A DNA stretch of 62,462 bases, filler included, from Nitrospinae bacterium RIFCSPLOWO2_12_FULL_45_22 (GTDB lineage: Bacteria; 2-12-FULL-45-22), in NCBI GenBank assembly GCA_001803565.1. It is 6 parts of 6 records of this genome, joined end to end, with 100 filler letters (N's around TTAATTAATTAA, not from the genome) between each part and the next. Parts side by side here need not be neighbours in the genome. Positions count along the whole stretch, not along the records: positions 1 to 13,545 come from MHDQ01000217.1; positions 13,646 to 21,555 come from MHDQ01000218.1; positions 21,656 to 34,756 come from MHDQ01000219.1; positions 34,857 to 43,861 come from MHDQ01000220.1; positions 43,962 to 50,258 come from MHDQ01000221.1; positions 50,359 to 62,462 come from MHDQ01000223.1. One strand, written 5' to 3'. Position 1 is the stretch's first letter. Each line of letters begins with the position of its first letter. The notes under the pieces are model-generated. The model did not search any database and was not told the DNA's origin. It worked only from the letters and a program-made list of their open reading frames with translations. Positions 1-62,462 of the stretch are shown in pieces. The position numbers and the translations under genes were made by a program.

Positions 1-4
1 GGTC

Positions 5-1216
5 ATGATTTCCGAGGAAAGATACCCATTTTATTATCGGCCCTCTTTACCGGAGTATGTGGCGGGCTTGATAACAGAGGAAAGGCTATGGGCCAGGCCA
101 AAAGATTTTTATACCCAGCATAAGATAGAACTTCAGTTAGACCAAAAAGTAGCAAAGGTCCTCCCGGCCGAGAAACTGGTTTGTTTAGAAGATGGGGAAA
201 ATATATCTTACGATAACCTCCTTATTGCTACAGGTGGAAGCCCCGCTCCGTTCCACTGTCCGGGCTGGGATGCCGAGGGTGTAGTACATCTTAAAACTTT
301 AGCCGATGCAAAGAAGCTACGAGAGAAGGTACAGGATGCCTCGGCTGGTGTAGTAATAGGAACCGGGATACTGGGATTAGAATTAATTGATACCTTTATC
401 AAGTGCGGCCTCGTTACCCATTATTTGCTAGCGGGAGATAATATCTGGCCTGCGGTACTGGATGAAGAGGCTTCTGCCGTAGTAGAAAATAGCCTGAGCA
501 AAAGGGGAGTAAGCTTATACAAAAGGGCTAAAATAAGGCATATCGGTTCAGAGAATAATAAGGTTAAAGAGGTACTGCTAACTACCGGGGAGGCTATCTC
601 CTGCCAATTAGTGGGGGTGGCTATAGGCCTACGACCCAATATTGAGATGGTCAGATGGTCAGGCGTCCAACTCCGGGGGATGATCTCTGTCAACCGTAGG
701 ATGGAAACGAGTATCCCCAGGATATTTGCTGCCGGGGATGTAGCCTTGTGCTATGAGATACCAGGAGAGGCTAGCCGCTGCCTTCCCCGGTGGTATCGGG
801 CCTGGAAACAGGGAGAAGTAGCCGGGATGAATATGGTGAGTATAGAAGCCGATTATGAGGAAATACCTATCTGTGCGGCCTCTACCACGATAGCCGGTAT
901 CAATCTCCTTTGCCTGGGCAATCCCCTTCCTCCCGAAGGGGCGGTTAAGATACTCTCAGGAACGGATCGAGATAAAGGGGTCTATAAAAAAATAGTCTTA
1001 AGGGATGGTCAGATAGAAGGGGCCCTGTTTATTGGCGATGTCCGGGGGGGGGCGAAAGTGGCCCAACTAATGCAGGAAGGCCACGCCATAACTCCATCAG
1101 AACAAGCCGTTATCCAAGAGCTGGTCATGGTTGATGGGGCTGGGGCAGCTATGGCTATTTGCCCCATTTGCAAGATGGAAATTAGCCCAGCCGGTTGCCC
1201 TGCTTGTGGCCAGTAA
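5..1216 (+). CDS. NAD(P)/FAD-dependent oxidoreductase (NirB/rubredoxin reductase-like), 5'-truncated, with C-terminal CxxC..CxxC knuckle
   Basis: YxRPxL, LLIATGG, VIGTGILGLE and IFAAGDVA motifs; first GxGxxG lies off-window; ends CPIC-x7-CPAC. Confidence 0.85.
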   Translation: MISEERYPFYYRPSLPEYVAGLITEERLWARPKDFYTQHKIELQLDQKVAKVLPAEKLVCLEDGENISYDNLLIATGGSPAPFHCPGWDAEGVVHLKTLADAKKLREKVQDASAGVVIGTGILGLELIDTFIKCGLVTHYLLAGDNIWPAVLDEEASAVVENSLSKRGVSLYKRAKIRHIGSENNKVKEVLLTTGEAISCQLVGVAIGLRPNIEMVRWSGVQLRGMISVNRRMETSIPRIFAAGDVALCYEIPGEASRCLPRWYRAWKQGEVAGMNMVSIEADYEEIPICAASTTIAGINLLCLGNPLPPEGAVKILSGTDRDKGVYKKIVLRDGQIEGALFIGDVRGGAKVAQLMQEGHAITPSEQAVIQELVMVDGAGAAMAICPICKMEISPAGCPACGQ

Positions 1217-1241
1217 TGCCTTAGCTTTTCTCCCATGACTA

Positions 1242-2078
1242 ATGACCAATGACCTAAATATGATGAAGTTGGAAGATATCTTCAGAGGACAACCAATCAC
1301 CTCTCTTTACGAGATAAATAATTTACCCCAACCAGATAAGGAACGTATTTATCTGAACCTTATCCCAGAGAGACTATTTAGCCGGTTTGAGCTTGACCCC
1401 AGGACTCTCCGGAATAAGGAAGAAGCAAAGGTAATAAAATTCTATTGTCCGCAAGGCATGGGTTTTGTCTCTATTGAGGTAAAATGCCGGCCAGAAGATG
1501 AAGACCCAGTCTTTATCTTGGACTTAGAAACTACTAATCTCTCCCAGGTTGAATTATCTTTCTTATCTTTTAATGACCCTTTTTCTGATCGCTTCAATAT
1601 AGATCGGGATGAGGAGGGAAGGAGGAATTTTTTAGGTACTGGCCGGCGAAATATAAAGGAGGAAGAGCGGGCCTGGGTAGCGGGTTTAACCCCTGGTCAG
1701 GTACGGAAAGGCATAGGCTTGCTTAGAGATTTTTTTGAACTAATGGAGAAATTCATGCAGGCACTGGAAGGTAACCTTTATCTGCTAGAGCCCCTTTTTT
1801 ATCACAATGCCATTACCTATGAAAGATATGGTTGTGGCTACTTAGAGGGGAAACCCCGCATGGAAAAGATCCACCAGGGCTTTACCTTTGGCGGTGAGCT
1901 ATTTGACCGCCTGGATGGCTCCAGCCCGTTTCGACAAAGGGGGTTTGAAAAGACGGTCCGGGGCAGGAGTTGGGCTATCCATGATGGTATCTTACTGGAG
2001 CCCTGGAAGAGTCCCAAAATGTACAAAAAAATCGGGCAAGACCTGGGTATCTCTACCTTCCCAGACGCTATTTTTTGA
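1242..2078 (+). CDS. conserved hypothetical protein, possibly GNAT-fold
   Basis: 278-aa ORF in operon orientation; QVRKGIG and NAITYERYG resemble GNAT motifs A and B. Confidence 0.55.
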   Translation: MTNDLNMMKLEDIFRGQPITSLYEINNLPQPDKERIYLNLIPERLFSRFELDPRTLRNKEEAKVIKFYCPQGMGFVSIEVKCRPEDEDPVFILDLETTNLSQVELSFLSFNDPFSDRFNIDRDEEGRRNFLGTGRRNIKEEERAWVAGLTPGQVRKGIGLLRDFFELMEKFMQALEGNLYLLEPLFYHNAITYERYGCGYLEGKPRMEKIHQGFTFGGELFDRLDGSSPFRQRGFEKTVRGRSWAIHDGILLEPWKSPKMYKKIGQDLGISTFPDAIF

Positions 2079-2373
2079 CCTCGCGACCTAACTGCTTTTC
2101 CACGGATTCTATTTTCCCCGTTAATCGCCCCTTTGCTCCCTCACGATAATCTGTCTTTATCAGGGCACTAACCCGATGGCAGTCCTGTCGCATGGTCTCA
2201 AAACATTCCTTTATAACAGCAAATATTTCATCCCACTCCCCTTCCAGGACAGTACCCATAGGCCCTACCTGGTAGGATAATCCGCTCTTATCTATTATAT
2301 CTATAGACCTGGCCACATACTTACTCACACTCTCCCCTTTGTCTAAGGGACTCATGCTGAATTCTACCAACAT
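2068..2373 (-). CDS. MTH1187/YqgV family thiamine-binding protein
   Basis: EFSMSP, SVSKYVA, GPMGTVLEGEWDE, KTDYR motifs; GGAGG upstream of ATG 2373. Confidence 0.9.
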   Translation of the reverse strand: MLVEFSMSPLDKGESVSKYVARSIDIIDKSGLSYQVGPMGTVLEGEWDEIFAVIKECFETMRQDCHRVSALIKTDYREGAKGRLTGKIESVEKQLGREVKK

Positions 2374-2446
2374 AACCAAATCCTCCCGTAATTTTTAAGT
2401 ACCGTAAGCGGCCTCCTTTCCTTTATTCTTCTATATTACTTTATCA

Positions 2447-2650
2447 GTAACAGTTCAGCCCCTATCGAAAATGAATGTCATTCCGACCCCTTCGCCCCTG
2501 TCATTCCGAGCGAAGCGAGGAATCTTTTATTGGAGCTCAGGGTAAACTCCGGGAGGAATCCTTGTTTCGACGATAGGAGAAATCTTCAAGCCTCCGGTCT
2601 CGGAAAGATTTCTCGCTGCGCTCGAAATGACAAAGAACCTGAACTGTTAC
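2447..2650. mobile_element. MITE with GTAACAGTTCAG terminal inverted repeats and perfect 8-bp target duplication
   Basis: CTTTATCA at 2439-2446 and 2651-2658; near-identical copy at 56319-56500; internal GTCATTCCGAGCG..CGCTCGAAATGAC palindrome. Confidence 0.9.
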
Positions 2651-2869
2651 CTTTATCATATCATATCATAAAACCGATCATTCGAGAGGTTTTAGTTTTC
2701 AATTTTACGTCATACTCCATATTCACCCAAAAGTAGAAAGAGAATGAAAGAGTATAATTCCATGTTGTAGCGGAAGCCTTGAAGGGAAATGTATTTACAC
2801 TCCCGTAGGACGGGCGTCTCGCCCGTCTAAAGCGACTTTCACGTAGCCCGGCTCTGGTTAGAAGTCTAC

Positions 2870-2898
2870 TTGACTATGCCTATCCATTGGGATACCTT
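2870..2898 (+). promoter_or_regulatory. candidate sigma70 promoter
   Basis: TTGACT-17nt-TACCTT, with a TATCC-N4-GGATA palindrome over the spacer. Confidence 0.35.
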
Positions 2899-2962
2899 AT
2901 CTTTACGATAGCATTGGAAATGTATGCAGGGACTACGATAAATATCTCTCTGGGATCTATTC

Positions 2963-3433
2963 ATGGCTAGAGGAAGGATAAAAAAATGGTCGTTGGGTAG
3001 TACTCTGGTAATAACTCTCGTTTGTATGAGCGGATGGTGCTATGCTGGGGATATGTTCTGCAAGATGCACCCGGGCTCTATTTGTACCTGTCCGGAGTTT
3101 TGTAAGCTATCTTTTCCTGCCCAACCTGAATCTGGAGATAAGGGACACGATTCTTGTCAGCGTATTTCTCATACCAGACCAGATAAGTCCCTTAAAGAGC
3201 GTACCGATACGCAATCTGTCCGTGATCACTATTGTTGGTTAATCAATCCGGATTGTGGTGGGCCTCTTCGGACCAATAAATTATTCGCCCAACCTGATAC
3301 ATTGCTTATCCTACCTGCCTACGCAAACACTTCTCCTACTTACCAGTTCAGTAAATTTTTCTTGGATGATCTAATCCTTCCCCTAAAAATCTGTTTGGAA
3401 CCACCATCTCACCCACCTGAGAGTATCTCCTGA
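2963..3433 (+). CDS. Cys/His-rich exported protein, DUF2946/CruR-like leader ORF candidate
   Basis: N-terminal hydrophobic segment, CKMH..CTC..C cluster, C-terminal PPSHPP, directly upstream of a copper-type TBDT. Confidence 0.55.
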   Translation: MARGRIKKWSLGSTLVITLVCMSGWCYAGDMFCKMHPGSICTCPEFCKLSFPAQPESGDKGHDSCQRISHTRPDKSLKERTDTQSVRDHYCWLINPDCGGPLRTNKLFAQPDTLLILPAYANTSPTYQFSKFFLDDLILPLKICLEPPSHPPESIS

Positions 3434-3739
3434 TTGTATAAAGCGTCATTAGTCACTGGTCATTAGCTTGACATTATCACATTAGAAACCGATGCCTTCG
3501 TAGAGAGGGGGGGCCATTCTTATCCCGCTCCTGAAACAAGTTCAGGACTGGTTTTAAGGCGGGGTTAGAAAACTCCACTTATCGTTCTCTACAGGGAAAT
3601 GTGACCGTGTCAAATTACTCCAGCTTTTTGTTTTACACTTTTATTTTAGCTCGATCTTTGCCTGTTTGTCTTTGCGTCCTTTGTATCTCGGCAGTGAAGA
3701 ATGTCCCAAGATAGCGATAAAAGTGGAGGAGATCATACT

Positions 3740-5737
3740 ATGCGAAAAATCTTTCTTATCATCCTGGGAACTATTTTTTTGCTAGTATCTAAGCCGGCCT
3801 TTTCCCAGGAAGGAGAAGGTTCGGGGAAAAAGGTCTTGAAGCTCGAAGAGATAAAGGTTATAGGGGAGAGGATAGAGTCTAGTCCATATCCTGCTTCGAT
3901 CATAAAGAAAGAGGATATAGAGGAATTTACCGCCCGGGATGCCGGTGAGATGCTCCGGAAGGTAACAGGACTTTCAGCCGTTCGCCGGGGGGCTATTGGT
4001 CTAGACCCGGTCATCCGGGGTCTCAAGGAAGACCGGATTACCTTATTATTTGATGGGACCAGGATGTATGGTGCCTGTCCGGGCAGGATGGACCCACCAT
4101 CCATGCATGTAGATATTGACGAACTAGAGGGCCTGGAGGTTATCCGGGGGCCCTACTCGGTCATCCAGGGGCCCGGGATAATGGGTGGTGTGATCAATCT
4201 CATAAAAAGAAAGCCGACAAGGTTTGAAGAGTTTGAAATCCACGGAGAAATAGATTCCGGCTTTGATAGCACGGCCTCTGGTAAAAAGGGCAGGCTTACG
4301 CTTTGGGGTGGGGCTAAACCCTTCGATTTTCAACTGAGTACGGGTGGGAAAAATTATCGTGACTACCGCTCTGGCGATAGTAAGGTGCATGACTCCCGTT
4401 TCAGGGATATCAATTATGACCTTAGGGTCGGTCTTAACCCTACCCATATGCAGCGGCTGGAATTTGGTTATGGACAGGGATTTGGCCGAGATATGCGCTA
4501 CCCGGCGTTGGCCATGGATGGACGGGATGATGATACGGAAATGTATAGCCTGGAATATTCTTTTAAGGAACCCTTACCCCGCATGAAATACCTCTCCGCT
4601 AAACTCTACCGGAACCGAGTAGACCACCTGATGGATAACAAACATAAACCGACCTTACCTATGATGTTTATGCAGACCGATAGCCATACGGATACCTATG
4701 GTGGCAAGCTGGAAACAGGTTTTAGCTTTGCCCCCTGGGGATCTCTAATCACTGGCATAGATTTTTATGAGCTATCAGCAGATAACAATCGGTTAATGAT
4801 CCGAGATATGCCTATGACCATGTGGTCAAAGATATGGCCCGAGGCATATATAAATGATTTAGGAGGATTTATCGAATACCAGCTTGATCCTTTTCCTAAA
4901 CTGAGTACTACTCTGGGTTTTAGGGCTGATGGAGTAAGGGCCGATGCCCAGCAATCTTCTCCCCAGGGGGAGACCAATGTCAGTGGTAACCTGGGACTAA
5001 TATACCACCTGATGGATAATATTGATTTGAGAGGCTCTCTGGGACGTGGAGTTCGAACGGCCAACCCGAATGAGAGATACTCTAATTATTTTATTAACAC
5101 AGTGGATAACTATGATTATCTGGGAGACCCGGAGCTCGACCCAGAAAAGAGTCTCCAGCTTGACCTGGGGCTCCAGGCCAGGTTTCAGCGACTCAATATC
5201 AACCTTTCAGCCTTCTATAACCAGATAAACGACTATATAAGCGGGAAGATCAATCCTAACCTGCGCCCCACGACTACAGGAGCCAGGGGTGTTAAGCAAT
5301 ATGTCAATATTGAACGGGCTACCCTGCGGGGGGTTGAACTAGCTGGTAGGTTGTTGGTAACACCAACGGTTTCCCTGTTGGGTAACCTGGCTTATACCTG
5401 GGGCAATGATGAAGAAGCTGATGCCCCGCTACCGGAAATACCGCCTCTAGAAGCTAATTTGGGGCTTAGGTATGATGATCTGGAAGAGAGGTTCTGGATC
5501 GAGATGGATGCTAGAGTTGTAGATGATCAGGACCGGGCAGCCCGGTCGTTTGGGGAAGATCAGACCGGGGGTTTTTCTACCTTTGGGGTACGGGGTGGTA
5601 TCCACCTCCAGAAAGGTTACGAGCTAATAGTAGGGGTGGAAAATATCTCTGATAAAAAATATCATGAACATCTAAACCGAGCCAATTTACCTGAACCAGG
5701 AATTAATGTCTATGCCTTAGTAAAGGCAGGGTTCTAG
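3740..5737 (+). CDS. oprC: TonB-dependent copper receptor (OprC/NosA-like)
   Basis: Signal peptide, plug with GACPGRMDPP (CxxxM), VIRGPYSV, Met-rich loops, LDPEKS, C-terminal Phe; GGAGG before ATG 3740. Confidence 0.85.
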   Translation: MRKIFLIILGTIFLLVSKPAFSQEGEGSGKKVLKLEEIKVIGERIESSPYPASIIKKEDIEEFTARDAGEMLRKVTGLSAVRRGAIGLDPVIRGLKEDRITLLFDGTRMYGACPGRMDPPSMHVDIDELEGLEVIRGPYSVIQGPGIMGGVINLIKRKPTRFEEFEIHGEIDSGFDSTASGKKGRLTLWGGAKPFDFQLSTGGKNYRDYRSGDSKVHDSRFRDINYDLRVGLNPTHMQRLEFGYGQGFGRDMRYPALAMDGRDDDTEMYSLEYSFKEPLPRMKYLSAKLYRNRVDHLMDNKHKPTLPMMFMQTDSHTDTYGGKLETGFSFAPWGSLITGIDFYELSADNNRLMIRDMPMTMWSKIWPEAYINDLGGFIEYQLDPFPKLSTTLGFRADGVRADAQQSSPQGETNVSGNLGLIYHLMDNIDLRGSLGRGVRTANPNERYSNYFINTVDNYDYLGDPELDPEKSLQLDLGLQARFQRLNINLSAFYNQINDYISGKINPNLRPTTTGARGVKQYVNIERATLRGVELAGRLLVTPTVSLLGNLAYTWGNDEEADAPLPEIPPLEANLGLRYDDLEERFWIEMDARVVDDQDRAARSFGEDQTGGFSTFGVRGGIHLQKGYELIVGVENISDKKYHEHLNRANLPEPGINVYALVKAGF

Positions 5738-5842
5738 CGTTTTTCTGAAAATGACCTTTTCTGGCAGGCGAGACGTCTGTCCTATGGTTAGGCGTTTCGC
5801 ATGACTAATTTTCTTTTTCCTATGTGGTCAAAAGACTGGGTA

Positions 5843-6601
5843 ATGAAGATATCTCTTCTGGTTTCTCTAATGGTACATGCTTCCCTTTTCCTGGCAACCA
5901 TAGGGAAAAGGCAACTATCTCTTGATATGAGGGAAATAGTATATATAAGGATAATTGCTGACCATCCCTCCACTTCAACCGGAAAAATCAAGCAGTTGCC
6001 AGTATATACTTATCCGCTCCATAGTAAAATGGCCAGGGTAAAGCACCTCAAAGAGAAATCCCCCCTCCAAAAGGAGGTTAGCAAAAAAGCAGAAAAGAGG
6101 AAGTCCAAAGATAATTTAGTGACACCCACACAACCTGGGTCTCGTCCAGGGTTGGTTTCGGAACCAAAACCGGCCCCTAAACCCACTGGTACTGTCTTAT
6201 CTGGAGTTAGTTATAAACCTCAACCACCAGTCCTCTTTCTCAGTAAAGAGCCAACGAAGCCCTTGGGTAGTGACGGTATCTCTCCAGAAAAGCAGAGAGA
6301 TATCTTATTGCAATTCCAGTCATGGGTCAGGCAAAAAATTGACCAGGCCAAGCTCTATCCACGACAGGCCAGGCAAATGGATATTGAAGGGAGGGTATCT
6401 ATACGCTTCAATATTTTGAATAATGGCCAGGTAGGCGGGATTACAGTAATTACCTCTTCCGGATATAGTATCCTGGACAAGGCGGCCAAGAGGATGGTAA
6501 ATAAAGCCGCTCCCTTTGTGCCAATACCAGAGCAATTAAAAAATCAGAGTACCATCCAGATAGAAGTGCCTATCATTTTTAGCCTGGCAGAAGAGCAATG
6601 A
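5843..6601 (+). CDS. tonB: energy transducer TonB
   Basis: SxxxH transmembrane anchor, Pro/Lys linker, YPRQARQMDIEGRV..SSGYSILDKAA C-terminal domain. Confidence 0.9.
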   Translation: MKISLLVSLMVHASLFLATIGKRQLSLDMREIVYIRIIADHPSTSTGKIKQLPVYTYPLHSKMARVKHLKEKSPLQKEVSKKAEKRKSKDNLVTPTQPGSRPGLVSEPKPAPKPTGTVLSGVSYKPQPPVLFLSKEPTKPLGSDGISPEKQRDILLQFQSWVRQKIDQAKLYPRQARQMDIEGRVSIRFNILNNGQVGGITVITSSGYSILDKAAKRMVNKAAPFVPIPEQLKNQSTIQIEVPIIFSLAEEQ

Positions 6602-6734
6602 GGAAAAAAGGACCGGGATTACTGAATTTATCAAATTATCAAAAAGGTATTGACGAAGCGATTTATTTTGTGTAAAAAGGATAAATAATTTTATCTGAGG
6701 ATGTTGCCGAGAAAAAAGGAGGGCTGATGGGATA

Positions 6735-7130
6735 ATGCCGATTTATGAATATCTTTGCACTAATTGCCGCAGGTTATTTTCTAAACTCTGGCCCACTATT
6801 GCCGCAAGTCAAGGGGCGTGTTGCCCATACTGTAATAGCTATGATCTGAACCGTCTGATATCCCGGGTTTCATTGATCAAATCCGAAGAGAGTCGGTTAG
6901 AGGGCCTAGCTGATCCAAGTAAATTAGGAGACCTGGATGAAAGTGATCCGAGAAGCGTTGGTCGCTGGATGCGAAAAATGGGCCAGGAGATGGGAGAGGA
7001 GTTGGGGGATGAGTTTGGTGAGATGGTAAATAGACTGGAGGCGGGAGAAAGCCCGGAAGATATTGAAAGATCATTAGGGGAGCCCGCGGCGGATTACAAT
7101 TCAACTGATCTAACTGATCTATATGAATAA
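6735..7130 (+). CDS. FmdB family zinc-ribbon protein
   Basis: MPIYEYxCxxC..CPYC..LxRLIS. Confidence 0.9.
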   Translation: MPIYEYLCTNCRRLFSKLWPTIAASQGACCPYCNSYDLNRLISRVSLIKSEESRLEGLADPSKLGDLDESDPRSVGRWMRKMGQEMGEELGDEFGEMVNRLEAGESPEDIERSLGEPAADYNSTDLTDLYE

Positions 7131-7530
7131 GAAAAAATTTTTCCCTTTCATCCTTTTATTGGCTCTTTTGTTGCCGGGCCTGTTTCTGCTTAATTGCAGT
7201 AAAAAAGGCAAGCTATTGAAGTTCAGCGCCCAATATCAGTTGTATCCGCAGCACTGGCAGAAATATCGCCTTTTTATCGAAGAAGGGGAGCCAGATTATG
7301 TAGTTTATGCTTCTGACAGATATCAGGAGCGGTGGGTTTATATATGCCTTAATAAAATATATAACTTCCAGGAGCTGCCAGGTGATAAGAAAAACGACGA
7401 GGAAGAGCAACGCTTCAAGATAGCCTCCGAAGCCCTTAAGGGTTCTGAGCTAGAGAAAAAGCTCTCAGCCAAAGATAGAGAGCGGCTGAAAAACTGTATA
7501 GAAAAGAAAAAGGGACAGGAGCAACCTTAG
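7123..7530 (+). CDS. hypothetical (lipo)protein
   Basis: Basic N-terminus, hydrophobic stretch, LLNC lipobox-like; overlaps previous stop. Confidence 0.6.
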   Translation: MNKKKFFPFILLLALLLPGLFLLNCSKKGKLLKFSAQYQLYPQHWQKYRLFIEEGEPDYVVYASDRYQERWVYICLNKIYNFQELPGDKKNDEEEQRFKIASEALKGSELEKKLSAKDRERLKNCIEKKKGQEQP

Positions 7531-8366
7531 TCCTTCCAGAATATCTCCCCTATAGCTACTCCTATATCCCTTGGATCATTATTATTGTATCTAGCCTCTA
7601 ACGGACTCCAGGTTCGGTCCACCTTAAAAGTTAGTTTGAGGGCCTTTTTATCCCAGGACGGCAATTTATACTCCAATACTTCCCACCAGCCACCCTTTTT
7701 CAATACAACTGTATCCCACAATTTATCATCCATAAAGACTTCCACCTTTACCGGGTTTCTCCCCATATGGGGGTGGACGGCCTGGATAGGGATGGATAAT
7801 ACGGTTCCTTTAACTGCTAGCATGATGGAGGCTTGTTTCCGGGTCCACCGGAAGGAGGTGCCGTTATCTCCCATCTCCTGGTCATAAAATCCTACCCTAG
7901 AGCCGATCTCCCACCCTTTCCAGGAAAAAGGCCCTACCGCTGCCCCTAAGTCCCGATCGTCATTACTACCTATGGTTTCCAGGGGGTTCCAGGTGCGGTT
8001 GACTTTGAACCTCAGTTCTACAGATTTCTTCTTGGGATCAGGAATAAGATAGTCAAAGCTCTGCCATTTACGGTGCCGTAAAACTATCTCCTCTATGAAC
8101 TGCCCATCTATAGAGAGCTTTACTTTGACAGGTTTTTGCGCGATATCTGGGTTAGCGGCTGAGACAGGTATAGTTATCACCGGCCCTTCAACGGGTATCC
8201 TTACTGAGGCCGCATTCTTAGTCCAGCGATACCGAAATTTTGGCCCTAGCTTCTCCCATTGATACCAACCCTCTCCGCCACGATAATGAAGGATAAGATA
8301 GCCCCCTAATAACAAAAAGATAATGAGATAATAATACCAGTAGGTTCTTTTGCTATTATTGCTCAT
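7527..8366 (-). CDS. membrane-anchored hypothetical protein with two tandem beta-rich domains
   Basis: Repeated (F/Y)RWT..PVKV..FKVxRTWxPLE..DxRDxG units after one TM helix. Confidence 0.75.
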   Translation of the reverse strand: MSNNSKRTYWYYYLIIFLLLGGYLILHYRGGEGWYQWEKLGPKFRYRWTKNAASVRIPVEGPVITIPVSAANPDIAQKPVKVKLSIDGQFIEEIVLRHRKWQSFDYLIPDPKKKSVELRFKVNRTWNPLETIGSNDDRDLGAAVGPFSWKGWEIGSRVGFYDQEMGDNGTSFRWTRKQASIMLAVKGTVLSIPIQAVHPHMGRNPVKVEVFMDDKLWDTVVLKKGGWWEVLEYKLPSWDKKALKLTFKVDRTWSPLEARYNNNDPRDIGVAIGEIFWKD

Positions 8367-8514
8367 CCTAACCCCCCTTTTATTTTAATCTGGCCCCAAT
8401 CAAATACCATATTGTTAAAGATTTTGCAATTCATAGTTTTATGCGGGAATCCCTTCCGTCTCGGGTGAAGGAGCAGGCGGATATATCCGGTGAGTTTTCT
8501 CTAAATTTTTATCC

Positions 8515-8543
8515 TTGACAACCTGCCTTCGACCTGGAACAAT
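8515..8543 (+). promoter_or_regulatory. candidate sigma70 promoter
   Basis: TTGACA-17nt-AACAAT with TG extended -10. Confidence 0.45.
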
Positions 8544-8659
8544 TAACCCTGATGGCCTGGGGTAATTTCTTGCTATTGCCCCCATCTCGAAGCCGGCCCC
8601 GCTATCTCTACCTTGGTAGCCTAATTTTTTGTTGGACTAAGAACTAAGGGAGGTATGGT

Positions 8660-9610
8660 ATGGCAATTAGGTCCCACCTACCTGTCCGTCCAGCAGGCGG
8701 GAAGGGAAAGTTAAGCAAATACGGATGGTATCGTACTTCTACCAGGCAAATTATATTTCTTTCCTGTATTGCTCTTCTACATCTAGCTAGCCCTCCAGTC
8801 AGTATAGGCTATTGGTGGGGCCTGAATTATATCCCTACTGCCGATACTTGGCCTTCCAATACCTTTTTCCCGCAGGCTTATGAAGGGGGGTATCTGAAGT
8901 ATAACTGGAAGGACCCCATCACTAATGAACGATATAAACTCTCTTTCTGGGAGACGGATACCCAATGGTATACCTTTTCTTTGGGTCTCCCCACCCTAAA
9001 GATTACTAAAGAATGGAAGATTGATTGGGATGTAGGGTTGAACTGGATCCAACCGGATAGTCCGTTTTATGATGAGGTTCAGTGGGATACCAAGATAAAG
9101 TTCTTAAGCGATGGGCAATTCCATATCCCTTATCTGCCTGCTATGGCCGTAGGGATTGGTTATCTCGGTGGGCGACTGGACCTGGATTTCTATGAGAAAT
9201 TTGATACCCAGGGAAGATATCATCATCCAAACGCTTCTTATCCAACCTTTTATCTGGTGGCCAGCAAGAATCTACCCATTCCTCACCTGGCCCCCCAAAT
9301 TACCCTAACCTATATGTGGAACAATTACGGGATCAATGAAGAGGATGTTTGGGGAATAGGAGGCTATGGCTGGATTTGGCCAGAAAAAGTCGGTTGGATG
9401 ATAGATTGGTATGGTGGCGACCTTGGCTATTATGGGTTAGGGCTTTTCTGGCAGCCTGTTTCCTTGATAGGGTTCACGGTCAGCTATTATTTCCCCAATA
9501 AGAGAGACTATCAATCCAGCAGATGGGGGGTAAGGATTGAGGATTTTAATGCTGAGCAACTATTTTTCGGATTTTGGCTAACCATTCCCCTAAAATTCCT
9601 CACCAGGTAA
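8660..9610 (+). CDS. putative outer-membrane beta-barrel protein (YjbH-like)
   Basis: GLNYIPTAD after a hydrophobic signal-like segment, aromatic alternating strands, FYLVASK; GGAGG RBS. Confidence 0.55.
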   Translation: MAIRSHLPVRPAGGKGKLSKYGWYRTSTRQIIFLSCIALLHLASPPVSIGYWWGLNYIPTADTWPSNTFFPQAYEGGYLKYNWKDPITNERYKLSFWETDTQWYTFSLGLPTLKITKEWKIDWDVGLNWIQPDSPFYDEVQWDTKIKFLSDGQFHIPYLPAMAVGIGYLGGRLDLDFYEKFDTQGRYHHPNASYPTFYLVASKNLPIPHLAPQITLTYMWNNYGINEEDVWGIGGYGWIWPEKVGWMIDWYGGDLGYYGLGLFWQPVSLIGFTVSYYFPNKRDYQSSRWGVRIEDFNAEQLFFGFWLTIPLKFLTR

Positions 9611-9711
9611 ATCTTGTAACAGCCTAGCCATCTAAAGTTATCTAAAGATTTACCCCGGATACTCACCGATCAAGGGCCAGGGATCGGTCGTCAGGTGGAG
9701 AAAAAATTTTC

Positions 9712-9770
9712 TTGACAGGATATAAGGTAATGGATAAAATGGAGAAATAAACTAACTAACCAGTCAGTCA
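9712..9770 (+). promoter_or_regulatory. sigma70 promoter with downstream TetR-type operator candidate
   Basis: TTGACA-17nt-TAAAAT (9712-9740); imperfect palindrome TAACTAACCAGTCAGTCA (9753-9770). Confidence 0.65.
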
Positions 9771-9804
9771 ATACCTTTACCCTTCTGGAAAGATAGACCG
9801 TACT

Positions 9805-10680
9805 ATGGCCATAGTAACTACGGTAGTAGGTAGTTATCCCGTTAAAGCATTAAAACCAGAAGAGGCTATCCAGCGTGCGGTTACTGACCAGATAGAGGCT
9901 GGGATAGATATAATCTCTGATGGGCAGGTAAGGGCTGACATGATTGGGATCTTTGCCCAGAAGATCCCGGGTTATGATTGCAGCGGTAAAGGGTATAAGG
10001 TTAAGTCTAAGATAGATATTCCTCCTGAACCTATAACCGTAGCCGATTATTATTATGCTAAATCGCTTGCTGGTGATACTAAGGTAAAAGGGATCCTTAC
10101 GGGACCTACTACCATGGCTATGGCTTCGTCACTGGCAGAAGGTGCCCCGTATCAGTCTATTACTGACCCGGCATTCATCATGGACCTGGCCGAGGTATTA
10201 GCTTACGAAGCCAGGGCATTGAGAGGTGCAGGTGCACAAATTATCCAGATTGATGAGCCCTTCTTCAGTATTGGGGCAGACCTGGAAGCTGGTTTTAAGG
10301 CCCTGGAGAGGGTGACAGGGGAAGCAGAGTTAGCTATTCTCCATGTATGTGGTGATGTACGTCCCATATTTCAGAAGCTACTGGATGCCCCGGTAGCTAT
10401 TCTCGATATTGAAGGGGCTAATCTAGCAGACTTACCCTGGGTAAATAGAGAGCTTTTACAAGATAAAGGGAAAAAGATTTCTTACGGCTGTATCAGCTCC
10501 AATACTGATGAAGTAGAGAGTCTGGAGATAGTGATAGACCGGATAAAATATGCCATAGAAAAGATAGGGAAAGAGAATCTCTGGCTATCGCCTGACTGCG
10601 GCCTGAGGCTCCGGACAAGGGAGGCGGCCCTAGAGAAGCTAAAACGTATGGTAAAGGCCGCCAGCTTGTTTGAAGCCTGA
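9805..10680 (+). CDS. core (single-barrel) methionine synthase, MesA/archaeal MetE-like
   Basis: TTVVGSYP, DGQVR, TGPTT, IQIDEP, Zn ligands HVC/E/PDCGL; 291 aa, no N-terminal folate barrel. Confidence 0.85.
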   Translation: MAIVTTVVGSYPVKALKPEEAIQRAVTDQIEAGIDIISDGQVRADMIGIFAQKIPGYDCSGKGYKVKSKIDIPPEPITVADYYYAKSLAGDTKVKGILTGPTTMAMASSLAEGAPYQSITDPAFIMDLAEVLAYEARALRGAGAQIIQIDEPFFSIGADLEAGFKALERVTGEAELAILHVCGDVRPIFQKLLDAPVAILDIEGANLADLPWVNRELLQDKGKKISYGCISSNTDEVESLEIVIDRIKYAIEKIGKENLWLSPDCGLRLRTREAALEKLKRMVKAASLFEA

Positions 10681-10890
10681 GTAACAGACCTAATTTTCAT
10701 AGGATAAATATTTGCCACAGAGACACAGAGGCACCGAGATAAACGAAATGACACACAAAGGGAAGCTAAAAGTGTAAAGTGCAAAGTGTAAAGCTAAGGA
10801 ATATTTCCTTAGTTTTGCACTTTTCGCTTTAAGCTTTACATTTAGTCTCTGTGCCTCTGTGCCTCTGTGCCTCTGTGGCTAAACAGTTAC
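10681..10890. repeat. nested palindromic element (GTAAC ends, 9-mer and 7-mer inverted arrays)
   Basis: GTAACAG..CAGTTAC enclosing CCACAGAGACACAGAGG / CTCTGTGCCTCTGTGG and AAAGTGT/AAAGTGC arrays with their complements. Confidence 0.85.
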
Positions 10891-10939
10891 TATGGTTTTA
10901 ATTTAGCTAACCTGATTAAAATAAAAGGAGGAGGCAAGT

Positions 10940-11734
10940 ATGAAACAGGGCAAAGCAGCATCAGAAGTAAATGTAGGGGCATTATATACCGATATGTGCG
11001 GGTCGCAGATCTATGAGCTGATCTGGGGTGATAATATCCATCCTGGTGGTCTGGAGGAGACTAAAATCCTGGCCGAAAAGGCCGGCCTTAAAAAGGGGCA
11101 AAAAGTTTTGGATATCTGCAGTGGATTAGGTGGCCCGGCCCGGTATCTGGCCAGTACTTATGGCTGTGCCATGGTAGGTATAGATCTCCTGGAGACCCAT
11201 TATAATGAGGCTGTAAAAAGGACCAGAGAGGCTGGCTTAGAGCATCTGGTATCATTTCGCCTGGGCAATGCTATGGAACTACCTTTTGAAGCAGCCAGTT
11301 TTGATGCAGTTTGGGGACAGGATGCCTGGTGTCATGTACCAGATAAGGCAAAGTTAATAGCCGAAGCGGCACGGGTCTTAAAAAAAGACGGGATTATTGC
11401 CTTTACCGATCATTTAGAAACCGAAAAGATGACTGACGAGCTAAGGGGATTGATGCAGCCCCTGGCTATTCCTAACCTCCAAACCTTACCAGGCTATGTT
11501 GCCCTCCTGGCAAATAATGGTTTTACTATCCTTTCCCAGGAAGATATCGGCAAAGGGATGGGGGAGCAGTACCGTCAATCGAATATAATTTTAGAGAATA
11601 AATTCAAAGATGAGGTAATAAACCGCTATGGTCAGGAGATATACCAGGGTACGATTGATATGTTCCAGATGTTGGTAGATGCCGTAGAGCGAGGAATGGC
11701 CGGCCGGGGCAGATTTGTGGCAAAGAAAAAATAA
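10940..11734 (+). CDS. class I SAM-dependent methyltransferase (sarcosine/dimethylglycine N-methyltransferase-like)
   Basis: WGDNIHPGG, VLDICSGLGGPAR, LPFxxxSFDAVWGQDAWCH. Confidence 0.85.
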   Translation: MKQGKAASEVNVGALYTDMCGSQIYELIWGDNIHPGGLEETKILAEKAGLKKGQKVLDICSGLGGPARYLASTYGCAMVGIDLLETHYNEAVKRTREAGLEHLVSFRLGNAMELPFEAASFDAVWGQDAWCHVPDKAKLIAEAARVLKKDGIIAFTDHLETEKMTDELRGLMQPLAIPNLQTLPGYVALLANNGFTILSQEDIGKGMGEQYRQSNIILENKFKDEVINRYGQEIYQGTIDMFQMLVDAVERGMAGRGRFVAKKK

Positions 11735-11750
11735 GGCAGGGATAAATAAA

Positions 11751-12374
11751 ATGGAGAACCCTTTACCTTTACAAATAGAGGAAATACCCCTTACCGAGAA
11801 GAGGAAAAAGCAGATAATCGAGGCTACCTACCAGTGCATCCTGGAAAAGGGCTATAATGCCTGTACTATGCAGGATATAGCGGACAAGACTGAGGTCAGT
11901 AAGGGCATTATACATTACTACTTTGATACCAAAGAAAAGCTCCTTATCTCGGCTATGGAGAACCTGGTAAACCAATGGGATGCCCTGATCGCCGACAAAC
12001 TTAACGGTATAAAAGACCCAAAGCAAGCCCTCCGGGGTTTGCTGGATGTCTGCCTTGAGATTGCCCAGGATGGTGTATCTTATGAGATGCTGGTGAACTT
12101 CTGGAGCGAGATAAGTCAAAAGAAGGCATTTAGGGATGTGAATGCCCACTTTTATTCCCACTACCGAGAGATGATAGGGGATATTATAGAAGAGGGGATA
12201 AACCAGGGGCTCTTTAAGAAAGTGGATCCCCATCTCCTGGCTACTCTAATTATCAGTATTATTGATGGCTTATCTTTGCAATGGCTCTTTGAAAAAAAGG
12301 CCTTTGCCTTAGGCAAGGCAAAAAAGATGGCTGAGGATTTGATTCTTGCTCTTCTTCGAGATAAAAGTTCTTAG
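11751..12374 (+). CDS. TetR family regulator (BetI-like C-terminal domain)
   Basis: RKKQIIEA..TMQDIA..VSKGIIHYYFDTKE; IDGLSLQW. Confidence 0.9.
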   Translation: MENPLPLQIEEIPLTEKRKKQIIEATYQCILEKGYNACTMQDIADKTEVSKGIIHYYFDTKEKLLISAMENLVNQWDALIADKLNGIKDPKQALRGLLDVCLEIAQDGVSYEMLVNFWSEISQKKAFRDVNAHFYSHYREMIGDIIEEGINQGLFKKVDPHLLATLIISIIDGLSLQWLFEKKAFALGKAKKMAEDLILALLRDKSS

Positions 12375-12425
12375 TGGTATAGTGGTGTTAGGTCTAGCAG
12401 CAGTTCATCGGAGAAAGGAGATAAT

Positions 12426-13545
12426 GTGGGGGCTAGTAAATGGGCAAGGGGATTCTTTTGCAGTATCTTGTTTTTGTTTTTAGGCATTAAGCAAGCAGGA
12501 GCCGGTGGCTATTATTTTTATGGGTTCGGAGATAGGGCTGCTTCTCTGGGATATTCCTTTATCGGCCTAGCTGATGATGCAACGGCCATTTACTGGAACC
12601 CGGCGGGCCTCACTCAGTTGCACCAGAAGCAGATAAGGGGGGGCTTCTGGCAGATGATCCAGTATAACTATAAGGATCGGAACCATGTCTCTAATACCAA
12701 TATCAATAGGCTGGCACAAGATATGGACCCCCGCCGTGGCGATTTCCTTACTGCTATATATCCAGAAGAGCCTAACTATTTTCGGGACGATGAGATGGGA
12801 ACCCCTTTAGCCTTGATGCAAGATATAGAAGCTGCCTGGCAGTGGAAGGGGTATCATTTTGGCGCCGGTTTTTATACCCCCTTAGGTACTGCCAGCAGTT
12901 GGCAGGATAGGAACCGACTCCCTTCTCAGTCATTAATAGATGGGAGACTTTGGGGTAACTTTTTTTTGGCAATAAATAATATCTCGGTAGCAAAGGAGAT
13001 ATTACCTGGACTCTCTATTGGTTCAGGATTTAACTTCTTGTGGGGCAAGATGGGGCAGGATGGCCATAAGGCCTTCCTCGACCCGGATAATCCCGGAAGA
13101 AATTATGGCTATGATTATGAGGCCAAGGGTTGGGGCTGGGGTGTAGAAGGGGTATTTGGTGTCCTCTATCAGATGTCTCCCCAGCTACAAGTAGGCGCTG
13201 TGTATCGTACTGGTGGAACCTTAAAATTTACGGGTGAGAATGAGGAGAGACATACCCTTTTACAGATAGCAGATAAGGCCGATTTTCGCTGGCGACTCCT
13301 CAATCCCCCTACCTGGGGTATTGGGATAGCCTTCCGACCTCACCCACGCCTCCTTATTGTGGCTGACTGGCAGCGCGAAGATTGGACCAGGGCTAGATAT
13401 AACTTCAATCAGCATAACCACCGGAGTTCAAGGTCTTTTCTGTTACAGGATATGGATATGGATTTGAATTGGCATGCTATAGACGATTTTCGGGTAGGAG
13501 TAGAATATAAGGTGGCAGAGAATTTTTTCTTGCGGGCGGGCCATG
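12426..13545 (+). CDS. OmpP1/FadL family outer-membrane transporter, 3'-truncated at contig end
   Basis: Signal peptide, ADDATAIYWNPAGL motif, beta-strand pattern. Confidence 0.85.
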
Positions 13546-13645
13546 NNNNNNNNNNNNNNNNNNNNNNNNNNNNNNNNNNNNNNNNNNNNTTAATTAATTA
13601 ANNNNNNNNNNNNNNNNNNNNNNNNNNNNNNNNNNNNNNNNNNNN
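13546..13645. other. artificial contig linker (also 21556-21655, 34757-34856, 43862-43961, 50259-50358)
   Basis: Identical 100-nt N-run/TTAATTAATTAA/N-run with stops in all frames. Confidence 0.98.
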
Positions 13646-13938
13646 ATGATATTAGTAAGTTCCCCCTCTACGATAAAAGCCGTTATAGAACTTATTACAA
13701 ACATTAGCGTACCCATACCGAACAGGATCAACAGGATAGTAAAAACCTTGGCCGGTGGATTATGGCTTATATCTACCACTTCTTCAAACCCTACGGTAGA
13801 AAGGGTTATAACGGTCATATAAATGCTATCCAAAATACTCCATTCTTTGCCGCCTAAGACCTTATACCCGATTATACCGGTAAGGACTACACCAACTAAT
13901 AGAAGTAGACCCACCTTGATCCTGGCTACAAGTCCCAT
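13646..13938 (-). CDS. potassium channel protein (2TM, TrkA-domain type), 3'-truncated
   Basis: DSIYMTVITLSTVGFEE selectivity filter between two TM helices. Confidence 0.9.
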
Positions 13939-14347
13939 AATTCACTTTTGATTAAACCTATATCCAGAGCGAAAACTAATGAATGCGCTCCGGATAAATA
14001 TTTGGGTGTGGCTATTTTCTGTCAGAGACCCATGAACTTTTTTGCAAGTAGCATTTTCAGTCCCGTCTCAGCGTTATTTGCGTGCTCTGCGGTGAACGGT
14101 AGCGGCTCATGCCTGTCTGCGTGCAACGCACAGGCAGGAATGTTTTCTTGTAAAATAAAGCAAATTATAGCATAATAAAGCACGGCATATTGTAGCATAA
14201 TCAGAGATTTTGTTTGCGCAAAATTTGTTAAAGCTTTTCCAATTGTCAGCCACAGAGTAAACAGTAAGCCGTGAGCAGTAAGGACTAACGGCTCACTCCT
14301 CATTGCTCACGCACTCACAATTAAATTAAGAGGGAGGGTTAAGTAAG

Positions 14348-14685
14348 ATGGAAGAGCGTATAAAACGAAGGAACAAGATATTTGGCATTTCGGCTATAGC
14401 TGTCTTTTTTATCCATAGCATTCTCCTGGCTACCAACGAATTGATCCTTACCTATAATACCTGGAGACACATCTTGATATTAACCAGATAACCAGGTATT
14501 TCCAGCTTTCAGAAAAAATCCTGCGCTATAGTTGCCCCCTTAGCTTTATCTATCTGGTGATTGGCTTAAGCTTCCTGGCAAGGATTAAGCCAGAACAGGG
14601 AGAGGAAACCCCTACCCATAAACTGGCCAAGAGGGTCTCCCTCCTCAGGTCTTTCCTGATGGTCCGGGGAATAGGGATATTATAA
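14348..14685 (+). pseudogene. small membrane protein frameshifted by an 8-nt tandem duplication
   Basis: GGAGG RBS and ATG; removing one TAACCAG(A) unit at 14481-14495 gives a 109-aa ORF with two hydrophobic segments. Confidence 0.55.
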
Positions 14686-14796
14686 GAAAGATCGAGACTC
14701 AGAGATTTGAAAGATAATTTTGACCCTCTTTGGCACAATATTTGTGATTTTCTAAACCCTTGCTAGGTCCTGGTTTCGGTAACATTACTATTTCAG

Positions 14797-16203
14797 GAGG
14801 TTGTCAAGTTTTTAGTTGAAATTTTTATAGTGGCTCCTTCCAAAGTATCCCTCATGCAGCGTACTCTAAAGCCGTATTTCCTTCCTGTACATTCTCGATA
14901 CGTGCAATGACATCGGGTATCGAGGCAAAACCCTTAATCCGATTAAAACCCTCTTCGCAATAGAGAAGAACCGATGCAAGCCAGCGCTGCATCATCTTAC
15001 TCCCCCTGTATCGCTTGATATTGCCCTCACAATCCCGCACCGTGGCGAACATGCTCTCTATGGGATTGGTTGAATGAAGGGTCTTCATCAATATGCCAGG
15101 AACCTTCAGCCGGTGAAGAGTGAGAATCTCTTCCATAGCCTCCAGGAGTGAGTATGCCGCCGACTCATTTATGCCCCTGAGCCATTTCTCCATATCCAAC
15201 AACATCTGGCGGGCATCTTCATACCGGCTTTGCTCCAGGGCCGTCCGGAACCGCCTGTGTGCCTCTTTACGATAGCGTTTCGCCAGATGCTTCTGTATGT
15301 TCCTGTCCTTATGAATTGTACATCTTTGGTGTATGAGTTTCTTCCCAAAACGATCCCTCAATGCCTTGATAATCCCCTTGCCCCCATCCGTAATCCAGAT
15401 AATGCGTCTACTGAGCCGTAAACCCCGCCGCTCCATATCTCCAAGCAGCTCCTCACCCAGCACATGATTCTCTGTAGCACCCTGCCAAAACCCCAATACC
15501 CCCTTTACATCAATACCCAGACACACCATAAATGCCTCCCCACCACGATTTATGGTATCGATAAAAACCGCAAAGGGATTAAAATCAGATAATGTCCTCT
15601 CTTTAAACTCCTCAAGCTTCTTCGCCGTTACCGCAACAATATGGCGAGATACCGAACTGGCAGATACCCCAAAAGCCTTGGCCGCTTCTACCACCGTCTC
15701 TGCATACTTCTGACACGATATGCGCCGCAATACCTTGTGCAACAACTCCTCAGAAAATACATCTCGCTCTCTGAGCTTTTGGTAGCTCTGTAATGCAATC
15801 TCCCCCTGGGGCCCTCGAAGTCGGGGGCGCTGTACCGGTATCTTTTGATCCCCTATATATACCGATCCCGCCTGACTCGCCCATTTGTATACATCCGGCA
15901 AAGATGGTCGATAGTCCAGCCCCGATATCTCTTCCCGGTCTATGTACATGATCGTCTCCGCCATCATCCCCCCAATCTCATTTATTAATACGTCAAACCC
16001 TTGCTTGCCCATTCGGTATATCTGATACATCCTATCAATAAGATCCTGCCTCCCATAGGCCTGCTCAAATCCCCTTATTGCTTTTTTCCTCCGTTTCGTG
16101 TTTACTTTCATCAGTGGCTCCTTTCTTTATGTTTTTGGGTTTCTGTGGATTATGCCACAGGGGAGCCACTTTTTCCAATTTTAACTATTTTTAGTATAAC
16201 CTC
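14797..16203 (-). mobile_element. IS256 family insertion sequence
   Basis: Imperfect TIRs GAGGTTGTCAAGTTTTTAGTTGAAATT / GAGGTTATACTAAAAATAGTTAAAATT around the transposase; no target duplication. Confidence 0.85.
14852..16111 (-). CDS. IS256 family (Mutator) DDE transposase
   Basis: FID, ITDG, HQRCTIHK, STNPIESM motifs. Confidence 0.93.
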   Translation of the reverse strand: MKVNTKRRKKAIRGFEQAYGRQDLIDRMYQIYRMGKQGFDVLINEIGGMMAETIMYIDREEISGLDYRPSLPDVYKWASQAGSVYIGDQKIPVQRPRLRGPQGEIALQSYQKLRERDVFSEELLHKVLRRISCQKYAETVVEAAKAFGVSASSVSRHIVAVTAKKLEEFKERTLSDFNPFAVFIDTINRGGEAFMVCLGIDVKGVLGFWQGATENHVLGEELLGDMERRGLRLSRRIIWITDGGKGIIKALRDRFGKKLIHQRCTIHKDRNIQKHLAKRYRKEAHRRFRTALEQSRYEDARQMLLDMEKWLRGINESAAYSLLEAMEEILTLHRLKVPGILMKTLHSTNPIESMFATVRDCEGNIKRYRGSKMMQRWLASVLLYCEEGFNRIKGFASIPDVIARIENVQEGNTALEYAA

Positions 16204-17287
16204 ATTCGGTATCAACCTTACTGGGATTTGCTGTATAGGTGCTTGTAGTTATCGGGAAGGAATTACCAAACTGGCGGTTATGATTCTTTACCATGGTATC
16301 CGTTTTAGCATATTGATGGGTGAATGTTACGGTGAATTTACCTCGAACATTTTCTTTAAGAAAAGAGGCAAATTCTTCCAAATAGGGGTAATTAAGTTCA
16401 AAAATAGCATAGTTAATTCTTAACTCAGGTCGCCTTTTCCCCATTCTTGCCTTAGCTTCTTCAAGTTTCTCTATCCCATTTAGAATTTTTAAAAAAGCTC
16501 CATCAACTCCAACGATAAAATCATGAATTTTTTTAGGCCCGGTTATCGAAACTCCAAGAGAAGACATACCAAAACGTACTATATCCTCTGCATATCTTTC
16601 TAGAAGAATTCCATTAGTAGTGTTCGAATATGTCAACCCTTTGCGATTAATATACTCAGAAAGTTCTAAGATATTTTTGCTAAGGAACGGTTCTCCCCCT
16701 GCGAACGAAACGTACGGCTTAAAGCTACTAACTTCATCAATTACTCTTTTCCACTCCTCAATTGAAAGGGGGTCATTACTAGACGGGCCATTTAATTGCC
16801 GAACCCAGGCCAGATTTTCTAACCCCTGTCCTATATCACACATTTTACATCTTGCGTTACATCTGGGTGTAGGAACAATATTAATTGAGAGGGGCTGAAC
16901 AAAACTAAACCCTTGTGTAGGAAGATGGGACAACAGAGATATTTTCTTGGAACGATAATACAAGCCTCAGACATCTGGAAATTTGAATTCCGCCTTTTTT
17001 GCTAAAATGGCAAAAAGGCTATAAAAACAAAGGTTTACGGCCAATTTTGAAGTGGGCATAATTCCTTGCACCTTACTTAATTTTTGTTGTAAATATCTGT
17101 AGTAATATCAATGGGTTAGAAATGCTAATCTCTCCCATCATGCACTATGAGGTCTTAGCGGGGCAAATCCCTATGCCCAATGAGCAATTTTATGTCAAAT
17201 TTTCCAGATGTCTGAGCCTATAAACTCTAAGCTACAGTAATATCTGGGATTAAAGATCACTCTTTTCGCCTTCTTTAATAAGTTCAT
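16202..17287 (-). pseudogene. radical SAM protein, split by a MITE and truncated by IS256
   Basis: CNARCKMC, GGEP, TTNG; excising 16968-17214 plus one AGCCT fuses 24 codons from ATG 17287 in frame. Confidence 0.85.
16968..17214. mobile_element. MITE with CAGACATCTGGAAA TIRs and 5-bp target duplication
   Basis: AGCCT at 16963-16967 and 17215-17219; no transposase ORF. Confidence 0.9.
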
Positions 17288-17308
17288 AGCATAGGAATTT
17301 TCATTTTA

Positions 17309-17386
17309 AGATTGCTTCGCTTCGCTCGCAATGACAAGAACATCCTTTCCATGTCATTGCGAGGAACGTTAGTGACGAAGCAATCT
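17309..17386. repeat. GTCATTGCGAG/CTCGCAATGAC REP-like palindromes
   Basis: Related units at 2497-2631, 20622-20669, 30685-30836, 56372-56481. Confidence 0.75.
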
Positions 17387-17634
17387 AAATTTAGACTTCT
17401 ACGATTTCCATCCCGGGGATAGCCGGTAATCTCTTTCTGGTGCGGCCGGAGACCAAATAAGCAGAATAATTGGACATTCAAATAATGATGCCTATCAATA
17501 TTACCTATCATATGATACCCATTTAAGTTAAATTATGCGTATTAAGAGTTTATTAAGCATATTTAGTTATAGCAAAACGTCTAAAAAATAGCCCCTTTTT
17601 ATTGGCTATTAGGAGAAGTCTGAAGTTCATTAAT

Positions 17635-18810
17635 TTAGCCTTTCAAAATCCTACCCGCTAACAATACTTCCCCAATCCTCTCTGCCGCTCTACCATCCCC
17701 AAAGATTGGGTTTTGATCCTTAGAGTTAAATTCTTGATCAGAAATTTTATTAAAACCATTGAGAATCTTCTCTATATCTGTTCCCACAACCATATTCCAC
17801 CCATTTGCCACCGTCTCTATCCACTCGGTCTCATCTCGCAGGGTAATACATGGAACCTTAAAAAAGTATGCCTCCTTCTGTACACCCCCAGAGTCGGTAA
17901 GTATCACGCTGCCATTCTTTTCAAGCGCAATCATGTCAAGATAGGAAACTGGATCGAAAATAGTAAATTGCGAATTGGGATAAGTTAGCCCCATCTCTTC
18001 CAGCACCTTTCTAGTCCTGGGGTGAAGAAGCAACACCACTCTCATACCATTTTTAGCAATCTCATCCAAGGCTTCAAAGATTGCTCTCAGGTTTTCAGGG
18101 CGGTCGGTGTTTTCTGCCCGGTGAATGGTACAGAGGGCATACTCCTTTTTCTTGAGGCCCAATTTTGCAAAAACCCCGTGACGTTCCTCGGCAAGCCCTG
18201 AGTAAAAAAGGGCACAATCATACATTACATCACCAACGTTTATAACTACTGGAGACAAGTGAGAGCTCGGAAGGGAAAAGTCAAAAGAATCATCAATTAA
18301 TTTGCCTTCATTAATTATGTTGTTAAACCCCTCATTCTTGAGGTTTCTAATGGCCGTCTCGGTCGGGCAGAACAGGATGGACGAGGCATGATCGGTCAAG
18401 ATCCTATTTATCTCCTCGGGCAGTGCCTTATTAAATGACCTCAGACCTGCTTCTACATGGGCAATGGGTATATGGAGCTTTGCGGAGGCTAAGGTAGAGT
18501 TTGTATCACCATAGACCATTACGACATCCGGTCTTTCTTCCATTAAGACCTCTTCTACCTTTTTGAGCATCTCCCCCGTCTGCCGGCCATGGGTTCCTGA
18601 ACCCACGCCCAGGTGATAGTCAGGCATCCTCAGATTAAGCTCTTCGAAAAATATCCTGGACATCCCATAGTCATAGTGCTGCCCGGTGTCTATCAAGAGT
18701 TCGTGAATGGTGCAATCTGGATACTTGAGGTTATGTTTCTCAATGGCCCTGGAACCGGGGCTCGCTTTGATAAACTGTGGCCGTGCACCAACAATATGCA
18801 GGAGTTTCAT
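17635..18810 (-). CDS. wecB: non-hydrolysing UDP-N-acetylglucosamine 2-epimerase (WecB/WbpI-like), small in-frame deletion
   Basis: GARPQFIK, TGQHYD, GDTNST, HVEAGLRS, TDSGGVQKEA. Confidence 0.9.
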   Translation of the reverse strand: MKLLHIVGARPQFIKASPGSRAIEKHNLKYPDCTIHELLIDTGQHYDYGMSRIFFEELNLRMPDYHLGVGSGTHGRQTGEMLKKVEEVLMEERPDVVMVYGDTNSTLASAKLHIPIAHVEAGLRSFNKALPEEINRILTDHASSILFCPTETAIRNLKNEGFNNIINEGKLIDDSFDFSLPSSHLSPVVINVGDVMYDCALFYSGLAEERHGVFAKLGLKKKEYALCTIHRAENTDRPENLRAIFEALDEIAKNGMRVVLLLHPRTRKVLEEMGLTYPNSQFTIFDPVSYLDMIALEKNGSVILTDSGGVQKEAYFFKVPCITLRDETEWIETVANGWNMVVGTDIEKILNGFNKISDQEFNSKDQNPIFGDGRAAERIGEVLLAGRILKG

Positions 18811-18851
18811 CGGAGCTAGTCCTCTTACTGCGATGGATTGGCTCTTAATCT

Positions 18852-20549
18852 TTACCCTGTATGGGGCGGATAGTCAGTTTTAGGATTCAATAAAGGGACC
18901 GTAATTGCCAAGTGCTGCTCTGGCTCTTTGTGAATTTTGGTCTCATTTAGTTTTTTGAAGCGCCTCCCACAGGCTCTACAAGAAGCGACATTTTCTTTAT
19001 CAAACTTAAGTTTTACTCCGCAGGTACACATCCAACCGGCCAGCCTTGCGGGATTTCCCAGAACAAGGGCATAATCGGGGATATCTCTGGTGACTACCGC
19101 CCCGGCACCGATAAAGGCATACTCTCCCACTGTAAGGCCGCAGACAATGGTAGCATTGGCGCCAATGGTTGCCCCTCTCTTTATCAGGGTAAGTCGAAGC
19201 TCTTTCATCCTGGGAATAGCAGCCCGGGGATTGAAGACATTGGTGAAGACCATGGAAGGGCCACAGAAGACGTCATCCTCCAGGGTCACACCTTCATAGA
19301 TAGAGATATTGTTCTGGATCTTGCAGCTATTGCCAACCGACACATTGGGGCCAATAACTACATTCTGACCAATATTGCAATTGTGGCCAATCCTGGAACC
19401 CCTTAATATATGGGAAAAGTGCCAGATCCTGGTCCCAGGCCCTATTTCTACATCTTCATCTATATAGGAAGATTCATGGATAAACACTTCGTGAGGAGTA
19501 AGGCGTGAGGCGTAAGGGGAAAAGCTTTTTACTTTTACCTCTTCACTTTTTACTAATGAAATGGTTGCACCATTTCTATTCAGGGATTCCTGGGCGGCAT
19601 GGAGAATTTGAAGGACACGAAGCCCCTCTTCACCATCCGTCTTGGGTCTAGTACCGTTCGAGATACATTCGAGGAAATGCTGACATTCGGCTTTTAAAGG
19701 TTCTTCTATTTGGATGGGCACAATCTCTGCTCCGGCCCTGGAAGCCACGGGGATACGGTTAATCCACTCGATCTTGTGGGGATAGAGAAAGAGCTTTTCT
19801 TCACTCAGATCGTCAAAGACCGCCATTTTACTGTCGCTAACCACTACCAGCTTTTGTTCTTTGAAGGGATGGAGCCAGCTCACAAAGATATGGGCCTTAA
19901 CTCCAGAGGGGAAGTCCATGGTAGTTATAGTTACATCGGGAATCTGATGCTGCAGGTAGCTGCCCCCGGTGGCATAGACAGTCTCTGGAGATTCATTCAA
20001 GAGGGAGAGAATAACAGAGATATCGTGCGGGGCAAAGCTCCAGAGGATATTCTCTTCAGCCCTGATCTTACCGATATTTAGACGATTGGAATAGATGTAT
20101 TGGATCTTTTCCAACTCGCCTGCATCGATTAATTCCTTTAGTTTATTGACTGCGGGATGGTATTGGAGTATATGGCCGACCATAAGGGTTTTGCCCTTCT
20201 GGGCAGCCACTTTTATTAAATTCTGACCCTCTTCGATATTCAAGGCTAAAGGTTTTTCTGTGAAGACATGTTTACTTGCTAGCAGGGCTTCTTTGGTCAT
20301 CTGATAATGCATGGATGCGGGCGTAGATACTACAATGGCATCGATATTAGGATTGTCGAGTAGGGAGGAGAATGAATCTGTAAAATTAATAGCTGGATAA
20401 TGCTCTCTGAAATTATCTCCAAGCTCTCTATTGATATCACAGATGGTATGGAGGGCGCCCAGGGCATAAAAATTACGCACCAGATTTTTACCCCAATACC
20501 CGGCGCCAACTACTGCTATATTTATTTGATCGTTATCTTTGCCTCGCAT
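18852..20549 (-). CDS. Gfo/Idh/MocA dehydrogenase fused to hexapeptide N-acetyltransferase (WbpB-WbpD-like)
   Basis: [18 protein letters not shown]; then [26 protein letters not shown], GWMCxCG. Confidence 0.9.
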
Positions 20550-20855
20550 CTTATCGCTACTCCGATCTAAGATATATTTATCCCCAAATGATGCAAGCCC
20601 CTGCAAAAACCATCTTGAAGTGTCATCCTGAACCCTTCGCTTTGCTCAGGGATTCGGCTCAGAATGACGGACTAGTAAAGCGCTTTCCCATGAGTTCTGC
20701 ATAAGTTGAGATTATTAACATCTTTGAAGGCCAAAAAAGGGTAAGAAATATCATGAATTCAGGGTAAAGAGTGAACGGTTACGATTTACATTGACTCCAA
20801 AGGGTAAAATCACTAATATGAAATAACGTGAGTTGGTAAAAGGGATAATAAATAG

Positions 20856-21197
20856 GTGTTTACAATATTTGATAAAGATAAAATACCCGTTACTCTAACC
20901 AAAGAGGTATGGATCGGCAAACTACTTGATCCGGTTAAAGGACACCCAGAAGTTAAAGATTATCTCGAAGAAATTAAGCTGACCATTCAGGAACCCGATT
21001 TTATCTTCCAAAGCATTAGGGATGAGAGATCAAAGTTATTGTATAAAGGAGGTCTGACAGCCGGCAAATATAAAGATTGTTTCATTCTGGTGGTCGTGAA
21101 ATATGTAAAGGAGGCTGATCATCTCCATGGCTACATAAGTACAGTCATGCTAACCGGCCATGTTAAAAAAGGAGGAGGTCTCTTATGGCAAAGATAA
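20856..21197 (+). CDS. putative BECR/RelE-like toxin (PBECR2/DUF4258-like)
   Basis: HPEV..TIQEPDxI..LLYK..VVVKY..GYIST; overlaps DUF2283 gene; TTGACT-17-TAATAT upstream. Confidence 0.6.
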   Translation: MFTIFDKDKIPVTLTKEVWIGKLLDPVKGHPEVKDYLEEIKLTIQEPDFIFQSIRDERSKLLYKGGLTAGKYKDCFILVVVKYVKEADHLHGYISTVMLTGHVKKGGGLLWQR

Positions 21198-21427
21198 ATA
21201 AGATAATTATCGGTTATGATAGCGATGATGATATTTTGGAAATCGTTATTGGCCCTTCAGCAAAGGAAGCAATTTCTGTGGAACAAGAAGATGAAGTATT
21301 TCTCCGGATTGATCCTGAAACCAAGGAAATTGTGGGCATGACCATTTTGGGCTTCAAAAATTATCTCTTTGAGGGCCAAAAAAAGGGCAAGAAGTATCAC
21401 GAATTCATAATGACAAGTGAATCGTGA
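21185..21427 (+). CDS. DUF2283 family protein (putative antitoxin)
   Basis: YDSDDDIL..RIDPETKEIVGMTIL. Confidence 0.8.
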   Translation: MAKINKIIIGYDSDDDILEIVIGPSAKEAISVEQEDEVFLRIDPETKEIVGMTILGFKNYLFEGQKKGKKYHEFIMTSES

Positions 21428-21655
21428 CGGGTGACAGGTAAATTGTAACTGGTTTTTTCTATTCTTACCCGTTACGAGTTACTATTTACCTGTCACTGCG
21501 GCATACAGAGGGCTTTAGTCTCTTGCAAATTGAGTTTATATCCTTCATCAATGAGNNNNNNNNNNNNNNNNNNNNNNNNNNNNNNNNNNNNNNNNNNNNT
21601 TAATTAATTAANNNNNNNNNNNNNNNNNNNNNNNNNNNNNNNNNNNNNNNNNNNN

Positions 21656-22570
21656 ATTATCGGAATTGCTTTTTTAATCCATACCCGATTTGTTGATAGA
21701 CCGCTTAAAGAGATGATAACCAAGATGGAGCAAGTAGAGAAAGGGGACTTTACTGCCAAGATCCAGATAGATAGTACAGATGAGTTCGCGAGAGTGGGTC
21801 GAAGTTTTAACTCGATGATTCAAAAGCTTGATATCGCTCAAGAGATGGTGGAAAAGCATCATAGGGAACAAATGGTGCATGCGGATCGCCTGGCCTCATT
21901 AGGGGAATTAGCCAGTGGTATTGCCCATGAAATCAGGAATCCTCTCGTAGGGATAGCCAGGGCTGCTGAAACCCTTTCCAGGCAATTCCAACCTGATGAT
22001 CAGCGCTATGAGGTAACAACTCTGATAACAAAAGAGTTAGAAAGATTGGACAGAAATATTAAAACTATACTTATGTATGCCCGTCCCAAACCGGTCCATT
22101 TTTCCTTCTATAATTTGAATGAGATCATGGAAGATGCCCTTTTCCTGGCTAATCTTAACTCCCATAACTACGACATCATCATAGAGAAAGATTATGCACC
22201 TAATCTACCCAAAGTTAAAGCAGATAAAGAATTGATAGAACAGGTTTTCCTCAATATAATCCTCAATGCCATTCAGGCTATGGAAGGGAAAGGCACTCTC
22301 TGGCTCAAGATTGAAGAGGTAGAGAAGGATGGTAACCCGAGTGTCCGAATAAAGATAAAGGATACTGGTAAGGGGATGTCTGAAGAAACCATGCAGGGTA
22401 TCTTTAAACCCTTTTTTACGACCAAGTCCCAGGGGACGGGGTTGGGACTCTCTATTGTCCGGAATACTATTGAGCAGCACCATGGGTCTATTTCAGTAGA
22501 AAGTAAACTCCATCAGGGAACAACCTTCACTATTAGTCTTCCTCAGAATCAAGATACACAATCAGAGTAA
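21656..22570 (+). CDS. HAMP-domain sensor histidine kinase, 5'-truncated
   Basis: Frame open from contig edge; HAMP, AHEIRNPL H-box, NAIQAM, DTGKG, GTGLGL. Confidence 0.95.
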   Translation: MIGIAFLIHTRFVDRPLKEMITKMEQVEKGDFTAKIQIDSTDEFARVGRSFNSMIQKLDIAQEMVEKHHREQMVHADRLASLGELASGIAHEIRNPLVGIARAAETLSRQFQPDDQRYEVTTLITKELERLDRNIKTILMYARPKPVHFSFYNLNEIMEDALFLANLNSHNYDIIIEKDYAPNLPKVKADKELIEQVFLNIILNAIQAMEGKGTLWLKIEEVEKDGNPSVRIKIKDTGKGMSEETMQGIFKPFFTTKSQGTGLGLSIVRNTIEQHHGSISVESKLHQGTTFTISLPQNQDTQSE

Positions 22571-22583
22571 GCCCCCACACTAA

Positions 22584-22598
22584 TGGCACAATAATTGC
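22584..22598 (+). promoter_or_regulatory. sigma54 -24/-12 promoter
   Basis: TGGCAC-AATAA-TTGC, consensus match, about 65 nt before the HD-GYP gene. Confidence 0.8.
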
Positions 22599-22662
22599 TC
22601 TTATAATTAATCTTGGGTGAGAACAATCCCTAACCATATACCTGCGTTAATCCAATAGGTCC

Positions 22663-23964
22663 ATGATGCCATCATCAGAGATTAAGGAAAAGGATTCAAT
22701 CAGATTAAGATCGAACACCTATTTTATCTTGAGTCTGATCTGTGGAGTATCCTTTCTTCTTCTCCTCACTCTGAGTGGACCGTTATATTTTCGATATAAG
22801 ATTCCTTATCCTGGCTTCAGCTCCTTTCTTTCTGGGGTTATCTTACTCTCAGTTAACTTAGCCATTCTTTTTGGGATAGTGGGGGTCATGCAATCCCGTC
22901 TCCAGAGAAAGATAGCATCATGGGAAGAGACCTTAGGAAAATCTATCAAAATACAGGAAGGAGAGTTTAAGGATCGACAGGCTACTCTCCTTCAGATGAT
23001 AAGGTTTCTGGTAGGCTTTATCGAATCAAAAGACCCTTATCGAGGGGGGCATAGTGAGCGGGTATGCCAGTATGCCCTAAAAATAGCCGAAAGTCTCGGT
23101 ATTACAAACGGACGGGAGTTGAATGATTTAGTATATGCCTGCTATTTGCATGATTTGGGCCGGATTTTTATTCCAAGACATGTTTGGGATAAGCCCGGGG
23201 AGCTCACCCAAGAGGACTATCAGCAAATTAAACAGCACCCCGTCTTTGGGGAGACAGTGCTCTCAACATTACCTGGGCTTGTGACCATAGCGCAATTTGT
23301 CCGCCACCATCATGAGAGAGAAGACGGGTTGGGCTATCCTGATAGCCTATCCGGAAATGCCCTTCCTCTAATCCCTAAAATTATTGCGGTAGCCAATGCC
23401 TATGATGCTATGAGCAGCTTGCGTCCCTACCGTCCTCCTTTTCCTCCCGAGGTTGCCCAGGAGGAGTTGAGGCGCTGTTCAGGGCTAGATTTTAACGCAG
23501 ATATAATGAGTAAATATGGTTTTAAGAGCCAAAGTGAGAGGAGATTTGACCCCCATGTTGTCACTGCTTTTCTTGGAAATGGTAAAAAAATATGGGGGAT
23601 ATCCAAAAAAAAGATAATGGTAGTGGATGATAATTATCTAACCTGTTGGTCCCTGGCCACTATCATGACAAGGGAAGGTTATGAGGTAACAACGGCAGAA
23701 AATGGGATCGAGGCCCTGGAAAAGATTAGAGAAAGAAGTGTTGATATGGTGATTACGGACTTAATCATGCCTGAGATGGACGGCTTTGAGTTGATGGAAG
23801 AAGTCAAAAAAATATCCCCTGCTGTTCCCGTGGTAATTATGACTTGCTATTACCTTCCCGAGAATGCCCGGGAAGCCAAACAAAAGGGTGCATTTGAATT
23901 TGTTGAAAAACCCTTAAAACCAGAGAAATTACAAGAGATTATCCGGAAGGCCCTTCCTGCCTAG
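22663..23964 (+). CDS. membrane HD-GYP domain protein with C-terminal receiver domain
   Basis: Two TM helices, GHSERV, HDLG, HHEREDGLGYP, then VVDD..TDLIMPEMDG..EKP. Confidence 0.9.
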   Translation: MMPSSEIKEKDSIRLRSNTYFILSLICGVSFLLLLTLSGPLYFRYKIPYPGFSSFLSGVILLSVNLAILFGIVGVMQSRLQRKIASWEETLGKSIKIQEGEFKDRQATLLQMIRFLVGFIESKDPYRGGHSERVCQYALKIAESLGITNGRELNDLVYACYLHDLGRIFIPRHVWDKPGELTQEDYQQIKQHPVFGETVLSTLPGLVTIAQFVRHHHEREDGLGYPDSLSGNALPLIPKIIAVANAYDAMSSLRPYRPPFPPEVAQEELRRCSGLDFNADIMSKYGFKSQSERRFDPHVVTAFLGNGKKIWGISKKKIMVVDDNYLTCWSLATIMTREGYEVTTAENGIEALEKIRERSVDMVITDLIMPEMDGFELMEEVKKISPAVPVVIMTCYYLPENAREAKQKGAFEFVEKPLKPEKLQEIIRKALPA

Positions 23965-24049
23965 TTTTGTCCTACTTCTCTAAATTTTTCTCTCCCGTTC
24001 ATTTAATCCTTATTATACCCGAAAAATGCAATTCTTTTTTCAAGCTCAG

Positions 24050-24112
24050 GTAGGGCAAGCCTTTAGGCTTGCTTCGGCGAATATTTCCCGCAAGGCTGAA
24101 GCCTTGCCCTAC
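24050..24112. repeat. GTAG-type REP doublet
   Basis: GTAGGGCAAGCCTTTAGGCTTGC..GCAAGGCTGAAGCCTTGCCCTAC; similar singlets near 2805, 31176, 56787. Confidence 0.75.
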
Positions 24113-24275
24113 AACTATTTGAGGCCATATCCGCATTTTTCGAATATAGTGAACGTACTAAATAATCGGACTCTTCTAATTGATAAGGGGTGCTTTTTTA
24201 TTTATAATAAACTCAAATTACGATTTACCATTTACCATTAACCCAAAATAAGGGGGTTGTCCCCATATTAATCTC

Positions 24276-25667
24276 ATGGCAGAGACCGGTAAGATATTGG
24301 TGGTAGATGATGACAGCCTGGTCGTCTGGTCCTTCAAAGAAGATCTGACCAGTTTGGGCTACCAGGTAAATACGGCCCAGAAGGGCCTGGAGGCTATAGA
24401 AAAAACCAGAGCCGACGTGCCTGATTTGATCCTGCTGGATTTAAAATTGCCCGATATATCAGGACTGGAAGTATTGCGGAGGTTAAGGGAGCGGTATCCC
24501 AACATAAACGTTATTATCATAACGGCTTATGGTGGCGTAGATACGGCCGTAGAAGCGATGAAACTAGGGGCCAGGGACTATATAGATAAAGCCATAAAGA
24601 TAGAGGAATTGGCCCATAAGATTTCTAAAGCCATGAGAGATACGCGAATAAGGCATGAATATTTTTACCAGAAAGAGCTGCTGAAGACGCGTTTTGGCCT
24701 GGAAGATATTATTGGGAAAGGTCCAAAATTTTTGGAAGTTTTAGAATCAGTAAACCAGTTGGCCGAGGTTAATGCGACCGTCCTTATCCTGGGCGAGAGC
24801 GGTGTGGGAAAAGATTTGATTGCTTATACTATTCACCGGAAGAGCCCCTGGGCTGGGGGTACTTTTTTAGAAATAAACTGTTCGGCTTTACCCGATACGC
24901 TATTAGAGAATGAGCTCTTCGGCCATGAGCGAGGTGCCTACACGGATGCCAGAGAACAGAGAAAGGGTCTTTTTGAATCGGCCAAAGATGGTACCCTGTT
25001 TCTGGATGAGATAGGGGACATGTCCCTGGCTATGCAAGCTAAGATTATCAAGGCCATAGAGACCAAGACCATAAGAAGATTAGGGTCCGCTAAAGAGGTA
25101 AAGACCAATGTCCGCATAATTGCCGCTACCAATAAAGACATAGAATCTTTAATGGCAGAAGGGAAATTCAGGGAAGACCTTTATTACCGCCTGAAGACCT
25201 TCCAGATTGTCCTTCCGCCTTTACGGGAGCGGCAAGAAGACATCCCTTTATTGGTAAACCATTTTGTGGAGGTTTATAATAAAGAGCATAAATTAATGAT
25301 AAACGGTGTTTCGGAAGAGGCCATGTCCCTTATGATGAGTTATCATTGGCCAGGAAATGTGAGGGAATTAAGAAATGTTGTCGAAAGGGGAATAATAATA
25401 GCCAAAAGTGGCATAATAATTCCTGCCCATCTTCCCAAAGAAATGGTACATCTCAATGGGGTGGATACGGAAAAGAAATCTATTTTACCTCAGAGGCCTA
25501 CCCATGATGTCCCCTTAGCCGAAATAGAGAAGACCATGATTCAAAACGCCTTAGAGAAGGCTAAAGGAAAACGGGGCGAGGCAGCCCGCCTTTTAGGCAT
25601 TAGCCGGCATACACTCCGGTACCGGATGAAAAAATACAAACNNNNNNNNNNATACAAACTGAATTAG
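24276..25667 (+). CDS. sigma54-dependent response regulator (NtrC/AtoC family)
   Basis: REC, GESGVGK, ELFGHERGAYTDA, FLDEIG, WPGNVREL, Fis HTH; exact end obscured by Ns. Confidence 0.95.
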   Translation: MAETGKILVVDDDSLVVWSFKEDLTSLGYQVNTAQKGLEAIEKTRADVPDLILLDLKLPDISGLEVLRRLRERYPNINVIIITAYGGVDTAVEAMKLGARDYIDKAIKIEELAHKISKAMRDTRIRHEYFYQKELLKTRFGLEDIIGKGPKFLEVLESVNQLAEVNATVLILGESGVGKDLIAYTIHRKSPWAGGTFLEINCSALPDTLLENELFGHERGAYTDAREQRKGLFESAKDGTLFLDEIGDMSLAMQAKIIKAIETKTIRRLGSAKEVKTNVRIIAATNKDIESLMAEGKFREDLYYRLKTFQIVLPPLRERQEDIPLLVNHFVEVYNKEHKLMINGVSEEAMSLMMSYHWPGNVRELRNVVERGIIIAKSGIIIPAHLPKEMVHLNGVDTEKKSILPQRPTHDVPLAEIEKTMIQNALEKAKGKRGEAARLLGISRHTLRYRMKKYKXXXXYKLN

Positions 25668-25749
25668 ACAGGATTTACCGGATAGAGGATTTATTATTTG
25701 GCTTAACTTTTGTTTCAATTATATTCAGGACGCAGATTTGCGCAGATAA

Positions 25750-25968
25750 CTACTTTCTAAAATTGGAAAATGCTTTCCGCTTAGTCTCTGGTTTAGGTCC
25801 AAAATTGAGTAAAATTCCAACTTCTATCTTGGTTGCTTTTAGATAATTTAAAAGCTGTGCCTCATGCTCATCAAAGCCATAGCCTAGTTTGTTATAAACT
25901 TTATAAAAGGTTCCAATGATCTTTTCCGTTAATTCTTTATATTGAAAATCTTGAAAATCTGCGTTCAT
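25750..25968 (-). pseudogene. GxxExxY (PD-(D/E)xK) protein with in-frame internal deletion, flanked by inverted repeats
   Basis: LTEKIIG..VYNKLGYGF joined directly to HEAQLLNYLKAT..GILLNFG; IRs at 25728-25747 and 25957-25976. Confidence 0.85.
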
Positions 25969-26002
25969 CTGCGTCCAAAACGAAAATTACTATGCTACAA
26001 AT

Positions 26003-26425
26003 TTATTTCAGTTCCTGAAGGTTTTTGTGGCAGGAGAAACAGAAAAGCTGACCCGGCATTGTGCGTCTTAGAAAGCTGGTTTTCTGTCTACCTTCCGTGT
26101 TGATAAACCCTTCGTGAAAGGTATGACAGGTAATACAGGCGATTTTACCATCTTTATCCAGGGGCATATCGGCCGGAACAGGCATCGATGGGACAACCTT
26201 TATGGGGTGAGAAAAATGGCTATGCGCCTGATGGCATTCCATGCAAGCCCTATTGACCGTTTCCGTAAAGAAAATCTGGTGTCCAGCAAAGGGTAACCGC
26301 TCATGACACTGGAGACAGCCTATCATCACAATATCATCGTGAACCCCGAGGCTATACCCTGCATTTTCTGAAAGATAGAGGAGCCCGAGCAAAAATAGGG
26401 CTATGCCATATAAGCTGAATCTCAT
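26003..26425 (-). CDS. small tetraheme cytochrome c
   Basis: Signal peptide; CLQCH, CMECH, CITCH, CFSCH; SHP..MPL linker. Confidence 0.9.
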   Translation of the reverse strand: MRFSLYGIALFLLGLLYLSENAGYSLGVHDDIVMIGCLQCHERLPFAGHQIFFTETVNRACMECHQAHSHFSHPIKVVPSMPVPADMPLDKDGKIACITCHTFHEGFINTEGRQKTSFLRRTMPGQLFCFSCHKNLQELK

Positions 26426-27006
26426 CTATTAAATATCTTCAATCCATCTTCGAAGGCCCTAATATCCTCCATCGCCTTCTTTTGTGTGTGGACCAGGATA
26501 TCAGGCTTCCCCGATGCTTTTTCCATTTCTATGATGGATTTGGTGAGAGCCTGTGAGAGGTGTTTTAAATCTAAAAATCTTTTCCTGAAACCCTCAACCA
26601 TAATGTTCAATTCCGCTGCAAAATCTTTGAATTCGTCTTTGCCCCTCAAGATGATAGAAAAACTCAGATCCCCTTGAGATATCCTGTATAGATCAGTCCT
26701 GATTCTATGCAAAGGGCCAGTGATGGTCCAGAAGATTAGTATCGTGGCAAAAATAAACACGAGAAAAACAAAAAAAAGGGCAAAAAGATTGGCATACAGT
26801 ATTTCGCTGAAAAGGAGCTGGCCGGTTGATTCGGTAAAGATATGGATCTTATACTGCATTTGATCGAGCTTCCTGTATGCCAGAAAATTAAATAACCCTA
26901 TGGCCAGAACCCCACCTAGGGCGGCGACCAGGGAAAACTTCAGGACAAATTTACCCTGAAAGCCCTTCTTTATGAAGTAATTTCTCCTTTTATACGGCTT
27001 TTTCAT
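26422..27006 (-). CDS. 2TM HAMP-domain membrane protein
   Basis: RRNYFIKKGFQ, two TM helices, GPLHR..GDL..LRGKDEF. Confidence 0.85.
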   Translation of the reverse strand: MKKPYKRRNYFIKKGFQGKFVLKFSLVAALGGVLAIGLFNFLAYRKLDQMQYKIHIFTESTGQLLFSEILYANLFALFFVFLVFIFATILIFWTITGPLHRIRTDLYRISQGDLSFSIILRGKDEFKDFAAELNIMVEGFRKRFLDLKHLSQALTKSIIEMEKASGKPDILVHTQKKAMEDIRAFEDGLKIFNR

Positions 27007-27011
27007 ACCTT

Positions 27012-27108
27012 GTAACCTTTCAGCCACAGGGACACGGAGCCACAGAGAAACCATTCATCTCAGTGACTCTGGGTCTCTGTGGCAAATGTTTTCCTACTGA
27101 ATGGTTAT
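27012..27108. mobile_element. GTAAC-type MITE with perfect 8-bp target duplication
   Basis: CATACCTT at 27004-27011 and 27109-27116; ends GTAACCTTTCAG / CTGAATGGTTAT; internal 9-mer inverted arrays. Confidence 0.9.
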
Positions 27109-27674
27109 CATACCTTGATGCCTGAGAGGATTCTGCTAATATCTTCTGCCTTCTCAGCAGCATCATCAATCACTCGCTGTGCTTCTTCAGATGTTCCTCT
27201 CACCGTTAAAGCTTCCGTTTTCTGGGAGATTTCCTTTAACGCATGGATTCCTCTTTCCAATTGCTGAATGATCTCGCTGTAGTTTCTGGTTATATCATTT
27301 AAAGCATCAGCCAATGGGTGGATTACATCCTTCTCTCTTAAGTGGACTTTTACTCTGAGGTCTCCCTCGGCAATGATTTTGGCGGTTAACCCGAGCCGGT
27401 AAATAGGCCCCGCTACCCTGTGAGAATACAGAAGGGTCATAACTGCTACGCCGATCAGGAAGAAAGAAGTAGCAGAATAGACCATAATGGTCTTATATAA
27501 CAGTTCCTGTTTAAGCTTTGCAATCAGTTCCAGGCTTTCTTTATAGGAAGGTCCAAATTCTTCATAAATGGCAAGATAAAATACCGCCACTGTCATAATA
27601 GCCCCGGCAGTTATGATTAAAAGGGACTTGAGAGCGAGTTTATAGGGAAAGGACCTGGAAATAATCTCCTTCAT
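27108..27674 (-). CDS. 2TM HAMP-domain membrane protein
   Basis: SHRVAGPIYR..GDL..LREKD; GAGG upstream of ATG 27674. Confidence 0.85.
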   Translation of the reverse strand: MKEIISRSFPYKLALKSLLIITAGAIMTVAVFYLAIYEEFGPSYKESLELIAKLKQELLYKTIMVYSATSFFLIGVAVMTLLYSHRVAGPIYRLGLTAKIIAEGDLRVKVHLREKDVIHPLADALNDITRNYSEIIQQLERGIHALKEISQKTEALTVRGTSEEAQRVIDDAAEKAEDISRILSGIKV

Positions 27675-27675
27675 A

Positions 27676-28983
27676 TTATTGTACCTCAACCACAATGCTG
27701 TCACATGTCGCGTATGCGGGATTGTAGACCCCGTTCAGGTTCCTATCCAGACAGAGATAGAATGTAAGGTCAATTGCGGGAAACCCTGCGGTACTACTAA
27801 AGATCGGCCAAACAATATCATTCAGGACAGCGGGTACGGTGAAGCTATTGAGCAGCGGGGCTATCTCTGTATAGGCACTAACTTGCCGCACGCCGCCGGT
27901 AATATCCAGGGAGAATTTCAAGTCCCTGCCTTGCAATCGGGTCTCTACCCAGGCAAAGACCTCTGTGGCCGCCTCTCGCCAGTAAGTGTTTGACTGGATG
28001 TCAAAACTTAGTGTGATCGGCCCGGGGATGGCAACAGACTTGCTGGTGGCACCATTCTCAAAGACGAAAATATCCGGCTTAAAGACCACCACCCGGTCAT
28101 TGAAGCTATCCGCTACATAAACATTGCTGCCCCAGTCAACCGTCAGACCTGTCGGGTTACTGAGGGTATCAGCGCCCCATTCCGCAAAAGTCCCATCAGG
28201 AGATAGCTTCTGTATCCGGTCATTTCCCGTATCGGCCACATAGATGGTGCCGTCCGGCCCGATCGCTATCCCTTCCGGCGCACTGAATTCTAAAGGGCCG
28301 GAACCCTCTGACCCACCGGCAGCTATGAATAGCCCCTTTGGGTCAAAAAGCTGAACCCTATTGTTATCGGTATCTACCACAAAGACATTGCCAGACCTAT
28401 CAGTGGCCACATCTTTCGGGAAACGGAGATCTCCCTCTTCATTGCCCCCACTGCCCCAGGCGGTTATAAAAGTTCCATTAGCATCAAATTTCTGTATCCT
28501 GTGATTGTCCGTATCTGCCACATAAACCGAGCCATCCGGCCCAACTGCGATACCTGAGGGGGCGTCAAATTGCCCGTTGCCATCGCCGCTAGAGCCCCAT
28601 TCCGACAGCAACGCACCGGTTGGGGAGAATCTGAGCACCTTGTCAAAGAAATTGGTGACATAATATAGGTCTCCACCGCTATTGGCCGCTATACCCTGGG
28701 GGAAGAAGTTTGTGGGGGTCCATTGAGACAAGAAATTCCCGAAAGGATCGAATCTGAGTATCCTCGTGTTTGATGAGTCCGCGATATAGAACGTCCCATC
28801 AGGGGCAATAGCCACATCAGTCGGGCCGGTAAGAGAGCCAAAGGCCCCGGTCTCGAACTCTTTTAATATGGAATAAGTCTCTGCACCTGCTACAGCGGCT
28901 ATGGCCAGTAAGAAAAAGCCACCTAAGATTACAGATTTCAGGCTTGCTTTACAGCTTTGTAGCGCTCCCTGTTTCTCGTTCAT
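27676..28983 (-). CDS. exported NHL-repeat beta-propeller protein with C-terminal extension
   Basis: Six P-x-G-I-A..YVADTxNxRIQ repeats after a signal peptide. Confidence 0.92.
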   Translation of the reverse strand: MNEKQGALQSCKASLKSVILGGFFLLAIAAVAGAETYSILKEFETGAFGSLTGPTDVAIAPDGTFYIADSSNTRILRFDPFGNFLSQWTPTNFFPQGIAANSGGDLYYVTNFFDKVLRFSPTGALLSEWGSSGDGNGQFDAPSGIAVGPDGSVYVADTDNHRIQKFDANGTFITAWGSGGNEEGDLRFPKDVATDRSGNVFVVDTDNNRVQLFDPKGLFIAAGGSEGSGPLEFSAPEGIAIGPDGTIYVADTGNDRIQKLSPDGTFAEWGADTLSNPTGLTVDWGSNVYVADSFNDRVVVFKPDIFVFENGATSKSVAIPGPITLSFDIQSNTYWREAATEVFAWVETRLQGRDLKFSLDITGGVRQVSAYTEIAPLLNSFTVPAVLNDIVWPIFSSTAGFPAIDLTFYLCLDRNLNGVYNPAYATCDSIVVEVQ

Positions 28984-29088
28984 CCTAACCCTCCTTTTCC
29001 TCTACCTTCCCCTCCAGATAGGCTACCCTCTCCTCTAATGTAGCTGCCATCCAAGACCTCCCGTTAACCATTTACCCGTATAGGCAGC

Positions 29089-29649
29089 TCAGAATATCGC
29101 CTTTAATCCCACCTCAAAACCAGGCAGGATGATAGACCCTATCTCACCCTCTTCTATTGCCTTTCCCACAAGGACAAACTCATTGCCCCGGTTCTCATAT
29201 AGCTCAATACTCCTCTCCCCCGGGTCAACTATCCAATACTCCTTCACCCCATGCCTGGCATAAATAGCCTTCTTATGCCTTAAATCATAGTAGGCCGTAG
29301 AGGGAGATAGGATCTCTACCACCAGATCAGGTGCACCTTCGACTTTATCCTCTTTTATTATATCAAGCCGTTCTTTTGCGATAAAGATAAGATCGGGCTG
29401 ATAGGTCTCCCCCTCTTCCAGATAGACATCAATAGGAGCAAAAAATACTTTACCTAACTGGTTTTTACGTTCTACATATTCATAGAGCATGAACTCAAGC
29501 CGCTTTAACACTTCTTGATGATATGGCGTGGGAGAAGGTGTCATGATGAGCTGTCCTCCAATCAATTGGTATGGTGCCCCTTCGGGTAGCTTGGCATAAT
29601 CTTCATAGGTATAAGATAGCCTTTTCGGGATCGTCTTTAACACGGCCAT
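29089..29649 (-). CDS. Uma2 family endonuclease
   Basis: PSPTPYHQ, QPDL, GAPDLVVEILSPST, GVKEYWIVDP. Confidence 0.95.
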   Translation of the reverse strand: MAVLKTIPKRLSYTYEDYAKLPEGAPYQLIGGQLIMTPSPTPYHQEVLKRLEFMLYEYVERKNQLGKVFFAPIDVYLEEGETYQPDLIFIAKERLDIIKEDKVEGAPDLVVEILSPSTAYYDLRHKKAIYARHGVKEYWIVDPGERSIELYENRGNEFVLVGKAIEEGEIGSIILPGFEVGLKAIF

Positions 29650-29669
29650 AACCTGTTTAGCCCTCCTTT

Positions 29670-29849
29670 GTAGCTGCCATCCAAATGCTCCTTTATTAGG
29701 CGGTATTTCTCAGATACAACCCAGACTATACCTGAAAAGATATTGGGTGTCAACGGAATGAAAGCTTATGGGGTACTTCCTGGAATTACTATTCACTATT
29801 TACCATTAACTCATTAAGTGGTGGATCGAAGACTCCCCCTGGCAGCCAC
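29670..29849. repeat. MITE-like element with GTAGCTGCCA/TGGCAGCCAC ends; shorter relative at 29040-29090
   Basis: GTAGCTGCCATCCAA occurs on both sides of the Uma2 gene; no target duplication seen. Confidence 0.55.
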
Positions 29850-29891
29850 AAAATAAGCAAAATAAGGGGGTTGTCTCCATATTTCTGTCCC

Positions 29892-30263
29892 TTAAGCTTT
29901 AATGATCCTCCTCGCAAATTCCAGGACGGTTCTTATAGCCTCCTCCGGATTATCGCTTAAATTACTCTCTACCACATTTTCCTGGGCTTTATCATGGAAA
30001 TGTTTTGGATAGGTTTGGAGCTTCTTAGCTTCACGGTCAGGCAAGTTATTATATCGATATATTGTTCCATCAACTTCTCTTCTTTCCCAATGATAGGCAT
30101 ATACTCCTTTTTTCTTCACTGAAAGCCAAATATCCATAAAAGTCTCATCCTTAAATAAAAGCCGTAATTTTCCTTCCATCACAGTTATGCCTTCTACAAT
30201 ATCTCCAAAATCGCTTACGGCGATCTGTCTAAATTGGGAATAAATTTTGTCTCTGGATATCAT
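29892..30263 (-). CDS. DUF6516 family putative toxin
   Basis: YAYHW..RYNNLP..TYPKHFH. Confidence 0.75.
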   Translation of the reverse strand: MISRDKIYSQFRQIAVSDFGDIVEGITVMEGKLRLLFKDETFMDIWLSVKKKGVYAYHWERREVDGTIYRYNNLPDREAKKLQTYPKHFHDKAQENVVESNLSDNPEEAIRTVLEFARRIIKA

Positions 30264-30265
30264 TA

Positions 30266-30547
30266 CTAAGTTGCCTTCTGCAATAATTTGGCAACTTTTT
30301 CCTTTTCTAACTCAAGATACTCGATCCTGCCCAAATCATCAAAACACTCCCCCTCGGTTACCTCACCGGCCTCAAGTTTTTTCCATAGCCCCTCAAATGA
30401 ATCCACACCATAGCGGTTTGATAATTTCTTTATTTCTATAGATAAATTTTTTAATTCTACTTCCAGATAGCGCCTGATTCCTTCTTCAACCAACCGTTTT
30501 TTAGGGATCTTTAATTCCTTCTCAACCATTTGTATTAGGCTCGGCAT
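30266..30547 (-). CDS. putative antitoxin partner of DUF6516 protein
   Basis: Small helical ORF 2 nt upstream of the toxin; RYGVDSFE..GEV..DD pattern. Confidence 0.65.
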   Translation of the reverse strand: MPSLIQMVEKELKIPKKRLVEEGIRRYLEVELKNLSIEIKKLSNRYGVDSFEGLWKKLEAGEVTEGECFDDLGRIEYLELEKEKVAKLLQKAT

Positions 30548-30654
30548 TTAATCCCACCCCCATTTACTCATATGATTTTACTAACAAAGATTTGTATTTA
30601 TGATTCAATAATAGCTTTTTGAGTTCTATTGGTCAACCAGGTTAGAAAACCCTC

Positions 30655-30893
30655 AGCAATTCCCGGTCAAATTATAAACCGTTGGGATTGCTTCGCTATC
30701 CCTTCGTTGTCCGCCACACCTCGCTCGCGGCTCCGGATCAGAGCTAAAGGCCCTGCGCAATGATAGAAAAAGTCTTCCTCATGTCATTGCAAGGCTTGTC
30801 CCGAGCATAAGCGAGGGGACCGGCCGAAGCAATCTCAAAAACCGGATCGGAACAGGCTCCGCAATCTTATGATAGTTTTGACCGGGAAGTGCT
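30655..30893. mobile_element. MITE-like element with AGCAATTCCCGGTCAAA TIRs enclosing REP-like palindromes
   Basis: Right end TTTGACCGGGAAGTGCT matches 16 of 17 positions. Confidence 0.7.
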
Positions 30894-30912
30894 TGCCTGG
30901 CCATATATTATA

Positions 30913-30950
30913 TGCGCCATATGACGCATATGCGTGGCGCCATATGGCGC
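30913..30950. promoter_or_regulatory. tandem enhancer-binding-protein sites
   Basis: TGCGCCATATGACGCA and perfect palindrome GCGCCATATGGCGC about 90-125 nt upstream of a sigma54 site. Confidence 0.65.
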
Positions 30951-31035
30951 CTAACACGCATCTTCCAGATGCCCGACTCCTGGGAGCAAACCGTTTAAAT
31001 CATTGCCATATAACGAATCCCGCATGCCCCTCCCT

Positions 31036-31051
31036 TCGGCATACTATTTGC
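31036..31051 (+). promoter_or_regulatory. sigma54 -24/-12 promoter
   Basis: TCGGCAT-ACTAT-TTGC (GG-N10-GC) upstream of the multiheme cytochrome genes. Confidence 0.7.
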
Positions 31052-31303
31052 CCTTCTTAATTATACCCCCTAAGAATGTGTGTGAATATTGACACGATAG
31101 AAGCGAGAGAAAAGAAAGGAGGGATATGAGTTTTGAGCGTGATCAAAGATACGGGGTGATGCCTCGCAGTTTATGTAGGGCAGGGCTTTAGCCTTGCCGC
31201 AATCTATCATTATTAAACGTTCAGCCCTTGGCAAAGGAGGCTAACCAATATTGGCTGAAAGCTGATGGCTGAATGCTAATGGAAGAGAAAGGAGGTTAGG
31301 TAG

Positions 31304-34024
31304 ATGAAGCAAAAGAATAAATGGCGATTTTTGGTAATTTTTCTTGCCCTGGCCATCCCGCTTTTATTAACTACAGATGCCAAGGCATGGCAGGGCGATA
31401 CCTTCTGTCTGCAATGTCACAAGACGGGCGGTGTAGTGGCGCTGGATAAAGAGAGCTATCTGAAAACGGGCCATAAGAATATGCTGCGGGAGGTATGTCC
31501 TAACAATGTATGTACCCCTTTGGCCGGCCCTGATGGGGTTATCTATCTCACCGACGCCAGTCTCAATCCGATTAACTGGGCTACCGGAACGGTTAATATT
31601 GGCGGGGTAGATAAGATACTCTATTACATCCTTGATGGCTGGTTTGTTGAGAATACTCTACCCTCGGCGATATATGGGAGTGCAAATCCTGCGGATCCTC
31701 CTGGTCCTAATTACAGTTGCGCCAAATGCCACACCACAGGGTACGAAGCTGATAATAATCAAACCCCTCTGCCAGCGGCGCATATAACAAACAGAACTGG
31801 AACTGGTTTCAGTACTACCGTTGGTGGTGTAGTTACTTCCTGGAACCTTGATGGGATACAGTGCGAGCGCTGCCATGGTGGGATGAATCCCCCATTCGCA
31901 GGCCACCCAATTTTAGGGAGTTTAACTTGCACAAACTGCCATGATGGGACCAATCCACTAAATCACTCCAACTCAAGCCCAACTAATTGGTATGACCCTA
32001 CACATCCGGAATACGAGGCAACAACTGAGCTGTGTATGAACTGCCATAGCCAAAATGCACTTCCACCTGGTGGATCTGGCTGGAGCACGCCGCAGCCGAA
32101 GCCCCTTGTAGTTGGGGCCCACGGTAGCTATGCCGAGGATTTTTCGGGCCACCCCATAGGTGATGAGTACTTAAACAGCCCGAAGGCAAGGTTCCAGGGA
32201 ACTTCGGCAGAGTTAACTGTCTCATCAAAATATCATAGCCATTTCTGGACTAGCGGCAAAAACAGGGGATGTGTCGGTTGTCACGATGTGCACGAAAGTA
32301 CTGTGGATGTGATAGAGGCATCGCCGATACCCGCAGACAAAGAATGTACCGATTGCCACGGCTATAAGAAAGTGGCAGATATACGCCATCCCTCCGGAGA
32401 AGAAACGCCCATTGAAGATCCCACCGTACAAAGTATGGACCCCTGTGTGGTCTGCCATATGCCTAAACTTCATCACGGAGAAGGGCTCAGGACCCATCTC
32501 TACCGGATAAACATTGACCCTGCCTACCGGACCTTCCCTACCCCAATGGAATTCTATGGTGGGGTATGTAATGACACGCATGACGGTAAGGGTGGTGGTC
32601 CAGATGGTGATTGTGATGATTATATTGACACCAATGGCAATAAGAAATGGGATGTTGGTGAACCAATAGAGAATAATAAGGCGGCTGGAAAGACCACAGC
32701 TTATACCGCTTCTGATGGCGAATTGGAAGAAGCGGTCTGGCTGGATCTGGACAGTGCCTGCGGCCAATGCCACGGTGGTGGGACAGATAAGGCTGAAACT
32801 ACCGGCTCAATCGATGCGAAATCGATGACTTTAACGGTGGCAGATGCTACCGGCTTTATTGCGGGTGAAGTCATTGAGGTTGAGGGTGCAGGAACCAGTG
32901 ATCTGGAAGCCGTGATCGTCAGTATTAGTGAAAATTCAATTAAGATTGTGCCCGGGGCAGCAACTACTGTAACTGATGCACACGTGATCCAAAATCCTCC
33001 AAAAAAAGGTATGCCCTATATGAGCAAGGCCTACCTGGCATCCTGGGCGGTCAATATCCATCAGACACCTGAGGGAAGGTTCAACTGGATGCATGGCACA
33101 GACTGTTACCAGGTAAACTTCGATGCTACCATGAACCGCGGTGCCACTGATACCGTCACTAAGTTTGCTTGGAATTTTGGTGATCTTAAAACTTGGAGTA
33201 AGCCTGCCGATAATGATGCAAACACAAACTGCAATGACAAAGGGACCATTTGTAGTCATACCTATGCCGCACCAGGCACTTATGCCGTTACCCTGACCGT
33301 TAATTACAGCCTATCCCGCATCATGCTGGTAACGGCAAAGGGTAACAGTGCCGTTCCGGATAGCTTCTTCGATGTGTTTACCAATTATGATGGGGCATGT
33401 ACGGATGGTAATCCATGCACCGATGATCCAACGGGTATGACAGCACGGGTAAAAGATGGCTCGGCTCCCAATTCCTGTGGGGCAACCACCGCTGGTACCG
33501 CCTATGTCATGTGGGGAGATGGGACCACTACGCAAGAGGGCATTACTCTTGGAGACGCAGAGTGGGATCACGAGTACAATAACCCGGGCACATACCACAT
33601 CACTTACTGTGTCAAGGACAGCAATGGTAACAAGTCCTGCGCACCTAAGGTAACTGTGAATGTACCTGACAAGCCAACGGCGGTATATGAAGTGAGTGGT
33701 CTAATCACCTATGACGCTGATACACCGTGCTATGACTTAAATGGCGATGGTGATTGTACTGACCTTGGCGAAGTGGGTCCCGGGAATGGTGCTGCCAACG
33801 TCACCCTCTACCTGAAAAACGGCTTGACCATTGTCAAGATGGGTAAGACCGATACTTCAGGCAACTATGAGATAAACAATGTGCCAGTATTAGACACTGA
33901 TGGTGACGGAGTTGAAGACCCCTACACCATAGTGCCAAAGAGGAACGGATACTTCTTCACACCTGAGACGCAGGAAGTGGATAGCTCAAGTCCGATGGCA
34001 GACTTTGAAGCCACTTCAGAGTAG
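31304..34024 (+). CDS. large exported 9-heme cytochrome c with PKD and Ig/carboxypeptidase-regulatory-like C-terminal domains
   Basis: Signal peptide; nine CxxCH; WNFGD..SHTYAAPGTYAVTLTV and WGDG..HEYNNPGTY PKD signatures; DxNGDG loops. Confidence 0.92.
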   Translation: MKQKNKWRFLVIFLALAIPLLLTTDAKAWQGDTFCLQCHKTGGVVALDKESYLKTGHKNMLREVCPNNVCTPLAGPDGVIYLTDASLNPINWATGTVNIGGVDKILYYILDGWFVENTLPSAIYGSANPADPPGPNYSCAKCHTTGYEADNNQTPLPAAHITNRTGTGFSTTVGGVVTSWNLDGIQCERCHGGMNPPFAGHPILGSLTCTNCHDGTNPLNHSNSSPTNWYDPTHPEYEATTELCMNCHSQNALPPGGSGWSTPQPKPLVVGAHGSYAEDFSGHPIGDEYLNSPKARFQGTSAELTVSSKYHSHFWTSGKNRGCVGCHDVHESTVDVIEASPIPADKECTDCHGYKKVADIRHPSGEETPIEDPTVQSMDPCVVCHMPKLHHGEGLRTHLYRINIDPAYRTFPTPMEFYGGVCNDTHDGKGGGPDGDCDDYIDTNGNKKWDVGEPIENNKAAGKTTAYTASDGELEEAVWLDLDSACGQCHGGGTDKAETTGSIDAKSMTLTVADATGFIAGEVIEVEGAGTSDLEAVIVSISENSIKIVPGAATTVTDAHVIQNPPKKGMPYMSKAYLASWAVNIHQTPEGRFNWMHGTDCYQVNFDATMNRGATDTVTKFAWNFGDLKTWSKPADNDANTNCNDKGTICSHTYAAPGTYAVTLTVNYSLSRIMLVTAKGNSAVPDSFFDVFTNYDGACTDGNPCTDDPTGMTARVKDGSAPNSCGATTAGTAYVMWGDGTTTQEGITLGDAEWDHEYNNPGTYHITYCVKDSNGNKSCAPKVTVNVPDKPTAVYEVSGLITYDADTPCYDLNGDGDCTDLGEVGPGNGAANVTLYLKNGLTIVKMGKTDTSGNYEINNVPVLDTDGDGVEDPYTIVPKRNGYFFTPETQEVDSSSPMADFEATSE

Positions 34025-34038
34025 TAAATGGAGAGGTT

Positions 34039-34073
34039 AGCGGGGACAGATTCCAAATCTGTCCCCGCTCTTT
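34039..34073 (+). terminator. strong hairpin (terminator, mRNA stabiliser or REP-like)
   Basis: AGCGGGGACAGATT-CCA-AATCTGTCCCCGCT followed by CTTT. Confidence 0.55.
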
Positions 34074-34222
34074 AATCCTTGGCTGAATAGGGGGTGCCAG
34101 GGGTTATAGGTACAAGGGAGGTTCTAGGTTCGACGTTAGAAGTAAGGACCTAGAACGATGAACTCAGAACGGAAAACGTAGAACGTCGAACGAATAAACG
34201 AATAATGGAAGGAGGGAAGAGG

Positions 34223-34756
34223 ATGAAAAAAACGATCAGTTTAATAATCATGTTCCTTGCCCTGTCCCTTTTCCTCTGCTCAGGTAGTGTTATAGCAGCG
34301 GATTATAGTTCAAAGACTCCGGGGACAGGCATCGAGGATACAGCCCATGACCTCCGGTATGGACATCCTGCCGGTGATGTTTATGGGGCCAATGATGTCG
34401 ATAATGAATATGGTGGCGGTGACCTGAACCGGATATGTATCTGGTGCCATGCACCACACCATACCCTCAGGCCGGCCGATTTTGCCGGGGATATTGACTA
34501 TCTACCCCTGTGGAACCATACCACCACGACCATGGTTTATCAGACCTATAGCAATGGGGCGGATGATCCGGATGACCCAAACCATGCCTCTACGGCAGAG
34601 ATCCTGGCCAATCAACCGGGCTCAGTATCCAAGCTCTGCCTGAGCTGTCATGATGGTACCGTGGCAGTCAATGAGTATGGTTTTGCCCCGGGTGACATCA
34701 AGTCCAGTGGTGTACGCAAGGGAGATGCCCCGGTCTTTATCACGTCCCAGTACCGG
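34223..34756 (+). CDS. OmcE-like multiheme cytochrome c, 3'-truncated at contig end
   Basis: Signal peptide; TAHDL, ICIWCHAPH, PLWN, SKLCLSCHDG in the same order as Geobacter OmcE. Confidence 0.8.
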
Positions 34757-34856
34757 NNNNNNNNNNNNNNNNNNNNNNNNNNNNNNNNNNNNNNNNNNNN
34801 TTAATTAATTAANNNNNNNNNNNNNNNNNNNNNNNNNNNNNNNNNNNNNNNNNNNN

Positions 34857-34958
34857 CATAGTGGTCAGGCTTATAATCAAGGTAATCGCGGTACCTACCG
34901 AGAGGATCATTTTTAGCTTCACGCTATTTATACTTATATCTGCTAATTTCTTAAACAT
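34857..34958 (-). CDS. N-terminal fragment of a membrane sensor protein
   Basis: MFKKLADISINSVKLKMILSVGTAITLIISLTTM runs into the linker. Confidence 0.55.
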
Positions 34959-35383
34959 CGCTACTCGTTGCTAAGTGCTTCGTTTCATAAATACAGTTAT
35001 GTACTATATGCAAACCAATAAACAAGTTGACATTAGGGCAATTTAAATATTTTTGGGGATTCAATAGTTCGATAAATTTTTAACCGTTCACCGCAGAGAT
35101 CTGCGCCTCTGCGGTTACCCCAGGATATTGATCAATTACAAATTAATCATAAAACTACATGCTTGACTTCCCGGGAAACCTTTGCGATCTTAGCGCGGCT
35201 TTGGGGCTGATTTAACAAGGCTTTGTGGTAAGCGAAACGAATCTCTTGGGCGCTATAGAGCGTGCTTGGTTTATATGAACAATGTGTCACATTAAAAATT
35301 TAGGGGGGAAACCCTGCCCCAATTTCAACTGGATTTCCCCCCTGAAAGAGATCGAGAACCCTTTCCTGCAATCAATAATTAAT

Positions 35384-35968
35384 CTATTTCCAATGCTTGA
35401 TCTTCTCTTTATATTCCGCAAAATTGAAGGGTTTATGAACCGGATTCTCTTCGTTGTGGCAGGTAGTACAGGTCTTTTCATCCGGGATTATCATGCCCGC
35501 AGCGATGGCGGCTTTGCGGGCTGCCTCCCGGTTCTCTTTGTAGGCCTTCACACTCATTATCTTGGGGCTGCGGTAGTCACTACCTGCTCCATGACAGGCC
35601 TCACATCCAACATTGGCCAACTTTGGGGCCTTCTCCATACTTTCAAACCCTCCAGGTTGACCATAGCCTGTGGTGTGGCACTTCAGACATTTAGGGTCGG
35701 TAGTATAATCTTTCTGGGGATCAAGCTTGGCCTTGGTCTTGGCATCAGCGGCTGCACCAGGTTTCAGGGTTTCCATCGCCTTAGCCATCTTGGTAGCCTC
35801 CCAGACCTTATACTGGGCGCCACCAATCTTTACATTAGAATGACATGCCTTACATTTATCCACCCCAACAAAATTGGCCGGACCAGCAAATAATCCAGTT
35901 GATTGGAAAATAACCAGCAAGCTACATATACTCATTATCCCTACAATTCGCTTTATAATCTCAGTCAT
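35384..35968 (-). CDS. cytochrome c554 family tetraheme cytochrome
   Basis: FVGxxKCKACH, CLKCHTTGYG, NVGCEACHGAGS, CTTCH. Confidence 0.92.
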   Translation of the reverse strand: MTEIIKRIVGIMSICSLLVIFQSTGLFAGPANFVGVDKCKACHSNVKIGGAQYKVWEATKMAKAMETLKPGAAADAKTKAKLDPQKDYTTDPKCLKCHTTGYGQPGGFESMEKAPKLANVGCEACHGAGSDYRSPKIMSVKAYKENREAARKAAIAAGMIIPDEKTCTTCHNEENPVHKPFNFAEYKEKIKHWK

Positions 35969-36577
35969 CGCTTATCCCTCCTCACCAATTCTTCCTCTTC
36001 CAAATGTTTATCCATCACTATAACCGGTCACTATGCCTACTATCTCCTTCTTACTTACGAAAGCATTAATAAAACTATAGACTCCTTTAGCCTGGCTAGC
36101 TCATGGCCCCCTGGCCTGCACCTTTTCTAAGCCCGCAATTAGTTGTTTAATATCGACCTCTGCCGGTATTCCCTTACCGGGATTTATCCTATTAAGATTA
36201 CCATCTACTCCAGGAAATTTACCGCTGCCCATTGATTGCCCTTGACTTTTACCAAGAGATACCGGTCTCCCCTTACTACCAATCTCAACAAGAAGCATAA
36301 ACAGCCCGCACAAATCTCCTTTATACTCTATAACTTTATCCCCTTCATGTCAAGTTGATGTCAAGCATTTCCTTGTCATTAATGATCTATAAATCTTCAC
36401 TTTATTTTTTTCTTGCCAACTCCCCCCCTTTTAGGCTACACTGATTAAGCCTTGCCCGGAGGGGAAAATTTTTCTCTGAGCGCCCTATTTAGTAGCATTG
36501 ATGCCTGATTTTAAAAACCAGCAGTAATGCAGTCCACGTTGACTTAACCATTATAATTACCGAGGAGGGATGGAGTT

Positions 36578-37009
36578 ATGGGTAAGATCGTATTTATTTG
36601 TAGAGATGCCTTAGAAAACTCTATTATAAGTAACTTAGGAATGGCTATGGAGGCTAAAAAAGCTGGCGAAGAGCCCGAAGTCATCTTTACCCAGGAGGCA
36701 TTAGCAGCCCTATCCGGAGCATCTTTTGACTGGTCCCCTCTGTTCCGGCAGCGGGAGATACGGATGAAGATAGCCAAGAACGCTGAAAAAAGGGGTATCC
36801 CGGTTGCCAGCGCCAAGGATGCCCGGTGGACCGACATGAAGAGGCTGATAAAGGGGGCAAAGGAAGCCGGAGTAACTATGTCCGCTTGCCCGCTCTGGAG
36901 TGATCTTCTAGAGGTAAAAGGTAAGCTCCCACCGGAGATAACAGAAATAGGTTCGACTGAGGTCTTAAAGAGGCTTAAAGAAGCTACCGCTATCATTGGA
37001 AACCTTTAG
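36578..37009 (+). CDS. DsrE/DsrF-like protein
   Basis: IFTQEAL, AKEAGVxxxACP, (S)TE..ATAII pattern. Confidence 0.7.
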   Translation: MGKIVFICRDALENSIISNLGMAMEAKKAGEEPEVIFTQEALAALSGASFDWSPLFRQREIRMKIAKNAEKRGIPVASAKDARWTDMKRLIKGAKEAGVTMSACPLWSDLLEVKGKLPPEITEIGSTEVLKRLKEATAIIGNL

Positions 37010-37035
37010 TAAAACCTGGAAAGGAGGAGAGGAAG

Positions 37036-37887
37036 ATGGTAGAGTGGACACCATGGGAAAAAGTAAAGGGATTTGATTTTGAAGAGATCCTCTATGAGAA
37101 AAAGTATCGGGTTCAAGGTGGTGGTGTAGGCCGGTTAACTTTTAACCGTCCTGAGAGGATGAATTCCTTCACCAGTAAAGGTATATCAGAAATGAGCATA
37201 GGCTTATTTGATGCCAGTAAGGATACTACTCTAGGGGTAGTTGTTATGACTGGTATAGGAGATAACTTTGGCACTGGCGGTGATGTAAGGTGGGAGGCCA
37301 GTGGTGGGCTCCAAGATGTATTTGGGGGTGGTGGTGCGGGCCCAGACTCGGCCCTGCGCTGTTGCCGCAAGCCTATCATTGCTGCGGTAAAAGGCTATTG
37401 CATTGGTGGCTCTCATCATATAGCTTATTTTTGCGACCTGACCATTGCAGCCGATAACTCCATCTTTGGTCAGACCGGCCCCCGGGTCGGAAGCCCAGCG
37501 CAGGGTTATATTGTTAGTTATTTGACCCATGTAGTAGGGGCAAAGAAGGCCCGCGAGATATGGTATATGACCCGGCAATATACCGCCCAGGAGGCCCTAC
37601 AACTCGGACTAGTCAATGCCGTAGTCCCCTTAGAAAAGCTAGACGAAGAAGTAGATAAATGGTGTGATGATTTGTTAGACAAGTGTCCCACTATCTTGAT
37701 GTTCCAAAAGGCCAGCTTTGAGGCTATCTATGACCATATGGATGGAGACTTTACTCGCTATTTGGCCCGTATGGCGCCTGATTTCTTTGAAAGTGGCGAG
37801 CCCCAAGAAGCCCAGGCCGCTTATTTTGAAAAGAGAACACCAGACCACTGGAAAAATCGGCTACCAGACTTTCTGAAAAAAACGTAA
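37036..37887 (+). CDS. crotonase family enzyme (MenB/BadI-like)
   Basis: FNRPERMN, GGD, KPIIAAVKGYCIGG, FGQTGPRVGSP, KKAREIWY. Confidence 0.88.
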   Translation: MVEWTPWEKVKGFDFEEILYEKKYRVQGGGVGRLTFNRPERMNSFTSKGISEMSIGLFDASKDTTLGVVVMTGIGDNFGTGGDVRWEASGGLQDVFGGGGAGPDSALRCCRKPIIAAVKGYCIGGSHHIAYFCDLTIAADNSIFGQTGPRVGSPAQGYIVSYLTHVVGAKKAREIWYMTRQYTAQEALQLGLVNAVVPLEKLDEEVDKWCDDLLDKCPTILMFQKASFEAIYDHMDGDFTRYLARMAPDFFESGEPQEAQAAYFEKRTPDHWKNRLPDFLKKT

Positions 37888-37969
37888 GTATCCACCGCAG
37901 AGACGCGTAAAAGATACGTAAGGCGTGAGAGTGTTACGGGTAAGGAGATACCCCTCACGCCTTACCCCT

Positions 37970-39391
37970 CTAGTTCTTCTCCATAAGCGATTCCAAGAGC
38001 TTTCTTCGGGAAGGGTGGCTGAGTTTTTCTAAGGCCAGGTATTCTATCTGTCTTATCCTCTCTCGACTAACGCCCAAAAGGTCACCGATCTCTTGTAAAG
38101 TATATTCGCCAGATCCTTCAATCCCATAACGCATCCTTAATATCTTCTCCTCCTTAGGACTAAGGGTGGATAGGGCCTGGAGTAGTTTTTGTACCATATC
38201 TTCATTCATTACCAGGTCTAGAGGAGAAGTAGTACCCTGATCCGCTATAAAATCTCTTACCCGGCTCTCTTCATCTCCTACAGGACTTTCTAACGAAAGG
38301 GGCTTCTTGGCCATCTGAATAATATCTTCCACCCCTTGGGGAGACATTTTCAATTCTAGAGCAATCTCTTCCGGGCTTGGTTCTCTACCCTGCTCTCTCC
38401 ATAGCCTGTATGCAGTAGCAGTAACTTTCTTTATGACTTCAGTAATATACACTGGTATCCTTATAGTCCTCGTCTGCTCGGCAATGGCCCTATTTATAGA
38501 CTGTCTTATCCACCATATGGCATAAGTGCTAAACTTATATCCCCTGCGATAATCGAATTTTTCAGCCGCTTTAACCAGTCCCATATTGCCTTCCTGCACT
38601 AGGTCAAGGAAGCGGAGCCCGCGATTCAGATACTGCTTTGCCACAGTAACCACCAATCTCAAATTAGCCTCTATCAGCTTGTTCTTTGCCTCCCTGGCCA
38701 CTCTTTCACCATGCTCAATAGCAACCAAAACCTGCTTTATCTCCTCTTTTTCTTCTAAACCAGCTCTTTCCTGATAACCTTTGAGTTTAGCGATCAATTT
38801 TTGAATAAAATCATTTCTAAAATCTATCCCCTCCAATATCCTCCTGAGCTTATCCCCTCCCTTGACTGCCTCAGCTATTAACCGTCGCTTTTTTCTAGGG
38901 GATAAGTTTTTACCAGTTAAAAATAGCTCTTCTATCTTTTTATTCTCTCGGCCAATCCTCCTTATTTCTCTTATTGAAGCCCAAGAATCCAGGTAATACT
39001 GCGTGCCGGGCCCTTTGTCAATATTGTTGATAACATCTCCGATTTTCTCCTCACCCCGCTCTAATTGCTCTGCTAAAATCATAATCTCTTCCACTACAAT
39101 CTTTCGACTAAATAAGGCATTTCTTACCTCTCTTTCTCCTTCCTCGCGCCGCTTCCCTAACTCTCTTTCTTCATCTTTGCTAATAAGAGGTAAAAGGGAC
39201 ATATTTTTAAAATAGGCTCGGCAGAGGTCATACCCCCCCCGGATAGCTTCATGCTTCAACCCCTTCTCTTCTTCTTCCAATTCTTCTAATGGGGCATCTC
39301 TTAAGCCCCATTCGTCATCTTCCGTAGTCGTTAGTAAACTCTGCAGGGCATCATCATTATCTTCCGGTTGCCACATCTTACTCACCCTCAT
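37970..39391 (-). CDS. RpoD-family sigma70 factor (no obvious region 1.1)
   Basis: [42 protein letters not shown]. Confidence 0.93.
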
Positions 39392-39844
39392 TCTCTATAG
39401 AAAGTATTATTTTTACCAAACCAATTATTTCCGATCAAGGTACCTTACCCTAATTTTGTTTCTTTTATAAGATCACTAATAGATGAATGCAATTTTTATG
39501 TTGTAAAACCCCTACTGCCTATTTCCTGTTCCTGAAAGCTCTCTCTACCCTCGCAATTACCTCCGCTAAAGGATAAAATTTTTGGGTAATGTCCAATATT
39601 TCGTGGTTTGACCTTAAGCCCTGGGTCTATAATCCCTGGTACAGGAGCCTTAAAAACTCCAGGGTAACCACGCCAGTTAAATTTTAATGATGAACCCACA
39701 CTTTGTCAAAAGAGAGATAACGCTCATCAGGTAACCGGCTACAGAGATAACCAAGAGGTGGGGCTTGACAAGAACCGCCTAAAATAGATAAAGTATTATA
39801 TCTGGTAAGCGGATAGAGGCTAAAGGAGCCGGAGATTATTCCCG

Positions 39845-40228
39845 ATGCGCGATAAGGTAAAAAAGCTGCTGAAGATAAGTGAGCTATCGTCCCTGGTTGG
39901 TGTCCCTAAAGAGGCTATTCGATATTATATAAAAGAGGGACTCCTACCCAGACCGCAAAAAACTAGCAAAAACATGGCTTACTATGATGAGAGTTTTATC
40001 GAGCGGATTAAGGCAATAAAAGAATTGCAGAAAAAGAGGTTTTTACCTTTGAGGATTATAAAGAATATCATAGGGGAAGATAGTGGTGAAAGTAGTCTCA
40101 ATGAAATAAAGACCCTTTTAGAGTTGGATGGTAAGATTTTTAAGCCTATTGACCACTTACTGAATTTTATCCCTTTATCGGCTAATGCTCTAAAGGCGTC
40201 TTCATCGGTCCGGTCATCACCAATATAA
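39845..40228 (+). pseudogene. truncated duplicate of the MerR regulator
   Basis: First 111 aa identical to 40536-41273, then unrelated tail. Confidence 0.85.
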
Positions 40229-40272
40229 ATAGAAAAAAGACCTGGTAATAATAACTGTCTTTGGCATGCCAT
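40169..40272 (-). pseudogene. otsB: trehalose-6-phosphate phosphatase fragment
   Basis: IYIGDDRTDEDAFRAL HAD motif; plausible C-terminus VTLEFLRLLYQGL* at 39627-39668. Confidence 0.7.
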
Positions 40273-40535
40273 CTAGGCTGCATAGCGGTTTAGAGCCTCA
40301 TAGAATAGCGAAATTAGAAGGACATCAGTAGATTATACCACCAATCGTAATATGGTAACCAGGCCAGTTAAATTTTAATGATGAACCCACACTTTGTCAA
40401 AAGAGAGATAACGCTCATCAGGTAACCGGCTACAGAGATAACCAAGAGGTGGGGCTTGACAAGAACCGCCTAAAATAGATAAAGTATTATATCTGGTAAG
40501 CGGATAGAGGCTAAAGGAGCCGGAGATTATTCCCG

Positions 40536-41273
40536 ATGCGCGATAAGGTAAAAAAGCTGCTGAAGATAAGTGAGCTATCGTCCCTGGTTGGTGTCCCTAA
40601 AGAGGCTATTCGATATTATATAAAAGAGGGACTCCTACCCAGACCGCAAAAAACTAGCAAAAACATGGCTTACTATGATGAGAGTTTTATCGAGCGGATT
40701 AAGGCAATAAAAGAATTGCAGAAAAAGAGGTTTTTACCTTTGAGGATTATAAAGAATATCATAGGGGAAGATAGTGGTGAAAGTAGTCTCAATGAAATAA
40801 AGACCCTTTTAGAGTTGGATGGTAAGATTTTTAAGCCTATTGACCACTTACTGAATTTTATCCCTTTAACAGCCGGCGAATTGATGGAAAAAACCGGTTT
40901 ACCGCTGGAAGAACTAGCAGAATTGGAAGATATGGAAATAATTAAACCATTCCTAGAAAATGGCCAGAAAAAACATGATGAGTATGATACGAGGATAGTA
41001 GAGGCCTTTGCCAGGATAAGGAGTTCTGGCGCTACAAAGGAGCTTTTCCTCACACAGGATTTTAAGCTCTATAAAGACTTCGTTGAAGCCCTGGCCCGAG
41101 AAGAAGTAAAACTCCTGGCCCGGCGGATCACAGGTAAGATATCACAACAAGAGGCCCTTAGATTAATAAATAATGTGTTCGATGCAGTAAACAATTTTGT
41201 CAATCTACTACGAAAAAAATTGATCAAGGAAACCGTGGCTGATTATGCCAATAAATTGAAGAAAAGTCGCTAG
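40536..41273 (+). CDS. MerR family transcriptional regulator
   Basis: KISELS..AIRYYIKEGLLP..NMAYY..FLPL..IK; second HTH-like segment. Confidence 0.92.
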   Translation: MRDKVKKLLKISELSSLVGVPKEAIRYYIKEGLLPRPQKTSKNMAYYDESFIERIKAIKELQKKRFLPLRIIKNIIGEDSGESSLNEIKTLLELDGKIFKPIDHLLNFIPLTAGELMEKTGLPLEELAELEDMEIIKPFLENGQKKHDEYDTRIVEAFARIRSSGATKELFLTQDFKLYKDFVEALAREEVKLLARRITGKISQQEALRLINNVFDAVNNFVNLLRKKLIKETVADYANKLKKSR

Positions 41274-41279
41274 AAGATC

Positions 41280-42251
41280 ATGTATAATGCCATAACTGAT
41301 ATTGAAGGGATAAAGGTTGGTCATGCCACCAATCTTCAGGGTTATACAGGCTGTACGGTAATATTGTGTGAGAAAAAAGCCGTAGGTGGGGTAGACATCA
41401 GGGGTACGGCAGCCGGTACTCGTCAGATGAATGCCTTAAATATGCTCCATACTGTAGAAGAAGTCAATGCTATATTGCTGGCCGGGGGTAGTGCCTATGG
41501 GCTAGATGCCGCTGGTGGAGTGATGAAATATTTAGAAGAGCAGGGCCGCGGATTTAATGTCTCTTTTACTACGGTGCCTATTGTCCCTACAGCCATTATT
41601 TTTGATCTGGGTTTTGGCAACTATCGGACACGGCCGGATAAAGATATGGGGTATGAAGCCTGTCTAAATAGCAATACTTTCCCGGTAGCTGAAGGGAGTA
41701 TAGGGGCGGGTACTGGGGCAACGGTAGGTAAGCTATTTGGCGTAAGCCGTGCCACCAAAGGGGGAGTGGGTACAGCCAGTATCGAGTCCATCAAGGGTGT
41801 TAGGGTAGCAGCGCTGGTAGTGGTCAATGCCTTTGGAGATGTCATGGATAAAGACACCAGGGAGATTATAGCCGGGACTAGAGAGTCTGAGACTGGTACC
41901 CACTTTATAAACACTGCTGAACAGATAAGACAGGGAATAACCAGGAACATGTTCTCGCCAGAAAATACTACTCTAGCAGTAGTAGCTACTAATGCCAACT
42001 TGAGTAAGGTGGAAGCTCATAAAGTAGCCCAGATGGCCAGTATCGGCCTGGCCAGGACTATCTCGCCCGTCAATTCCACCTTTGATGGAGATGTGGTATT
42101 TGCCTTATCCATAGGAGAGAAGAAAGCTGATATTAACACCATAGGGTTGTTAGGCGAAAAAGTGGTGATGGAGGCGATAAACCGGGCCATAAGACTAGCT
42201 GATGGCTTTGGGTTGATTCCAGCTTATAAAGATTTGTTTAGAGGGAACTGA
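41280..42251 (+). CDS. P1/S58 (DmpA-like) peptidase
   Basis: [36 protein letters not shown]. Confidence 0.92.
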
Positions 42252-42252
42252 A

Positions 42253-43861
42253 ATGGATAATAGTCGAGAGAAACTCAAAGACTGGGAAAAGGAGTTAGAA
42301 GCTTTATTAAATAAAAACCCTGAACGTAAAGCTGAATTCACTACCGTTTCTGGTATCCCGGTAAAACCGCTCTATACCCCTCTGGATATTGAAGGGTTAG
42401 ATTACGAGCGTGACTTGGGTTACCCAGGAGAATACCCCTACCTCCGCGGTATCCACCCCACCATGTACCGGGGTAAACCATGGACCATGCGACAGTTCTC
42501 CGGCTTCGGCACTGCCGTGGATACTAATAAGAGGTATAAGTATTTGCTGGAGCATGGTCAGACGGGCCTGAGTGTAGCATTTCATATGCCAACGATTATG
42601 GGTTATGACTCTGATCATCCCCGCTCTAGAGGCGAAGTAGGCCGCTGTGGGGTTGCCATTGATACCCTGGCTGATATGGAAGACCTCTTCCGTGATATAC
42701 CATTGGATAAGGTCACTACCTCTATGACCATTAATGCCCCGGCAGCAATACTGCTGGCTATGTATATGGTAGTAGCAGAGAAGCAAGGGGTTAGCTGGAA
42801 AGATATTAGTGGTACTATCCAGAACGACATCCTAAAGGAATATATAGCCCAAAAATCCTGGATCTTTCCACCCCGGCCTTCCATGAAAATTATCACTGAC
42901 ATCTTCCAGTTCTGTAGCCAGGAAGTGCCCCGCTGGAATACTATTAGCATTAGTGGCTACCATATCAGAGAAGCTGGCGCTACGGCAGTACAGGAGCTAG
43001 CTTTCACCTTAGCTGATGGGATTGCCTATGTAGAAGCAGGGATAGAAGCTGGGTTAGCACCTGATACTTTTGCCCGCCGGCTATCCTTCTTTTTTAACGC
43101 CCATAATGATTTCTTTGAAGAAATTGCCAAGTTTAGGGCTGCCCGACGGCTCTGGGCCAGAGTCATGCGAGAGCGCTTCCAGGCTAAAGACCCCCGCTCC
43201 TGGCTCTTGCGTTTCCACACCCAGACCGCAGGCTGTAGCTTAACGGCACAGCAGCCCGAGAACAATATTGTCCGGGTGGCTTTACAGGCATTAGCTGCAG
43301 TCATGGGTGGAACGCAATCACTCCATACCAACTCTATGGATGAGGTTTTGGGGTTGCCTACCGAAGAGGCAGTTACCGTAGCCCTCCGTACCCAGCAGAT
43401 CATTGCCTATGAGAGTGGGGTAGCTAATACTATTGACCCTTTTGCTGGTTCCTATTATTTAGAGAGCTTGACCAATGAGATAGAGGAAAAGGCACAGACA
43501 TATATTGACAGGATAGACACTATGGGTGGTATGGTAGCGGCTATAGAAAAGGGGTTCCCCCAACGGGAGATCATGGAAGCATCTTATAATTACCAGAAAT
43601 CCGTAGAAAGCAAAGAGAGGATTGTCATTGGTGTAAATGCATATGATTCAGCAGAAACGACCCCGCTTCAGATATTAAAGATAGATCCCCGGGTAGAGGA
43701 AGAGCAGATTGCCCGCCTACAACGGGTGCGGGAAACGAGGAATTATCAAGCCCACCAGAAAGCCCTTAACCGGCTAAGAACCACTGCTCAGCAAGGTGAT
43801 AATCTCATGCCGGCAATAATAGAAGCGGTGCGGGTTTATGCCGCAGCAGGTGAGATAACTG
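42253..43861 (+). CDS. icmA: B12-dependent acyl-CoA mutase large subunit, isobutyryl-CoA mutase type, 3'-truncated
   Basis: [10 protein letters not shown] (Phe) and EYIAQK (Gln) at the specificity positions; [16 protein letters not shown]. Confidence 0.85.
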
Positions 43862-43977
43862 NNNNNNNNNNNNNNNNNNNNNNNNNNNNNNNNNNNNNNN
43901 NNNNNTTAATTAATTAANNNNNNNNNNNNNNNNNNNNNNNNNNNNNNNNNNNNNNNNNNNNGTGGGGGGTAAAGACG

Positions 43978-44769
43978 ATGATGGGATTGCTTGGCGACTG
44001 GTTTTTGAAGATTTCTGGCAGCCATCCGGTTATGCAGGGCCTCTTAGGCGGGATTGTCATTACCCTTCTGAACACCCTGGGGGCGATTCTCGTACTATTT
44101 TTTAAGACTGTCCCTCAGAATTTTCTCGATGCTGCACTGGGGTTTTCTGCCGGGATTATGCTCACGGCCAGCTTTACCAGTTTAATTATTCCTGGGATAG
44201 AATACGGCGGAGTCATCCCCGTGATAATTGGTATGATCATCGGCATTGTATTCCTTGACCTTGCTGACCACCTGATCCCGCACATGCATTTCCTGAGAGG
44301 GAAGGAAGGCAAAGGGACTGAGCATCTGAAGGCGGTCTGGCTGTTCATCATAGCTATCACCCTCCACAATATGCCAGAGGGCCTGGCAGTGGGGGTGGGG
44401 TTTGGTTCTGGTGACTTCAAGGGGGCTATTATACTTATGCTAGCCATAGGGTTGCAGAACATTCCCGAGGGCCTTGCGGTCTCCATATCCTCCCTCAGCG
44501 CTGGTATGGGAGCCCGCTTCTATGCTAGCTTCGTGGGGATTCGAGCGGGGCTGGTAGAAATTCCTCTCGCGATCATCGGGGCATGGGCCGTCAGCTCTAT
44601 GCAGGCAATTCTCCCTTATGCCATGGGATTCGCGGCTGGGGCCATGCTTTATGTAATAAGCGACGAGATCATACCTGAAACCCACCGCCAGGATCATGAG
44701 CGGCTGGCTACCGTCGGCACTATGATCGGGATCATAGTGATGCTGTATCTAGACGTCTCTCTGGGGTAG
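43978..44769 (+). CDS. ZIP family metal transporter
   Basis: ITLHNMPEGLAVG, IGLQNIPEG, EIIPETH. Confidence 0.95.
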   Translation: MMGLLGDWFLKISGSHPVMQGLLGGIVITLLNTLGAILVLFFKTVPQNFLDAALGFSAGIMLTASFTSLIIPGIEYGGVIPVIIGMIIGIVFLDLADHLIPHMHFLRGKEGKGTEHLKAVWLFIIAITLHNMPEGLAVGVGFGSGDFKGAIILMLAIGLQNIPEGLAVSISSLSAGMGARFYASFVGIRAGLVEIPLAIIGAWAVSSMQAILPYAMGFAAGAMLYVISDEIIPETHRQDHERLATVGTMIGIIVMLYLDVSLG

Positions 44770-44947
44770 CTCCATGCCTACAGGGAGTAGGCGCAGGCCT
44801 GGGCCGGCGAATGACGCAACCTGAATATTGCGGCTACCCCACATNNNNNNNNGATAGGGCAAGGCCAATTTTTGGCCCAATTTTTTGATTGACAAAAAAT
44901 TTTTTCCTTGATAAATTGTAGCCATTAAACATGGCGATTGACAGGTA

Positions 44948-45538
44948 ATGCTCTGCCTAACGGCGGTGGTTGATCTAGCGAGCGGAAACATCGTGAATAT
45001 GCATGAAGTGCCGGCTAATCCTGTTAAGCTGAGAGATGTCTTAAAGAAAGCGAGTGCCTTCTTTCGCTTCATATTCCGCCCTGCTTTCCTTCCCTGGCTA
45101 CTTTCTCCAGAAAAACTCGATTTTAAAGCTGATTCTATAACTACAGATCAAGGGAGGGTAGGATTTTTCCGTCGGCTTTTATCCTCAGAGGTACTGGAGG
45201 AAGAGGGGCCAGAGGCAGTAGCTCGGGAGCCAGGGATTAGTTTCTTGCGCTGGCTGTTTTCATCAGAGACACTCCCTGAGGAGGCTTCTATCCCCAACAA
45301 ATCCAGAGAAAAAGGGTTCTTCTCATGGCTCTTTGCCTCGGAAGGCCTGGGGTATCAGATGCCAGAACCAGATAATGGTCAAGGGAGGGTAGGATTTTTC
45401 CGTCGGCTTTTATCCTCAGAGGTACTGGAGGAAGAGGGGCCAGAGGCAATGGGTGGGGAACTAAGGGCTGGCTTCTTTCGCTGGTTATTTGCATCAGAGA
45501 AACTCCCTGAAGAAGCCCCACAAAAACTTAAGCGATGA
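44948..45538 (+). CDS. hypothetical protein made of six amphipathic F(F/L)x(W/R)L(F/L)xxExL repeats (start possibly 44999)
   Basis: Repeats visible in protein; 45148-45217 identical to 45379-45448; ends 18 nt before the cytochrome gene. Confidence 0.75.
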   Translation: MLCLTAVVDLASGNIVNMHEVPANPVKLRDVLKKASAFFRFIFRPAFLPWLLSPEKLDFKADSITTDQGRVGFFRRLLSSEVLEEEGPEAVAREPGISFLRWLFSSETLPEEASIPNKSREKGFFSWLFASEGLGYQMPEPDNGQGRVGFFRRLLSSEVLEEEGPEAMGGELRAGFFRWLFASEKLPEEAPQKLKR

Positions 45539-45556
45539 AGGAGATGGGGTAAAACT

Positions 45557-46012
45557 ATGGAGCACCAAAAGCACTTTTTCCGAGCCATCTTTTTATTGAT
45601 AGTAATTATTATGGTATACATTTTTGCCCGCTCCCTTATTTTTCATCCTGAGACCTGGGTACCAGAGGCTAAGGAGATGATTAGATCGCATACACCGGTC
45701 TTTGGAAACCTTCATGGCTGTAATGGTTGTCATTCAGAGGTTGCCAGGACCAGGGCAGAGGGGGAGCATAAGGGGGTTTCATGCGAGGTCTGTCACGCCC
45801 CCCTCTCAACTCATGCCGAAGGCAAGAAAAAGATCGCACCTATGGTAAAGAACCGTTCTGCCAAGCTCTGTATGAGATGCCATCAGCAATTGAGGGCACG
45901 ACCGGCCAATTTTTCTCAAGTAGTAGTAGCTAATCACTTAAGCGAGAATGGGATAGCATTTGAGCCTGAGGTCTGTATTGATTGCCATATGCCCCATTCT
46001 CCAAAATTATAG
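45557..46012 (+). CDS. membrane-anchored tetraheme cytochrome c (CbcS-like)
   Basis: TM anchor; CNGCH, CEVCH, CMRCH, CIDCH. Confidence 0.9.
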   Translation: MEHQKHFFRAIFLLIVIIMVYIFARSLIFHPETWVPEAKEMIRSHTPVFGNLHGCNGCHSEVARTRAEGEHKGVSCEVCHAPLSTHAEGKKKIAPMVKNRSAKLCMRCHQQLRARPANFSQVVVANHLSENGIAFEPEVCIDCHMPHSPKL

Positions 46013-46028
46013 ATAAGGAGTCTATTTT

Positions 46029-46793
46029 ATGGGACTTTGCCGGAGGGATTTTTTACGCTGGGGTTTAATGGGGCTGGCAGCCGGGGGTATGGTCACCAGG
46101 TCTGTTTACCCAATATATGGAACAGAGGAAGAGGAGCCTAAGAGGGGCCTTGAGTATAACCCCGAAGACCATTATTATGGATACCTGATTGATACCTATA
46201 AATGCATCGGTTGTGGTATGTGTGTTCAGGCCTGCAAAATGGAGAATTCGGTTCCAGAGAAGTTTTTCCGCACCTGGGTAGAGCGCTACCTCATCGCTGA
46301 TAATGGTGAAGATTTGGTGGTTGATTCTCCCCATGGGGGTATAAGTGGATTTCAGCCCGAGGTGACTAAATTTAACATCACCAAGGGATTTTTTGTGCCC
46401 AAGATGTGCAACCATTGCCAGAATACACCGTGTATACAGGTTTGTCCCGTAGGCGCTTCTTACATGACGGAAGATGGCCTGGTTTTGGTGGACTTTAAAC
46501 ATTGTATTGGGTGTGGCTACTGTGTGCAGGCCTGTCCCTATGGGAGTCGTTTTATGAACCCCTATACCCACACCGCTGACAAATGCACCTGGTGTTACCA
46601 TCGCATTAGTCGCTATATGCTCCCGGCCTGTGTGCAGGCTTGCCCGGTGAAGGCGAGGCGTTTTGGTGACCTTAAAGACCCAAATGATGAGGTACGTAGG
46701 ATCATTGCCACGGAGAGAGTTGGTGTATTGCAGCCTGATCTTTTAACCAAGCCCAAATGCTTCTACTTGGGATTAGACAAAGAGGTGGTATGA
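46029..46793 (+). CDS. Tat-exported 4x[4Fe-4S] subunit (NrfC/DmsB-like)
   Basis: RRDFL; CIGCGMCVQAC, CNHC..PCIQVCP, CIGCGYCVQACP, KCTWC..PACVQACP. Confidence 0.95.
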   Translation: MGLCRRDFLRWGLMGLAAGGMVTRSVYPIYGTEEEEPKRGLEYNPEDHYYGYLIDTYKCIGCGMCVQACKMENSVPEKFFRTWVERYLIADNGEDLVVDSPHGGISGFQPEVTKFNITKGFFVPKMCNHCQNTPCIQVCPVGASYMTEDGLVLVDFKHCIGCGYCVQACPYGSRFMNPYTHTADKCTWCYHRISRYMLPACVQACPVKARRFGDLKDPNDEVRRIIATERVGVLQPDLLTKPKCFYLGLDKEVV

Positions 46794-46794
46794 T

Positions 46795-48003
46795 ATGCTA
46801 GAACCCACTTATTACTCCTTTCCTAATGACCTCCATATCCACTGGAGCCTCATGATTGTCATGTATCCCTATATTACCGGGTTAGTGGCGGGCGCCTTTA
46901 TTGTCTCTTCGCTCTATCATGTATTTAACCGTAAGGAGCTGTTTCCCGTAGCCCGTTTCTCTTTAGGGGCATCGTTTGCCTTTCTCTCGGTTGCTACCTT
47001 TCCCTTACTTAACCATTTGGGCCATCCTTTGCGGGGGCCCCTAATCATGATTACTCCCAACTTTAGCTCTGCAATGGCGGGTTTCGGACTTATTTATGCC
47101 TTTTACTTTCTGGTGGTACTATTAGAGATTTGGCTAATAACCCGGGCAGATATTATTCGCTACGCCCGCCAGAGTCGAGGGCTCAAGCGGCTTATGTATA
47201 AGCTCCTTGCCCTTGGGGTCTATGATGATTCTCCTGAGGCCTTAGAGTTTGATCATAAGACCACCAAGGTATTAGCAGGAATAGGTATCCCAGCCGCATG
47301 CCTCTTGCACGGATATGTAGGTTTTCTCTTTGGGGCCCTTAAATCAAACCCCTGGTGGTCAACCCCCCTCATGCCTATTATCTTTCTCTTCTCTGCTATG
47401 GTATCAGGGATTGCTATGATTATAATCCTCTATCAGATTATCATGGTTTACAAAGGAATAACCATCAATTCTGGGTGCATTCAATCCATGTGCCGGTGGC
47501 TGTGGCTTTTCATGATCTTTACCGTAACTCTGGAGATGCTAGAAATCATAACCCTGGCCTATGAGCAGGCTGAGGAATGGGAAGTGATCTCCCACCTCTT
47601 GACTACCTTTTTGCCCTTTAGCTTCCTGGGCATTCAGGTCGTCTTTGGCTCCTTGATCCCCTTCATCCTTCTAGCCATAATAGTCCTGATGAACCCTTAC
47701 CTGACCGATAGGCTGAGAAATACCCTGGCTTTTGTCTCCTCATTTATTTTACTGATCCAGGTGTGGTCTATGCGGTGGAACGTAGTTATAGGGGGTCAGA
47801 TCTTTTCCAAAAGCTTCCGCGGCTTCCGGGATTACCAGCCTCAGTTCCTTGAAAAAGAGGGTATTTTGGCCTCACTCATTATTTTTGCCTTGCCGTTTAT
47901 CATTATGGTAATCTATGAAAAGATAATACCCAGCTTTGAGGGCCTTAAGGGGAGAGAGATGATAACGGAGATCGAGCCGACCGTCCAATATAAAGGGGCA
48001 TAA
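46795..48003 (+). CDS. NrfD/PsrC family quinone-interacting membrane subunit
   Basis: WSLMIVMYPYITGLVAG, HLGHP, HGYVGFLFG, RWNVVIGGQ; about ten TM helices. Confidence 0.93.
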   Translation: MLEPTYYSFPNDLHIHWSLMIVMYPYITGLVAGAFIVSSLYHVFNRKELFPVARFSLGASFAFLSVATFPLLNHLGHPLRGPLIMITPNFSSAMAGFGLIYAFYFLVVLLEIWLITRADIIRYARQSRGLKRLMYKLLALGVYDDSPEALEFDHKTTKVLAGIGIPAACLLHGYVGFLFGALKSNPWWSTPLMPIIFLFSAMVSGIAMIIILYQIIMVYKGITINSGCIQSMCRWLWLFMIFTVTLEMLEIITLAYEQAEEWEVISHLLTTFLPFSFLGIQVVFGSLIPFILLAIIVLMNPYLTDRLRNTLAFVSSFILLIQVWSMRWNVVIGGQIFSKSFRGFRDYQPQFLEKEGILASLIIFALPFIIMVIYEKIIPSFEGLKGREMITEIEPTVQYKGA

Positions 48004-48141
48004 AAATCCTACGCAGCCTCCAAATCTTGTTGTGCCAGTTCAGCGATCCTTCCCCTGTTTTATATTTCATGAAAGAAATGAGCCCTATAGGTTAAATAGT
48101 AGGGCATTAGCTCATTAACATCTTTATTGGGAGGGAAGGTT

Positions 48142-48999
48142 ATGATTTATACTCGAAAGGCGCCCCTTATATGCATCCTGGCAAGCCTTATCTTGTCAAC
48201 TATATTAACCCTCCCGACCTTTGGAGAGGAGCCGAAGACCCCTTTCATATCTAAAGACCTGCCAGACTCTTTGGCACACTATTATAAAGGTCGGCGCAAC
48301 CAGTATGCCTTATCCATGATCGAGCTTGGCCGATTGATGGGCGCCAGCTTCGAGGAGGCCTATTCAAAAAACTATGACCACGCTATAAAACTCTTCAAGA
48401 GTTTTGAGGAGCAATATGACCAGGTCTCTCAAATGGTTCCTGAGTGGGATTATTACTTCCCTAATGGACCCCTTCAGGAGGTTGAACAGCTTATCAGCCA
48501 AAAGGCCCCTCCAGAGAAAATAAGAGAGAGCGCCAGGAGGGTGGAAAATATCTGTACCAATTGCCATATTTACGAGATGTTTAAAGTGCAGTCAACTTAC
48601 CACTGGAAAAAATTTAACCAGATATCTATCGTGAATCAAGATGGGGAGGACATAAGTTTCCATACCATAATGATCCAGTTATCTAATAAGTTAGCGGTCA
48701 TTCCCAGTACCGTCCAAAGGGAGGATTTTGAAGCTGCCCAGCGCCATTTTAAAGATTTATCAGACAATTTTATTTTTTTGGAGATGTCTTGCAATCGTTG
48801 TCATGCTCAGCCCCGAGAATATTTCGTGGATCAACGAGTAAAAGCTCATTGGTACCAGATTGGGGGTTTAATTCGGCATAAGAAGACAGACCTTGCCGCC
48901 TATAACAAGCTGGTAGACCAGGTGTATGAACAAAGCTGTATCCCATGTCACCGGGTGCATATGCCGGTGGCATTCATGCAAATATACCTTAGCGAATAG
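48142..48999 (+). CDS. exported helical triheme cytochrome c
   Basis: Signal peptide; CTNCH, CNRCH, CIPCH. Confidence 0.85.
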   Translation: MIYTRKAPLICILASLILSTILTLPTFGEEPKTPFISKDLPDSLAHYYKGRRNQYALSMIELGRLMGASFEEAYSKNYDHAIKLFKSFEEQYDQVSQMVPEWDYYFPNGPLQEVEQLISQKAPPEKIRESARRVENICTNCHIYEMFKVQSTYHWKKFNQISIVNQDGEDISFHTIMIQLSNKLAVIPSTVQREDFEAAQRHFKDLSDNFIFLEMSCNRCHAQPREYFVDQRVKAHWYQIGGLIRHKKTDLAAYNKLVDQVYEQSCIPCHRVHMPVAFMQIYLSE

Positions 49000-49046
49000 C
49001 CCTACCCCTTAAATAAATAGGAGCAGCATGGGGGATAAAGGTAAGA

Positions 49047-50069
49047 TTATACTTTAAGTACAATCTTACCAAAGTTCTTCCTATCCAGCATCTCCTGCTG
49101 GGCGGTGGCGGCATCTTTTAGTTCAAAGACCTTATGCACAACCGGTTTAAGCCTACCTGACTCTATAAACCTCAAGACCTCCAGCAGTTCGTTCTTTCTG
49201 CCCATGTAAGAACCAAGTATGGAAAGGTGTCGCGAGAAAACATACCTTAGGTCAATGCTGGCACTCGGTCCACTGGTTGCACCGCAGGTGACAAGCCGGC
49301 CATTTGTTGCCAGAAGCCTTATGCTCTGATCCCATATCTCAGGCCCAATATGCTCTATTACGATATCAACCCCTTGCTTGCCGGTAATCTTCTTTACCTC
49401 ACCCTCGAAATCTTGCCTTTGGTAGTTAATGACCTCATCTGCCCCAATACCCTTTGCCTTTTGCATCTTTTCATCACTTCCTACCGTCGTAATCACAAAC
49501 GCACCAAAAATTTTTGCAATCTGAATAGCGGCAATGCCTACCCCACTGCCCCCGGCCTGTACCAGCACAATATCAGAGGGCTTTACCCCGGCGCGGTTTA
49601 CCAGCATGTGCCAGGCAGTGAGAAAAACCAGGGGCATGGAAGCAGCCTCTTCAAAGGAAAGCCTCGTTGGTTTTGGGAGAACATTAACCTGGGGCACAGC
49701 AATATACTCTGCATAGCCACCGTTGTTCCGGTAACCAATGATGTTGTACTGGCTACACTGGTTATCATCTCCATTCAGACATCTGCTGCATTTCATACAG
49801 CTTATCCCGGGCGACAGAATGACCTCATCACCCTTTTTTATTCCTTCTACTGAGGCCCCGCATTCCTCAACAACTCCGGCGATGTCACTACCGGAGATAT
49901 GTGGGAGGTTGACCCCGGGTAGACCCTGTCGCTCCCATATATCCAGATGATTCAAGGCACATGCCTTTATCCTGACCAGTATCTCTCCTACCCCTGCCTT
50001 TGGCTCAGGAAAGTCTTCAAACTTCAACTTCTCTACCCCACCAAATTCATGGAATACAACTCCTTTCAT
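49047..50069 (-). CDS. zinc-binding alcohol dehydrogenase/quinone oxidoreductase (MDR family)
   Basis: ALNHLD, CxxCxxC-x7-C, GGYAEY, AGGSGVG, GKIVL. Confidence 0.93.
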   Translation of the reverse strand: MKGVVFHEFGGVEKLKFEDFPEPKAGVGEILVRIKACALNHLDIWERQGLPGVNLPHISGSDIAGVVEECGASVEGIKKGDEVILSPGISCMKCSRCLNGDDNQCSQYNIIGYRNNGGYAEYIAVPQVNVLPKPTRLSFEEAASMPLVFLTAWHMLVNRAGVKPSDIVLVQAGGSGVGIAAIQIAKIFGAFVITTVGSDEKMQKAKGIGADEVINYQRQDFEGEVKKITGKQGVDIVIEHIGPEIWDQSIRLLATNGRLVTCGATSGPSASIDLRYVFSRHLSILGSYMGRKNELLEVLRFIESGRLKPVVHKVFELKDAATAQQEMLDRKNFGKIVLKV

Positions 50070-50373
50070 CTTGCCCTCCTGAAAGACTTATAGTGAAAGT
50101 CTCATAAATAAGGTGGCAGGTTAATCAACAACATTCCACTCTTTAAATCAATCTCTGGATTTCTTGTTTGATATTGATAGCGCCGGTAATAACACCATTA
50201 TCTCTTTTTACTAAGATAGGCAGAGTCTTCTCTGCTAGAGGGACTAACCCCAGGTAAGNNNNNNNNNNNNNNNNNNNNNNNNNNNNNNNNNNNNNNNNNN
50301 NNTTAATTAATTAANNNNNNNNNNNNNNNNNNNNNNNNNNNNNNNNNNNNNNNNNNNNTATACAAGGAGGGAT

Positions 50374-51678
50374 ATGGTGCCCTGGGGTGATACCTCACCT
50401 AAGCTAGCAGGGGTCTTTCAGAGAAAGAAGCCGCAAAAAGGCAGAAATATTAGATCTTTCATCCTCTTATCTCTGCTCCTGTTGAACCTTTTTGTCTTTG
50501 GTGGGCAACTGAAGGATTCCTTTTTCCATAAAGAAAGCCGGGCTGCTAACCTCAACCAGGTTGATAAAATTTCTAATGGTTTAGTACCAACCCCAAATCA
50601 TATTGGTAAGATTCCTATTTCTTTCCAGGCGGTCAAGCAAAATAAGTATATACAGATAAATAGCAACAACGAGATAATTTATAGTGTGGATGTGGCTTTA
50701 CAGAAATATGCCGAGAAAGTATTACGGGACTACCGTGTGCCATACGGAGTGGTAGTAGCATTGGAACCCAATACCGGCAGGATCCTGGCATTAGCTGGCT
50801 ATTCCAGATATTATAAATCCAAGGCAAAAAATATGGGACTATGTTTCCGGGCATCCTTCCCGGCGGCTTCTATCATCAAACTTGTGACCGCGTCTGCTGC
50901 CTTAGAATTAGATTCTTTGACACCTGAGAGCCAGATCAGTTACGAAGGTAATATGTACCATATAACACCCCAGAAATTGAGGAAGAAGATAAATAGACGT
51001 CAAAATACCACCTCCTTTGCTATGGCCCTGGCTAAATCCAATAATGTAGCCTTTGCTAAGGTAGCGGTTAATGTTGTAGGGAGCAGGAACCTAACGGATT
51101 ATGCCCAGCGATTCGGGTTCAACCGAACACTGGCTAATCATTTACCCGTAGAGATTAGTAAGGCGCATATACCAGGCGAGTTTTATGGGCTAGGGGAATC
51201 TGGGGCTGGTTTTGGGGAGATATATATGAGCCCAATTCATGGAACTATGATAGCCGCTACTATTGCTAATAAAGGAGAGATGGTACAACCCCATCTGATA
51301 CAAGAAGTCAGGGACCGAAAGGGGAACATACTATATCAGGCCCAGAAAAAGTCTTTAGGAAGAGCTATCCAGCCAGATACTGCCCGGGAATTAGACCGAA
51401 TGATGCAAGGGACCATTACACTAGGTACAGCCCGTAAGGCATTTAAGGATCGTCGGGGGAGACCCTTCTTTCCTAATATGGCAATCGCTGGCAAGACCGG
51501 TTCTTTGAATGGAAATAATCCCCGGGGCGCTTATCATTGGTTCGTAGGGTTTGCCCCAGCGGATAACCCCAGGATTGCTATTGCCGCCCTGGTTATCAAT
51601 AGTATTGATGGGGGTGGCTGGCGGATAAAAGGGTCTCAACTGGCCAGGATGGTCTTACAAAAATATTTTTCTAAATGA
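50374..51678 (+). CDS. penicillin-binding protein, transpeptidase domain with TM anchor
   Basis: SIIK (SxxK), SNN (SxN), KTG motifs. Confidence 0.9.
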   Translation: MVPWGDTSPKLAGVFQRKKPQKGRNIRSFILLSLLLLNLFVFGGQLKDSFFHKESRAANLNQVDKISNGLVPTPNHIGKIPISFQAVKQNKYIQINSNNEIIYSVDVALQKYAEKVLRDYRVPYGVVVALEPNTGRILALAGYSRYYKSKAKNMGLCFRASFPAASIIKLVTASAALELDSLTPESQISYEGNMYHITPQKLRKKINRRQNTTSFAMALAKSNNVAFAKVAVNVVGSRNLTDYAQRFGFNRTLANHLPVEISKAHIPGEFYGLGESGAGFGEIYMSPIHGTMIAATIANKGEMVQPHLIQEVRDRKGNILYQAQKKSLGRAIQPDTARELDRMMQGTITLGTARKAFKDRRGRPFFPNMAIAGKTGSLNGNNPRGAYHWFVGFAPADNPRIAIAALVINSIDGGGWRIKGSQLARMVLQKYFSK

Positions 51679-51698
51679 CCCTCCCTTATAACGTAATG

Positions 51699-51917
51699 GT
51701 AACCGTTCACCCGGCTAATCTTTATCAGCCACTAAGACACAAAGGCACCAAGGAAATGTAAAACGCAAAGCTACCTGTCTGCTACAGGCAGGAAAGTGCA
51801 AAGCTCCTGTCTGTGTGCACCGCACAGGCAGGGAGGAATAATTACCTTAATTTTAGACTTTGCATTTTAAGTTTTGAGCTTCTTGGTGACTTAGTGCCTT
51901 GGTGGCTGAACGGTTAC
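51699..51917. repeat. four-layer nested palindromic element
   Basis: GTAACCGTTCA/TGAACGGTTAC ends, 9-mer arrays, 7-mer arrays, two CCTGTCTG..CAGGCAGG inserts; flanks ACGTAATG/ACTTAATT. Confidence 0.85.
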
Positions 51918-52249
51918 ACTTAATTTTAAACCCAGTTCCAAAGATGCAATAATACTTATGTCCTGCTAATGTGAACGACTTAAATCAATTCCCCTTAGGT
52001 CCCCCTTTGGTAAAGGGGGAGTTGTAAACTTATTTTTGCCGTTCACTAGAGTAAATTAACTACCGTCGGCTAGCCCCTTTGGCATGAACATCCCTTCGCT
52101 ACGGCCTTATTCTTTATCCACTTAGCTAAAATTCTGCCTGGGAGATTTCCCTAAGGGAGGGAAAGATGGTATAATTTGAAGCATAATTCATCGAAGGAAG
52201 TTGTTATCTAAATAAAAGATAGCTCGTATTTCCCAGGAAGGAGGAGTTT

Positions 52250-53800
52250 ATGGAGAGTAAATCAAAGGTTTGGAGGAAATTGATATTAACTTTTTCTTGC
52301 ATGATCTTTATGCTTGCTATTTGGCCACCCCTTGCCTCAAGTGCCGGAGGAAAGAGTAAGGCTTCTCCAGAAACATCCGCCCAGCAAATACCACTGACTT
52401 TGAGGGAATGCCTGGCTTTAGCCGTAGAAAATAATTTGGATATCATTATTGCCCGGCATGATCCCCAGGCAGCAGAAACGGCTATTGCCGAACAGAAAGC
52501 GGCTTTCCACCCCTTGGCTTCCATGGATCTCACCAAGGAAAACAAAGATACCCCCTTGCCCTCTTCAGTACAGGTATTTACCCGGGGGGCCTTCAAGGCT
52601 ATTGAGGACGAAATGATCGATTTCAATTGGGCTATTAGTCAAAGATTTGTTACTGGCAGTGAATATCGAGTATCTTTCCATAACCTCAGGAATGCCAATA
52701 CCTATAACCGATTCAACTCGGAATATATTACCAATACCTTCTTTTCCTTTAAACAGCACCTGCTAAGAAACTTTGGCTTTGACGTCAATAAGGCAGAGAT
52801 AAATATTGCCCGCAATAACAGGGATATCTCCCAATATGAATTCGTGCGCCAGGTATTAGATATTATAGCTCAGGTAGAAAATACCTATTGGGACCTGGTC
52901 TTTACCAATGAAGACCTACAGGTGAAAAAGAAGTCCTTAGAATTAGCAAAGGATTTGCTGGAGCGAAACCGGATCCAGGTAGAGGTAGGTACCCTGGCAC
53001 CCATCGAGATACTGGAAGCCCAAACCCAGGTAGCGGCCCGGGAAGAAGAGATCATCCGGGCAGAAAAGGTTGTGAAAGACAACGAAGACCGCCTACGAAA
53101 GCTAATTAACTCCCAGGCTATATCCTTACTCAAAGATGTAACGATAGTACCACAAGACAAACCTTCCTCCCAAAAAATAGAGGTCTCCCTAGAAAAAAGT
53201 GTGCAAGACGCGTTAGAAAAGAGACCGGAATATCTCCAGGCCAAGACAAATCTCGAGAATAGAAACATTCAGTTGGGATTCAGTAAGAACCAGCTCCTGC
53301 CCGTCGTAGACCTGGTAGCTGGCATCGGTACCCTGGCTAATCAGGGCAATTTTGGTAACTCCCTACAAGATATAGTCTCGGGAGACAATGAAGACTGGCG
53401 GGTAGGAATAAGTGTAGAAATACCCCTGGGCACTCAACTGGCCAAGAGTCGCTACACTCGCTCTCGGATAGAGAACGAAAAGGCCCTTTTTGAGCTAGAA
53501 AATTTAAAACAAAATATTATTATCGAGGTGAAAGAAGCGGTAAGAGAGATAGAGACAAATCTGAAGCGGACAGAAGTCACCAGGATTTCCAGCAGGCTCC
53601 ATCAAGAACGGCTCGATGCGGAAGATAAGCGCTTCAGTGTCGGGCTATCTACCAGCCGGGACATTTTGGAAGATCAAGAGCAGTTGGTAGAGGCCTTGAG
53701 CCGCGAGCTCCTGGCTGTCATTGATTACCGTAAATCCCTGGTAAATTTAGAAAGGAGTAAGGGAACCCTCCTGGAAACCCGGAAGATAAAGACCTTTTAA
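52250..53800 (+). CDS. TolC family outer-membrane protein
   Basis: LTLRECLALAVENN, VENTYWDL, RPEY, RFSVGLST. Confidence 0.92.
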   Translation: MESKSKVWRKLILTFSCMIFMLAIWPPLASSAGGKSKASPETSAQQIPLTLRECLALAVENNLDIIIARHDPQAAETAIAEQKAAFHPLASMDLTKENKDTPLPSSVQVFTRGAFKAIEDEMIDFNWAISQRFVTGSEYRVSFHNLRNANTYNRFNSEYITNTFFSFKQHLLRNFGFDVNKAEINIARNNRDISQYEFVRQVLDIIAQVENTYWDLVFTNEDLQVKKKSLELAKDLLERNRIQVEVGTLAPIEILEAQTQVAAREEEIIRAEKVVKDNEDRLRKLINSQAISLLKDVTIVPQDKPSSQKIEVSLEKSVQDALEKRPEYLQAKTNLENRNIQLGFSKNQLLPVVDLVAGIGTLANQGNFGNSLQDIVSGDNEDWRVGISVEIPLGTQLAKSRYTRSRIENEKALFELENLKQNIIIEVKEAVREIETNLKRTEVTRISSRLHQERLDAEDKRFSVGLSTSRDILEDQEQLVEALSRELLAVIDYRKSLVNLERSKGTLLETRKIKTF

Positions 53801-53906
53801 CCTACATTCATTCGTGCCATTAGTCTATTCGTGTAATTCGTGTCCCCCTTTTTCAACCCACTACAAATTATTTCTGGCCTTCGAGAAAGGGTGCGGAATC
53901 TAAGTT

Positions 53907-55067
53907 TTAAGGATGTCCTATTCGACTATAATTCTCTATACCAGCCAGAAGGGCTTGAGCAATCCCTTCACGATAATTGGTGCTTAGGATCCGTTCCCTG
54001 TCCTGGTCATTCGTAAGGAAAAGGGTCTCGACTAAAATACTGGGCATTTGGGCACCAAACAATACATAAAAGGGGCCCCGCTTAACACCCAGGTCCACCA
54101 CCCCGTCATAATCCCCTTTCAATTGGCGTATCAAAGAAGATTGGATTGATCCAGCCAAGGCACTGGATTCATTTATCTTTGAAGTCAACATTAAATCCTG
54201 TAAGATTATTTGCAGATCATTCAATCTTTCCTGGGGGATAAGATTTTCCCGGGCCACTAAGGCCATGGAGTCCGGGTCAGAAGTAAAATTGAGGAAATAG
54301 GTCTCAATACCTTTAAGGCCCGGTCTCTCACTGGCATTTATATGGATAGAGATAAAGAGATCAGCCCTTTCCCGATTAGCTATAGCGGTCCTTTCTTCTA
54401 ACGGAATATAAATATCCCTATCTCTCGTAAGAAGTATCTGATAAGCACCTTTTCTCTTTAGTAGCCCCACCAGCCTGCGGGCAATATCTAGGGTCAAGTC
54501 CTTCTCCCTCACACCTCCGGAGCCAATAGCCCCAGGGTCTTTGCCCCCGTGACCAGGGTCTATTACTATCTTTTTTATTCCGGAATGAAAGGGCTTATAT
54601 TTATGGGGAGGAAGTTCCTTTCTGACTGTCTTGATCCCCTTTGTTACGGATCTTTTTTTTGAGTCACCAAATACATCTATTACTATACGAAAAGGCTCAT
54701 ATAAGGTAAAGACCTTAAAATCATTAATAGCAGCTAAATCGAGCACTACCCGCACCCTATCTGGCTTATTCTGCCCCATCCTTACCTTCCTTAATAACCC
54801 ATCCTCCACCGGGATAGGTATCCCTTTTAACGTGGGATTGGTCGCAGTCCCATAGATATCCACGTATACTCGGGCAGGATTTTCTAATTGCTTATATTTG
54901 TAATGGACCTCCCCCTCTACATCTATAACTATCCGGCTATATTGAGGATTAGACCAGTGGCGGACTTGCTTGACCAGTTTTAATGAGAGGGGAAGCCCCG
55001 GTCTTATTAGCCCCAGGTTGACAAGGAATATAAAGCCAACCACAAGATACTTACGCCTTAGTCCCAC
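53907..55067 (-). CDS. N-acetylmuramoyl-L-alanine amidase with AMIN domain (AmiC-like)
   Basis: IDPGHGGKDPGA, LEERTAIAN, FISIHINA, MPSILVE. Confidence 0.95.
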   Translation of the reverse strand: MGLRRKYLVVGFIFLVNLGLIRPGLPLSLKLVKQVRHWSNPQYSRIVIDVEGEVHYKYKQLENPARVYVDIYGTATNPTLKGIPIPVEDGLLRKVRMGQNKPDRVRVVLDLAAINDFKVFTLYEPFRIVIDVFGDSKKRSVTKGIKTVRKELPPHKYKPFHSGIKKIVIDPGHGGKDPGAIGSGGVREKDLTLDIARRLVGLLKRKGAYQILLTRDRDIYIPLEERTAIANRERADLFISIHINASERPGLKGIETYFLNFTSDPDSMALVARENLIPQERLNDLQIILQDLMLTSKINESSALAGSIQSSLIRQLKGDYDGVVDLGVKRGPFYVLFGAQMPSILVETLFLTNDQDRERILSTNYREGIAQALLAGIENYSRIGHP

Positions 55068-55441
55068 CCCTATTCTCCTCCTCTGGTCAGATAGTTTTCC
55101 TTAAATCCTAATAATTAACACTAAATAAGTTAATATTGCAAGAAGAAATTAAAAATTCCTATTAAGAATATATCACAATAGCTCTCTCTGGTAATAAACT
55201 CACCTATCTTTGTGGATGATGAGGCAGTAGTTATCGCAGAGGACGTAAAGAACGTGTCCGTGAGGCGTGTCATCCCTGCCTGTCGACAGACAGGGTGTCC
55301 GTAAAAAAGGCATAAAACTCAGAGCGCAAAACGCAAAGCTAAGGAGAAAAGAATAAATAACTATTCTTTACTCTTTGTTCTCTGCTCTTTGTTCTTTGTT
55401 TGCGGGCCACGGATAGCTGACGGATAAACGCTGACAGGGTA

Positions 55442-56107
55442 TCAGTATTTGGATACCTTTATCTCTTCTAGCTCCCCAGTGACCATAAAGACAGTCCTCT
55501 CACAAATATTGGTTACCCGATCACCAATCCTTTCTAAATTATGAGCTACCCAGAGGAGATAGGTGGCGCGGGTGATGGTTTTAGGGTCCTGAAGCATGAA
55601 GGTGAGGAGTTCCCGATAGACCTGATTATAAAGCTCATCTATCTCATCATCTTCTTCACACAAATCTTTTGCCTTTCGAATATCCCGGTTTATAAAGGCC
55701 TGGAGGCTCTGTCCTAACATCTGCCGGGCCTTCTGGGCCATGCGGGGAATATCAATAAGGGGCTTCAGTAAAGGCTCATCCCCCATCATTATATTGATTC
55801 GGGCAATCCCCTCGGCATGATCAGCCATGCGCTCTAAGTCAGTAATGATACTCAATACCGCCGCAATAGTCCTTAGGTCCCGGGCCATAGGCTGCTGAGT
55901 GGCCAGCAGGGAGAGGCACCTCTCTTCTATTCTAAACCTCATCTTATTTATTTCTATATCCCCTTCAACAATCCTTTGTGACCAAGAAATATCCCGCGTC
56001 TTTAATGCCTGGATTGCATCATCAATAGCTTGATCCACTAACATTCCCATGTCTATAACCTCTTTCTGCAATCCTTCTAACGCCTCATGAAAACTCTCCC
56101 GGGCCAT
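55442..56107 (-). CDS. phoU: phosphate signalling protein PhoU
   Basis: QQPMARDLR, DLERMADHA, NLERIGDRVTNICE. Confidence 0.97.
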   Translation of the reverse strand: MARESFHEALEGLQKEVIDMGMLVDQAIDDAIQALKTRDISWSQRIVEGDIEINKMRFRIEERCLSLLATQQPMARDLRTIAAVLSIITDLERMADHAEGIARINIMMGDEPLLKPLIDIPRMAQKARQMLGQSLQAFINRDIRKAKDLCEEDDEIDELYNQVYRELLTFMLQDPKTITRATYLLWVAHNLERIGDRVTNICERTVFMVTGELEEIKVSKY

Positions 56108-56123
56108 AATCTCTCCTCCTTAC

Positions 56124-56310
56124 TTAGTGCTTCATTTCATAAATACAGTTACGTATTATGCCTATTTTTTGCCTTCTTTTTTATTAGGAAACCAAGAGGC
56201 CAGGAAATTAACCCCGCCTAAGCGGGGTTAACCTCTCCTGTATTCCTGGTTTCCTTATCATAAGCACTTTCTCTCAAATACGTCACCGTAATTATGGATT
56301 AGAGCACTAA
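56124..56310. mobile_element. TA-bounded MITE (about 30-bp imperfect TIR) with nested palindromes; solo end near 34972
   Basis: TAGTGCTTCATTTCATAAATACAGTTACGTA vs TAGTGCTCTAATCCATAATTACGGTGACGTA (reverse complement of right end). Confidence 0.75.
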
Positions 56311-56318
56311 GGACTAAA

Positions 56319-56500
56319 GTAACAGTTCAGCCCCTATCGAAAATGAATGTCATTCCGACCCCTTCGCCCCTGTCATTCCGAGCGCAGCGAGGAATCTTTT
56401 ATTGGAGCTCAGGGTAAACTCCGGGAGGAATCTTTATTTACCTCCGGTCTCGGAAAGATTTCTCGTTGCGCTCGAAATGACAAAGAACCTGAACTGTTAC
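56319..56500. mobile_element. GTAACAGTTCAG MITE, copy of 2447-2650
   Basis: Same TIRs and body, 22 nt shorter; flanks GGACTAAA/GGAATAAA (7 of 8). Confidence 0.9.
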
Positions 56501-56690
56501 GGAATAAAGTACCTCAGTTAAATCTGAGGCAATAGGCTATGGGTAATAGCTCCTAAGCTTTTTACGCTTTACGTCTTGCGTAGTATCTGTGGTCATATCT
56601 TTTAGAAAACTTTAGTCGGCTAAACGGTTACCAAATTTAACTAACATTGTAACCTGACTTTGTCACATTTGCCATTAAGAAAAAAAAGCC

Positions 56691-56742
56691 TTGACAAGCT
56701 ATTAAGGGAGTAGTATAAAATATGACTAACTTGATAGACATA
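56691..56742 (+). promoter_or_regulatory. sigma70 promoter and Rrf2 (CymR/IscR-like) box
   Basis: TTGACA-17nt-TATAAA; palindrome TATGACTAACTTGATAGACATA; related box at 57554-57580. Confidence 0.65.
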
Positions 56743-56837
56743 ATTTAATCGCAGAGGAATTTTCATTTTAATAATGCGGTTTTGTGGTAGTCGCAGGCTT
56801 TAGCCTGCGTTAATTTATATTAATCGGGGAACGGGGG

Positions 56838-57293
56838 ATGAAGCTCTCTAAAAAAGGGGAGTATGCGATAAAGGCATTACAATACCTCTCCTTTAATTAC
56901 CACAGGGATATCATCCAGATAGCTGAGATCTCTGAAAGGCAGAAGCTCCCCCTCAAATTCCTAGAACAGATCCTGCTTGCCCTTAAAAAAGCCGGCATCG
57001 TCCAGAGCAAAATGGGCCTAAAAGGTGGTTACCGGCTGGCTAAAGGGCCAGATGAGATTTCGCTGGGAGAGGTATTGAGGATAATAGATGGCCCCCCGGA
57101 CCCGGTAGACTGTGTTCGGCAAAGCGCTAGAAAGGAATGTGGAGAAGAGGATGAATGCAGCTTACGCATTATTATGCTGGAGGTAAAGGAGGCCATCTGT
57201 CAGGTCTTAGACCGGGTAACCCTAGAGGAGGTCTGCAACCGGGCTAAAGAGCTTCAAAAGAAACACTCTCTGGCCTTGGATTATCAGATCTAA
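56838..57293 (+). CDS. Rrf2 family transcriptional regulator with three Cys
   Basis: KGEYAIKAL, FLEQILLALK, GLKGGYRL, C-x9-C-x5-C, DYQI. Confidence 0.95.
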   Translation: MKLSKKGEYAIKALQYLSFNYHRDIIQIAEISERQKLPLKFLEQILLALKKAGIVQSKMGLKGGYRLAKGPDEISLGEVLRIIDGPPDPVDCVRQSARKECGEEDECSLRIIMLEVKEAICQVLDRVTLEEVCNRAKELQKKHSLALDYQI

Positions 57294-57297
57294 TTTT

Positions 57298-57539
57298 GTA
57301 ATAGTTTAGCCAAAATAAGATGGAACACAAATTACACGAATATACGAATAGCACGAATGAAGCAAAAATGTTGCCTGCAACGCCAAAGGCTATTGGTGTC
57401 ATTCGTCCATTCGTGGTTAAGTCTTTGGTTCTGGGTTTCGTTTTACAGACGCTTTTTATAGATGTTTATCCCACCGTTGCAGGGTTTAGATGCTATCTCC
57501 GACAATTTTGTGATGAGCTTTATTTAGCTAAACAATTAC
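57298..57539. repeat. degenerate GTAA-ended element with 9-mer inverted arrays
   Basis: GTAATAGTTTAGC / GCTAAACAATTAC; CACGAAT arrays and ATTCGTG complements. Confidence 0.7.
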
Positions 57540-57600
57540 ACTTTTTTTGAACTAAATTCTACTAAATCTGTAGGCTTAATAGAATAAAGGGGGAGAGAGG

Positions 57601-58620
57601 ATGGTCAAGGAGATCGAGGCAAGCATAGACCATAATCTGGAGGAAGGGGTAAAAAGGTCTTTAGAGATCGAGGCCCAAATTGAGGGTAAGACAGGGAAGA
57701 TGGACCTGAATGAGTTAAAGTCAGGAGGGTTTATCAAGCAGCGTCAAAAAGACCTCTTTACCGTACGACTCCGTTGTCCTGGTGGCAGAATTCCTTTAAG
57801 GAAACTAAAGAAGACCTGTGAGGTAGCAGAGAAATACGGTGGGGAGTATGTCCACCTCAGCTTCAGACAATCTTTAGAGATACCTTATGTAAATTACTAC
57901 GATTTCCCTCAAATGATAAAAGAGTTGAGCGAGGAAGAGCAAGTTATCGCTTCTTGCGGCCCAAGGGTAAGGGTCCCGACGGCTTGTAGTGGCTGCGAAT
58001 ATAACCCTAATGGGCTGACCGACACCCAGAAGATGGCCCAGATGGTCAACGAAAAGTTCTTTGGTATAAGATGTCCCCATAAATTCAAGACTTCCTTCTC
58101 CGGTTGCCCGATAGACTGTGCCAGGACTAGCGAGATGGACCTGGGTTTTCAGGGAGCTGTGTATCCGCTCTGGGAAGAGGAGAGTTGCACCGGCTGCACT
58201 ATCTGTGCCTATGCCTGCCTGGAAGGAGCTATTGTAGCTGATTCGGCCAGTGGTAAACCAGTATTTAATCAACTCAATTGTCTTTATTGCTCGGATTGCA
58301 TCAGGGCTTGCCCCACCGGGGCCTGGAAGGCAGGAAAGACCGGTCATATCGTTAGGGTAGGTGGCAGACATGGCAGGCACCCATTAAATGGCTCTGTTAT
58401 TGCCCGATTTATCCCTGATGACGATGTTCCCAGGGTAATTGAGGGGGTATTGGAGTGGTATAACAAAAATGGAGAAGGTAAGGGCCGAATCAGGATAGGG
58501 CAACTGCTCATGGAGCCGGGAAAAATGGAGGCTCTTACCCGACATCTAGCGCCTGTACTGGGGGATAATGCCTTAAAGAATCCGCGGCCTCCTGAACCAG
58601 TTCATATAAACCGATTCTGA
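57601..58620 (+). CDS. small siroheme sulfite/nitrite reductase with ferredoxin domain (AsrC/Dsr-like protein)
   Basis: QRQK..VRLR..GG, PHKFK..SGCPIDC, two CxxCxxCxxxC clusters, VGGRHG. Confidence 0.85.
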   Translation: MVKEIEASIDHNLEEGVKRSLEIEAQIEGKTGKMDLNELKSGGFIKQRQKDLFTVRLRCPGGRIPLRKLKKTCEVAEKYGGEYVHLSFRQSLEIPYVNYYDFPQMIKELSEEEQVIASCGPRVRVPTACSGCEYNPNGLTDTQKMAQMVNEKFFGIRCPHKFKTSFSGCPIDCARTSEMDLGFQGAVYPLWEEESCTGCTICAYACLEGAIVADSASGKPVFNQLNCLYCSDCIRACPTGAWKAGKTGHIVRVGGRHGRHPLNGSVIARFIPDDDVPRVIEGVLEWYNKNGEGKGRIRIGQLLMEPGKMEALTRHLAPVLGDNALKNPRPPEPVHINRF

Positions 58621-58640
58621 TAGAAGGAAGGGGGGAAATA

Positions 58641-58886
58641 ATGACTGAATCAGAGAGGAGAAAAGCAGACGCTACCCTGGATATTTCTCAGGAGGTGTGC
58701 CCCATGACCCTGGTTTTAACCAGGCGTAGGATAGAGGCCCTTAACCCCGGGCAGTGTCTAGAGGTTATTCTATCCGACGGTGAAGCGGTAAGGAGTGTAT
58801 CCCTGAGCGCTAAGGAAGAGGGGCACCGGATACTGCAAGTGAAGAACGAAGATGGCTTTATTAGCATTCTAATAGAGAGATCGTAA
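58641..58886 (+). CDS. TusA/SirA family sulfur carrier
   Basis: LDI..VCPMT, GQCLEVIL..GE. Confidence 0.88.
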   Translation: MTESERRKADATLDISQEVCPMTLVLTRRRIEALNPGQCLEVILSDGEAVRSVSLSAKEEGHRILQVKNEDGFISILIERS

Positions 58887-59091
58887 CCGTTTAGCCACAA
58901 AAAGGCGCAAGAAGCACAAGAAAATTTCTGGTTAAGTTTATAACCACAAAGACACCAAGGACACCAAGAATTTAATTGACCACCATGAGATGCCATTTTT
59001 TGCTTTTCTTTGTGCTCTTTGTGGCTCATTTTATTGGAGTGCTTTTTTGCGGATATATTTTTTGGCAACTTTATTTAAGCTAAACAATTAC
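58883..59091. repeat. GTAAC-ended element with 9-mer inverted arrays
   Basis: GTAACCGTTTAGC / GCTAAACAATTAC; its TAA is the stop codon of the TusA gene. Confidence 0.8.
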
Positions 59092-59113
59092 AATTTTAAG
59101 AGAGGAGGATATA

Positions 59114-59827
59114 ATGACTGTAGTGGCCAAAGAAGAAATAGAGGGGATCGGGGTAGAGTTTGAAAGCAAGAAGGCGCAGGAAATCGTAAACTGGGCCTTG
59201 GAGGAGTATGATCCCAATATTGCTTTATCCTGCAGCTTCGGGGCAGAGGATGTGGTATTGGTAGATATGATAGCCAAGATCAGACCAGGCAGCCGGGTAT
59301 TTACTCTGGATACGGACTTTTTCTTTCCTGAGACCCACGACCTTATAAAAAGAATAAAAGAAAAATATCCCATCGCTTTAGAAGTCTATACCTCTGATAT
59401 GACGATAGAGGAAATGGAGAAAAAATATGCTAAGGAGCTTTACTCTACAGACCCAGACCTCTGCTGTCAAATAAGGAAGCTTCAACCCCTCCAAAAGGCC
59501 CTTTCTGGTTTAACGGCCTGGATTACGGGTTTAAGGAGGGATCAAGCCCCTACCCGGGCTAATACCAAGAAGGTTGAGCTGGATAGCAAGTTTGGCCTGG
59601 TAAAGATCAATCCCCTGGCTGACTGGAGCCCGGATCAGGTTTGGGCCTATATCAGAGAAAATAAGGTGCCCTACAATGTGCTCCATGACCAAAATTATCC
59701 CAGTATAGGCTGTGCTCCCTGCACCAAGCCGGTAAAACCCGGAGAAGACCTTCGGACCGGTAGATGGGCGGGGAAAGGAAAGACCGAGTGCGGCCTCCAT
59801 CCGGCCGATAACCCAGGGAAGAAGTAA
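59114..59827 (+). CDS. cysH: APS/PAPS reductase, Fe-S (APS-type) form
   Basis: CCQIRK, WITGLRRDQ, YPSIGCAPCT, ECGLH. Confidence 0.95.
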   Translation: MTVVAKEEIEGIGVEFESKKAQEIVNWALEEYDPNIALSCSFGAEDVVLVDMIAKIRPGSRVFTLDTDFFFPETHDLIKRIKEKYPIALEVYTSDMTIEEMEKKYAKELYSTDPDLCCQIRKLQPLQKALSGLTAWITGLRRDQAPTRANTKKVELDSKFGLVKINPLADWSPDQVWAYIRENKVPYNVLHDQNYPSIGCAPCTKPVKPGEDLRTGRWAGKGKTECGLHPADNPGKK

Positions 59828-59829
59828 AG

Positions 59830-61053
59830 GTGATGAATCCAGGATATCTGAAAGTAAAATTGGCTTTGGAAGGAGTAAGGCTTGGTGCCTCCCTGCAAGC
59901 TGATGATATTGAAAAACAGATCATCCACCGGATAGAAGGAGACTATCAAGGAGTGATGATGATCTTACCTGAGGATATCTGGGCTTATGTCCCCATAGTA
60001 GATCATCCTGAACCCCATCTCTATACACTGGTTAGAGAGCGGGATACGTTTTTTATCCAGCGAGATGAGGAAAGAATCCCTATCCGGCTAGTCCATTATC
60101 ATAAAACAAATTGTAAAAATCCCTGCCCAAACCAAGATATCCAATCCCTTAAAACAGGTTTTATCCACGGCAAGTTTATATCCTTCTCCCCATTGTCCTG
60201 TTGCCCTTCCCTGGGTTGGCGTACTTACTGCCCTCATCAAGGGCAGCACCATACTATATCCGGGAAGCACCTGGCTTTAGAGGCAGTATTAGAAGACATC
60301 CAAAAGGCAGTAGATAATGACTGGGGAGAATTTGTCCATCTCCATGTCGGTTTAGTGGCCACCGAAGATCGAGGCATTACCTTGTTAGAGCCCTATATCA
60401 CCGCTATAAAAAGGCGGTTTAATACCCTAATAGCAGTAGAAATAGACCCTCCAACCACTAATGACTGGATTGACCGGACTTATGCCCTTGGTGTGGATTC
60501 TATAAGTTATAATATAGATATTTTTAACCCCCCTTTATTTCAAAAGATCCACCCCGAGCGGGAGGCATTGATCGGCCGGGAACGATACCTGGAAGCATTG
60601 GCTTATGCGGCAGAAATATTCCCTGCCGGGACCGTTACCAGCCAATTAATCCTGGGCTTAGAGCCCAAAGAGTGGACCTTGACAGGTATTGATACTCTGA
60701 CTAAACTTAGGATAGTGCCTCTATTGCCCTTACCCTTATTAGGTACCTGGGCCCGCAAAGAGATAGCCAGGGGAGATCTCCTATCCCTTGAAGATATAAT
60801 TGAAATAGGCGCCCATCTTTACTGGGCAGTAAAAAAGAATCGGGTGAGGGTGAATTGGATGAATTTTGGTGGCCATATCCTGACCCCTTTGGATGGTAGG
60901 TTCTTTGCGGCCGAGAAGGCCCGGCTCCAGGTAGCCCTTCATAATATCTACACCTCTAAGCTGGGGGGTAAGGTCCAGGTGGGTTTTTCCAACCTGAGGC
61001 GAAGATTAAGAGTGAAAAGGGTCATGGAATCCCTCGATTCTTCTGGATTATAG
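59830..61053 (+). CDS. radical-SAM-like protein with incomplete Cys motif
   Basis: KVKLALEG, EDRG, SYNIDIF..HP..R..YLEAL..A.EIF..G.V.SQLILGLEP barrel pattern; no CxxxCxxC. Confidence 0.6.
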   Translation: MMNPGYLKVKLALEGVRLGASLQADDIEKQIIHRIEGDYQGVMMILPEDIWAYVPIVDHPEPHLYTLVRERDTFFIQRDEERIPIRLVHYHKTNCKNPCPNQDIQSLKTGFIHGKFISFSPLSCCPSLGWRTYCPHQGQHHTISGKHLALEAVLEDIQKAVDNDWGEFVHLHVGLVATEDRGITLLEPYITAIKRRFNTLIAVEIDPPTTNDWIDRTYALGVDSISYNIDIFNPPLFQKIHPEREALIGRERYLEALAYAAEIFPAGTVTSQLILGLEPKEWTLTGIDTLTKLRIVPLLPLPLLGTWARKEIARGDLLSLEDIIEIGAHLYWAVKKNRVRVNWMNFGGHILTPLDGRFFAAEKARLQVALHNIYTSKLGGKVQVGFSNLRRRLRVKRVMESLDSSGL

Positions 61054-61074
61054 AAGAGAAGACGTTCTTCTAGA

Positions 61075-61227
61075 AACCACAAATTATACAGATTTTTACA
61101 GATACACCCAGGTTAATTAGAAGTCAGGAGTCAGAATTCAGAATAGAAGTTGGTTGTCCTTTCATGCTGGTTATTAATTCTGACTCCTGTATTCCCTAAA
61201 TAGTATAATCCGTGTGCATCCGTGGCT
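61075..61227. repeat. nested 9-mer/7-mer inverted arrays
   Basis: CCAC..ACAGAT arrays and ATCCGTG complements enclosing AGTCAGG/AGTCAGA/ATTCAGA and TTCTGACTCCTG. Confidence 0.75.
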
Positions 61228-61247
61228 ATATCTAGCTAGTTCTTACC

Positions 61248-62462
61248 ATGGAAAGAGGGCCAGAAGCAGAAATCTTCAAAGAAGAAATATATATAGACCG
61301 TCGCCCCCTACCGCTCCTTCTGTTCCTGGCTTACAAACGGGGTCTTGTCCTCATTTTAGCCTTCCTCCTCTCGGGGATTATCCTGCAATTACCTGCCCCA
61401 GTGGGATTATCCTTAGCGGGGCAGAGGTGTTTAGCTATCTTCAGCCTCTGCCTTATCTGCTGGATAACCAATGCCCTCCCTCTGGCTATTACTAGCCTGA
61501 TGGCCATGGGCCTGTTAGCCCTGTTGAGGGTATTGGAAAGCAAAGAGGTATTTGCCCTCTTCGGTAATGAGGCAGTATTTTTTATACTGGGGGCCTTTAT
61601 CCTGGCTGCCGCCCTGATGAAGACCGGTTTGAGCAGCCGGATAGCCCTCTGGCTCCTAAATAGGTTCTCTACCAGCCCAGCAAGGCTCTTGTTAGGCATT
61701 TTACTTTCTGCTGCCTTCTTATCCTGTTGGATGCCAGAGCATGCGGTAGCGGCCTTTCTCTTCCCGGTAGTATTAGAGATTACGCAGGCCTTAGGGCTAA
61801 AGATAGGGAAGAGTCCTTATGGTACGGCCCTATTTTTGGCCTTAGCCTGGGGCTCTATTATCGGCGGGGTGCAGACCTTTCTGGGCGGGGCAAGGAATGT
61901 CCTGGCTATAGGTATACTGCGGGAGTTTTCTGGCCAGCAAATCGGTTTTCTGGAGTGGATAATAGCGGTCTGGCCCATAGTCTTATGGAATTTGATTATA
62001 GCCTATCTGATCTTGGTTCGGGCCTTCCCACCAGAAATCTCTGACATAAGGGGAGCCGTACGGGTATTGCAAGAGAAGCAACTGGCCAGAGGGAAAATTA
62101 CCGGGGAAGAGAAGAGGGCCTTGTTCATCCTGCTCCTTACTATAACTGCCTGGGTATTCCTGGGGCACAGAATAGGGTTGGCCACTATTGCCATAATATC
62201 AGCCGTAGCCCTTTTTCTCCTTAATATTGTCTCCTGGCATGATGTAGAAGATTATGTGAATTGGGGGGTAATATTGATGTATGGTGGGGCCATTGCCCTC
62301 GGGGTAGCTCTAGCCAAAACTGGTGCTGGACATTGGGCAGTTACTTCCTTCATCACCCAATGGCAGCCATCCCCTGCTAGCATAATAGCTGTTTTGGTGA
62401 TAATTTCTATATGTCTAACCGAGGCAATGAGTAATTCTGCGGTGGTAGCTATGATCCTTCCT
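61248..62462 (+). CDS. DASS/SLC13 family sodium:anion symporter, runs off window
   Basis: Manual translation: WITNALPLAITSL, FFILGAFILAAAL, WMPEHAVAA, IGGVQTFLGGARN; absent from ORF track because no stop in window. Confidence 0.92.
   Translation, partial: MERGPEAEIFKEEIYIDRRPLPLLLFLAYKRGLVLILAFLLSGIILQLPAPVGLSLAGQRCLAIFSLCLICWITNALPLAITSLMAMGLLALLRVLESKEVFALFGNEAVFFILGAFILAAALMKTGLSSRIALWLLNRFSTSPARLLLGILLSAAFLSCWMPEHAVAAFLFPVVLEITQALGLKIGKSPYGTALFLALAWGSIIGGVQTFLGGARNVLAIGILREFSGQQIGFLEWIIAVWPIVLWNLIIAYLILVRAFPPEISDIRGAVRVLQEKQLARGKITGEEKRALFILLLTITAWVFLGHRIGLATIAIISAVALFLLNIVSWHDVEDYVNWGVILMYGGAIALGVALAKTGAGHWAVTSFITQWQPSPASIIAVLVIISICLTEAMSNSAVVAMILP

Follow-up and report, generated by a model that had tools for sequence, protein, structure and literature searches.

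REP sequences are strong hairpins known to stabilise transcripts, and a family of four-helix-bundle proteins, members of which recur below, was first found within 23S rRNA intervening sequences. IS66 elements have been described with 20-30-bp inverted repeats and direct repeats of 8 bp (PMC11946415), and in ISDge4 (IS66 family, ISBst12 group) the terminus reads GTAACTGCTCAGCA and the direct repeat measures 8 bp (PMC12898284). The GxxExxY family PF13366 was classed as 'Unknown' in a 2012 superfamily survey, and our literature search retrieved no report on GxxExxY function or genomic context, nor any known activity on DNA.

We analysed a 62,462-nt stretch of DNA from Nitrospinae bacterium RIFCSPLOWO2_12_FULL_45_22 (the window), which is a chain of at least six short contigs joined by linkers of the form N-TTAATTAATTAA-N; distances between elements across these joins are meaningless. 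Eight sites had been described in advance, seven as layered palindromic repeats and one as an inverted array bracketing a GxxExxY gene; array detection, a palindrome scan and, for two sites, DNA folds bear out strongly hairpin-forming elements and the description at all eight, with the corrections given below. The window contains the following features (no strand is given where none applies):

2447..2650, GTAAC..GTTAC element of MITE type with a GTCATTCCGAGCG-type palindrome inside; perfect 8-bp flanking duplication CTTTATCA
10681..10890, layered element with GTAAC ends (inverted repeats, DNA fold): outer arrays of CACAGAGR 8-mers at 10716-10739 (+) and 10847-10877 (inverted), inner arrays of AAAGTGY heptamers at 10769-10796 with inverted copies at 10811-10843, central palindrome at 10794-10812
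14112..14138, plus strand, solitary mini-hairpin, CCTGTCTG-loop-CAGGCAGG
20769..20782, minus strand, isolated terminus of GTAAC type, reading GTAACCGTTCAC on that strand and lacking a nearby partner
25728..25976, minus strand, GxxExxY cassette remnant: 3' arm array, 72-aa ORF, 5' arm array
27012..27108, short GTAAC-type element with CACRGRGN arrays; perfect 8-bp flanking duplication CATACCTT
51699..51917, layered element with GTAAC ends, flanking 8-mers 6/8 alike: CACNAAGR 8-mer arrays at 51730-51754 and 51880-51904 (inverted), AAAGYNN heptamers further in, and two mini-hairpins (51774-51792, 51806-51832) in the left heptamer array only
55236..55440, composite repeat with ACGGAT-type arrays of period ~11 nt, TTCTTTG heptamers at 55364-55400 and a mini-hairpin at 55275-55294 (minus strand)
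56123..56311, long imperfect palindrome without short-period arrays, palindrome score 36: outer arms 35 nt, middle arms 28 nt, centre TTAACCCCGCCTAAGCGGGGTTAA
56319..56500, second copy of the 2447-type GTAAC element; flanking 8-mers GGACTAAA and GGAATAAA, 7/8 alike
56501..56631, GTAAC element of array type reduced to its right half, left half missing; from the end inward, terminus, CCACAGATA-type 9-mers, CGTAAAG heptamers
57298..57539, degenerate GTAAT..ATTAC element with CACGAATA arrays, irregular layering and a terminal inverted repeat of ~22 nt
58883..59091, GTAAC..ATTAC element with 9-mer arrays GCRCAAGAA and CACCAAGRA and ~50 nt between the right array and the right terminus
61075..61227, minus strand, gene-less GxxExxY-type cassette without GTAAC ends: right arm, in reverse complement, CCACGGATGCACACGGAT (5'-arm type, ATG kept), left arm TACAGATTTTTACAGAT (3'-arm type), AGTCAGR heptamer arrays inside

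The preliminary description had not listed 2447-2650, 56319-56500, 55236-55440, the half element ending at 56631, the solo end at 20769-20782 or the mini-hairpins at 14112 and 55275.

Tandem Repeats Finder returned arrays of period 8 at 10716-10739 and 10847-10877, of period 7 at 10769-10793 and 61115-61144, and of period 8/9 at 57333-57358, 58896-58922 and 58947-58968. Outer arrays in the window are mostly of period 8-9, shorter than the 9-10-mers originally claimed. When each arm was compared with its reverse-complemented partner, palindrome scores exceeded the shuffled-window maximum of 24 at 10810 (54), 51850 (40), 56220 (36), 27055 (29), 57425 (28), 61175 (28) and 25855 (25). The score of 58883-59091 did not exceed that maximum; an inverted-repeat search found arms of 31 nt with 71% complementarity there. 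As single-stranded DNA, 10681-10890 and 51699-51917 fold with z = -9.4 and z = -7.4, respectively, and 0/200 shuffles were as stable in either case. Elements 10681, 51699 and 61075 and the half element 56501-56631 clearly show the proposed ordered layering, which is poor in 57298 and 58883; at 56124-56310, where array layering had also been reported, there is a single long palindrome without arrays. From the observed anatomy, gene-array associations, deletion series, target duplications and multi-copy state, we consider it probable (roughly 0.6) that the elements are composites of four separate small repeat modules, nested one in another.

The outermost module is defined by its ends. The terminus motif GTAACNGTTYAGCC occurs 11 times in the window versus 0.55 expected, and none of 100 shuffles contained more than 3. 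The copies at 2447-2650 and 56319-56500 are near-identical (4 substitutions and one 22-nt indel), with identity beginning and ending exactly at the termini. Flanking 8-mers agree at 8/8, 8/8, 7/8 and 6/8 positions in four of the seven GTAAC elements, hence at 7/8 or better in three (null probability of such agreement 0.0007), and three of the seven have no target duplication. The ends resemble the ISDge4 terminus, and the 8-bp duplication is common to both. On these sequence grounds the GTAAC..GTTAC layer has the hallmarks of an ordinary IS66-family MITE shell, which was probably moved by an IS66-family (ISBst12 group) DDE transposase encoded elsewhere, leaving 8-bp target duplications; the window holds no IS66-family transposase, its sole transposase belonging to the IS256 family. 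Assignment of this layer to the GxxExxY/array system was considered and rejected on account of the 8-bp target duplications and the ISDge4-like terminus.

The shell might instead be the whole story, in that one ancestral composite MITE with all layers was spread by an IS66-type transposase and altered by slippage and arm-to-arm conversion, array likeness elsewhere being convergence of slippage-prone sequence. Common descent predicts the same layer order that is seen in 10681, 51699, 61075 and 56501-56631; termini are conserved while interiors differ, and both the unit flavour common to the arms of one element (AGAG versus YAAG) and the almost identical arms of locus L040 fit homogenisation. 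However, wholly unrelated interior lies within the same termini in 2447 and 56319, arrays occur without GTAAC ends in 61075 and in the GxxExxY remnant, and of the mini-hairpins, that at 14112 stands by itself and that at 55275 lies in a repeat not of the GTAAC type. Moreover, the array-gene association recurs in distant phyla, where a search for the GTAAC terminus motif came up empty in 78 of 80 loci, specific units recur (AGTCAGG in Aulosira and in the window), and first codons are kept in gene-less copies. We therefore regard a single ancestral MITE as improbable.

If the elements are nested composites, the inverted arrays just inside the shell, with a 7-nt core (CRCRGAT or CACNGAG) every 8-10 nt, would be the ends of GxxExxY cassettes. 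These cassettes are widespread units of 0.4-0.6 kb with one gene, and internal deletion appears to reduce them to gene-less hairpins. In a comparison set of 80 GxxExxY loci from other genomes, 73 of them testable for flanking inverted repeats, the suspected bracketing by inverted arrays was found for 35 of the 73 at 0/200 shuffles versus 4/400 control ORFs; 45 of the 73 lay above the control 99th percentile and 28 did not. A convergent motif-array pair spans the gene in 40/80 loci, the strict-motif pair being absent in 40/80. Next to the gene there are 2.41 arrays per kb versus 0.115 per kb elsewhere (21-fold), and the loci contain 238 arrays versus 6 in shuffled sequence. Cores are spaced by 9 nt (27 cases) or 10 nt (31 cases), and the 8-mer period in the window differs from the 9-10 nt typical of these gene-bearing cassettes. 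Hosts include Planctomycetota, Desulfobacterota, Chloroflexota, Bacteroidota, Acidobacteriota and ANME-1 archaea, among them a complete isolate chromosome (L075). At 9973-10244 of L002, a GTAAC..GTTAC element encloses CACAGAT arrays and a 79-aa deleted GxxExxY gene; L003 has a second GxxExxY gene (E = 6e-41) between CACTGAGGA arrays beginning with TCCAC, and in L042 a CACNAAGG array adjoins a GTTAC end. The 8-10-mer layer of the window (CRCRGAT/CACNGAG type) matches the ends of GxxExxY (PF13366, PD-(D/E)XK) cassettes.

The GxxExxY ORF of the window (25750-25968, minus strand, 72 aa; TIGR04256, E = 5.7e-13; PF13366, E = 5.7e-14) is flanked by GGACGCAGATttgCGCAGAT (25728-25747) and inverted ATCTGCGttcATCTGCGTCC (25957-25976). 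As first described, its start codon lies inside the repeat, the ATG at 25966-25968 falling within the right (5') arm, and a start codon is built into the 5' array in 18/79 loci (about a quarter). Cassettes in L029, L005, L034, L043 and L060 have exactly its termini, GGACGCAGAT. Judged by its sequence, this gene is an internally deleted, dead remnant without the catalytic core and so cannot be an active enzyme. For the GxxExxY nuclease in general, G31, F32, E34, Y37, D73, E83 and K85 are invariant across 38 sequences, the AlphaFold2 model has a pLDDT of 91.4, and the best PDB fold matches are to Cas4 SSO0001, lambda-exonuclease-like enzymes and Hjc resolvases. The idea that GxxExxY may be the cognate enzyme of the 9-mer layer rests on the gene-array association, and the window copy is not that enzyme.

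This association suggests that a GxxExxY nuclease may mobilise the arrays. It would bind the phased cores at both ends and make its cuts there, so that cassettes, and derivatives that have lost the gene, would move with no duplication of the target. Against direct evidence of cassette mobility, GxxExxY cassettes show no target duplication (0 nt in 25 of 42, 1 nt in 10), and no filled site with an empty counterpart was found. The association would arise equally well if the arrays worked for the gene, by way of regulation or mRNA structure, and not the gene for the arrays. One such scheme, which we consider unlikely, places the arrays at the RNA level, as in rRNA intervening sequences: promoterless cassettes would be read through from host operons, an array stem would hide the start codon, and RNase III would cut, so that the small mRNA is released or silenced and the host transcript restored, the proteins being cargo (e.g. 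defence or addiction) rather than mobilising enzymes. The start codons within arrays suit this scheme, as does the end-to-end stem formed between the 5' array of the window remnant and its 3' array in the RNA minimum-energy fold (z = -3.5; 1/200 shuffles as stable). So do the tight gaps around cassettes (medians 102 and 69 nt), four-helix-bundle genes between co-oriented cas genes (cas6 and cas4; cas10 and cmr3) and the origin of that family in 23S rRNA intervening sequences. Co-orientation with both neighbours (47:12 upstream, 52:13 downstream) is weak evidence, because about 80% is near what adjacent genes in bacteria usually show. In contrast, inter-core spacers are not complementary between arms, unit number is often unequal (2 versus 3), a stem requires no tandem phased repeats, the gene lies inside rRNA in 0/10 loci scanned, and dispersal and the deletion series are not explained by RNA-level action alone. 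Between the arms of a cassette, cores are 92.5% identical and spacers 82%, and most differences are transversions (95), with 37 wobble-compatible versus 26 incompatible transitions, which is neither a clear excess nor a clear sense-strand bias. This pattern argues for protein binding rather than base pairing.

Decay of the cassettes can be followed in steps. GxxExxY homologues of 66-106 aa have varied internal deletions and conserved ends, gene-less hairpins retaining the first codons of the gene are common, and convergent-array spacing is bimodal: 37 pairs lie no more than 100 nt apart, and others cluster at 350-500 nt. Empty arrays, earlier taken for non-autonomous forms, do look like deletion derivatives of GxxExxY cassettes, since the start codon and the first codons of the gene (with ATGAAC) survive in gene-less hairpins of L010 and L014.

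Whether the arrays are mobile at all bears on a further explanation, in which they serve the host as protein-binding sites, transcript-stabilising hairpins or terminators and merely chance to build up beside small accessory genes, only the outer MITE being mobile. The elements are intergenic and often follow directly on stop codons (10681 abuts the TGA of its upstream gene), and strong hairpins can stabilise transcripts. Between some related genomes (L036/L050, L044/L047, L071/L077, L015/L040, L006/L008) the cassettes also occupy orthologous positions, indicating stable inheritance rather than frequent movement. What makes a purely host-serving role improbable is that the paralogous cassettes L012 and L048 are 82% identical over 469 columns, with likeness only within the cassette and bounded at the arrays, and that identity in the C-terminal half of the gene is 72-87% between phyla, archaea included. 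Conservation is higher in cassettes than in the sequence flanking them (89% versus 75% in L006/L008; 89% versus 67-71% in L010/L016), L050 has a tandem amplification of a 110-nt hairpin without gene of which L036 has one copy, and the elements matched no Rfam family.

Further in, the inverted heptamer arrays would be the ends of a second cassette type, with a four-helix-bundle gene of the 23S-rRNA-intervening-sequence protein family. An unbiased scan of 2881 ORFs gave six bracketed matches, among them, as a positive control, an IS200/RAYT-like gene with REPs, as well as the four-helix-bundle gene of L002 (TIGR02436, E = 5e-28) between GGTTCA arrays. Bracketing of such genes by heptamer arrays, anticipated at the outset, was evident for this gene and, in a plasmid sample of 12 genes (from 12 of 19 matching records), for 8 at 0/200 shuffles and 10 at 1/200 or fewer; of 26 flanks, 22 have 7 as their best period. 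In L091, the flanking heptamers are AGTCAGG/AGTCAGA, common to window element 61075. The gene in L084 has direct rather than inverted arrays, and those in L086 and L089 have no significant inverted repeat. The heptamer layer of the window matches the ends of these TIGR02436 cassettes. Annotations as 'S23 ribosomal protein' are consistent with the family's old name. We know of no catalytic activity of the four-helix-bundle protein, which therefore cannot itself cut the arrays, and this weakens the picture of one enzyme per layer.

The fourth module, a mini-hairpin of 19-27 nt, forms a dispersed repeat of its own, found 4 times in the window versus 0 in 100 shuffles: two within 51699-51917, where they would have broken an existing array, one within 55236-55440 and one alone at 14112. 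Nesting of separate elements, as first suggested, is thus supported for this repeat, three of its four copies lying inside other elements. For the cassettes, nesting would arise when one inserts mid-way into another and then loses its gene.

The original interpretation is partly supported overall; the small selfish elements may target each other, as it proposed, or may descend from one composite ancestor. Both kinds of cassette, with tiny genes and repeat-array ends, are found across many bacterial phyla, and shells filled with leftover cassette ends may explain the origin of long-puzzling short intergenic tandem repeats. The action proposed for the GxxExxY nuclease on its arrays would be analogous to the presumed action of RAYT on REPINs.

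The window consists of ordinary chromosomal DNA of ~45% G+C and carries housekeeping genes for a TonB-dependent receptor, methionine synthase, RpoD, methylmalonyl-CoA mutase, PBP2, TolC, AmiC, PhoU, and sulfite and PAPS reductases, with DsrO/P-like and sulfite-reductase-like proteins among its gene content. In RpoD, the window shares at most 47% identity with its nearest named relatives (Ca. Tectomicrobia, Ca. Binatia, Desulfobulbaceae). Besides two small gaps, the window contains five contig-joining linkers of the six-frame-stop type (44 N, TTAATTAATTAA and again 44 N), indicating that short contigs, possibly in arbitrary order, were chained into a pseudo-molecule:

13546-13645, linker
21556-21655, linker
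34757-34856, linker
43862-43961, linker
50259-50358, linker

The preliminary description had claimed layered palindromic repeats, from GTAAC..GTTAC ends through inverted arrays of degenerate 9-10-mers and of 7-mers to short palindromes, with a GxxExxY gene in one layer. At every site that it listed the described content was present, and Tandem Repeats Finder reported arrays of period 7, 8 and 9 in the window. Sliding-window RNA minimum free energies, computed across the entire window, failed to set the elements apart from GC-rich coding DNA and were replaced by an alignment scan of each arm against the reverse complement, in which seven of the eight listed sites beat the best score of the shuffled window. 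The eighth, 58883-59091, scored below the shuffled maximum and has 31-nt arms that are 71% complementary. Single-stranded DNA folding gave z = -9.4 for 10681-10890 and z = -7.4 for 51699-51917. The 10681 element occupies the gap between a MetE-like gene and a methyltransferase gene, and the 58883 element that between TusA and CysH. While all eight listed members held, the list was incomplete and has to be extended by the following:

2447-2650, further element
56319-56500, further element
55236-55440, further element
ending at 56631, half element
20782, solo end
two solitary mini-hairpins

No Rfam family matched the window at gathering thresholds, and rRNA was the only match in the ten loci scanned. 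A CRISPR identity of the arrays was ruled out by their 7-10-nt units without spacers, and a homing-endonuclease gene by the absence of an intron or intein context.

The GxxExxY gene of the window is the following open reading frame (ORF):

25750-25968, minus strand, GxxExxY/PF13366 ORF of 72 aa with profile matches to TIGR04256 and PF13366

It scores 49.3 bits against TIGR04256 (cut-off 35) and 52.9 bits, in two stretches, against PF13366 (cut-off 22), and is flanked by GGACGCAGAT-nnn-CGCAGAT and an inverted counterpart, the right arm containing the ATG. Its sequence aligns to both ends of the family and lacks the middle, including the GxxExxY motif and the catalytic D...ExK core. Because the family invariants E34, Y37, D73, E83 and K85 all fall within the deleted stretch, we count it as a remnant and not as an active family member. 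Many short homologues of 66-106 aa each carry a different internal deletion, and all keep the N-terminus (MNxDxQD...) and the C-terminus (...FDNxRK). Scanning species-representative genomes with the family gave at least 588 relatives; the best 80, each with 10-kb flanks, were used as loci. Among these best 80 of at least 588, the hosts include Planctomycetota (Scalindua, Kuenenia), Desulfobacterota, Chloroflexota, Bacteroidota, Acidobacteriota and ANME-1 archaea, and the C-terminal half of the protein is 72-87% identical across hosts. The predicted model of the family has a confident PD-(D/E)XK fold (pLDDT 91.4), with Cas4, lambda-exonuclease-like enzymes and Hjc resolvases as the nearest solved structures (TM ~0.55). 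A sequence search of the PDB found no relative of the window remnant or of the family profile, and a 2012 survey of PD-(D/E)XK enzymes entered PF13366 as 'Unknown'.

Comparison of these loci bore out the bracketing of GxxExxY genes by arrays that the preliminary description had proposed. The 5' flank of each gene was aligned with the reverse complement of its 3' flank, with 200 shuffles per locus; 73 of the 80 loci were testable, six having too-short flanks and one no ORF. An inverted flank repeat unreached by any of the 200 shuffles was found at 35 of the 73 GxxExxY loci, compared to 4 of 400 control ORFs (90-200 aa) from the same loci, and 45 of the 73 lay above the 99th percentile of the controls. 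The arrays are built on the core CRCRGAT (CGCAGAT 33 times, CACAGAT and CACGGAT 32 times each), spaced at 9 nt (27 cases) or 10 nt (31 cases), and usually end in an outermost unit GGACRCRGAT beyond which the sequence is unrelated. In 1.05 Mb we counted 238 arrays, versus six in shuffled sequence, with a density of 2.41 per kb up to 150 nt from the gene, compared with 0.115 per kb elsewhere. A convergent array pair spans the GxxExxY gene at 40 of 80 loci, and at 18 of 79 an array unit and the start codon are fused (ATG-AAC-RCN-GAT, read as M-N-A/T-D). These tests establish the anatomy of a cassette, one small gene between inverted short-repeat arrays (its 5' and 3' arms), and the association of gene and array. 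In one locus, L040, both arms (9731-9786 and 10188-10243) contain an identical additional GGAGCCTTCGGCTTC mini-hairpin and agree at 54/56 positions, whereas the arms of its orthologue L015 have diverged, which points to arm-to-arm homogenisation.

The array type of the window was also found at GxxExxY loci of other genomes. The loci and the window together contain 23 arrays of this type (CAC-N-RRR-N, at least three units) versus none in shuffled sequence, and in locus L003 such arrays (CACTGAGGA, TCCAC start) lie on both sides of a second GxxExxY gene, which is full-length (E 6e-41). Locus L002 (Ca. Desulfaltia) contains at 9973-10244 a complete GTAAC..GTTAC element whose interior consists of CACAGAT arrays and a 79-aa deleted GxxExxY gene, and in locus L042 a CACNAAGG array adjoins a GTTAC end.

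An unbiased scan for bracketing inverted repeats among the 2881 other ORFs of the loci returned six bracketed ORFs. One of them, an IS200/RAYT-like gene between REP-type palindromes (L028, 5285-5788), served as a positive control; another, in L002, encodes a four-helix-bundle protein (TIGR02436, E 5e-28) between GGTTCA arrays of period 7-8. As phmmer with the latter protein matched only itself among all ORFs of the loci, the search was moved to plasmids, where tblastn gave 19 plasmid records; 12 were taken, and seven duplicates or second plasmids of the same strains were left out. Inverted flank repeats were reached by 0/200 shuffles in eight of the 12 and by at most 1/200 in ten, with period 7 best in 22 of 26 flanks, so that heptamer arrays bracket four-helix-bundle genes, a point that the preliminary description had suggested checking, in L002 and most plasmid loci. 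At two plasmid loci (L086, L089) the inverted repeat was not significant, and a third (L084) has direct arrays instead of inverted ones. The genes occupy tight gaps between unrelated genes. On three cyanobacterial plasmids (L084, L087, L090) the cassettes lie between cas6 and cas4 (twice) or cas10 and cmr3 (once).

Heptamer units on the plasmids include GGGAACA, GGGTGTA, GGTGACA and AAAAGCT, and in Aulosira AGTCAGG/AGTCAGA, the same units as in the inner layer of the window at 61115-61144. No four-helix-bundle gene was found among the ~75 window ORFs scanned. The period-7 arrays reported in the window by Tandem Repeats Finder are:

10769-10793, period-7 array
24218-24243, period-7 array
34151-34192, period-7 array
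55364-55400, period-7 array
61115-61144, period-7 array

Solitary heptamer arrays outside GTAAC elements lie at 24218-24243, 29788-29817 and 34100-34205 (TTACCAT, ACTATTA, TAGAACG), the last with inverted copies upstream.

Gene-less forms of the cassettes are common in the loci. Convergent array pairs fall into two size classes, one of 37 pairs, from 18 sources, at most 100 nt apart, and a second at 350-500 nt that holds the gene. Gene-less hairpins in locus L010, together with three in tandem in L014, retain ATGAAC and the first codons of the GxxExxY gene, which marks them as deletion products of gene-bearing cassettes. Likewise, window element 61075-61227 has one arm with the 5'-arm signature and ATG and another with the 3'-arm signature and, judged from these signatures, is a gene-less fossil of a GxxExxY-type cassette. 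In locus L050 (a Bacteroides isolate) about ten tandem 110-nt gene-less array hairpins (4747-5822) stand beside a GxxExxY cassette, where the syntenic L036 has one. At 2855-2881 of locus L018, a CACTAAA/CACAAAAG array of the window 8-mer type lies within a gene-less GxxExxY-type array pair, indicating that array types nest outside the window too.

Likeness between paralogous cassettes of one genome (L012/L048) is confined to the cassette, and at orthologous sites cassettes are more similar than their flanks (89% vs 75% in L006/L008; 89% vs 67-71% in L010/L016), a pattern suggestive of strong constraint, conversion or re-acquisition. That some cassettes are stably inherited at orthologous sites argues against frequent movement. 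Among syntenic locus pairs we found no gain or loss of a cassette, and the indels inspected in L075/L053 and L032/L019 held other sequence. The ends of 42 cassettes showed direct repeats of 0 nt in 25, 1 nt in ten, 2 nt in four, 3 nt in two and 4 nt in one, and hence lack the fixed-length target-site duplication of a DDE-type cut-and-paste transposon.

The outer layer of the window elements is of a different kind. The GTAAC ends named in the preliminary description are present, with a terminus consensus of GTAACNGTTYAGCC; what it did not consider is their identity. At up to one mismatch, the window has 11 copies of the terminus GTAAYNRTTYAGCC, compared with 0.55 expected and a maximum of three in 100 shuffles, and these surround quite different interiors. 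Copies 2447 and 56319 differ by four substitutions and one 22-nt indel, and their similarity is bounded exactly by GTAAC and GTTAC. Of the seven complete elements, two have flanking 8-mers that match at 8/8 positions (2447, 27012), one at 7/8 (56319; null P(>=7/8) = 0.0007) and one at 6/8 (51699), the other three matching at 4, 2 and 1. One source gives ISDge4 (IS66 family, ISBst12 group) the termini GTAACTGCTCAGCA and GTGACTACTCAGCA and an 8-bp direct repeat (PMC12898284), and another gives IS66 elements inverted repeats of 20-30 bp and 8-bp duplications (PMC11946415). By eye, the GTAA-beginning terminal inverted repeats resemble the ISDge4 terminus GTAACTGCTCAGCA. This likeness, together with the 8-bp target-site duplications and the sharp copy boundaries, means that the outer layer is best read as the shell of an IS66-type (ISBst12-group) miniature transposon (MITE), a known kind of element. 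A cognate transposase for the GTAAC termini was not found within the 62-kb window, the sole transposase gene there being of the IS256 family (14852-16111, minus strand), which does not match these termini.

The mini-hairpin CCTGTCTG-loop-CAGGCAGG behaves as a separate small dispersed repeat. It has four copies in the window and none in shuffles: two in the left heptamer array only of 51699-51917, one inside 55236-55440 and one alone at 14112. None was found in the 80 loci. Another palindromic repeat family lies at 17308-17386 and 30684-30835 (outer GATTGCTTCG...CGAAGCAATC, inner GCAATGACA...TGTCATTGC). A hairpin repeat of the GTAGGGCAAGCCTTTAGGCTTGC type is present at 24051-24113, 31176-31200 and 56784-56810 and has no relation to the arrays. 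A possible toxin-antitoxin pair lies on the minus strand at 29892-30547, where an ORF resembling the TumE toxin (PF20126, E 2.8e-13) comes immediately after a 93-aa ORF that belongs to no known family.

With regard to mechanism, we favour a model in which the putative GxxExxY nuclease would bind the arrays at both cassette ends and mobilise the cassette and its gene-less derivatives, in the way proposed for RAYTs and REPINs (PMC3116915). The main rival places the action at the RNA level, as in rRNA intervening sequences, with read-through transcription of the cassette and processing of its end-to-end stem. Some support for it comes from the start codon within the stem, from the co-orientation of cassettes with their neighbours (47:12 upstream, 52:13 downstream) and from the four-helix-bundle protein, which has no known catalytic activity. 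However, array cores are kept between arms more than spacers (434/469 vs 680/827 columns), the differences between arms are mostly transversions (95), and in a sense-strand wobble-bias test wobble-compatible transitions did not clearly dominate over incompatible ones (37 vs 26). Combined with tandem units spaced close to one helical turn, these array features appear to fit protein-binding sites better than a base-paired stem, and for these reasons binding by the nuclease is the model we favour.

That each of the two families is bracketed by its own type of phased array across phyla suggests that they are genes of small selfish cassettes. Tentatively, with a probability of roughly 0.3, GxxExxY and four-helix-bundle genes would represent two sister classes of mobile cassettes that are very small and lack a promoter, distributed from Bacteroidota to ANME archaea, whose ends are inverted phased arrays of 9-10 nt and 7 nt, respectively. 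They would move without target duplication by a mechanism unlike that of any described transposase and decay into the 'STRR' heptamers and many other unexplained palindromic intergenic repeats, and the window elements would be fossils of one class inside the other that later became enclosed by an IS66-type MITE.

Both GxxExxY/PF13366 and four-helix-bundle/TIGR02436 are large families with a very wide distribution, and the bracketing gives each a testable role. Short-period intergenic arrays, including the cyanobacterial heptamers, have to our knowledge never been explained; cassette ends that remain after gene loss offer a concrete origin for them. In draft genomes such arrays break assemblies, the window itself being chained from short contigs, and yield spurious ORFs. 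Should the nuclease indeed act on the arrays, this would amount to a novel mode of DNA mobilisation and possibly provide a sequence-directed DNA tool. MITEs, IS66 termini, REP/RAYT pairs and heptamer arrays are already known kinds. For the association of genes with arrays, no description was found in the literature searched; subscription journals and database family descriptions were outside its reach, and a prior mention is possible.

Several known systems share parts of this architecture. The 23S rRNA intervening sequences of Leptospira and Coxiella carry a four-helix-bundle ('S23p') ORF, and resemble the heptamer cassettes (L002 and eight of 12 plasmid loci) in this small ORF of the same family, its inverted-repeat bounds and sense insertion into a transcribed region. 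The intervening sequences sit in a 23S rRNA helix, from which RNase III removes them. Heptamer and GxxExxY cassettes, however, lie between protein genes and not in such a helix (the window holds no rRNA, and the only rRNA in ten loci is 7 kb from the gene), and the four-helix-bundle cassettes end in tandem heptamer arrays. The short tandemly repeated repetitive (STRR) heptamers of heterocystous cyanobacteria, known since 1990, are likewise tandem heptamers in intergenic or non-coding DNA, often in inverted sets, as are the arrays in the window, and our plasmid examples come from Nostoc, Calothrix, Aulosira and Anabaena. In contrast to STRR, the arrays here bracket one specific gene family and extend beyond cyanobacteria to the window, Riemerella and Ca. 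Desulfaltia; the RpoD relatives and sulfur-type gene content of the window are not those of a heterocystous cyanobacterium. The mini-hairpin is akin to the small dispersed repeats of Nostoc, reportedly described by Elhai and colleagues in 2008, a study that PMC3116915 lists as its reference 43, as a 19-27-nt hairpin that stands alone and inside other repeats, but differs from them in sequence family and host, with four copies in the window. Bacterial interspersed mosaic elements (BIMEs) of enterobacteria, whose modules are REP variants, are also intergenic mosaics of a few kinds of short palindromic modules in regular order, yet these modules have neither tandem short-period arrays nor embedded gene remnants. 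With IS66-family (ISBst12-group) elements and derived MITEs, the outer layer shares GTAAC-starting termini and 8-bp target duplications; unlike the IS elements, the window elements contain no transposase gene, and their interiors are other palindromic repeats.

The closest parallel in organisation is the REPIN-RAYT system, in which, according to PMC3116915, short inverted repeats belonging to a small nuclease-type gene lie on either side of it, gene-less hairpin-forming doublets are dispersed in intergenic DNA, and REP clusters form where repeats insert beside or into one another. The GxxExxY gene is likewise flanked by its own inverted repeats and accompanied by dispersed gene-less inverted doublets, and its role in moving cassettes is putative. 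The enzymes differ in that PF13366 has a PD-(D/E)XK fold and is not an HUH/Y1 (IS200-like) transposase. Moreover, GxxExxY genes are multi-copy and decay by internal deletion, whereas RAYTs are described as single-copy in the same source (PMC3116915), and the cassettes end in arrays of two to four phased 7-nt cores instead of single REP palindromes.

Follow-up and report, generated by a model that had tools for sequence, protein, structure and literature searches.

A canonical but split omcE-type cytochrome cluster in a two-genome lineage of soil and groundwater bacteria

The genome of Nitrospinae bacterium RIFCSPLOWO2_12_FULL_45_22 (GCA_001803565.1) carries a canonical but split omcE-type gene cluster. 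Its central gene, cut by a contig end in the DNA analyzed and completed here from a second contig, encodes a tetrahaem cytochrome of the OmcE family. Taking the gene content as a whole, we consider it likely that the locus serves as an omcE-type nanowire, or trans-envelope electron-transfer, cluster, with a filament as its likely product. The core OmcE system is already known; the new elements are the host lineage and a weakly OcwA-like partner linked to one subfamily.

RESULTS

Completion of the gene and layout of the locus

The window, that is, the whole stretch of DNA analyzed (62,462 nucleotides, filler included), is made of six contigs with five artificial joins of the form N44-linker-N44, and the locus lies on contig C219 (window 21656-34756). 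There, the omcE-like gene (34223..34756, plus strand) is present with its 5′ 178 codons and runs into the linker (34757..34856, no strand). As the stretch of N at 34757 marks a contig join, the window from 34857 onward is unrelated DNA, and a c554-like gene found there (34857+) was rejected as a member of the locus, since it sits on a different contig. The true continuation is contig C310 (16,869 bp), which starts with an exact 80-bp copy of the C219 end (an 80-mer found at these two places only). The overlap closes the gap that a preliminary description of this DNA had left at 34757, and completes a tetrahaem ORF of 268 aa (L001:3-353). Compared with P0001, a full-length sequence from an independent assembly in a public collection, the joined protein has one difference in 268 residues. 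The run of 10 N at 25642 is a false gap, bridged with 18 letters fewer by contigs from three of four sequencing runs. The read depth of C219 is broadly even in the four runs, repeat bins excepted.

The other genes of C219 are largely as first described. A HAMP-HisKA-HATPase sensor kinase, its 5′ end cut at the contig start (21656..22570), and a receiver-AAA+-HTH sigma54 activator with the false gap in its 3′ end (24276..25667) do share the contig on the plus strand, together with an HD-GYP/receiver protein (22663..23964, plus strand; sigma54-like site at 22584). The minus strand then encodes a small tetrahaem cytochrome with four CxxCH (26003..26425), two 2TM-HAMP proteins, each having a HAMP-like part in addition to two hydrophobic segments (protein 2, 26422..27054; protein 1, 27108..27704), and a secreted NHL beta-propeller with a C-terminal domain and without a lipobox cysteine (27676..28983), which is 24% identical to a second such protein encoded on C310. 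On the plus strand again, 31304..34024 encodes the exported 9-haem cytochrome already recognized upstream of omcE (906 aa, nine CxxCH, one N-terminal hydrophobic segment), with a haem domain and a tail containing two PKD domains (PKD/Ig-like). For the NHL, HAMP, and tetrahaem genes, described as divergent from this unit, strands and identities were right; however, the two blocks are ~2.3 kb apart, and between them lie genes for Uma2 and TumE (the latter with a small partner gene) as well as an inverted-repeat element.

The subunit belongs to the OmcE family

The completed gene product is an OmcE-family tetrahaem cytochrome. The motifs TAHDL, ICIWCHAPH, PLWN, and SKLCLSCHDG, from which an OmcE-like motif order had been proposed, all occur in the plus frame from the ATG at 34223, and that order matches Geobacter OmcE: the four CxxCH (C72, C139, C229, and C256) and the four distal histidines (H42, H79, H189, and H236) are kept, and the latter align with histidines of both the OmcE of Geobacter sulfurreducens (7TFS) and the OmcE bundle of Desulfuromonas soudanensis (9YUQ). 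The protein is predicted from its sequence to be exported. Against 177,635 PDB sequences, the significant matches are 9YUQ (E 5e-16) and 7TFS (E 6e-10) and no others. A family profile built from 114 homologues (120 listed, with six fragments or near-duplicates left out) finds 7TFS at E 2e-30 and 9YUQ at E 1e-29, the next match being at E 0.07. With the AF2 model of the subunit (pLDDT 75, pTM 0.68), 7TFS is the sole chain with Z at least 2 among 48,161 in VIA-align (Z 10.2, rmsd 3.6, 176 aligned), and Foldseek returns it at E 1.4e-6 (TM 0.43 by query, 0.54 otherwise) with one other row, which is noise (E 9.2). The protein is thus a member of the OmcE family by sequence, ligand pattern, and fold, with 7TFS as the only clear fold match, and does not group with non-polymerising periplasmic cytochromes.

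The distal histidines are invariant in all 114 close homologues and kept in 71 of 73 GTDB anchors from the best 80 of 625 (these anchors are the 78 loci surveyed below minus five in which the best match was a fused 10/11-haem protein). Close relatives at 67-82% keep the full-length subunit. A fifth covalent haem, as in the "leaky" five-haem OmcE-like family mentioned in PMC13712944, was considered and rejected, with exactly four CxxCH in 114 of 114 close homologues.

With 7TFS and 9YUQ the subunit has in common the motif order, the haem-ligand pattern, and the fold, whereas it is only 24-27% identical to them, is 268 aa long with longer loops, and contains an NHHP motif in place of the NDHP of OmcE. 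Two inserts, at residues 75-82 and 90-96, are modeled poorly and might alter the subunit interface. In OmcE, the interfacial haem is ligated by a histidine of the adjacent subunit, according to reviews.

A canonical cluster, interrupted and enlarged

According to PMC13712944, the minimal omcE cluster has, besides OmcE itself and a large beta-barrel, a pair of multihaem cytochromes and a pair of beta-propeller lipoproteins; the barrel together with a propeller lipoprotein marks a likely nanowire OmcE. The genes after omcE on C310 include one for a 310-aa secreted protein (without a match in Pfam or NCBIfam or a usable one in Atlas, and lacking homologues across the 78 GTDB and 65 metagenome loci), Rpn-like and Uma2 genes, and genes for three cytochromes: a paralogue (699 aa) of the 9-haem PKD protein, a 16-haem LamG protein, and an 11-haem Ig protein. 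One secreted NHL protein is encoded there, as is an NHL lipoprotein with a lipobox-like cysteine, cut at the contig end. Here the NHL lipoprotein is separated from omcE by 15 kb of other genes, Rpn-like and Uma2 among them.

Another record, L104, is 99.5% identical over 1,464 bp to the end of C310; beyond that end, it contains a 5-haem cytochrome and then a barrel homologue (E 3e-9) of which the first 59 residues are present. In the 66%-identical relative L108, the order is lipoprotein, 5-haem, barrel, PpiC, second NHL. Contig C3 of the bin starts inside a second NHL (54% to that of L108), followed by 11-haem, convergent 13-haem, and 7-haem genes. No exact end-overlap joins C310 to C3. By synteny with L108, the two contigs probably make one cluster, with ~4 kb absent between them. 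The barrel gene was not found in the bin (85% complete) with three barrel queries and the L108 barrel; since the missing piece of ~4 kb is shorter than the smallest contig of the bin (4,886 bp), a size filter would be the simplest explanation. The putative barrel is a conserved protein of 650-760 aa, whose homologues gave no Pfam match (three tested) and no fitting NCBIfam match (four tested).

The cluster has a beta-propeller lipoprotein on C310, a second NHL on C3 and, as accompanying multihaem cytochromes, the 5-haem (seen in L104) and the 11- and 13-haem proteins (on C3, which would join C310). Glycosylation genes were not seen on C219 or C310. This locus shares with the known omcE clusters the beta-propeller lipoproteins, the multihaem cytochromes, and probably the large barrel, the putative start of which is in L104. 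It differs from the clusters of G. sulfurreducens and D. soudanensis in being interrupted and in having four additional secreted cytochromes of 9-16 haems with PKD, Ig, or LamG domains, two secreted NHL proteins, and the HAMP pair.

The 11-haem protein of C3 has at its N terminus an OmcE module that is complete and matches 7TFS at E 5e-21; in such OmcE-headed proteins the four distal histidines are kept in 46-48 of 48. Because an OmcE module also heads this non-homopolymer protein, the fold and its ligands alone do not imply polymerisation.

Co-occurrence in other genomes

Gene neighborhoods were surveyed in 78 GTDB loci (from the best 80 of 625 confirmed) and in 65 metagenome loci. The gene set co-occurs widely. 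Among the 78 loci from the best 80 of 625, homologues are present of the NHL lipoprotein (63), the putative barrel (52), the second NHL (51), the OmcE-headed 10/11-haem protein (47), the 13-haem protein (39), and the 5-haem protein (36). In the 41 of at least 17 kb (again from the best 80 of 625), the numbers are 38 for the lipoprotein, 37 for the barrel, 40 for the second NHL, 36 for the OmcE-headed 10/11-haem, and 29 for the 13-haem. The host labels of these best 80 of 625 include Desulfobulbia, Nitrospirota, Acidobacteriota, Myxococcota, Bacteroidota, and Calditrichota.

The preliminary description had pointed to the NHL gene of the window as the NHL-repeat neighbor of a nanowire cytochrome. 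The cluster does have NHL partners, on C310 and C3, but the gene at 27676..28983 is not the canonical one: it was rejected as such with a best match in 2 of the 78 loci, versus 63 of 78 for the lipoprotein of C310 (best 80 of 625). The HAMP-cytochrome-HAMP module occurs in 3 of the 78 GTDB loci (best 80 of 625) and in 6 of the 65 metagenome loci, and is thus an optional, recurrent add-on. In other omcE clusters, the two HAMP genes flank a 7-haem cytochrome, to whose N-terminal half the small tetrahaem cytochrome is homologous; C3 carries a 7-haem cytochrome of that kind. As for the suggestion of an accessory set peculiar to this organism, the canonical partners are indeed accompanied by extra cytochromes, but the HAMP module and the PKD cytochrome recur elsewhere.

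A subfamily with longer loops and a PKD-tailed cytochrome

A FastTree tree of 73 rows (from the best 80 of 625) places the subunit in a clade of 15 rows with support 100 and a long stem. The span from haem 1 to haem 4 is 172-204 within the clade and 146-179 outside it, and NHHP in place of NDHP marks the clade, with that histidine present also in two loci outside (both among the best 80 of 625). Further histidines conserved in this long-loop subfamily are H80, H121, and H188. A PKD-type multihaem cytochrome is found upstream of omcE in 8 of the 14 other clade rows and in 0 of 63 loci outside (best 80 of 625), a contrast to be taken as a description and not as a statistical test, since the clade rows are kin and their flanks vary. 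Among the remaining clade rows, one is without upstream DNA and five, of Desulfobacterota type, are without the PKD cytochrome; in four of these five, other large cytochromes lie nearby or none is in view.

The haem domain of the 906-aa cytochrome belongs to a family of 303 representatives. Neither the 906-aa nor the 1062-aa cytochrome has a single-sequence match in the PDB, and the Atlas matches of the 906-aa haem domain, below 0.9, are leads only. Its model (pLDDT 62) has as top three folds, at borderline Z, OcwA of Thermincola potens (6I5B; Z 8.0), MccA (4RKM; 7.5), and OmhA of Carboxydothermus ferrireducens (6QVM; 6.2), with OcwA at E 0.05 in Foldseek; the family profile matches 6QVM at E 8e-10. 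These three are placed together in clade 3 in PMC9250108, where OcwA is described as a cell-surface nonahaem iron reductase and where two catalytic penta-coordinate haems with conserved non-bonding histidines are given as a feature of the OcwA/OmhA cytochromes. The weak likeness of the modeled haem domain to OcwA, MccA, and OmhA, with nine haems as in OcwA, is suggestive only. The 906-aa protein differs from all three by its PKD/Ig tail and by the Gram-negative-type cluster around it. A literature search found no paper linking PKD-domain extracellular multihaem cytochromes to nanowires.

Promoter-like and palindromic elements

A sigma54-type −24/−12 promoter-like site (31037..31051, plus strand) lies 267 bp upstream of the 9-haem/omcE unit; it was called with the −24/−12 consensus, and would act as the promoter of that unit. 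Two tandem palindromes of 14-17 bp, 23 bp apart (30911..30953, no strand), stand ~85-125 bp upstream of the site and are a candidate enhancer for the sigma54 activator. Between the 9-haem gene and omcE, a perfect 14-bp inverted repeat (34039..34069, plus strand) could possibly form an mRNA-stabilising or processing hairpin. A second sigma54-type core precedes the 9-haem paralogue on C310; no copy of the palindromic candidate enhancer stands upstream of that core.

Genome-wide, the core has 74 occurrences, a chance of 0.004 per 400 bp. In the subfamily, it is found upstream of omcE or of the PKD cytochrome in 5 of 14 loci (L024, L025, L028, L034, and L038); L037 is a sixth probable case, and the remaining 8 of 14 showed none in that place. 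Sigma54 activators are near 19 and kinases near 18 of the 78 loci (best 80 of 625), both being common families. The HD-GYP/receiver gene has a weak link to the omcE cluster (1 of 78 GTDB loci from the best 80 of 625). The adjacent activator may plausibly control the 9-haem/omcE unit through sigma54.

The host lineage

The host belongs to an uncultured lineage whose GTDB phylum contains two genomes, and the other one (68% complete) has no match to the locus. The closest source-named RpoB sequences are labeled Nitrospinae (77%) and Candidatus Tectomicrobia (73%). In a 37-row RpoB tree, a single-gene tree made by a quick method and including no Geobacter sequence, the host is in a supported clade (SH-aLRT 99) inside the group labeled Nitrospinota/Tectomicrobia, apart from the Desulfobacterota rows; the earlier impression that the organism does not look like Geobacter agrees with this placement outside Desulfobacterota. 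Half or more of the sampled words were found in each of six sequencing runs, five from soil and one from a groundwater metagenome; the runs listed with such words included none of RNA, which tells nothing about expression.

The bin (85% complete) contains two CcsA-family genes and a full-length COX1; with the queries used, neither dsrA nor the NiFe hydrogenase large subunit was over the cut-off. The tetranucleotide match to the bin is ordinary for C219 (0.94) and C3 (0.92), and is 0.845 for C310 (rank 43 from the bottom of 321). OmcE homologues are reported in Thermodesulfobacteriota, Pseudomonadota, Aquificota, Campylobacterota, and Nitrospirota in PMC13712944, and the host is outside these five named phyla. 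A literature search found no paper on OmcE and multihaem extracellular electron transfer in Nitrospinota; the supplement of PMC13712944 may list further phyla or homologues of the subfamily.

DISCUSSION

By analogy with the solved OmcE systems, the subunits would be exported and loaded with haem in the periplasm, and would then pass through the barrel with the help of the NHL lipoproteins. Each subunit in a head-to-tail polymer would give a histidine to a haem of its neighbor, making an insulated haem wire fed by periplasmic multihaem relays. More weakly, the OmcE-headed 11-haem protein might start or anchor the wire, the PKD/Ig-tailed cytochromes might be surface terminal redox proteins or adhesins, and the adjacent two-component pair might turn the unit on through sigma54. 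Electrons could flow either way between the cell and minerals, humics, or partners.

Porin-cytochrome conduits, such as MtrCAB and the Pcc systems of Geobacter, combine a barrel with periplasmic and extracellular multihaem cytochromes, as the present cluster probably does. The barrel homologues here, however, match no MtrB-type family, and the DmsE/MtrA matches are far below the cut-off; Mtr is not known to include NHL lipoproteins or subunits with the OmcE fold. A non-filamentous conduit, with an OmcE-fold monomer or small oligomer on the barrel relaying to the secreted PKD/Ig cytochromes as the real terminal contacts, seems to us unlikely. It would account for the putative barrel next to several DmsE-like repeat cytochromes, for an OmcE module working inside the fused 11-haem protein, and for a subfamily with longer loops (haem 1 to haem 4 span 172-204 vs. 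146-179 among the best 80 of 625) and an OcwA-like cytochrome as companion. Moreover, OmcS homologues are not known as wire formers, and homologues of nanowire cytochromes are prone to mistaken predictions (PMC12977616). But both solved members of the family are filaments, the pattern of eight histidines is unchanged and needs no ninth conserved ligand, and a like cluster architecture surrounds both proven nanowires (PMC13712944), all of which favors the filament.

That the cell takes in electrons from reduced minerals or partner cells and passes them to oxygen or another high-potential acceptor is, in our view, rather doubtful: COX1 is full-length in the bin, and dsrA and the hydrogenase subunit did not exceed the cut-off there, but absence from a bin 85% complete shows little, and the characterized OmcE hosts, like OcwA and OmhA (PMC9250108), reduce Fe(III). 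Inward flow is compatible with the filament model, from which it differs in direction only. Far less probable is a decaying or recently acquired non-functional island, or a mis-binned one. The Rpn-like, Uma2, TumE, and inverted-repeat elements that interrupt the cluster, the lower tetranucleotide match of C310, and the lack of a match in the other genome of the phylum (68% complete) would fit such an origin; against it stand cytochrome ORFs that are all intact, relatives at 67-82% with the full protein, the ordinary composition of C219 and C3, and the broadly similar depth of C219 in four runs, repeat bins excepted. We thus retain an omcE-type cluster that likely builds a filament.

PMC13712944 reports no anchor found in the cluster and no tip candidate in OmcE operons. 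With a surface-reductase-like cytochrome upstream and an OmcE-headed undecahaem protein in the cluster, the questions of tip and anchor gain concrete candidate proteins. Quite speculatively, and with low confidence, one may imagine that in the long-loop subfamily, which is spread over several uncultured phyla, the OcwA-like PKD nonahaem serves as the tip that touches the mineral, or as terminal reductase, and the 11-haem protein headed by OmcE forms the base, with H80, H121, and H188 binding a partner or a metal. If true, it would explain how OmcE wires begin and finish, a question that has been stated as open. For the organism itself, the likely filament would extend OmcE-type long-range electron transfer to a two-genome lineage of soil and groundwater, outside the five phyla of the 2026 survey.

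Genes downstream from omcE

Directly 3′ of omcE, on the 16.9-kb contig C310 that completes this gene, a 310-aa secreted Trp-rich protein is encoded (L001:384–1316, in C310 coordinates), probably on one transcript with omcE. This protein has no Pfam, NCBIfam, or usable Atlas match, and no homolog of it occurs among the 143 related loci. Further along C310 are two large secreted cytochromes with 16 and 11 hemes (L001:6491–10783 and L001:12216–15404, respectively). The N-terminal module is near-identical in both and the tails are unlike (LamG-like in the 16-heme protein, Ig-like in the 11-heme protein), which suggests modular shuffling. The secreted NHL protein in C310 has a C-terminal domain (L001:11801–12175) that is found again, with 51% identity, in another contig of the bin (G000:C8:43–411), where it adjoins a 5-heme protein. 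In L104, a record 99.5% identical to the end of C310, an 80%-identical copy of that domain (L104:1–138) stands immediately upstream of the NHL lipoprotein; thus, the large secreted genes upstream are arrayed differently in near-identical strains.

Repeats and inserted genes

The locus is interrupted (window 29089–30547) by a Uma2 gene and by a possible toxin–antitoxin pair, consisting of a TumE-family gene and a small partner upstream from it. A second Uma2 gene and an Rpn-like gene are present in C310. An element of ∼240 bp, upstream of the promoter region (window 30655–30893), is bounded by inverted repeats of 17 nt, inside which lies a second pair of 14 nt, and looks like a miniature mobile element. 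Just 5′ of the omcE ribosome-binding site, there is a degenerate 7/14-nt tandem repeat (window 34148–34202).

Other cytochromes and spread of the clusters

A cytochrome c554-like tetraheme (window 35384–35968, contig C220) is unconnected to the omcE locus, since it lies beyond a contig linker. In C221, a separate respiratory cluster (window 45539–48999; labels by inspection only) contains genes for a tetraheme cytochrome, a ferredoxin-like protein, membrane subunits, and a triheme cytochrome. Elsewhere in the bin, a further exported protein with four CxxCH motifs (G000:C208:4728–5306) is matched partially by the OmcE profile (E = 9e-13); its contig has an atypical composition.

According to the record labels, and among the best 80 of 625 matches, OmcE-type clusters (L026–L101) occur in Acidobacteriota, Bacteroidota, Calditrichota, Sumerlaeota, Verrucomicrobiota, and Ignavibacteriota, among others. 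These are outside the five phyla named as hosts of homologs in the paper defining the omcE cluster (PMC13712944).
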